This document shows, one piece after another, positions 1 to 32,082 of a DNA stretch of 32,082 nucleotides. The notes beneath the pieces are model-generated. The model was not told the origin of the DNA. It saw only the letters and a list, made by a program, of their open reading frames with translations, and did not search any database. This stretch comes from Nemertoderma westbladi (taxonomy: Eukaryota; Animalia; Xenacoelomorpha). A program made the position numbers and the translations under genes. Position 1 is the stretch's first letter. Each line of letters starts with the position of its first letter. The DNA is taken from contig JAUCBJ010008994.1 of NCBI GenBank assembly GCA_032718475.1, forward strand, positions 1-32,082, written 5' to 3'.

Positions 1-239
1 TAATTTACATATAACAGACATTACAGAATATAATGTTGTATGGGCCTACTGCACAAATAAACTAATATTTATGTAGCTCAGTATATCTACAGTTTAAGGC
101 ACATAGCATAGCTAGTGCGTGACTCAAACTGCAACATATATAAATAGTAATGAATGTAAGTATTTATAGTATTATGATTAAGGTATTCCAGGAAATTATG
201 TTTCAATGTTAAAATTTGAATGGAAAAAAAAAATATATA

Positions 240-3200
240 TATTTATCAGAAACTCCAGCGGAATAGTAAAAAATAGGAAACACACAGTTAAATTAATTGC
301 TGTGGTTAGTAAAAGAAAATACGAAATGAATAAAGAGACAAGAAGAGGATGGCCTTATCTAGTATATTATTTTTGAATGTTTGACGGTTTAGCAACTAAT
401 ATTTTTAATTTGAAATTATGACTGATCGAGCGATCGGAGGGGGTAACTTAAATATAGATTAACATGCATCACTGAACAATAATAGTTATTATTATATAGT
501 AGAAAATAAGAATTCCCGAAATTTTTTGGAAAATAGAGGCTTTGATGTTATTTGTCGGATTGTTAAAGGAATAGAGTTCCAGACCTGAGGACCTTGGAAA
601 TTCATGGATTGTCTGGAAGTTAGTAAGCGAACGAAGGGGGTGTAAAGGTTTTGATTTGCCGATGAACGAGTATTATAAGAATGTACTGTAGATATTTTTT
701 TAAACAAGTTAGAAAACTGTGTGGCAGATAATGGTAATAAGTTATTTTGAGTATCGAACATTAGTAGGCCGACTTGATGGGTGTATAAAAGATTTAATGG
801 CAGGATTTGAGGCGATTTATATATTGGGTTTGAAGAGGCTTGGAAGTGGCTGAACGTAATACATCGGATAATTTTATTAATTTTTATACGGAGTGGTTTA
901 ATATAGCTAGTTTTCGACTTCCCCCACAAGATAAGGCCATAGAGCAGATAAGGATGTACAAGGGAGTAATATAGACGCTTGATTATCAGTGAGGGAAAAA
1001 TATGCCTAAGTTTGTAAAAGATACCTGCCGTACGTGATATTTTTTTAATTAAATATTCGATATGTATTTTCCAGGATAATTTTGAGTCCAACCAGATTCC
1101 AAGAAACTTTGCCGCGTTTGTTTGTTTAATATTTATGCCATTTATTGTTAGCGAACTGTTAATGTTATTACTGTTTCGATTACTGAAAAAAGTATGCTCG
1201 GTTTTTTTAACATTAAGTGAAAGCGAGTTATCTATAAGCCAATTACTAATTTTAATTAATTCAATATTTGTATTTTTAATAAGATTTTGTATCGATTGAT
1301 TTTGGGAAAAGAGAGTAGTGTCATCGGCGAATAAGGTGGTAAAGAGAGAGGAGGCATTTGGGAGGTCGTTGATGTAGAGGAGGAATAACAGACAAGATAA
1401 AGTGGCGCCCTGAGGGACCCCACAGACAAGTGGCATCACAGATGACAGACAATTATCGACTACAGTTACTTGAACACGGTCAGTAAGGTAATCAGTTAAT
1501 AACATATGCGGAATCCCTCGAATACCGTATGCTTGTAATTTTTTTAGTAAGATAGAGTGATCCAACGTATCGTACGCTTTTTTAAGGTCAATATAAATAG
1601 CACAGGAATACAACTTATCTTCTAGCGTTTGATATATTTTTTCAAGCATGGATAGGAGAGCATGAGTCGTTGTAGTTTTAGGACGAAATCCAAATTGCGA
1701 TTGAGTAATAATTTTAAACTTAGCTATATATGATTGAAGTTGGTTGTTAATAATAATTTCAAAAAGTTTACTAATAATAGGTAATAAGGATATTGGTCGA
1801 TAATTGTTCTTATCAGTGGGGTCACCGGCCTTAAACACTGGTACAACTTTCGCCCGCTTTAAGGATTTCGGGAAGAAGCCGCAGGAAATAGACAAATTTA
1901 TCAAATAACTTAAATGATGGGATAAGGGAAGAGCGCCTAGAGAGAGTAGTTTGGTTGAAAATATATCGTTAGAGGAAGATGACGTTTTGATATGTAGTAA
2001 GTGATATTGAATTTCAACTGGCGATGTTTCTGTTAGTACAAAAGATTGTGGGCCATTATGTGAGATATGCCGTAAGGGAGACCGATTCGATTTGGGTATT
2101 TGCTGGGACAAATTTGAACCAACAGTGGAAAAGTGATTATTGAATGCCTGGGAAATTTGTTTCGGGTCAGTTAGGGTTTCGATCACATCGCCTGTTATCA
2201 CAGTCAGTTTTTTTGGAGCGGCCGTTTTCCCACTTTTGTTTAGGGCTGAGTTTATTATACGCCAAGTTTTGCGATTATTATTGGAACATTTGTCAAACTG
2301 GGTTTTATAATAGTTTTTCTCAGCCTCCCGAAGAACAGAGGTTAAAATATTTCGGTACCTTTTAAAAGCTAGTTCGTTTACTACTGTGGGATTTTTTATG
2401 AAAGCGCGGTAAAGGTCATTCTTAATTATTGTTCTTTTAACTAAATTAGGAGTCATCCAAGGTTTCGCTGGAATTTCTTTGGGCTTAAGTGTTTTCGGGG
2501 CAGCATGTTTAAGACAGACCTTCTCCAAATCAGTATAAAATTGGTCTAATTTACAGTTATTTGGAATGGATGGATCAGTATACGTCCATGTATCAAGGCA
2601 GTTTAGGTCACGCAGAAAATTATTACAATTGAATTTTGAATAATCAAAAAAATTGGTCGTTTTGGTAGTTTTAAAATAGTTGTGATAATTTTGGAGAGTG
2701 ATGAACGTAGGCTGATGGTCTGATGTGCCAACTTTAGTAAAAAATGTACCGGATTGAGAAACCGAAGAAGTTATATTTGTAAATATGTGGTCAATATTGG
2801 TTCTACTCCATGGTGTGACACGTGTTGGTTGGCTAATAAGTTGCACGAGGCCGATTGAATTCATTATATCGATATATTCTTTGGACTGTTTTGTTGTTTT
2901 TAATAAATCTACATTAAAATCCCCCGTTAAAATTATATCACAATTTGATTTATTTAGATCTGTAATTGTTTTTTCAAGTTTTGTAAGGAAATATGGTAGC
3001 ACAACAGAATTTGGACGATAGATTGTGCCTATTACCAGCGGCCTCTTGTTTGGTCGATGTAGTTGAACCCATGAGTTTTCAAAACCCTCGATCCTCAGTT
3101 CAGGTTTCATATCAAAATTAATAGATTCTTTGAAATAAATTGCAGTGCCGCCTCTTTTAAGTTTTTTCTTACTAATTTTCACTGTATTTGGTAGAACCCG

Positions 3201-4046
3201 GCAATCATAAAACGGACCATCATAACCATTAATTTTCAATAAGTCAGTGGGAGTGTCTGTGGATAAAAATGTTTCCGTAAAAGTGAGTACTTCGAAAGTA
3301 TGATTTAGTGAAAGTAAAAAATCTGTAATGGCTGAAAAGTTTTTTGGCAAGCTACGACAGTTTAAATGAAAAACCGACATTGTTACAGATGGGGAATTCT
3401 CCAAAATAGAGTTAAATTGATTTTCAGTCACAGTACCTTTATCTATATTTAAATTTGTAATATTTTCGTCAGGGTCTATGTGGCTAAAAGTTTGATTAAT
3501 GTTGTTAATTATAGAGCTGGTTAGTTCCTCTTCTATCTCTTTATTACCAAAGATATCGTAATCGTCAGTATCGATATTAACGAAGGGAAAAATTGTAGCA
3601 TTACAGAAAATACAAAAATGATACTTTAAATCATTAGTGTCACAGAGATCGTCATCTGAGAGGTGTGTGCCACATTGAATATGAAAGGAGTTACGACATA
3701 AAGCACAATAAAAAGTATATTCCGCTGGAGTAATTTCAGAAAAACAAAAGTAACAATGTAAGTTATTAGAGCTTGAGTGCATCCAGTGAGATTGTTAGGA
3801 AGTCACTTAGAGCAGTATATATGCTTTTCAGCGGTTACACCAATATACTAGAATATGTGCTAAAAATATAGTAATGTCTACAGCTGACGTCATATAAATT
3901 TTGTTATATATCTGGCATATAAATAAAGTATCAAAGGCGCCTTAATAGAAGGATAAACATAATATTCATAAAATAATATATGTAGGGTTTACCTTGGTTC
4001 ATTTAACCTTGGAAACAAGAGTATACACACATAAATATAAATGGAG
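240..4046 (-). mobile_element. CR1/L2-like LINE (single ORF; boundaries approximate)
   Basis: The ORF above plus AT-rich UTRs. The 5' side abuts the Polinton subterminal-like sequence starting at ~4047. No ORF1 or TSD identified. Confidence 0.7.
492..3782 (-). CDS. CR1/L2-clade non-LTR retrotransposon ORF2: N-terminal PHD-like Cys/His finger, APE endonuclease, reverse transcriptase
   Basis: Uninterrupted 1096-aa ORF. N-terminal CxxC..CxxC..HxxC..CxxC; endonuclease motifs HLNCRSL, TET, GTIYRP, GDFN, IDHIF, SDH; RT motifs YRPISLL, QFGFR, DLKKAYD, GVPQG, FADD, FLGIWLD. Confidence 0.95.
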   Translation of the reverse strand: MHSSSNNLHCYFCFSEITPAEYTFYCALCRNSFHIQCGTHLSDDDLCDTNDLKYHFCIFCNATIFPFVNIDTDDYDIFGNKEIEEELTSSIINNINQTFSHIDPDENITNLNIDKGTVTENQFNSILENSPSVTMSVFHLNCRSLPKNFSAITDFLLSLNHTFEVLTFTETFLSTDTPTDLLKINGYDGPFYDCRVLPNTVKISKKKLKRGGTAIYFKESINFDMKPELRIEGFENSWVQLHRPNKRPLVIGTIYRPNSVVLPYFLTKLEKTITDLNKSNCDIILTGDFNVDLLKTTKQSKEYIDIMNSIGLVQLISQPTRVTPWSRTNIDHIFTNITSSVSQSGTFFTKVGTSDHQPTFITLQNYHNYFKTTKTTNFFDYSKFNCNNFLRDLNCLDTWTYTDPSIPNNCKLDQFYTDLEKVCLKHAAPKTLKPKEIPAKPWMTPNLVKRTIIKNDLYRAFIKNPTVVNELAFKRYRNILTSVLREAEKNYYKTQFDKCSNNNRKTWRIINSALNKSGKTAAPKKLTVITGDVIETLTDPKQISQAFNNHFSTVGSNLSQQIPKSNRSPLRHISHNGPQSFVLTETSPVEIQYHLLHIKTSSSSNDIFSTKLLSLGALPLSHHLSYLINLSISCGFFPKSLKRAKVVPVFKAGDPTDKNNYRPISLLPIISKLFEIIINNQLQSYIAKFKIITQSQFGFRPKTTTTHALLSMLEKIYQTLEDKLYSCAIYIDLKKAYDTLDHSILLKKLQAYGIRGIPHMLLTDYLTDRVQVTVVDNCLSSVMPLVCGVPQGATLSCLLFLLYINDLPNASSLFTTLFADDTTLFSQNQSIQNLIKNTNIELIKISNWLIDNSLSLNVKKTEHTFFSNRNSNNINSSLTINGINIKQTNAAKFLGIWLDSKLSWKIHIEYLIKKISRTAGIFYKLRHIFPSLIIKRLYYSLVHPYLLYGLILWGKSKTSYIKPLRIKINKIIRCITFSHFQASSNPIYKSPQILPLNLLYTHQVGLLMFDTQNNLLPLSATQFSNLFKKISTVHSYNTRSSANQNLYTPFVRLLTSRQSMNFQGPQVWNSIPLTIRQITSKPLFSKKFREFLFSTI

Positions 4047-4240
4047 ACTTACTATGACTCCCACTTACTATGGTTACCATTGTGTATATATGACATATGT
4101 TACCACTGTGTATATGGTATAAGGCCAGTCCACAGACGGAAGTAATTTAATTAATTCGTGTCTACTGGTTGGCGCTTGACCTTGAACCATCATAGGTAAA
4201 ACCCAATATAGTAAGTAGGTGGGTTGCAGACATTTGGTAA
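4047..4240. repeat. Polinton subterminal (TIR-like) segment, copy lacking the extreme terminus
   Basis: Clear nucleotide similarity to ~21697-21912 and ~24978-25193 (cccacttactatggttaccattgtg...cagacggaagtaatttaattaattcgtgtctac...gggttgcagac), which follow AGTAGTA termini. Confidence 0.6.
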
Positions 4241-4471
4241 CCCGCTTCAACCATTTTACAAAATAACGTTGAGGCAATCTCCCCTGCAGTCCGTTGTTGA
4301 TCTAACATTTACCACAAATAATTAAACACTCGGTATTAATAAAAGTATCCCCAATATCCTGGGGCCTTCGCGCAGCACGAAGTGAGCAAAGCATTTAGCA
4401 TGTGGGTACTATTGTCGAATTTTGGCAATTATTTATTGTTATTATATTAATTGTTGAAATTATTACTTACA

Positions 4472-5016
4472 TTAATCTTGGGTAGGAGGCGGCATTCGTG
4501 TTTGGTCAATCACCCACGGGGGGCAGGCGCACGTCGGTCGGATTTCTCCCCGAACAATTCTCCCCAGCTCCGCAGGGAGTGGTGGTGGATCTAGTGGGGG
4601 GAACCACGGCGATATCGCCATCAGGGCCCCCTATTTGGCAATACCATGGCAATAGGCCTAATAGGCCTATCAATCAGTGAATGAAAGTTGATAGGTCTAT
4701 ACGCCGTTGCCATTGGCGTATTAGGCCTCCTAAGGGGTTCGATAGTACCCCCACGAGGCCCCCCACAGAAAGTTTGGGGCACCCTACCGGAAACCGGTAT
4801 TTGTTGGATGGGGTCTATATCGCTCGCTACAGCTGGAGGGTTTTGATTGGCTATTGCGATCACATCCACACCTCCACCTGTAGCCCCTATTTCTGTGATT
4901 TCCCCACTCCCTTCTACCGGTAGGCTTGGGGTATTGGCATGCTGTTGTTGTTGTCGCTGCCTCACCCATAATAACGTTGAGGCAATCCCCCACGCAGGCC
5001 GTTGTTGATCCAACAT
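4472..5016 (-). pseudogene. Pro-rich accessory ORF (MLDQQR...), frameshifted, ending in RPTCACPPWVIDQTRMPPPTQD
   Basis: ORF 4621-5043 plus an out-of-frame tail homologous to the RPMCVCPPRMIGETHTPLPTEN end of 26024-26302. The downstream flank is also shared. The 5' part is duplicated at ~4263-4345. Confidence 0.45.
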
Positions 5017-5789
5017 TTTATTGTGAATAATTAAATTAAACAATCAGTATTAATAATAAAAGTGTCGTAAACTTTAACCTTTTTCTGTGATTATTTTCCG
5101 TGATTGATTAAATCAAATCAACGTTAATATAGCAAACTACAACAGAACCAGCTATTATAACGCAATTCGGCAATGCTAAATTATCTTACGCTTCACTACA
5201 CATCTTTATAAAGACTTTTTTGCCGCGTATCTTTATAAATAAGGCTTTTTCTTTGTGTAACTGCTGGCATATGCGAATAGATTGAATGCAGACCTTTGAT
5301 TGTCGTTAGAGCGTTTAATTATTGTCTAATGTGCGTAGTATGGATAGAGATTCTGGCCTTTGATGTAGCAAATGCTCGGTATATATTTATAATAAAATCA
5401 AACTGGGGGCCACTGGTGAACTGTTTTATTATATTATATGTGATCGGTGGCATTATATTATATGTCGGTAGATTATCGTGATTTTGTTGACAATGTGTGG
5501 GGCGAGCCACGAAGTAAACGAAGCCTTTGCATATGGGTGCCATTGGCGAGTTGTCTGTTGTCGTCGTCTGTCGTCGTAAATTTTTGATCGCTAATAACTC
5601 AGTTATTCCTTGATGAAATTAAACGAAACTTGGTATGTATGTAGTCCGTCAAAAGTTTAGAAAGAATCCGAAGTTTCGTCAAAAACGAACGAACACAACG
5701 AGGCACAAGAGGAGGACGAGTATTGTGTTGAAGACTTCTGACTAACGGCGGACAACTCATTAATGGTATCCATATGCTAAAGGCTTTGC

Positions 5790-5981
5790 TCACTTCGTGC
5801 TGCGCGAAGACCCCACGAACGTGTTAAGATGGCTTACAGCTTTTACCACACACACAAAGGCCCCACCCATGTCACTTACCACATCCCATATATTTATTAA
5901 AAATATTGTTATTACTATATACCCAAGAAATAAATATTTATTATTATTAATATTAATACTAATATTTTCACACACCGACAA
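5790..5981 (-). pseudogene. Small putative membrane protein downstream of protease
   Basis: Hydrophobic stretch KYLFLGYIVITIFLINIW; homologous copy in the same position at ~26540-26670. No clear ATG start. Confidence 0.35.
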
Positions 5982-6012
5982 TTAAATATACCCCTTAACC
6001 TAAATAAATAAA

Positions 6013-6419
6013 TAATTTTATTAATGAAAGTGTTCACTGTAATAACAATAAATCATTGTACCACAAATTATTTCGGCACCTCAGTTAGATAATACAGACA
6101 AAATAGACCACACTGAGTCGAATGTGGCGCTTGAAATATTTTACGATTCCATGTATGCCTTTGGGTATATTTATGTAACCAATAGGATATTCTTGGTGGT
6201 GGGGCTTTACCAAAAGAATCTAAATAATGCGCAACCCTGTTGACCACGCACGCAAGACCAGTGTTGTCCCGGAAGACCTATACGTTGATTATTAATAATA
6301 AATGAATAATTGTGTTTATGCTTATTTTTTTTGTGTATTAGGTGTAATTGGTCGATTGCATAAACACTGATGTATTCGGACCCCACCGGGAATTTCGCTA
6401 ATAGTTTAGAGTCCAACAT
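6013..6419 (-). pseudogene. Polinton/adintovirus adenain-like cysteine protease (copy A, frameshifted)
   Basis: MLDS..VYAIDQL..FIINN..PGQHW, then out of frame DSFGK..IFQAPHSTQCGLFCLYYL: the His/Asp/Gln-Cys order of clan CE proteases. Confidence 0.85.
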
Positions 6420-6503
6420 CTTGGTGTGTATGTATCCTTATAAGTTTAAGATAATTTCTCCAATTCCGCCAACGGTGTGGCTTTGCTTACTATGCGAGAC
6501 CTT

Positions 6504-7214
6504 TTATTCGGTTATTATTTCTTTGGCCTCCGAAATAGTTAGAAGAGCGTTGTAGCTTGACATGATTATAACATTAATAGTGTTAACTAGCACATTAATA
6601 CATACAAATTCGGCGTAATTTAAATCGACATGTTTAAAATGTAGCGGATTGCTGCTTAATTCCCCGTTGAACCTGGCGTTGGTAAAAGCATTCCAATCAA
6701 AATATACTTAGGTAATTTTCCTTGGATTATGTTCGATTCTGTATAACTGGACTGCCCACCACCAATAGTGAAGGTTTTCACTTCTTGTTTTAACAAGTTA
6801 TAAATAAAGTCATTTTTTTGTGACCCCAATAAATGCGCGCGCATAACCTCAGAATCAATCCTGTGGCGTTTTATTTTTAAATTAAGTTAATCCGGCTGGG
6901 GGTTCAACTTTCAAAAAAAAATTATTTGATACTCGGTCTATACGAAGTCGAACGTTAATTCCGGGCGGCAATAATTTGTCCTGACTTGTCAAGTCTAGAA
7001 AAATTGGGGTCACTACGAATTTAACATAATTACCACGAATGTCGTTCCCAGTAGTGACAGGTACCCCACCCAGATTATTATCTGTATCCTCATAACCACC
7101 AGCTCTTAAAATACCGCTTTTTTCGTTAGCATCTGTCAACAGTAATGTCTGAAACGTAGACTTATTGGCGTAGAATCCATTCGAGGTTTCAACTAGCTTT
7201 TCATTTAGGTACAT
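6504..7214 (-). pseudogene. Polinton/Maverick major capsid protein (double jelly-roll), copy A, with deletions and frameshifts
   Basis: YLNEKLV..Y..K..QTLL, DL..QDKLLPPGINVRLRI, EVKTFTIGGG..N..QGKLPKYILIGM, NPLHF, C-terminal ..EIITE match the Polinton MCP pattern. Adjacent to the protease. Confidence 0.88.
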
Positions 7215-7364
7215 CGAATGTAAAAAATAAAAATAGGTAAAAATAGGTTTTTTTTTGCCAGCTTTAGAGCTATAATTATACAGAAAGAGTCACTTGTTAA
7301 AATTCCAACAAAAGTAGCACGAGAGCCTTAGTTGAGTTGTCACATTAATTAATATAGGAGGTGG

Positions 7365-7590
7365 CCTACTACTATGATCAGCATGCGCATTGCTGCTGCA
7401 TTTTTAATAATCCTGTGCCGGCTTGTTGACAAAATTGCGCCGCTACAATGCCCTATCACCCATGACATTTGCTAGATCATCCACATCTTCAAGACCAGTG
7501 TCCTTTAAAATGCGCCTCAAGAAAGTCATGGGCTATCCACCACGCCTATCCACCCCTATGAGGCCGCCAAAGCACACAATCTCACCTCAA
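7365..7590 (-). mobile_element. Decayed 3' end of RTE-like LINE (also at ~20305-20530 and ~23586-23811)
   Basis: Minus strand reads LWRPHRG/RRGG*PMTFLRRILKDTGLEDVDDLANVMGDRAL*RR, resembling the C-terminus of the RTE fragment at 13776-14134. Followed by a TAGTAGTAG tail. Confidence 0.5.
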
Positions 7591-8236
7591 GTGCATCAGT
7601 TTGTATTTTAATTACCTTGCTCTCGTGATACTTTTACCGAAAGATTAAACTTCACCCTATTGCAAGTCACTAGACACATATTGTATATATTGATGGTCTC
7701 ATATCAGAAGGGGCTAAGTCACATCTTTTCTCTACAGGAAATGGGATTATTGATCATATATAGTAGATTGTTATATAGCTCGGTGTACATTCTGCCAGAG
7801 CCCCAAAGAACCAGAATGTATGGTTGCTGTGATATTTTCAATTTCATATTGACCTAATCAGAGAGCCCTTTAGTAATCATTAGATTTGGTATTTATTTTT
7901 TCAAACCCGTAATAGTGAACTCTCGAACACAAGTTTTATTTTTATTAATTAATATTTTAATAAATAAACATTTCCATATAATAATAATAATTCAATACAA
8001 TTATATTACCCTGCAACCATTATTTAGTTTTTATCGGCTAATTCCATGCGTTGTAGGCGGATGGCAGTGGCTTCCTTTCCCTGATTGTCTAGCGCTTCCT
8101 AACCTGTATAGTTCAACAAAGTTTAAAGTTTTTACTTTGTGTAATTAATTAAATTATATTCATGTAACATTTATGTAATAAAACGGATATGGTGAGGGAT
8201 CAAACTTGTTGTTACTTGTTTAATTTACCTTGTCAA

Positions 8237-8552
8237 TTAATCCCACGCTTCTTCTCTACATTCTTTTTCTGTGCCCCACGCTTCTTTCTACCATTCAATG
8301 CTAGGGTTTTCAGTTTTGATATGTTCTTCTTCTTTTCTTTTTTCGTGAATTGACTTCCCATTTCTATACTGACAGTATCATAACTGGTATTGTTTTTCTG
8401 CCTCAGGAAAGTAATGGCATTGAACGTTCGGGCATTGAACTATTTTTTCTCCCGGATGATTTCTTCTACATTTTCTTAAGTGTCTGATAAATCTTTCCAC
8501 ATGAATTCTGTGGGTTGTTTCATATTGGTCATATTATATACACATTATCGAT
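8237..8552 (-). pseudogene. GTSF1/Asterix-like double CHHC zinc-finger pseudogene (copy A)
   Basis: Manual translation: DNVYII*P/YETTHRIHVERFIRHLRKCRRNHPGEKIVQCPNVQCHYFPEAEKQYQL*YCQYRNGKSIHEK...EW*KEAWGTEKECREEAWD*. Lost ATG, one frameshift, internal stops. Confidence 0.85.
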
Positions 8553-8810
8553 TATAAAAAGTATATGATAAATATTGTATATTATAAAATTGTTAATTAA
8601 ATTATTAATAAGTATTACCTTAGTGAATATTTAATGAATATAGAGAAGTGGTTTATTATATTATATTCAAGTAATACTCAATCTAAGGCTTATTTATCAT
8701 CAAATAAATTTATTATAATATATTAACTACATTAAATGTATTTTATTTTTTAGATTAACCAAAATCACCCATTATAATAGAATAATAACTAACGAACTTA
8801 TCCATCACCA

Positions 8811-8903
8811 TCACAATAGAATAAAACAATAAACGTTCGAAAGTACACCCTGAATCATATGTGTAGCATCGTATGGGCATATAATATAATCACTGTTATC
8901 CAT
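8811..8903 (-). pseudogene. Truncated 5' fragment of another GTSF1-like gene
   Basis: MDNSDYIICPYDATHMI... then diverges. Upstream 8905-9040 resembles the upstream of the 14294-14602 copy (ccaaaaagacaaa...aaactt...ttttttaga..aatgat.taacttt). Confidence 0.7.
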
Positions 8904-9140
8904 CCAAAAAGACAAACTAAAAACCAAAAAAACAAACTTGAAAAAAAAGAAAACTTAATTTAAGTGAGTTTACAAGAAAACTTGGTTTTAGCAAACTTAA
9001 CTTTTAATGTTTTTTAGAAGGAATGATGTAACTTTTATAGTATTCCTTCTCGTGGTAGACTCGCGGAGTGTAAATGCGATAATCCACATGCACACAGAAT
9101 CCAGAAAAGTGGATTCTGCCACTTTTCTGGAAAATCCTAC

Positions 9141-9700
9141 CAATATTGCAATTCTACAGTTATTGCCAAGCAATAAGTTGTGGGGGCGAGCCGTGTAGTG
9201 AGAATAAGGTATTTATAATATTATTTTTAATTTGATTATACTACTTATATGGGGAGGGGGGCGAGCCGTGAAGTGTGTGAAAGCATATAGAGTTATTGAC
9301 AAGCAATAAGTTGTGGGGGGGGGGGGGGGGGGGGGGGGGGCAAGCCGCGAAGTGAGAATAAGGTATTTATAATATTATTTTTAATTTGATTATTCTAACT
9401 AACTAATAACTCAGTTATTTCGTGATTTGATGAAAAAATAGGGCGAGCCATGAAGCGAGCGAAGCCTTAGAATATGGGTACCATTAACGAGTTGTGGGGC
9501 GAGTTTGATCGATTATTCTTGGTGGGCATACATACATTGATTGGGTACCACACCCGTGTATAGAGAACTATCCGAACTTCCAGGGGGTATGCACCTGGCT
9601 ATAGCACGCTAACCTATTGTCCTGAACCTTCGTGCAGCACGAAGTAAGCAAAGCCTTTAGCATGTATAGGAACTATTGTTGAATTTGTTGATTATTATTG
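9141..9700. repeat. Non-coding region with reiterated GGGGCGAGCCRYGAAG motif (homologous to ~25210-26000); includes a G26 run at 9315-9340
   Basis: Motif copies near 9182, 9258, 9337, 9440 and 9496; long colinear similarity to 25472-26000. Confidence 0.7.
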
Positions 9701-9733
9701 TTATTATAATAATTGTCGAAATTCTTACTTACA

Positions 9734-9978
9734 TTAATTTTCGGTAGGTGGCGGTGTGTGAGTTTCACCAACCATCCGCGGCGGACATATGCACATCGGC
9801 CGCCGACCAGCGAATGGGCCATCTTTACGCAGCCCGGCTACATCTGCGAGTGCGTCGCCCGCACCCTATCTGCCCACAAATCTCTAAATAGTTTATATAG
9901 TCTCCATCTTGTAAATGTTAATTCGTGATGCACGAAAGGTTGCACAACTAACGTTGGTTTCTTACCGCCTTCTGCCAT
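9734..9978 (-). pseudogene. MAEGG/CxCPP accessory ORF, frameshifted copy
   Basis: MAEGGKKPTLVVQPFVHHELTFTRWRLYKLFRDLWADRVRATHS/DVAGLRKDGPFAGRRPMCICPPRMVGETHTPPPTEN*, homologous to 26024-26302. Confidence 0.65.
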
Positions 9979-10125
9979 TGAAATTGAAATTAAGAAATTA
10001 AGAATAATATTATAATTTAAATAATAAAGTGATGTCGGTATCGCTATTCCCGATGTTAATATAGTAAACTATTATAACAGAACTAGCTAATTTTGGTAAG
10101 GCTAATTATCTATGCTTCGTATCTA

Positions 10126-10193
10126 AGTAGTAAGAGTATGCCATCCTCTGCGACAGTTAGACCTACTTCGCACCTTGGGTGTTAAGTAGGTCA
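10126..10193 (+). repeat. Probable Polinton terminus (AGTAGTA...CAGT at +28), interrupted by piggyBac
   Basis: AGTAGTAAGAGTATGCCATCCTCTGCGA-CAGT begins a few bases after similarity to the 19000 region ends. Same spacing as the termini at 21609, 24890 and 27717. Confidence 0.5.
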
Positions 10194-10197
10194 TTAA

Positions 10198-13161
10198 CCC
10201 TTTAATACCCGAATTAAGTATTTATGATGGAAAAAATATTTTCATGCATAATTGTCATGTATAGGGCCCATTTGGGATAATAAAAAAAAAAATTAAAAAA
10301 TTCACCCACGGGTTTTACGTATAGAGGGTCGTTGTTCCTGAACAACATTGGGTATTTGTGGTATAAATCACGCCCTAGATTATTGGTATAAATAACACCC
10401 TAGATTATCTCATAAGTGTCAATGATTTTTTAGTTATATGATATCAAGACTTGATCGAATCGTGTCCACCTTGTCGATGCAAGTACCAGTCTGTCTCAGT
10501 CTCATGTTCATTTCTTGTCAGTTCGTCTGTCTGTCAAAAAAGTATTATTAGAAAATACAGTATATTGACTGTGATTTATTTAATTGAATAAAACATTTAT
10601 CAAAAATAGTTTTCATTTCCGATGGTGAAACAGATAAAAACAGTTTTTGTTTTTTACAATGCACAATAGAACTCCGCACTTTGTACATTGCCAATGCGAA
10701 TAACCGTTAACACAATAGCGACATCGACCTTGATTCGTCATAAATTTAGGGAAGTGGTCTGTCAGATCATACCGAACATCGTTAACTGGGATTGGAACAG
10801 TAGATTTGGATTTCTTGGGTGGAATGGTAATGGGTTCATTGGTAGAGATAGATGGGCGGCCTCGCTTCGAAGTACATGTTGCCTTTCCAGACTTCATTAA
10901 ACTATGGGCTATAATAGTTTGGAAACGAATTAGTGCTAACTGCTTCTTCTTGACAATAGAGAGTTGATTACAGTGACGGCGATAGAGCAACCATCCATTG
11001 GTCACCGAAATTCCAATCAAATAATGTACGATTGGCATATACCACTTTCTACGTTTCAGCTGTATACGGTATAAAGAAAGTAACATATCGCACAAATCCA
11101 CCCCTCCCATACACAAATTGTATTCCTCTACCATGCGAGGTCTATCAATACTAATATATTTCTTATCTGTCGCTGACCATCTATTGGCTGGTGTACCCAA
11201 GTCATGTCCAATGTAACTAGATACCAGCTGAACGACACCATTATCTAACCACTTCACAAGCGTCACCTTTCTATTCACTTCTACTCTCCAATCTAGAGCA
11301 CCTCTTCCTTGCTTCCTCATTTCCTTCTCAGTTAAAAGAAGTTTGTTCGCACCCCGTAACCGATTACTACGAATGGTACCAATTGACCAGATACCCCTAT
11401 CGATAAGATATTTAACTAAATCGATGGACGTAAACAAATTATCGAAATATACCTTATGCCCCAGTCCACGTTGTAACGTCTTAGTTAATCTGACCACTAC
11501 ATTCCCACCACTACCCAATCCAACAATTTCATCCTGGTCCGTGCATTTCCCACAGTATATTTCGAAATCGTATATCAACCCACTGACTCCACAGCGAGCC
11601 CAAACCTTAAAACCCCACTTGATCGGTTTCTTGGGCATGTATTGGCGCATGCCCACTTTTGCCCGCGTTTTCGATGGGATCATCTGTTCGTCCACAGAAT
11701 GTCTCTCTTCAGCAGAAACACTTCTGCACATCTCTCGCACAGAATCAAGCATTGGTCTAACTTTATATAATTTATCTGAATGAGGATCACCAGCTGGTGG
11801 TTCCATTGTGATATCATTGCAGTGAAAATATCTCTTAATAGTTTCAAACCGTAGTCGACTCATAGTATCCGCTATTGCAGAGACGCGAGTTTCATAAGCC
11901 CAATACATTCGATATTGAGGATATTTAATTACACCCATTAGAATTAAAATTCCGAGAAATTGATCAATTTCATTCTCAGAAACATTTATACACTTTGACG
12001 TTTTCGTTTGGACTGTCGAATATAAATTGGTCTGCTCTGCTAAATGCTTAACGAGTGACTCACGAAAGAAATATCTAAAGTATTCCAGTGGCTCATTTGG
12101 TTCAGGAGGTGGATTAGGAAACGCATCCCCAATAAACTCACTGTCTACAGGTTCACTATCCTGCTTTCGCCACCTGTAACTACTATCCTGTATCTCTTCA
12201 TTCGATTTGGAAGCTATATCATCAAGAGCTGCGGCGAGATCGACTATATCATCTGCAGAAATCTCATCCGTAATATCACCACCACCATCAACATTAATAT
12301 CAAACTGTGTTACATCTTCCAATTCATCGTCATCTTCACTCTCAGACCCACTTTTGTTCCCCCCAGGTAACTCCACGCCGACTATCTCATCTTCTTCCAC
12401 CATACCACGGGTTTCGTCAAACCGAACACGACTTCGTTTATAAAATCTACCAGAAGGAATTGATAGTGAATTCTCTGCACTATCACTATCAGCAATATCT
12501 AATCGATTTACTGTTCTCAGGTCTGATAACATTAGCGAGAGGTTAGGGTTAAATCGACTCATACTGTATCTCTTCAGTATAAAAATTAGAAAGTCAAAAT
12601 AAAGTGAAACAACATGAGTAAGAGGCAGACAGACAGACAAATAGACTTTTGAGAAGATAAATTTTAATTTATAATAATATATTTGACCTGAGATACAACT
12701 CTACAGTGTCCAATTACTAAGGCTGCTTTTTACATGGTGTTATAGGTAATGTCCCAAATTTACTTCCATGAATGACCAATGTTGTTCTGTAACAACATGT
12801 AGAAAACAATGCACCACACCCCCCTAAACATACATTCTGCTATGGGGTAACGATTAGTAGGTAGTTAACACGTTATAGGCTATCTGCATATTTTTCGTAG
12901 CTCTTATTATGTTGAAAACAACATACGTTATGGCCTAGAAAGAAGCGCTCTAACGTATAGTGGTACCTGATTCGCTATTTCATCTTTAAAGTCGATCTAT
13001 GGCTATCGGCTTCGTATTGACTCTGTCAGATCAGGTTTAATTACAAACTACAATCATTATGCTATTTATAGCACCCAATCACAAAACAGGAAATTGAATT
13101 TTGTTCATGAGGGAACCAATTATATTTATGTTGTTTACAAACAACAGTGGGCATTAAAGGG
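10198..13161 (-). mobile_element. Autonomous piggyBac transposon
   Basis: TTAA at 10194-10197 and 13162-13165; TIRs CCCTTTAATACCC / GGGCATTAAAGGG (1 mismatch); subterminal TGTT(G)..AACAACA palindromic motifs; intact transposase. Confidence 0.93.
10613..12562 (-). CDS. piggyBac (PGBD-like) DDD transposase
   Basis: Catalytic SVDEQM, FDNLF, GGVDLCD; YMPKKPIKWGFK; C-terminal Cys-rich domain CRYC..CTKCGVLLC..CF..FH. First ATG at 12562 (ORF open to 12640). Confidence 0.95.
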   Translation of the reverse strand: MSRFNPNLSLMLSDLRTVNRLDIADSDSAENSLSIPSGRFYKRSRVRFDETRGMVEEDEIVGVELPGGNKSGSESEDDDELEDVTQFDINVDGGGDITDEISADDIVDLAAALDDIASKSNEEIQDSSYRWRKQDSEPVDSEFIGDAFPNPPPEPNEPLEYFRYFFRESLVKHLAEQTNLYSTVQTKTSKCINVSENEIDQFLGILILMGVIKYPQYRMYWAYETRVSAIADTMSRLRFETIKRYFHCNDITMEPPAGDPHSDKLYKVRPMLDSVREMCRSVSAEERHSVDEQMIPSKTRAKVGMRQYMPKKPIKWGFKVWARCGVSGLIYDFEIYCGKCTDQDEIVGLGSGGNVVVRLTKTLQRGLGHKVYFDNLFTSIDLVKYLIDRGIWSIGTIRSNRLRGANKLLLTEKEMRKQGRGALDWRVEVNRKVTLVKWLDNGVVQLVSSYIGHDLGTPANRWSATDKKYISIDRPRMVEEYNLCMGGVDLCDMLLSLYRIQLKRRKWYMPIVHYLIGISVTNGWLLYRRHCNQLSIVKKKQLALIRFQTIIAHSLMKSGKATCTSKRGRPSISTNEPITIPPKKSKSTVPIPVNDVRYDLTDHFPKFMTNQGRCRYCVNGYSHWQCTKCGVLLCIVKNKNCFYLFHHRK

Positions 13162-13220
13162 TTAATTAATTAAACAATTAATTAATTGGTCGATTAAACA
13201 ATTAATTAATTGTATTATTT

Positions 13221-13730
13221 GTATCAAATAATGTTGCCAAAGGCAATTTAATTTGACACAAATCAATCAGATAGGGGACGGGCGATGAATAGATTGTACT
13301 ACAGTAGATAAAATATACAATACAATAGACACTGTACAATACAATATACAGTACATTTGTATTATTTTTGTCGTACAATAGAAGGTAAATGTAGAATGAA
13401 ATATAAAGATGCGAACGGGGCCCAAAACATAAATTACCCTTTCAAGAAAATAAAATGGGCCAGTTTGGTCCTGGTTCAATCCCTCAATAATCTGCGGCTG
13501 TTTGGGCTCTTATTAGACGTAGCATGACTAACCCCATCGAATCCTATGTTGAGTTATACTGTATACCAACGTGGGGCTGCCACAAAGTTTAAATTATTTA
13601 AAGTATCAAATAATGTTGCCAAAGGCAATTTAATTTGACATAAATCAATCAGGTAGGGACGTGAGATGAATAGATTGTACTACAGTTGATGAAATATACA
13701 ATACAATAGGAACAATAATACAATATACAT
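13221..13730. repeat. Local direct repeats: ~13221-13350 vs ~13603-13730, and ~13531-13602 vs ~14790-14861
   Basis: Shared strings gtatcaaataatgttgccaaaggcaatttaatttgaca... and gaatcctatgttgagttatactgtataccaacgtggggctgccacaaagtttaaattatttaaa. Confidence 0.8.
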
Positions 13731-13775
13731 GGCTGCACCAATTATTAGTCGCCAAGTACATACAATTTATACACC

Positions 13776-14134
13776 GAATTGATGGTTGCTACACAAGACT
13801 ACTAAGGGCAGCCCTAAACATCAGCTGGAGACAACACATGACAAACGCCGAGCTTTATGGTACAATACCACCTGTATCAACCACCCTCCGTGAACGCAGA
13901 TTAACATTCAGTGGGCACTGCTGGCGAAGTAAAGACGAGGTCATACCAGATCTACTTCTCTGGCAACCAACTCATGGAAAGCGTAGTCGTGGACGACCTG
14001 CCATAACATATATAGATCAACTTGAAAGGGATACTGAACTTGGGAGAAACGAAATTGCGACAACTATGGAGAATCGGGAAGCCTGGAAGGATCTCATTTC
14101 CACTGTCCGAGTTCGCTCGACCTAGTAGTAGTAG
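13776..14134 (+). mobile_element. 5'-truncated RTE-clade LINE insertion
   Basis: Encodes IDGCYTRLLRAALNISW..TNAELY..RRLTFSGHCWR..LLWQPTHGKRSRGRP..W; (TAG)n tail; TSD TATACACC at 13768-13775 and 14135-14142. Confidence 0.88.
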
Positions 14135-14293
14135 TATACACCAATAATAATTACATAACAATTTATACTACTCTCATAATTAACTCGCAATAGTAACGGG
14201 AAAAAATAGTTTATTTTCTGGTTTGCGTAATGACTGATTAGTGAATTTCGGTGTCTAAACCTTCATGAGTTTAGGGTGCGGAGAATCGCATCA

Positions 14294-14602
14294 TCACCAA
14301 GACGACTCTTGGTATGTTTGCACGTCAATCCCACACCTCTTCTCCCCACGCCGCCGGACATTTAATCTCTTCTCCACTTTTTTCACTTCTTTTGATTTCT
14401 CGAAAATGGAGCTCCTATTCCTATATTCACAAAATTTTAAATGATGTTCCCTTTCGGCTTCTCTGAAGCTATGTGCAATTTCAAATGGGCACTGTACCAT
14501 TTTTTGGCCAGGAAAGTTCTTCCGACACTTTCTTATGTGTTTTACATATTTTTCCGAAAGAATCCTATGCGTGGCATCGTATGGGCAAATAAAATACTCC
14601 AT
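14294..14602 (-). CDS. GTSF1/Asterix-like protein with two CHHC (U11-48K-type) zinc fingers; probable frameshift in the tail
   Basis: Two C-x5-H-x9-H-x3-C fingers: CPYDATH..H..KC and CPFEIAH..H..FC. An alternative frame gives the tail EEIKCPAAWGEEVWD* ending at 14325. Confidence 0.85.
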   Translation of the reverse strand: MEYFICPYDATHRILSEKYVKHIRKCRKNFPGQKMVQCPFEIAHSFREAEREHHLKFCEYRNRSSIFEKSKEVKKVEKRLNVRRRGEKRCGIDVQTYQESSW

Positions 14603-15564
14603 AGTACCAAAAAGACAAATTTAGTAGGATTTACTTTAAAAAAAAAAACTTTGGAAAACTTCACTTTAACGTTTTTTAGAGATAATGATTTAACTTTACA
14701 TGGTTTTTATTTATATAGAAAGGACCACCTTAATATTTCAAATAGGACCATAGTTTTTGGCATGGCATGCGTGAAGGATTAAGCTAAGCACCCCATTGAA
14801 TCCTATGTTGAGTTATACTGTATACCAACGTGGGGCTGCCACAAAGTTTAAATTATTTAAACCTTCAGATTCATTATCATGTAGACCATTGTCAAATCGC
14901 CCAAGAAATTATAATAAACATCTGGTTTTGCAATAGATTGCATTCTTTCACATTGTGTTGTGAAGCAGCCTGCGCGCCTGACCGCACATAATTAAATAAG
15001 GCCCTCTTTTAATACATAAGTTATATACAGTTTATCTTAAATTTATTGAATTTGTTTTTATTTACAACCCTAATTGTTCTACTGTATTATAATTTATGTT
15101 TTATTATAACAAGCTATATCCTGTTAATCTTTATTAATTTTATTTGTACTGAGGTTTTCGTGGGCGCTGTTTCCAATGGTCCTACTCTCAAAACGATCTA
15201 ACCTACTGTATAATTAATTACTTAAGTCTGCGAGGTATGCGTAAGTAACAAACATCGTTTACCAGTTTTCCTTTAAAAACTATGAAGCTATATTGCTTAA
15301 GAGTTCTAAGGGGCGAGCCACGAGGTAAGATGTTTGAGACTTTTTTAGATATATTATTACTTAATTTTGACCCCCCAGTCGGTATCTATTACAATATAGG
15401 CTATATCTTTTTGCGGAGTCACATAGTAGTCTGAAGTTCCCTAGTCTGCCTCTAGAGGGCGAAATGTCTCAAAATGAAAACCATACAGTAGCTATGAATT
15501 GGTTACTAGGCAATAATACTACATTTTGTATAGTTAGGCTAATGCTGATCGAACGAAAACTGCC

Positions 15565-15636
15565 CTGGTCCATGTGAGGATCGAACCCACGACCTACTGG
15601 AGATGTGAATTCAAAGCAACCACTACACCAAGGTGG
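15565..15636 (-). mobile_element. tRNA-derived SINE head or tRNA pseudogene
   Basis: Minus strand has A-box TGGTGTAGTGG and B-box GGTTCGATCC at tRNA-like spacing; no convincing full cloverleaf. Confidence 0.5.
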
Positions 15637-15708
15637 AACAGTAACGTTCGAATTTGTTCGTTAACGTTCGAATTTGTAAGACTCTGATTTAAGAACCGAG
15701 GCACACCC

Positions 15709-16425
15709 CACAACCACAGCCACAGCCACAGCCACAACCACAGCCACAGCCACAGCCACAGCCACAGCCACAGCCACAGCCACAGCCACAGCCACAGCCA
15801 CAGCCACAGCCACAGCCACAGCCACAGCCACAGCCACAGCCACAGCCACAGCCACAGCCACAGCCACAGCCACAGCCACAGCCACAGCCACAGCCACAGC
15901 CACAGCCACAGCCACAGCCACAGCCACAGCCACAGCCACAGCCACAGCCACAGCCACAGCCACAGCCACAGCCACAGCCACAGCCACAGCCACAGCCACA
16001 GCCACAGCCACAGCCACAGCCACAGCCACAGCCACAGCCACAGCCACAGCCACAGCCACAGCCACAGCCACAGCCACAGCCACAGCCACAGCCACAGCCA
16101 CAGCCACAGCCACAGCCACAGCCACAGCCACAGCCACAGCCACAGCCACAGTCACAGCCACAGCCACAGCCACAGCCACAGCCACAGCCACAGCCACATC
16201 CACAGCCACAGCCACAGCCACAGCCACAGCCACAGCCACAGCCACAGCCACAGCCACAGCCACAGCCACAGCCACAGCCACAGCCACAGCCACAGCCACA
16301 GCCACAGCCACAGCCCCAGCCGCAGCCGCAGCCGCAGCCGCAGCCGCAGCCACAGCCACAGCCACAGCCACAGCCACAGCCACAGCCACAGCCACAGCCT
16401 CAACCACAGCCACAGCCACAGCCAC
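15709..16425. repeat. (CACAGC)n microsatellite, ~119 units
   Basis: Directly visible hexamer array with a few variant units (CGCAGC, CACATC, CACAGT). Confidence 0.98.
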
Positions 16426-16803
16426 TTCTCCAGCACACCACTTCTCCCCACAGGAGAATATTTGTTTATCTGTTGTCAAAATGTTTAACTAATTTGATGT
16501 TTTGGTTACTCATTCATTATGCATTTAAAATAGGATAAAGTTGACTTTATTTGTTTATTTAAGCATATTATTATGAAATTACATAATTAACCTTTTGCCT
16601 GCCACCCCTCGAAATTTTTTTAAAAATTATAACTTTATCATGTTTTTGACTTTAGATTCGTTGGGTATGATAGGATCAGAACGATTTTTTCAAAACTACC
16701 CACTCTTTGACTCAGGGAGTGTATGTTCCCATATGGGAACATTGGCCATTAAACAGACAAAGTAAATATTTATAACATTTTAAATAAACAGCATAGTTAT
16801 ATA

Positions 16804-17655
16804 TTATGAGTAACTTAGTAGGTAAGTATGTAGTAGTGTGCTGTGCCTCGTACTTTAGAACTTACTTATTATGAGTAACTTAGTAGGTAAGTATGCAGTA
16901 GTGTGCTGTGCAGTTTACTTTAGAACTTACTTATTATGAGTAACTTAGTAGGTAAGTATGCAGTAGTGTGCTGTGTAGTTTACATTAGAACTTACTTATT
17001 ATGAGTAACTTAGTAGGTAAGTATGCAGTAGTGTGCTGTGTAGTTTACTTTAGAACTTACTTATTATGAGTAACTTAGTAGGTAAGTATGCAGTAGTGTG
17101 CTGTGTAGTTTACTTTAGAACTTACTTATTATGAGTAACTTAGTAGGTAAGTATGCAGTAGTGTGCTGTGTAGTGTACTTTAGAACTTGAACTTACTTAT
17201 TATGAGTAACTTAGTAGGTAAGTATGCAGTAGTGTGCTGTGTAGTGTACTTTAGAACTTACTTATTATGAGTAACTTAGTAGGTAAGTATGCAGTAGTGT
17301 GCTGTGTAGTGTACTTTAGAACTTGAACTTACTTATTATGAGTAACTTAGTAGGTAAGTATGCAGTAGTGTGATGTGTAGTGTACTTTAGAACTTGAACT
17401 AACTTATTATACTTATTATGAGTAACTTAGTAGGTAAGTATGCAGTAGTGTGCTGTGTAGTGTACTTTAGAACTTACTTATTATGAGTAACTTAGTAGGT
17501 AAGTATGCAGTAGTGTGCTGTGTAGTGTACTTTAGAACTTACTTATTATGAGCAACTTAGTAGGTAAGTATGCAGTAGTGTGCTTTGTAGTGTATTTTAG
17601 AACTTACTTTTTATGAGTAACTTAGTAGGTAAGTATGCAGAGGTGTGCTGTGTAG
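16804..17655. repeat. 65-bp minisatellite, ~13 copies
   Basis: Unit ttatgagtaacttagtaggtaagtatgcagtagtgtgctgtgtagtttactttagaacttactta starts at 16804, 16869, 16934, 16999 ... 17611. Head-to-tail, no unique spacers. Confidence 0.95.
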
Positions 17656-17846
17656 CAGTACTGTAGGTACTAGTGTACTGACTGCTGACTGGCCTGTCTT
17701 TGTAGCCTCAGACTGGCACCTGGTAGGCCAGTACAGCAGTAGGCAGTGTAGCTATACTATGATGTATGATGGCCTAGATGATTGTGACTGTGGACAACTG
17801 ATTGTGCATTGTACATTGTGCATTGTGTGTCTCCGTCTGTCTTTTA

Positions 17847-17964
17847 CAGTTTTATACTGGAGCTCCGGTCCTCCGGTCTTATTTTTTGCCGGAGCCGGAC
17901 CGGAACCGGAGCACCATTTTCCGGGCCGGATCCGGACCGGAGCCAGAGCTCCGGTCTAACACTA
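17847..17964. mobile_element. Tiny CCGG-rich MITE remnant (possibly hAT-like)
   Basis: Imperfect ~20-bp inverted ends (cagttttatactggagctccgg / ccagagctccggtctaacacta) and reiterated CCGGA; no TSD seen. Confidence 0.35.
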
Positions 17965-18694
17965 TGTAGAATGCAGAATTGATCAAGAATGCAGAAATAT
18001 GATACTACTTGTAGAATTATAGGGTTAGAAATACGTGCTGTACTCATTATGCAGCAATGGGCCTACTTAGGTCTCTCATTTGGCCAATGTTCCCATATGG
18101 GAACATGAGGTAAAAAGATGTGTACAGTATCTCATAAAATCATTGCACATTCATATATATTGTTTTTAAACAACAAATAAATTACTTGATTCAACATTTG
18201 ATGACTTTCTACTACAATAATTATATATATATATATTATATATATATATTATATTATATTATATATTCAATATATAATATATTATTTGTATATTTCATGC
18301 AAATAAATTATCCTGTTCAAAATTCATATTTTTGCATGAAAGTAGAGGTCCACTGTTCCGAAAATTTTGTCAATCATTGGTAAATTTTCAGTTAATCTGA
18401 CAAAACATATTTATTATGTTGTCCCATATGGCAAGTTAAGAAGAATATTATATATTATAGTACTTATTTTTTTTAGCAACAAGTACATGTTCCCATATGG
18501 GAACATTGGCAGATAAAAGGTTTTAATACGACTGAATATAATAAATATTTCAAACATATACAATATTTCAGTTATAATTAATGTCTCGCATTAACTGTAC
18601 GACTGTTACTGTTCATAATCCTAGGTCAATATACAACAGTTGCTGGAGATATAACTTTTCCATTCCCTACTCTGATTTTCTGTCCATTTTCATT

Positions 18695-18876
18695 GTCATT
18701 CTCCCCGCCGGGACCACCCCATCTTTACACAGCCCAGCTACATCCAGTGAGTGCATCGCCCGCACCCTATGCCTCCACATAACTCTTATTAGATTCATTT
18801 TGTTAAATTGTTGAAACGATGAAGGATGATGTGTGAAAGGTTCTACAACCAACGTCGGTTTACCGCCTTCGGCCAT
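18695..18876 (-). pseudogene. MAEGG accessory ORF, 3'-truncated (duplicate at 21976-22157)
   Basis: MAEGGKPTLVVEPFTHHPSSFQQFNKMNLIRVMWRHRVRAMHSLDVAGLCKDGVVPA, cut at the duplication junction. Confidence 0.6.
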
Positions 18877-19445
18877 TATGTCGAAATTTTAATAATATAA
18901 TTTTATTTAATAATTTATAATTTAATAATTTAAATAATAAAGTGATGCCGGTATCGCTATTCCCAATGTTAATATAGCAAACTTCAACAGAACTAGCTAA
19001 TTTGGTGAGGCTAATTATCTATGCTTCGCAACGTAACTATATATGGCTTATTTCTTTTGTGAAACCGGTGACATATGTGAGTAGATTGAACCCAGACTGT
19101 TGATTGTCGTTAGAGCGTTTAATTATTGTCTAATGCGCGTAGCATGGATAGAGATTCTGGCCTTTGTGTTAACCACATAGGGCGGGCAGCAGATGCTTGG
19201 TATATATGTAACATGGAAAGAGTTGGGCCCGCTACAGCTATGGTCGATTATCCCGGTTTTACTGGCAAGTTGTTATTAATGGCGCCCACGCGCTAAAGAC
19301 CATGCCTCACTTGTTGCCGCGTGAAGGTCTCATGAATGCGTTAAACTTTGTTAATTGCGTAAAGGCTCCACAAACGACGCGTTAAACTTTGTTATATTGT
19401 GTAAAGGCTCCACGAACATGTTAAGATGGGTTGCATAAAGTATAA

Positions 19446-20154
19446 AATTAATAGCATAAAATGGTTTTCTGGGAAGTTAGGACGGTATGGATACCCATGT
19501 ATGACACGGGAATCGATGTTTAATTCGGCGTAATTTAAATTGAAATGTTTAAAATGTAGCGGATTGCTGCTTAATTCCCCATTGAACCTGGCGTTCGTAA
19601 AAGCATTCCAATCAAAATATACTTAGGTAATTTTCCTTGGATTATGTTCGATTCTGTATAACTGGACTGCCCACCACCAATAGTGAAGGTTTTCACTTCT
19701 TGTTTTAACAAGTTGTAAATAAAGTCATTTTTTTGTGACCCCAATAAATGCGCGCGCATAACCTCAGAATCAATCCTGTGGCGTTTTATTTTTAAATTAA
19801 TACTCATGATTTCTACTCTTGGAATTGTTAATCCGGCTGGGGGTTCAACTTTCAAAAAAAAATATTTGATACTCGGTCTATACGAAGTCGAACGTTAATT
19901 CCGGGCGGCAATAATTTGTCCTGACTTGTCAAGTCTAGAAAAATTGGGGTCACTACGAATTTAACATAATTACCGCGAATGTCGTTCCCAGTAGCGACAG
20001 GTACCCCACCCAGATTATTATCTGTATCCTCATAACCACCAGCTCTTAAAATACCGCTTTTTTCGTTAGCATCTGTCAACAGTAATGTCTGAAACGTAGA
20101 CTTATTGGCGTAGAATCCATTCGAGGTTTCAACTAGCTTTTCATTTAGGTACAT
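19446..20154 (-). pseudogene. Polinton major capsid protein, copy B
   Basis: ORFs 19852-20154 and 19571-19855 plus out-of-frame NPLHFKHFNLNYAELNIDSRVIHGYPYRPNF. C-terminus and protease deleted. Confidence 0.88.
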
Positions 20155-21175
20155 CGAATGTAAAAAATAAAAATAGGTAAAAATAGGTTTTTTTTTGCCA
20201 GCTTTAGAGCTATAATTATACAGAAAGAGTCACTTGTTAAAATTCCAACAAAAGTAGCACGAGAGCCTTAGTTGAGTTGTCACATTAATTAATATAGGAG
20301 GTGGCCTACTACTATGATCAGCATGCGCATTGCTGCTGCATTTTTAATAATCCTGTGCTGGCTTGTTGACAAAATTGCGCCGCTACAACGCCCTATCACC
20401 CATGACATTTGCTAGATCATCCACATCTTCAAGACCAGTGTCCTTTAAAATGCGCCTCAAGAAAGTCATGGGCTATCCACCACGCCTATCCACCCCTATG
20501 AGGCCGCCAAAGCACACAATCTCACCTCAAGTGCATCAGTTTGTATTTTAATTACCTTGCTCTCGTGATACTTTTACCGAAAGATTAAACTTCACCCTAT
20601 TGCAAGTCACTAGACACATATTGTATATATTGATTGTCTCATATCAGAAGGGGCTAAGTCACATCTTTTCTCTTCAGGAAATGGGGTTATTGATCATATA
20701 TAGTAGATTGTTATATAGCTCGGTGTACATTCTGCCAGAGCCCCAAAGAACCAGAATGTATGGTTGCTGTGATATTTTCAATTTCATATTGACCTAATCA
20801 GAGAACCCTTTAGTAATCATTAGATTTGGTATTTATTTTTTCAAACCCGTAATAGTGAACTCTCGAACACAAGTTTTATTTTTATTAATTAATATTTTAA
20901 TAAATAAACATTTCCATATAATAATAATAATTCAATACAATTATATTACCCTGCAACCATTATTTAGTTTTTATCGGCTAATTCCATGCGTTGTAGGCGG
21001 ATGGCGGTGGCTTCCTTTCCCTGATTGTCTAGTGCTTCCTAACCTGTATAGTTCAACAAAGTTTAAAGTTTTTACTTTGTGTAATTAATTAAATTATATT
21101 CATGTAACAGTTAGTAATAAAACGGAAATGGTGAGGGATTGAACTTGTTGTTACTTGTTTAATTTACCTTGTCAA

Positions 21176-21491
21176 TTAATCCCACGCTTCTTCTCTCCAT
21201 TCTTTTTCTGTGCCCCACGCTTCTTTCTACCATTCAATGCTAGGGTTTTCAGTTTTGATATGTTCTTCTTCTTTTCTTTTTTCGTGAATTGACTTCCCAT
21301 TTCGATACTGACAGTATCATAACTGGTATTGTTTTTCTGCCTCAGGAAAGTAATGGCATTGAATGTTCGGGCATTGAACTATTTTTTCTCTCAGATGATT
21401 TCTTCTACATTTTCTTAAGTGTCTGATAAATCTTTCCACATGAATTCTGTGGGTTGTTTCATATTGGTCATATTATATACACATTATCTAT
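21176..21491 (-). pseudogene. GTSF1-like pseudogene (copy B)
   Basis: Near-identical to 8237-8552 with the same lesions. Confidence 0.85.
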
Positions 21492-21608
21492 TATAAAAAG
21501 TATATGATAAATATTGTATATTATAAAATTTGTAATTAAATTATTAATAATTATTACCTTAGTGAATATTTAATGAATATAGAGAAGTGGTTTATTATAT
21601 TATATTCA

Positions 21609-21945
21609 AGTAGTAGGGTAAACAACTTAAATGAAACAGTGTCTGCCATAGTCTACCATGTTAAAGAATTTGCCGAACGGCTCTTGCCCCGCCTACTTAC
21701 TATGATTACCATTGTGTCACCCCGCCCACTTACTATGGTTACCATTGTGCATGTGCATATGTGACATGTCACCACTGTGTATATGTGACATATGTGGTAT
21801 AAGGCCAGTTCGCAGACGGAAGTAATTTAATTAATTCGTGTCTACCGGTTGGCGTTTGACCTTGAACCGCAATAGGTAAAACCCAAAATAGTAAGTGGGT
21901 TGCAGACGTTTGTTATAAAGTCTTTAACATGATAGACTATTACAG
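21609..21945 (+). repeat. Probable Polinton terminus/TIR segment
   Basis: Starts AGTAGTAGGGTAAAC where similarity to copy A ends. CAGTGTCTGCCATAG at +28; internal inverted repeat 21648-21671 vs 21917-21940. Confidence 0.65.
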
Positions 21946-22726
21946 ATGCAACAACTAAAAAAGGTGAATAATAAGGTCATTCTCCCCGCCGGGACCACCC
22001 CATCTTTACACAGCCCAGCTACATCCAGTGAGTGCATCGCCCGCACCCTATGCCTCCACATAACTCTTATTAGATTCATTTTGTTAAATTGTTGAAACGA
22101 TGAAGGATGATGTGTGAAAGGTTCTACAACCAACGTCGGTTTACCGCCTTCGGCCATTATGTCGAAATTTTAATAATATAATTTTATTTAATAATTTATA
22201 ATTTAATAATTTAAATAATAAAGTGATGCCGGTATCGCTATTCCCAATGTTAATATAGCAAACTTCAACAGAACTAGCTAATTTGGTGAGGCTAATTATC
22301 TATGCTTCGCAACGTAACTATATATGGCTTATTTCTTTTGTGAAACCGGTGACATATGTGAGTAGATTGAACCCAGACTGTTGATTGTCGTTAGAGCGTT
22401 TAATTATTGTCTAATGCGCGTAGCATGGATAGAGATTCTGGCCTTTGTGTTAACCACATAGGGCGGGCAGCAGATGCTTGGTATATATGTAACATGGAAA
22501 GAGTTGGGCCCGCTACAGCTATGGTCGATTATCCCGGTTTTACTGGCAAGTTGTTATTAATGGCGCCCACGCGCTAAAGACCATGCCTCACTTGTTGCCG
22601 CGTGAAGGTCTCATGAATGCGTTAAACTTTGTTAATTGCGTAAAGGCTCCACAAACGACGCGTTAAACTTTGTTATATTGTGTAAAGGCTCCACGAACAT
22701 GTTAAGATGGGTTGCATAAAGTATAA

Positions 22727-23435
22727 AATTAATAGCATAAAATGGTTTTCTGGGAAGTTAGGACGGTATGGATACCCATGTATGACACGGGAATCGATGT
22801 TTAATTCGGCGTAATTTAAATTGAAATGTTTAAAATGTAGCGGATTGCTGCTTAATTCCCCATTGAACCTGGCGTTCGTAAAAGCATTCCAATCAAAATA
22901 TACTTAGGTAATTTTCCTTGGATTATGTTCGATTCTGTATAACTGGACTGCCCACCACCAATAGTGAAGGTTTTCACTTCTTGTTTTAACAAGTTGTAAA
23001 TAAAGTCATTTTTTTGTGACCCCAATAAATGCGCGCGCATAACCTCAGAATCAATCCTGTGGCGTTTTATTTTTAAATTAATACTCATGATTTCTACTCT
23101 TGGAATTGTTAATCCGGCTGGGGGTTCAACTTTCAAAAAAAAATATTTGATACTCGGTCTATACGAAGTCGAACGTTAATTCCGGGCGGCAATAATTTGT
23201 CCTGACTTGTCAAGTCTAGAAAAATTGGGGTCACTACGAATTTAACATAATTACAGCGAATGTCGTTCCCAGTAGCGACAGGTACCCCACCCAGATTATT
23301 ATCTGTATCCTCATAACCACCAGCTCTTAAAATACCGCTTTTTTCGTTAGCATCTGTCAACAGTAATGTCTGAAACGTAGACTTATTGGCGTAGAATCCA
23401 TTCGAGGTTTCAACTAGCTTTTCATTTAGGTACAT
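22727..23435 (-). pseudogene. Polinton major capsid protein, copy C
   Basis: Duplicate of 19446-20154. Confidence 0.88.
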
Positions 23436-24456
23436 CGAATGTAAAAAATAAAAATAGGTAAAAATAGGTTTTTTTTTGCCAGCTTTAGAGCTATAATTAT
23501 ACAGAAAGAGTCACTTGTTAAAATTCCAACAAAAGTAGCACGAGAGCCTTAGTTGAGTTGTCACATTAATTAATATAGGAGGTGGCCTACTACTATGATC
23601 AGCATGCGCATTGCTGCTGCATTTTTAATAATCCTGTGCTGGCTTGTTGACAAAATTGCGCCGCTACAACGCCCTATCACCCATGACATTTGCTAGATCA
23701 TCCACATCTTCAAGACCAGTGTCCTTTAAAATGCGCCTCAAGAAAGTCATGGGCTATCCACCACGCCTATCCACCCCTATGAGGCCGCCAAAGCACACAA
23801 TCTCACCTCAAGTGCATCAGTTTGTATTTTAATTACCTTGCTCTCGTGATACTTTTACCGAAAGATTAAACTTCACCCTATTGCAAGTCACTAGACACAT
23901 ATTGTATATATTGATTGTCTCATATCAGAAGGGGCTAAGTCACATCTTTTCTCTTCAGGAAATGGGGTTATTGATCATATATAGTAGATTGTTATATAGC
24001 TCGGTGTACATTCTGCCAGAGCCCCAAAGAACCAGAATGTATGGTTGCTGTGATATTTTCAATTTCATATTGACCTAATCAGAGAACCCTTTAGTAATCA
24101 TTAGATTTGGTATTTATTTTTTCAAACCCGTAATAGTGAACTCTCGAACACAAGTTTTATTTTTATTAATTAATATTTTAATAAATAAACATTTCCATAT
24201 AATAATAATAATTCAATACAATTATATCACCCTGCAACCATTATTTAGTTTTTATCGGCTAATTCCATGCGTTGTAGGCGGATGGCGGTGGCTTCCTTTC
24301 CCTGATTGTCTAGTGCTTCCTAACCTGTATAGTTCAACAAAGTTTAAAGTTTTTACTTTGTGTAATTAATTAAATTATATTCATGTAACAGTTAGTAATA
24401 AAACGGATATGGTGAGGGATTGAACTTGTTGTTACTTGTTTAATTTACCTTGTCAA

Positions 24457-24772
24457 TTAATCCCACGCTTCTTCTCTCCATTCTTTTTCTGTGCCCCATG
24501 CTTCTTTCTACCATTCAATGCTAGGGTTTTCAGTTTTGATATGTTCTTCTTCTTTTCTTTTTTCGTGAATTGACTTCCCATTTCGATACTGACAGTATCA
24601 TAACTGGTATTGTTTTTCTGCCTCAGGAAAGTAATGGCATTGAATGTTCGGGCATTGAACTATTTTTTCTCTCAGATGATTTCTTTTACATTTTCTTAAG
24701 TGTCTGATAAATCTTTCCACATGAATTCTGTGGGTTGTTTCATATTGGTCATATTATATACACATTATCTAT
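24457..24772 (-). pseudogene. GTSF1-like pseudogene (copy C)
   Basis: Duplicate of 21176-21491. Confidence 0.85.
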
Positions 24773-26023
24773 TATAAAAAGTATATGATAAATATTGTAT
24801 ATTATAAAATTTGTAATTAAATTATTAATAATTATTACCTTAGTGAATATTTAATGAATATAGAGAAGTGGTTTATTATATTATATTCAAGTAGTAGGGT
24901 AAACAACTTAAATGAAACAGCGTCTGCCATAGTCTACCATGTTAAAGAATTTGCCGAACGGCTCTTGCCCCGCCTACTTACTATGATTACCATTGTGTCA
25001 CCCCGCCCACTTACTATGGTTACCATTGTGCATGTGCATATGTGACATGTCACCACTGTGTATATGTGACATATGTGGTATAAGGCCAGTTCGCAGACGG
25101 AAGTAATTTAATTAATTCGTGTCTACCGGTTGGCGTTTGACCTTGAATCGCAATAGGTAAAACCCAATATAGTAAGTGGGTTGCAGACGTTTGTTATAAA
25201 GTCTTTAACATGTTTTCGTGATTTGATGAAAAAATGGGGCGAGCCATGAAGCGAGTGAAGCCTTAGCATATGGGTTAAGGTTATAGTATTTATAATATTA
25301 TTTTAATTTGATTATTCTACCTATGGGGCGAGCCATGAAGTGAGTGATAGCATCGAAGTAAGGTTATGACGCAACAACTAAAAAAGGTAAATAAACACAG
25401 ACTTATGGGGCGAGCCATGAAGTGAGTGATAGCATCGAAGTAAGGTTATTGTATTCAACTAACGACAGCCACCAATATTACAATTCTACAGTTATTGCTA
25501 AGCAACTAGTTGTGGGGCGAGCCGCGAAGTGAGTATAAAGTTATAGTATTTATAATATTATTTTTTAATATGATTATTCTACTTATATGCGGAGGGGTGA
25601 GCCATGAATTGTGTGAAAGCATATAGGTGCAATCGGGGAGTTGTCTAATCGTCGTCCGGCGCCGACATAAATTTTATTTGCTAATAACTCGGTTACACAG
25701 TGATTTGATGACAAAATAGGGCGAGCCATAAAGCGAGCGAAGCCTTAGAATATGGGTACCATTAACGAGTTGTGGGGCGAGTTTGATCGATTATTCTTGG
25801 TGGGCATACATACATTGATTGGGTACCACACCCGTGTATAGAAAACTATCTGGACTTCCAGGGGTACGCATCTGGCTATAGCACGCTAACCTGATGTCCT
25901 GATCCTTCGCGTCCTGAGCCTTCGCGCAGCACGAAGTAAGCAAAGCCTTTAGCATGTAGGTACTATTGTTGAATTTGTTGATTATTAATGTTATTATATT
26001 AATTGTCGAAATTATTACTTACA

Positions 26024-26302
26024 TTAATTTTCGGTTGGAAGTGGCGTATGCGTTTCACCGATCATCCGTGGCGGGCACACGCACATCGGTCGTCCCCCAG
26101 CGATCGGCAAGACGATGATCCCCGGGTGCGCCGGGACCACCTCATCTTTATACAGCCAGTCTACCTCCGGCGAGTGCATCGCCCGCACCCTTTGTGCCCA
26201 CATAACTCTGATTAGATTCATCCTGTTAAATTTTTTAAATGTTGAAGGATGATGCACGAAAGGTTGCACAACTAACGTTGGTTTCTTACCGCCTTCGGCC
26301 AT
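26024..26302 (-). CDS. MAEGG/CxCPP accessory protein, 92 aa, unknown function (intact copy)
   Basis: ATG at 26302 through stop; protein-level conservation with the diverged copies at 9734-9978 and 18695-18876. Confidence 0.6.
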   Translation of the reverse strand: MAEGGKKPTLVVQPFVHHPSTFKKFNRMNLIRVMWAQRVRAMHSPEVDWLYKDEVVPAHPGIIVLPIAGGRPMCVCPPRMIGETHTPLPTEN

Positions 26303-26699
26303 TGAAATTGAAATTAAGAAATTAAGAATAATATTATAATTTAAATAATAAAGTGATTTTGGTATCGCTATTCCCAATGTTAAAATAGAGATGCTTGGTA
26401 TATAATGGAAAGAGTTGGGGCCCCAATATGGCTATGTCCGATTATACCGGTTTTACTGGCGCCCATACGCTAAGACTTCACCTCACAAGGTTTCAGTGAT
26501 TGATGATGAAAATTAAAAAAATTAAAAAACGAATAGAGCCGCGTGAAGACCCCACCCACGTCACTTACCGCGTCCCATATATTTAGTAAAAATATTGCTA
26601 TTACTATATACCCAAGAATTAAATATTTATTATTAATATTAATGCTAATAATATTTTCACACACCGCAATTGAATATACCCATAACCGAAATAAATAAA

Positions 26700-27139
26700 T
26701 TATTTTATTAATGAAAGTGTCCACAGTAATAACAATAAATCATTGTACCATAAATTAGAGGTGAATATATTCATTGCTCCGGGATTTTTCGGCACCTCGG
26801 TTAGATAATACAGACAAAATAGACCACACTGAGTCGAATGTGGCGCTTGAAATATTTTACGATTCCAAGTATGCCTTTGGATATATTTATGCAACCAATA
26901 GGATATTTTCGGTGGTGGGGATTTTCCAAACGAATCTAAATAATAAGCAATTCTGTTAACCACGCGTACGCAAGACCAGTGTTGCCCTGGTAGGCCTATA
27001 CGTTGATTATTAATAATAAATGAATAATTTTGTTTATGCTTATTTTTTTTGCGTGTATTAGGTGTAATTGGTCGATTGCGTAAACACCGATGTATTCGGG
27101 CCCCACCGGGAATTTCGCTAATTGTATAAAGTCCAACAT
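26700..27139 (-). pseudogene. Adenain-like cysteine protease (copy D, frameshifted)
   Basis: ..IGLPGQHWSCVRVVNRIAYYLDSFGKSPP..WNRKIFQAPHSTQCGLFCLYYL..YND. Confidence 0.9.
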
Positions 27140-27190
27140 CTTAGCGTGCGCATATCATTTCGCTTACTTTGTACTATGCGAGATCTTTAT

Positions 27191-27716
27191 TTATTCGGTT
27201 ATTATTTCCTTGGCTTCTGAAATAGATAGAAGAGCGTCATAGCTTGCAATTAATATAACGTTAATAGTGTTAACTAGCGCATTACTAAATTTCAGAATCA
27301 AATGCCCGCTTGTATTTATACTAGGTTGAATCTCATGGCTTTGATCGCCTCCCGCGGTAAGATCAAATACTATCAAAGAAAATTGGGTACGAAACCGTTC
27401 TGGTGTTAGACGTTCATTAAACATTCGAATTCCAACATAAAATGATTTTCCAGAAAGTTAGGGCGATATGGATACCCGTGTATAATACGGGAGTCGATGT
27501 TTAGTTCGGCATAATTTAAACCGAAATGGTTAAAATGTAGTGGATTACTGCTTAATTCCCCGTTGAAGCTGGCGTTGGTAAGCATTCCAATCAAAATATA
27601 CTTAGGTAATTTCCCTTGGATTATGTTTGATTCTGTATAACTGGACTGTCCGCCACCAATAGTGAAGGTTTTCACTTCTTGTTTTAACAAGTGATAAATA
27701 AAGTCATTTTTTTGTG
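27191..27716 (-). pseudogene. Polinton major capsid protein, C-terminal half (copy D)
   Basis: EVKTFTI..GKLPKYILIGMLTNASFNGELSSNPLHFNHFGLN..PYRPNF / FSLIVFDLT..GHLILKFSNAL..VILIASYDALLSI. Confidence 0.92.
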
Positions 27717-28453
27717 AGTAGTATGGGTATAGCCTTCTTTGGCCCAGTGTCTGCCATAGCCCATCATTGATGTCAATCATCGAATGCCTGCGTGTGTCTG
27801 CCATAGCCCATCATTGATGTCAATCATCTAATGCCTGCGTATTGACGACTATTAACAACCAATAGGAACGCAGGAATAATCACAGTTTAACCAATAGGAA
27901 TGTAGGAATGTGATGGTGGCAATATCCTACATTCCATTCCCAGTCATTGACCTCAACAGATTTAGCGCTTCCTTACTCAAATGCTTGCGTGTGTCTGCCA
28001 TACTTTATCATAGATGTCAATCATTGAATGCCTGCGTATTGACAACTATTATTAACCAATAGGAACGCTTACAGTTAAAGAATGTAGGAATAAATCACAG
28101 TTTAACCAATAGGAATGTAGGAATATGATAGCAGTAAAATCCTACATTGAACAGTTTAATCAATTAGTAAGTCGTAGGACCAGTAATCAAGTCCTACGAC
28201 TTACTAATTGATTAAACTGTTCAATGTAGGATTTTACTGCTATCATATTCCTACATTCCTATTGGTTAAACTGTGATTTATTCCTACATTGTTGACTGAT
28301 TGATTGATTGACTGGCTGGCTGGCTGGCTGATCTACAGCTAAAACTACTCTAACGATTTTGTAGGAATGTTTGTAGATCTCTCTTTCTATCCCCAATTAT
28401 TACCCTCAATTGATTTACTGATTCTTCTCAATAGTGGGCTATGGCAGACACTG
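27717..28453 (+). repeat. Probable Polinton terminus with structured subterminal region (47-bp tandem, 19-bp inverted pair, 100-bp palindrome)
   Basis: AGTAGTATGGGTAT interrupts the MCP. CAGTGTCTGCCATAGCCCA 27745-27763 is inverted at 28435-28453. 47-bp units at 27747 and 27794; palindrome 28081-28290. Confidence 0.65.
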
Positions 28454-29452
28454 TAATTGATATGTTATTGACTTTTAATTAACTTGTAATTGATATGTTA
28501 TTGACTTTTTAATTAACTTATCTTTTCTGCTAGGTGAGTAGTACAGAACCTCGAATATAATATAATATAATTAATTGAGTAATAAATTAATTCTAATTAT
28601 TTTTTCGCTGAGGGGAGGATTTTTTACAGCACACGTGCTACGTAACTGTAATAGAATAACAATAACCCTGTTGATTAGAGCCAGTCTTTTATTACATAAT
28701 AATATAATAATAATAATACAGAACTAACAACTACTAATTTGTTTTACAGTTAAACAGTTTTACAGAATCACCATCCACCAATATTTAATGCCAAATCAAA
28801 TTGTCTAATGTTGTTGTAGACGGATGATGCAGTGGTTCCTTCTCGATGATGGAGTTGTTATCTTAACCTATATAATTCAACAAAGTTTAAAGTTTTACTT
28901 TGTGTCTTTGATGAAGTCTATTTTATTAAATTATTTATATTTATACAGTATTTATATATTAAAAACGGATATGGGGAGGGAGGGTGTTATTGAAACAGTT
29001 GTCAATTATTGTTTTAATTACCTTGTGTATGTAATTGATATTTTATTGATTTTAATTAACTTATCTTTTCTGCTAAGGTGAGTAGTACAGAGCCTCGAAT
29101 ATAATATAATATAATATATTTCATCGAGCAATACATTAATTTCAATTATACAAGCCAAAACAGGACGAGCGCAACGAGGCTAATGAAGGAGAAGAGTATT
29201 GTAAAACTAAAGATGTCATACTTAACTTAAATAGCCCTAGTTAGAAGGTTTACAAATGACAGTTAAAGTGTGTAAGGGCAAACTGAAATGGATCTCTGTT
29301 TCTACAACTAGTTTACTAGCATCGCCTTCACTCATACATTTTTGGGAAAGACGGTTTTCTTACATCTAATAGAGATTAGTATAATGTACTCTCTAATATA
29401 GGCTCTTGTGCTGCGCTAAGGCCCCACGAATGTGTTTTATTTACCGTGTTAA

Positions 29453-29734
29453 TCAGTCCCGCGCTTCTTCTGGCCATTCCATTCTTTTTTCGTCTTTCTT
29501 TTCCTCTTCTTTCGTTGCACCTTTTTCGAAAATTGATTTGCCATTTCTGTATTGACAGTATCTCAAATGATGCTCTTGTTCCGCTTCAGCAAAGAAATGT
29601 GAGTCAATATTTGGACATTGAATAATTTTCTGATATGGATGATTTTTTCGACATTTTCTTATATGTCTGACGAATCTGTCCGCATGGATCCTATGGCAAG
29701 GGTCATAAGGACAGACGATGTATTCGTTATCCAT
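29453..29734 (-). CDS. GTSF1/Asterix-like protein with two CHHC zinc fingers (intact, 93 aa)
   Basis: CPYDPCHRIHADRFVRHIRKCRKNHP and CPNIDSHFFAEAEQEHHLRYC fit C-x5-H-x9-H-x3-C twice; charged tail ending EWPEEARD; intronless. Confidence 0.9.
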   Translation of the reverse strand: MDNEYIVCPYDPCHRIHADRFVRHIRKCRKNHPYQKIIQCPNIDSHFFAEAEQEHHLRYCQYRNGKSIFEKGATKEEEKKDEKRMEWPEEARD

Positions 29735-30196
29735 TATATTATTATTATTAAAATGTTAACTAATTAATTAATACAATTAGACTGAAAAAATTAGACTAAA
29801 TTTTATAATACTGTAAATGTATCGATAAGTTGTTATCAGCAAAACTAAAAGGAACTAATATTTAAATATACCTTTTATATAAATTAATTATGCACACATC
29901 TGACGGTTGTATTCATTATAACCATAATTAACCCACAAGTTCGTTAACCACCCCAATATAGAAGATGGCACATTTTTCCCAAGTTAATTGCGGCAACACG
30001 CGTGAGGAGCGATGGTTGATATAGCTCGAGTAGATCTGATGCTTTAAGTTATAACTAATTAGTCACACACACACACATGTTATATGTAATTTTTGTCAAG
30101 AGTTACACTGCTCGGTTGAATGAATTTATATTAACTAGCGGTGGGGCATGACTCATATATTGATTGTGGGACGGTTGTAAGTATTTGGCTACCATT

Positions 30197-30823
30197 ATGT
30201 ACATTATGGCTAGCAAACTTGACAATAATACGACTGACGACGCATTATTGAAAGACATCTGTATCCGTAATGCTATTATAAATGTATCGCCACACCTGAT
30301 TACTTTCCCCTCCGATGACAATAGTTTTTATTTCCATGTATATGGGTGTATATTTAACGACTTAAAAAGGAGTTATGGATACATTTTAGAATTAGTGCTG
30401 GACCCACTTAGCAATAAATATATTGTATTCACGGATGACCTTTGTCGAGCTATCGCGGATACAGATATTCTAGAAAGCAATGAAGATTGCGACCTCATAA
30501 TGCTTGGGTTAGAAGTCCATTCGAATGCTCAGTTGAAAAAACTGACAACATTAAATTGCGAGAAAACGAGCATTGTTTTAAGCCAGTATGAACCCGGATA
30601 CGACACGGTCCAAATAACTCTGGAACGTACCCCTTGGAACAGTTGGGCCGCTGGCAGTCTCTACAGCCATTTTAGATAGTGGGAAATATTGACCACGGGT
30701 TTGGGCTACACTACAGATGGACGGAATATATGTGGCACGGAAACAATTCCGATGTGGGCTGGGAATGCACGGGACTTTACGGGCAATTACTTCTCACAGG
30801 CTCGGATTGCATGGATAAAATAA
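30197..30823 (+). pseudogene. Unknown ~208-codon ORF with a single internal TAG (30677-30679)
   Basis: The frame continues WEILTTGLGYTTDGRNICGTETIPMWAGNARDFTGNYFSQARIAWIK* after the stop. Long for this AT-rich DNA; divergent from the GTSF1-like gene. Confidence 0.5.
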
Positions 30824-31149
30824 AAAATGGAGTTTAGAGGTCATTAGAGATCGTGTTTCAAATAATATCGATGTTTTGGGTTTAAGCACCATAGACCGCA
30901 TTATAAACAATATTACCATGGTTGAATTGGATTAATATCTTTGGCCTTTGGTGAATGTGGTTTTTTTTTATTTGTACTTAATGTTTATTTATAAATATTT
31001 ACTTTCAACAACTAATATAGTATAATAGCATTATAAATATTTCACTAATACACCAATAACTAAGTTATAAGTTATGAATACACCAACTTATTTATATATA
31101 ATTTTAATATAATTGTTAAATATATATTCCCGACCTAAAATAAATTATT

Positions 31150-31413
31150 TTATTAATGAATGGGAGAATCTTTTCGACTCGTTAAGCCAAGGAATGCCTG
31201 TTCACCACCATGGGTGATCTTCCACAGTAAACCCTTCCACTCTGTTTCCCAAGTTGCCTTGGTTCCCATTTATCGACCACTGAAGGATGAAAGCCGGGGT
31301 TGGGCTAGGCTGCAGCATTTAAAGCACTGTGCCCAAACAGTGCTGCCCCATCTAGGGATCGAACCCGGGTTCCCTAATCGGAAGCACAGTAATGTCACCA
31401 CTAGACCAGGCTG
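31150..31413 (-). mobile_element. tRNA-derived SINE
   Basis: Minus strand: A-box TGGTCTAGTGG, B-box GGTTCGATCC, central GCTTTCATCCTT..GGTCGATAAATGGGAACC resembling conserved metazoan SINE cores, AT-rich tail. Confidence 0.7.
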
Positions 31414-31422
31414 AATTTGGTG

Positions 31423-31542
31423 AATAATCTACATTGTAATGATTTATTATTATTGAAATGGGTTTATGGACTATTATTATTTTATTAATAATAGTCCATA
31501 AACCCATTTCAATAATAATAAATCATTACAATGTAGATTATT
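31423..31542. repeat. Perfect palindrome, 57-bp arms, 6-nt spacer
   Basis: 31423-31479 is the exact reverse complement of 31486-31542. Confidence 0.95.
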
Positions 31543-31930
31543 GGAATTAAATATTTCCATGGCACGAGGGTTTCTTGGAGATTCGGTCAAATAATATAAA
31601 GAAAACAAACCGCACTGGGTTGAATGTGGTTTATATAAATGATACACTTTTCTATTAAAAGTATACCTTTCAGTATATTTATGGAGCCAGTACGACAGTT
31701 TAGGTGGGGGGATCTACCGTAAGAATCCATATAATAACCTATTCTATCAACTACACGAACTGAACTCCAGTGCTGCCTGGAAGCCCCACTCTTTCGTTAT
31801 TAACAATAAAAGAATATTTGTTTTGTTTCTTCTTCCTTTGTAGCTGTATTTGATGTAATTAGTCAATAGGGTATACACCAAAGTATTCGGGCCCTACTGG
31901 AAATTTTGCCAATTGTATTGAGTCCAACAT
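31486..31930 (-). pseudogene. Adenain-like cysteine protease (copy E, divergent, frameshifted)
   Basis: MLDSIQLAKFPVGPEYFGVYPID*..FIVNNERVGLPG/HWSSVRVVDRIGYYMDSYGRSP/..PHSTQCGLFSLYYLTESPRNP. Confidence 0.85.
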
Positions 31931-32082
31931 CTTGATATGTGTGTAACCCACCAAATGTTTAGAAAGAATCCAAAATTTGACGAAAACGAACGAGCACAAC
32001 GAGCCAAAATGGAAGATATTGATTGGTATTTTGATTGAGATGGTGATGAGCTCTGACAACTCGTCGATGGTAAGCCTTTGCT

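Follow-up and report, generated by a model that had tools for sequence, protein, structure and literature searches.

Organization of the locus

The window, i.e., the whole stretch of 32,082 nt from Nemertoderma westbladi contig JAUCBJ010008994.1 that was analyzed, consists of nested remnants of capsid-encoding, Polinton-like elements with small genes among them that resemble GTSF1 (Asterix), a host protein that helps to silence jumping genes. The following features were assigned, with letters A to F designating the GTSF1-like copies:

6481..7289, minus strand: remnant of a broken capsid gene on the downstream side of copy A, with more copies at 19395-20229 and 22673-23510
8237..8552, minus strand: copy A, broken GTSF1-like gene with doubled Trp motif
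8811..8916, minus strand: copy B, 5' stub retaining one half of finger 1
10126..10160, plus strand: possible diverged left end (weak)
10194..13165, minus strand: inserted piggyBac-like transposon (DDE_Tnp_1_7, TTAA-CCC...GGG-TTAA ends)
14294..14602, minus strand: copy C, two intact CHHC fingers and a frameshift ahead of the acidic Trp tail
21176..21491, minus strand: copy D, broken, A lineage (98%)
21609..21950, plus strand: homologous left end directly 5' of copy D (duplicate at 24890)
24457..24772, minus strand: copy E, tandem duplicate of D (99.4%)
26027..26302, minus strand: small conserved ORF belonging to the capsid-protease module, without known family
26700..27140, minus strand: probable adenain-like cysteine protease (related remnants at about 5990-6437 and 31477-32080)
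27191..27717, minus strand: double-jelly-roll major capsid gene, 3' part (F54H12.2/PF21738 family), cut at 27717
27717..28460, plus strand: inserted element, left end; begins with AGTAGT and contains 47-nt repeats as well as a palindrome with 103-nt arms
28813..28981, no strand: 3' flank of F, homologous to the A/D/E 3' flank (8050-8199)
29408..29436, minus strand: element-family motif, 17 nt past the stop of F
29453..29734, minus strand: copy F, open 93-aa ORF with two CHHC fingers, charged linker and Trp87
30164..30679, plus strand: 171-aa ORF without known family, located between F and the third remnant of the protease

Identification of the capsid gene stems from a single source, the Atlas, where the first match (0.98) belongs to the F54H12.2 family and PF21738 is found on 13-78% of the members of the top three clusters; the Pfam scan gave no confirmation. 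The adjacent frame contains His-Trp and Gln-x-Cys-Gly motifs, which we take to be those of an adenain-like protease. It matched Josephin weakly (E 9e-5, below the cut-off), yielded no match in homologue searches and gave a single-sequence model (pLDDT 48) too poor for its fold search, which returned no match either, to carry any meaning. Further copies of the small ORF lie near 9841-9979, 18670-18873 and 21927-22154, and the 171-aa ORF is joined to the third protease remnant in contigs of the public run X1. The piggyBac-like transposon lies outside the cargo, and a PHROGs comparison of eight ORFs provided nothing useful. None of the 170 frames of at least 42 aa in the window outside known inserts and duplicates encodes pPolB, integrase or packaging ATPase, and the window contains left ends only, with no matching right-hand end or target-site duplication, whereas Polintons have paired TIRs with duplications of 5-8 bp. 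The elements are either incomplete or extend beyond the window, and because they are fragments without these three genes, we call them Polinton-like instead of assigning them to the Polintons.

With regard to the element ends, the preliminary description had placed copies F and C inside AGTAGTA termini at 27717 and 10126, respectively. The former position holds: the end cuts the capsid gene exactly, its alignment to 21609/24890 beats all 2137 null sites, and loose contig ends occur at 27717 in both public runs, X1 and X3. The latter is weak, as 0.5% of null sites score equally high and no blastn match was obtained. The (AGT)2 ends at 27717, 21609 and 24890 are homologous and located at breakpoints, 5'-(AGT)2 being an end motif of Polintons (PMC8097293, in part). 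As a stand-alone terminus marker AGTAGTA was rejected, with 16 matches on both strands vs. 4.1 ± 2.0 in shuffled sequence, several of them duplicates and three lying in a LINE tail. Two similarities reported earlier were recovered, namely that between the 3' flanks of F and A (28813-28981 vs. 8050-8199, 72%, E 2e-17) and the match of 29408-29436 to 5797-5825, at exactly 26/29 nt. The latter motif belongs to a five-copy family, whose other members are situated near 4370, 5805, 9632 and 25924.

The GTSF1-like copies and their family affiliation

All six copies lie on the minus strand where they had been reported and are free of introns. Instead of the at least four distinct variants originally proposed, they comprise three measurable lineages and one stub, because A, D and E constitute a single lineage (97.5-99.4% DNA identity), D and E being part of a 3281-bp tandem duplication with 99.75% identity. 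Tandem CHHC fingers are present in F and C but neither in B, with its half of finger 1, nor in the broken copies A/D/E, which have no start codon, are interrupted by a frameshift and by three stops, one of them at the first zinc cysteine, and lack the second His of finger 2. Of the two copies regarded as largely intact in the preliminary description, F is indeed open, while C is interrupted by a frameshift such that its acidic Trp tail lies in another frame, ending near 14326. Copies B and C have a common 5' flank (8987-9035 vs. 14650-14697), and a capsid remnant is found about 1 kb downstream of A. F is the sole open GTSF1-like copy within the window.

Membership in the GTSF1/Asterix family was borne out by profile searches, in which PF05253 was detected in F (E 4e-7) and, in two stretches, in C (E 2e-12), whereas in B the first finger alone matched weakly (E 0.0012, below the cut-off). 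Copy F matched mouse GTSF1 (6x46) with E 1.5e-11 and 9nhb with E 2.8e-8, compared to only 0.012 for U11-48K, and the top Atlas clusters were GTSF1-like (0.95-0.96), with TRM13 at 0.86. By these measures the copies are nearer to GTSF1 than to U11-48K or TRM13. The homologue search retrieved 491 matches at E ≤ 0.001, and the eight zinc ligands are invariant among 20 aligned sequences. Of 30 matches whose names were checked, those with a name are proteins of cellular eukaryotes, none of them viral, while many lack one. The predicted fold comes closest to 6x46 and to GTSF1 as bound in the SIWI complex 9nhc (rmsd 2.3 Å). In a quick tree based on 65 columns, which leaves 74 of 122 inner branches open and is too coarse to name a donor, the copies form one clade vs. 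122 other homologues (SH-aLRT 99, stem 0.75); 28 of the 150 homologues had been dropped for not having two complete fingers. A word-index search with F, the capsid piece and the protease returned no matches. Scans of IMG/VR and JGI metagenomes detected no related locus, which does not show absence because near-exact peptides are required; their single match (L001) was rejected as an unrelated phage-like contig. No RNA data set was listed as containing the sequence, a result that carries no information about expression.

Sequence divergence and selection

A dN/dS ratio near 1 had been named beforehand as an argument against the capture hypothesis, but between lineages it amounts to about 0.14. 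More specifically, the finger region of F vs. A/D/E yields a ratio of 0.14-0.15 (Fisher P 4e-8 to 4e-7); comparisons against C are saturated at synonymous sites. Among themselves, A, D and E reach 0.8-1.0 on the basis of 1-5 changes and drift neutrally, as copies do once inserted. The probable protease and the capsid exhibit ratios of 0.11-0.15 and 0.05-0.06, respectively. Judged by sequence comparison, the divergence of the GTSF1-like genes (A vs. F: dS 1.44, dN 0.20) matches that of the neighboring probable proteases (dS 1.4-2.2, dN 0.13-0.21). In public runs at least three deep-coverage GTSF1-like variants are present, and the listed differences between two of them give a pN/pS of 0.32-0.35, introduce no stop and leave the zinc ligands and R20/K27/K30 unchanged.

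Retained motifs

A basic ridge and central Trp residues are required for activation and PIWI binding by GTSF1 (Arif et al., PMC9385479, in part). Three of the four RNA-binding basic residues of the ridge (mouse R26, R29, K36, K39) are kept in all three lineages, the corresponding residues being H, R, K, K in F and L, K, K, K in C, such that the equivalents of R29, K36 and K39 are Arg or Lys in both; position 26 is Arg in just 25 of 150 homologues. All three lineages also possess an acidic Trp motif resembling the PIWI-binding motif of the host protein, although in C it is encoded in a different frame, in A/D/E it is preceded by stops, and in F Arg replaces the final Trp seen in C, A, D and E. 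W87 of F falls into a column that is at least 90% conserved. All three lineages end with this motif and the long host tail is gone, whereas a tail of five residues or less occurs in just 3 of 88 motif-bearing homologues (median 159.5). The Trp in F lies 26-31 residues beyond the last Cys, compared to a host median of 40 and a 10th percentile of 34, and finger 2 and the linker are strongly remodeled relative to homologues (stem 0.75).

Origin and possible function

The proposal that a capsid-encoding, Polinton-like family captured a GTSF1 gene is well supported, because the copies form one clade, share flanks and motifs, experience between lineages the same purifying selection as the probable protease at matched divergence, lack introns and poly-A (longest A run 3-4 in the 60 nt behind five stops, contrary to what host retrocopies would suggest), and show even read depth in X3, where the six contig pieces that cover the element end, F and the protease have values of 99.6-126.8. 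In X1, depth over the same region is uneven (278-771) and gives no copy number. Mini-GTSF1 is thus very probably a long-held cargo of Polinton-like elements. We consider its carriage inside complete elements just as probable, although the window has no pPolB, integrase, ATPase or right end and no contig in the public runs bridges element end and protease.

The arms-race model of the piRNA pathway predicts element-encoded counter-defence. The explanation we prefer, with a probability of roughly 45%, is that Polinton-like elements captured GTSF1 once, likely via an mRNA given the missing introns, and kept it under purifying selection, that the product would contact PIWI via the terminal acidic Trp motif and RNA via finger 1, and that it most likely competes with host GTSF1, thereby weakening piRNA silencing of the element. 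Concerning its parts, the predicted PIWI and RNA contacts are rather likely, while an inhibitory instead of an activating effect is predicted tentatively, and the same caution applies to the idea that the family, having stolen GTSF1, reduced the protein to its fingers and the PIWI-binding motif and employs it to inhibit PIWI by competition. An anti-piRNA decoy can reasonably be inferred as a candidate role. Two "putative glycoproteins" of Vesanto virus from Drosophila, A0A7D4W439 and A0A7D4W433, were the best viral fold matches and possibly represent a parallel capture.

Inhibition does not follow from sequence, because both activator modules are kept and even Trp-mutant GTSF1 activates at saturation (PMC9385479, in part). 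Besides, a broad loss of piRNA silencing should harm the germline that the element needs (PMC6719617, in part), which counts against an inhibitor. The cargo might also be a working PIWI activator by which the element tunes silencing, e.g., limits its own or rival elements' activity or favors one PIWI paralogue. In line with this, both modules are retained under purifying selection, the fold model overlays the PIWI-bound GTSF1 chain (2.3 Å over 65 columns), GTSF1 paralogues activate different PIWIs (PMC9385479, in part) and self-control strategies of elements have been argued for (PMC6719617, in part). Still, we regard an activator as unlikely, since it brings the element no obvious direct gain, and finger 2 and linker are strongly remodeled, with shortened Cys-Trp spacing.

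Even less probable is a retro-derived family of host GTSF1 paralogues that multiplied in repeat-rich chromatin and either received insertions of Polinton-like elements or was passively carried along by them. Several GTSF1 paralogues are common in hosts, one element end is inserted directly 5' of copy D, a complete element is absent from the window, and purifying selection alone cannot separate host from element genes. However, such a family would not account for a divergence equal to that of the adjacent proteases, the common 3' flank of F and A, the element motif close to the stop of F, the agreement in X3 of read depth over F with the depth over the element end and the protease, the neutral decay of inserted copies or the missing poly-A.

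We assign a similarly low likelihood to captured cargo that no longer serves PIWI but acts in the element's own cycle, by binding RNA or tRNA or in another accessory function. GTSF1 binds tRNA (PMC9539491, in part), the fingers of nematode GTSF-1 were rewired to a non-PIWI partner (PMC13650160, in part), and the gene adjoins the capsid module in the A lineage. Yet the nematode rewiring entailed loss of the aromatic motif and the basic ridge (PMC13650160, in part), both of which are kept here; the Trp motif forms the very end of what is retained, and the A lineage has it twice. Next to no likelihood is left for zinc-finger-like frames arising by chance or for an assembly artefact, which are already refuted for F and C: the near-perfect D/E duplication could be an assembly repeat, but profile, sequence and fold all match GTSF1 and the F region was found in contigs of two samples.

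If the preferred reading as a competitive inhibitor is true, mini-GTSF1 would be the first protein encoded by a mobile element to antagonize the piRNA pathway. With a captured, selected 93-residue homologue, the predicted counter-defence can be tested directly in PIWI slicing assays that already exist. Even as an activator, mini-GTSF1 would represent a new kind of cargo, with an element carrying a core part of its own silencing machinery, and as a natural minimal GTSF1 it indicates which parts are predicted to suffice for PIWI contact.

Comparison with known systems

Host GTSF1/Asterix from mouse (6x46) and silkworm (9nhb/9nhc) shares with the copies described here two U11-48K CHHC fingers of equal spacing, the basic ridge residues R29/K36/K39 (mouse numbering) and, with the alterations given above, the acidic Trp motif after the fingers. 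Mouse R26 is replaced by His or Leu at a position that is variable in hosts too. In contrast to the host proteins, the present copies are 93-105 aa long, intronless, end at the Trp motif, have a remodeled finger 2 and linker, and occur in multiple copies inside mobile-element remnants.

Plant transposons provide the anti-silencing factors VANC21/VANC6 and miR820 (PMC6719617, in part), which resemble the putative case presented here as element-encoded factors proposed to counter host silencing. VANC differs in that its target is DNA methylation within its own family and that it was not stolen from a silencing pathway. For the piRNA pathway, the same 2019 review states that no element-encoded counteracting factor was known (PMC6719617, in part). 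In the case of Caenorhabditis elegans eri-6/7, Polinton insertions likewise intersect a small-RNA defence gene, but they rearrange the host locus and do not carry the gene (PMC11414722).

Host-derived cargo of Polintons/Mavericks (adintoviruses) includes Bcl2 and IAP homologues (PMC8502044) and, in nematodes, wosp/krma (PMC10680173, in part). The terms GTSF, U11-48K and CHHC are absent from the text and one supplement of PMC8502044, and the literature searched contained no description of a transposon or virus with GTSF1. The known cases and the locus described here have in common a host gene beside a double-jelly-roll capsid module, (AGT)2 ends and purifying selection; what sets the latter apart is that the cargo is a component of the host's own anti-transposon pathway.

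Mobile DNA and element class

Nested mobile elements make up the window. Parts of a single module, which comprises a capsid gene, a probable protease and small ORFs, recur in it alongside these features:

492-3794, minus strand: LINE with an open 1100-aa ORF (endonuclease, reverse transcriptase, cysteine-rich N-terminus)
8237-8552 (A), 21176-21491 (D), 24457-24772 (E), minus strand: GTSF1-like copies with common breaks (start codon missing, a stop where the first zinc cysteine should be, a frameshift and two later stops)
8811-8916 (B), minus strand: GTSF1-like stub
10194-13165: piggyBac-like element; its frame of 695 aa is open and TTAA flanks its ends
13670-14140: LINE 3' fragment, presumably RTE
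14294-14602 (C), minus strand: GTSF1-like copy with both fingers, frame shift ahead of the tail
15708-16425: CCACAG microsatellite, 120 copies
16802-17655: 65-bp satellite, 13 copies
29453-29734 (F), minus strand: GTSF1-like open ORF, 93 aa

The capsid piece groups with F54H12.2/double-jelly-roll clusters at 0.98. The protease label is weaker and stays at probable, as it relies on motifs that we take to be identifying and on a Josephin match below cut-off, while homologue and fold searches gave no support. A broken minus-strand frame at about 7500-7900, with copy A on one side and the capsid remnant on the other, is possibly a minor capsid gene, a guess from its position. The open 171-aa ORF at 30164-30679, between F and the third protease remnant, belongs to no family and is the sole module gene on the plus strand. 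Nearly all coding remnants of 492-32082 (LINE, piggyBac, capsid, protease, GTSF1-like) lie on the minus strand; coding remnants facing one strand are also the layout of single-strand piRNA source loci. A 72-bp direct repeat (98.6%; 13531-13602 and 14790-14861) flanks the LINE fragment plus copy C, and a tandem duplication at 18695-25212 (3281-bp unit, 99.75% identity) represents either a recent duplication or an assembly repeat.

The capsid gene is interrupted exactly at 27717, where the inserted sequence starts AGTAGT; of the two AGTAGTA termini named in the preliminary description this one stands, while 10126 is weak as an element end. Ends at 21609 and 24890 are homologous to that at 27717, with scores exceeding all 2137 null sites. 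Among the end motifs of Mavericks, (AGT)2 occurs most often (PMC8097293). The end region 27717-28460 contains 47-nt tandem repeats, an outer inverted repeat and, at 28078-28293, a near-perfect palindrome whose arms are 103 nt long; a repeat of very deep coverage overlaps about 28200-28361. We name the elements only "Polinton-like", because neither a right end nor a target-site duplication was found in the window, nor a polymerase, integrase or ATPase in all 170 frames of at least 42 aa (window without LINE, piggyBac ORF, satellites and duplicated blocks).

Identity and state of the GTSF1-like copies

Six-frame translation recovered frames at all six places where GTSF1-like copies had been described, throughout on the minus strand. 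Instead of the at least four variants proposed there, the copies amount to three measurable lineages plus the stub B (68-73% DNA identity between lineages), with A, D and E forming a single lineage (97.5-99.4%). A search with the Pfam HMM zf-U11-48K, suggested earlier as a check, matched F and C above cut-off. F matches mouse GTSF1 at E 1.5e-11 and U11-48K only at E 0.012; a search of 1.84 billion representatives gave 491 relatives at E≤0.001, of which the best share 30-69% identity over the fingers. In a fold search, the predicted model of F (pLDDT 76 overall, 82-91 in the fingers) returned 6x46 as well as the chain for GTSF1 in 9nhc, the SIWI-GTSF1-Maelstrom complex. In the tree, the four window sequences used (F, C, A and D) form one clade with support of 99 and a long stem.

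Host retrocopies would be expected to carry poly-A, and no such tract follows any of the five stops inspected. In five short homologue predictions the match ends directly behind finger 1, a sign that the host gene may have an intron at this point; the window copies continue through it.

Association with the elements and selection

We consider the GTSF1-like gene to be cargo of the Polinton-like elements with a probability of roughly 0.8. The 3' flank match that the preliminary description gave for copy A holds for F and the whole A/D/E lineage (72%, E 2e-17), and an element motif lies 17 nt after the F stop (26/29 match). B and C have a common 5' flank with a second element motif upstream of both. 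A capsid remnant is located about 1 kb downstream of A, D and E within a 2.09-kb block, which counts as one observation because these copies are one lineage.

The F region is covered in public DNA runs from two samples. In run X3, depths, which do not equal copy number, were 124, 126.8, 108.2, 113.2, 108.2 and 99.6 over six pieces leading from the element end through F and the 171-aa ORF to the protease; they ranged over 69-113 for six pieces in run X2 and were uneven (278-771) in run X1. The 171-aa ORF resembles its neighbours in depth in X2 and X3. No contig in these runs spans the whole stretch from element end to protease; the 171-aa ORF side is connected to the protease in X1 and X2 contigs, with a 332-nt insertion between. 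In contigs of the same two runs, sequence 5' of F-like copies enters a flank similar, on visual inspection, to the one of A/D/E. Two deep variants beyond the F type occur, one with a 12-nt in-frame insertion. Some F-like copies are split at 29676-29678 by an insertion (contigs of all three runs), whose end has an AGT-repeat tail similar to the LINE fragment at 14124.

By the Nei-Gojobori method, applied to 61-62 codons of the fingers, dN/dS was 0.14 (F vs. A), 0.14 (F vs. D) and 0.15 (F vs. E); in pairs with C synonymous sites are saturated (pS 0.82-0.84, pN 0.24-0.29), and Fisher P is <1e-6 in all six between-lineage pairs. A ratio near 1, held earlier to speak against a captured gene, is thus absent between lineages and occurs within the A lineage (A vs. 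D 0.79, A vs. E 1.04, based on four and five changes). Comparators gave 0.11 and 0.15 (protease), 0.05 and 0.06 (capsid) and 0.44 (small module ORF). Among the differences listed (40 of 49 rows), two contig variants compared over 17 and 25 differences have pN/pS of 0.35 and 0.32, with no stop and no zinc-ligand or basic-ridge change. Selection between lineages combined with neutral decay once inserted is the pattern that an active element's gene should leave. A host gene family could also be conserved, yet the GTSF1-like genes track the adjoining proteases, which would not be expected of it: dS is 1.44 and dN 0.20 for A vs. F, similar to 1.4-2.2 and 0.13-0.21 for the proteases beside them.

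Possible function

Three of the four basic RNA-binding ridge residues of finger 1 are kept in F and in C. All three lineages end with the acidic Trp motif, despite synonymous sites near saturation, and the A lineage has it doubled, though the motif is out of frame in C and lies behind stops in A, D and E; only 3 of 88 motif-bearing homologues end within five residues after it. As exactly ridge and motif are kept and the rest is dropped, PIWI binding may be the selected function, and judged from sequence the protein probably does bind PIWI. That it would inhibit slicing or silencing is a more tentative proposal. A competitive mimic would sit where GTSF1 binds PIWI that has engaged its target, and slicing or silencing would be weakened. 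We prefer such a mimic, since the element would gain from inhibition and since both finger 2 and the linker have been remodelled. Three points speak against it: both activator modules appear intact in the copies, Arg stands at the last Trp position in F, the sole open copy in the window, and wide piRNA suppression would be costly (PMC6719617).

Comparison with known systems

With the F model as query, the viral fold library gave no match at E 0.001 or better. Its two top entries, the "putative glycoproteins" A0A7D4W439 and A0A7D4W433 (E 0.013 with probability 0.97, and E 0.077 with probability 0.90), stem from Drosophila Vesanto virus, a bidna-like virus with PolB segments, and may carry hidden tandem CHHC fingers; the available text of the paper describing this virus (PMC8363768) does not contain a zinc-finger term. 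Among the best-ranked full-text literature (few subscription journals, without Repbase), no paper turned up that reports GTSF1 or a U11-48K finger from any transposon or virus, and an annotation may exist beyond this scope; the one paper that names both GTSF1 and Polinton is a review that mentions them in separate places. Host-gene cargo is known for Polintons, namely Bcl2 and IAP (section 3.2 of PMC8502044) and wosp/krma (excerpts of PMC10680173), and anti-silencing factors are known from plants (a section of PMC6719617). The feature is real, and it constitutes a new kind of cargo, with a function that we infer, in a known kind of element.

Follow-up and report, generated by a model that had tools for sequence, protein, structure and literature searches.

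The window, by which we mean the whole stretch of 32,082 nucleotides of Nemertoderma westbladi DNA that was analysed, carries several copies of a short GTSF1-like gene (mini-GTSF1). A six-frame scan found five CHHC-finger copies, all on the minus strand, together with a 5' fragment near 8900. They are given below with the parts of the flagged copy that matter here; an asterisk after residues denotes a stop.

14325..14602, minus strand: flagged GTSF1-like copy (14294 copy), ATG at 14602, two CHHC fingers intact, linker frameshifted
14362..14385, minus strand: GA-rich linker of the flagged copy and exit point from the family frame, its length varying in two other copy types
14325..14372, minus strand: out-of-frame tail EEIKCPAAWGEEVWD*, the acidic-Trp motif of the family, stop TGA at 14327-14325
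29453..29734, minus strand: open 93-aa GTSF1-like copy (29453 copy), ending EWPEEARD*, AATAAA 11 nt past the stop
8237..8540, minus strand: broken copy (8245 copy), tail motif doubled, two internal stops
21176..21480, minus strand: broken copy (21184 copy), near-identical to the 8245 copy
24457..24760, minus strand: broken copy (24465 copy), in a tandem duplicate of the 21184 unit with 99.8% identity
8850..9035, minus strand: 5' fragment of a further copy, MDNSDYIICPYDATH, its upstream stretch resembling that of the 14294 copy

All eight zinc ligands are present in the ORFs of the 14294 and 29453 copies, both of which score above the PF05253 cut-off and have mouse GTSF1 as their best PDB match (for the flagged copy, PF05253 E 1.6e-12 and mouse GTSF1 6X46 E 2.2e-11). 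The CHHC genes are compact and intronless, with poly(A) signals 11-12 nt past the stop. The 29453 copy ends as had been noted in a preliminary description of this DNA, with the stop at 29455-29453 and an Arg where the key Trp would be expected, its CGG codon (29461-29459) being one change from TGG. The end EW*KEAWGTEKECREEAWD* that was described for the pseudogenes is likewise found in the 8245 copy, in which finger 1 is without an in-frame first Cys and finger 2 without its second His. The 21184 and 24465 copies have W at the position of C in the 8245 copy, and the tail is doubled in each of these three. The 5' fragment is matched by the start of the 14294 copy and by the stretch upstream of it (14650-14697 versus 8987-9035, a 49-nt match at 82%). 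A head-to-tail duplication of 3.28 kb at 18695-25212, 99.8% identical, may be recent or an assembly effect.

The preliminary description gave the common tail of these genes as W..EE[AV]WD*. The acidic-Trp tail is real, with one residue and not two between W and EE (W.EE[AV]WD*), and the four copies other than the flagged one end W.EE[AV][WR]D* or C.EEAWD*. As it stands, the flagged ORF (14602-14294) reads through to QESSW*, with the stop at 14296-14294; the tail that had been read in a second frame with a stop at 14325 is present and terminates ...AAWGEEVWD*. The acidic-aromatic motif is therefore out of frame in the 14294 copy, has Arg for Trp in the 29453 copy, and is in frame in two other copy types, which were found in public sequencing runs. 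When 14280-14400 was shuffled 20,000 times preserving dinucleotides and read in the three minus-strand frames, W.{1,2}[DE]{2}.WD* appeared in none of the shuffles and [DE]{2}.WD in 34.

Part of the flagged region is contained in six of seven listed public DNA runs; contigs were compared over 13900-15200 (X1-X4) and over 14230-14480 (X1, X2, X3 and X5, with no contig of X5 aligned in this interval). The two other copy types show different length differences at 14367-14372, one of them in all three runs with cover (X1, X2 and X3), the second in two of these (X1 and X2). With either indel the distance from the ATG to the WD stop is divisible by three, so that the fingers are in frame with the WD tail; the X2 contig of one type passes through the stop with no difference listed there, and for the other type a loose end of X1 reads as a stop in the same register, with Asn replacing Asp. 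Since two different indels both restore the fingers together with WD*, the WD* reading is that of the family, from which the 14294 copy departs by a natural frameshift. The comparison of copies that the preliminary description had proposed thus supports the WD* frame, and the outcome it had named as adverse, the use of the QESSW* frame by other copies, is found across the junction in no other listed copy type. Its placing of the frame change after an A-rich run did not hold: an A6 run lies at 14383-14378, but what separates the copies are longer indels near 14367-14372, within the GA-rich linker. The X1 contig, with 0 differences from the window over 14333-14432, also leads us to reject a slip of sequencing in that run; given this exact match at the junction, the shifted allele exists as genuine DNA (the window and X1 may come from one sample), and the frameshift suspected earlier is seen unchanged there.

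Upstream of the break, 25 of the 35 variant sites listed are in third position (p 5e-6) and 23 are synonymous, and a comparison of the window lineages gives a saturated pS (0.75-0.91) beside a pN of 0.15-0.29. The mini-GTSF1 family is under purifying selection. Downstream of the break five substitutions are listed, one of which adds a Trp 9 residues before the WD Trp in both in-frame X1 types, the spacing of W98 and W107 in mouse GTSF1. It would be conceivable that the 14294 copy is not broken at all, with QESSW* as a new end favoured by selection, or with the WD tail reached through programmed -1 frameshifting of the ribosome, given that the QESSW* frame is open for 102 aa, that the allele is present in an independent assembly and that an AATAAA is also present downstream of this copy. 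We consider this extremely improbable: across the junction the frame is peculiar to this copy among the copy types listed, no canonical slippery heptamer is seen, RNA folding does not stand out (z -1.26), and the five downstream substitutions alone, 2/5 of them synonymous in each frame, do not separate the frames.

Directly downstream of the flagged gene, at 13670-14140 on the plus strand, lies a 3' fragment of a very high-copy LINE-like repeat with a (TAG)n end. A contig in X1 and X2 fuses the tail-coding stretch (14320-14361) to sequence like 14141-14170, and at the flagged copy the tail has a greater summed contig depth, which is not taken as copy number, than the fingers; a graph effect or a short repeat of its own may lie behind both the junction and the depth excess.

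A homologue search among 1.84 billion representatives rendered 491 matches at E 0.001, from the best 150 of which 128 with tandem fingers were counted and 22 dropped. The motif [DE].{0,2}W[DE] lies within 70 residues past finger 2 in 96 of these 128 (best 150 of 491). Judged by alignment, the acidic-Trp tail of the window family is an ordinary GTSF1 motif, and the earlier view that these proteins stop right on a predicted PIWI-docking motif is borne out in so far as the window tails align with the acidic-Trp motif of the homologues. The earlier statement that Trp residues of mammalian GTSF1 carry PIWI binding agrees with the literature: the mouse W98A/W107A/W112A protein is reported to bind PIWI about 60-fold more weakly (PMC9385479), and the central region of GTSF1 to mediate PIWI binding in mouse and fly (PMC9539491).

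With GTSF1/Asterix (PF05253; 6X46; the 9NHB chain) the window family shares the tandem CHHC fingers with an 11-residue linker (111/128 homologues, best 150 of 491), a basic finger 1 and the acidic-Trp motif after finger 2. It differs in ending on the motif, with no long tail, in a shorter linker before it, in an extra Trp and a diverged finger 2, and in being multi-copy, intronless and inside a repeat unit. Past the motif the homologue chain runs on for a median of 161 residues, and it ends within 1 residue in 3/96 and within 10 in 5/96 (best 150 of 491); the three that end at WD are unnamed Logan proteins (P0038, P0133, P0138). P0038 sits on a 10.8-kb contig. Among the same best 150 of 491 matches, the linker from finger 2 to the motif has a median of 41 residues, versus 32 in the 29453 copy, and the position 5 residues before the motif Trp, where the window family has its additional Trp, is aromatic in only 3/96. 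The W-x8-WD spacing of the mammalian segment WQCPPCDEDWD, which the preliminary description gave, recurs in several homologues. The window copies diverge in finger 2 and directly past it, and a finger-2 Asn conserved in 107 of the 128 homologues and the Asp after it (85/128; best 150 of 491) are missing from the family.

The preliminary description further proposed a protein that binds PIWI and does not activate it, on the grounds that the residue aligned to the RNA-binding Arg of HQIR is His or Leu. This reading of the residues, His in the 29453 copy and Leu in the 14294 copy at the position of mouse R26, is correct. RNA binding by mouse GTSF1 uses R26, R29, K36 and K39 (PMC9385479), and single mutations of basic residues, R26 included, are reported to lower or abolish it (10.1101/2020.08.11.246769), as would be expected for such a decoy. 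The R26 position is, however, variable family-wide: among the 128 homologues (best 150 of 491) it holds R in 23, K in 14, S in 20, L in 19 and H in 5, so that 91 have neither Arg nor Lys there. All four positions of the ridge are basic in 25/128 and the other three in 96/128 (best 150 of 491). The equivalents of R29, K36 and K39 are kept in the window copies, whose ridge is thus three-quarters basic by sequence and whose finger 1 gains basic residues nearby, with 7 against a mean of 5.2 in the 128 homologues (best 150 of 491). The named ascidian homologues have Ser or Ala at the R26 position and the GTSF1 chain of PDB 9NHB has Glu, which also speaks against the decoy; we take this chain to be silkworm Gtsf1 in a PIWI complex. 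Silkworm Gtsf1 is reported to activate Siwi (PMC9808576). Because Arg is found there in only 23/128 homologues (best 150 of 491) and the window copies retain the remaining three basic residues, the argument from R26 fails, and a protein docked on PIWI with its RNA binding lost along with R26 is very unlikely; as far as the alignment can tell, any defect of the mini-protein, if present, is not the R26 change.

The best named matches listed are ascidian and insect GTSF1-like proteins. Those from ascidians include Ciona savignyi H2Z0X7 and Clavelina CAK8688249.1, which have 46-48% identity over the matched part, and Styela XP_039263964; an R[FY]VRH-type finger-1 helix is common to both the ascidian proteins and the window family. 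The ascidian proteins differ in their length of 219-387 aa and in their long tails, and they are not grouped with the window clade in a tree of 131 rows and 62 columns, in which the bootstrap is unsettled and the window accounts for a single long-branch clade of three rows (99/98).

The genes lie in a recurring minus-strand unit in which the CHHC gene is followed by capsid-like pieces, a cysteine-protease-like frame (in 2/4 units) and an ORF starting MAEGG:

6507..7226, minus strand: capsid-like frames, in pieces, repeated at 19452-20166, 22733-23447 and 27194-27750
26703..27047, minus strand: adenain-like cysteine-protease frame, in which His-Trp, Asp, Gln and Cys follow one another
6071-6329 and 31489-31834: broken copies of the protease frame
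26027..26302, minus strand: ORF starting MAEGG, repeated with the unit at 9733-9978, 18706-18876 and 21942-22157

Four of the five CHHC copies are closely followed, in their own strand direction, by capsid-like frames, three of these four copies being 97-99.8% duplicates, so that there are two independent contexts. The flagged copy has no capsid-like neighbour, sits between the LINE fragment and high-copy repeats, and is tied to the unit only by its start and the 49-nt upstream match to the 8850-9035 fragment. The capsid-like pieces resemble, as we take it, the double jelly-roll major capsid protein of Polintons. In Pfam the protease frame matched Josephin (E 6e-4), Peptidase_C5, the adenovirus endoprotease (E 0.057), and Peptidase_C48, Ulp1 (E 0.17), all below the cut-off. 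The capsid-like and protease-like pieces received no name from PHROGs, NCBIfam, PDB or phage tblastn, and the MAEGG ORF no family match in profile searches. The CHHC and capsid-like queries gave no match to viral contigs, metagenome contig scans gave none either, word-index homologue searches returned nothing for the CHHC copy and two capsid-like pieces, and no match came from motif searches in those portions of the Polinton paper supplements that were covered. A weak viral-contig match of the protease query (L001) was rejected, as it reads as an unrelated phage contig. AlphaFold models of the capsid-like (pLDDT 42) and protease-like (pLDDT 45) frames are of low confidence, and their Foldseek matches are meaningless.

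The genes that define Polintons encode PolB, integrase, ATPase, protease and capsid (PMC4028283). Protein-primed PolB, RVE integrase and packaging ATPase were absent among 17 of 112 frames scanned, the remnants being decayed, and the 25 longest of 197 pairs held no terminal inverted repeat bounding the unit, whose ends may lie outside the window. Because none of these three genes was among the 17 frames scanned and neither the searches nor the folds confirmed the capsid assignment, we use the term Polinton-like for the unit and do not assign it to Polinton/Maverick; the neighbouring frames probably represent remnants of capsid and protease genes from a Polinton/Maverick-type element.

Several other features lie in or around these units. 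Just upstream of the capsid-like pieces, a broken Gly/basic frame (7420-7611, minus strand) may resemble a small conserved Polinton ORF. An open LINE ORF of 1100 aa (495-3794, minus strand), with Pfam endonuclease and reverse transcriptase and a Cys-rich N-terminus, is inserted at the edge of the Polinton-like unit, and an open piggyBac-type transposase frame with a Cys-rich C-terminus (PF13843, E 1e-76) lies at 10616-12700 on the minus strand. There are also a (CCACAG)x120 microsatellite at 15708-16425, a 65-bp satellite of 12.7 copies at 16802-17655, and near-perfect long hairpins at 28078-28293 and 31423-31542 (arms of 103 and 57 nt), which may be MITE-like or fold-back elements. Between the protease-like remnant and the 29453 gene, an open frame of 171 aa (30164-30679, plus strand) has no Pfam or NCBIfam match and only weak PHROGs matches.

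Identity between two of the units is about 70% for the CHHC copies (8275-8556 versus 29458-29738) and 90-93% for their capsid-like neighbours (93% for 6609-6823 versus 27505-27717). This mismatch would fit several old CHHC paralogues per element, or recombination between subfamilies.

We tentatively propose, with a probability of about 0.45, that mini-GTSF1 is cargo of a Polinton/Maverick-type element, predicted to dock on target-bound PIWI and to compete there with host GTSF1, the 14294 copy being a frameshifted member. The gene encodes two CHHC fingers, a short charged linker and the acidic-Trp motif, followed by the stop, and has no introns. From what is known of GTSF1 biochemistry, finger 1 would bind RNA and the Trp motif PIWI, and the gene order suggests that it travels as element cargo. 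More speculatively, the mini-protein could take the GTSF1 site on PIWI and couple poorly to downstream silencing, owing to its diverged finger 2 and absent tail, which would dampen the silencing of its own element. The element may thus have captured a cofactor of the host pathway that silences transposons. The fuller scenario, in which a Polinton/adintovirus lineage captured GTSF1, trimmed it to fingers and Trp motif, kept selected paralogues and antagonises PIWI* competitively, seems to us doubtful, at less than even odds. In the preliminary description the tail motif, the ending of the proteins on it and the family frame were well founded, the R26 decoy was not, and the Polinton-like context, a better reason than the loss of R26 to suspect interference with PIWI, was missed.

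Several findings weigh against our proposal: the negative searches and low-confidence folds for the capsid-like frames, the protease matches below the cut-off, the lack of PolB, integrase and ATPase among the 17 frames scanned and of a long inverted repeat around the unit, the recent duplication behind three of the four capsid-adjacent copies, and the position of the flagged copy away from any capsid-like frame. In addition, the key Trp is replaced by Arg in the sole open copy of the window (29453), short GTSF1-like proteins of hosts exist, and three unnamed homologues also end at WD. It can also be the case, although we find it rather unlikely, that the element carries a stripped, working PIWI activator, with a gain such as the silencing of competitors or latency, or that such a protein was later kept by the host. 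In mouse, two requirements for activation have been demonstrated, RNA binding and docking through Trp (PMC9385479), and since the basic finger 1 and the Trp motif are kept, the family fits an activator as well: three of the four basic residues remain and the basic count of finger 1 is at the top of the range among homologues (best 150 of 491). Finger 2 has nevertheless diverged at positions conserved in most homologues, and a selfish element would, as has been argued (PMC6367137), gain more obviously from less silencing.

The other alternative dispenses with cargo: the copies would be retro-duplicated GTSF1 paralogues of the host, expanded in tandem in a repeat-rich region, with Polinton debris adjacent by accident. 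Several GTSF paralogues are known in many animals (PMC9385479, PMC9808576), at least two from Styela clava are among the matches listed, unrelated elements (LINE, piggyBac-type) abound in the window, and the unequal identities of CHHC copies and capsid-like neighbours indicate no simple joint divergence. Such a host family is nonetheless quite unlikely, as capsid-like frames are found downstream of each of two lineages whose synonymous sites are saturated, the fragment at 8850-9035 places a third type within the same Polinton-like unit, and the genes are compact and have their poly(A) signals immediately past the stop.

There are precedents for the proposal of element cargo. Adintovirus maps show a gene labelled MAEL, on one map beside Penton and Hexon (PMC8502044), a mael-associated group of insect polintons has been described (10.1101/2025.02.07.637071), and the label is expanded as Maelstrom (10.64898/2026.07.28.741253). 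The likeness is that of a PIWI-cofactor homologue in a Polinton-type element; MAEL differs in belonging to another protein family and in being reported in insects, with no function given in the passages of these sources that mention it. GTSF1 and Maelstrom are reported to assemble together on target-bound PIWI, in the PIWI* complex (PMC13269885, PMC13618286). Mimics encoded by elements have also been hypothesised as a driver of the rapid evolution of the piRNA pathway (PMC6367137), the likeness lying in a protein of the element that imitates a binding surface of the host and competes for the partner bound there; that mimic was proposed for Rhino-Deadlock with no protein named in the passage concerned, whereas here there is a candidate. 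No report of GTSF1 as Polinton, Maverick or adintovirus cargo was found among the papers listed by searches of open PMC and bioRxiv. The trimmed, multi-copy, Polinton-associated form of GTSF1 would be a new variant, while its tail is an already known motif.

The presence of mini-GTSF1 in a Polinton-like unit provides a directly testable candidate for an element-encoded mimic, and its natural truncation raises the question of whether the long tail of GTSF1 is needed for silencing. The neighbourhoods of P0038, P0133 and P0138 could be used to test for independent capture by mobile elements. If the antagonist reading is true, it would provide a concrete anti-piRNA factor in an animal and, together with MAEL in insects, it would mean that elements of this kind have on two occasions appropriated a component of one and the same target-engaged PIWI complex.
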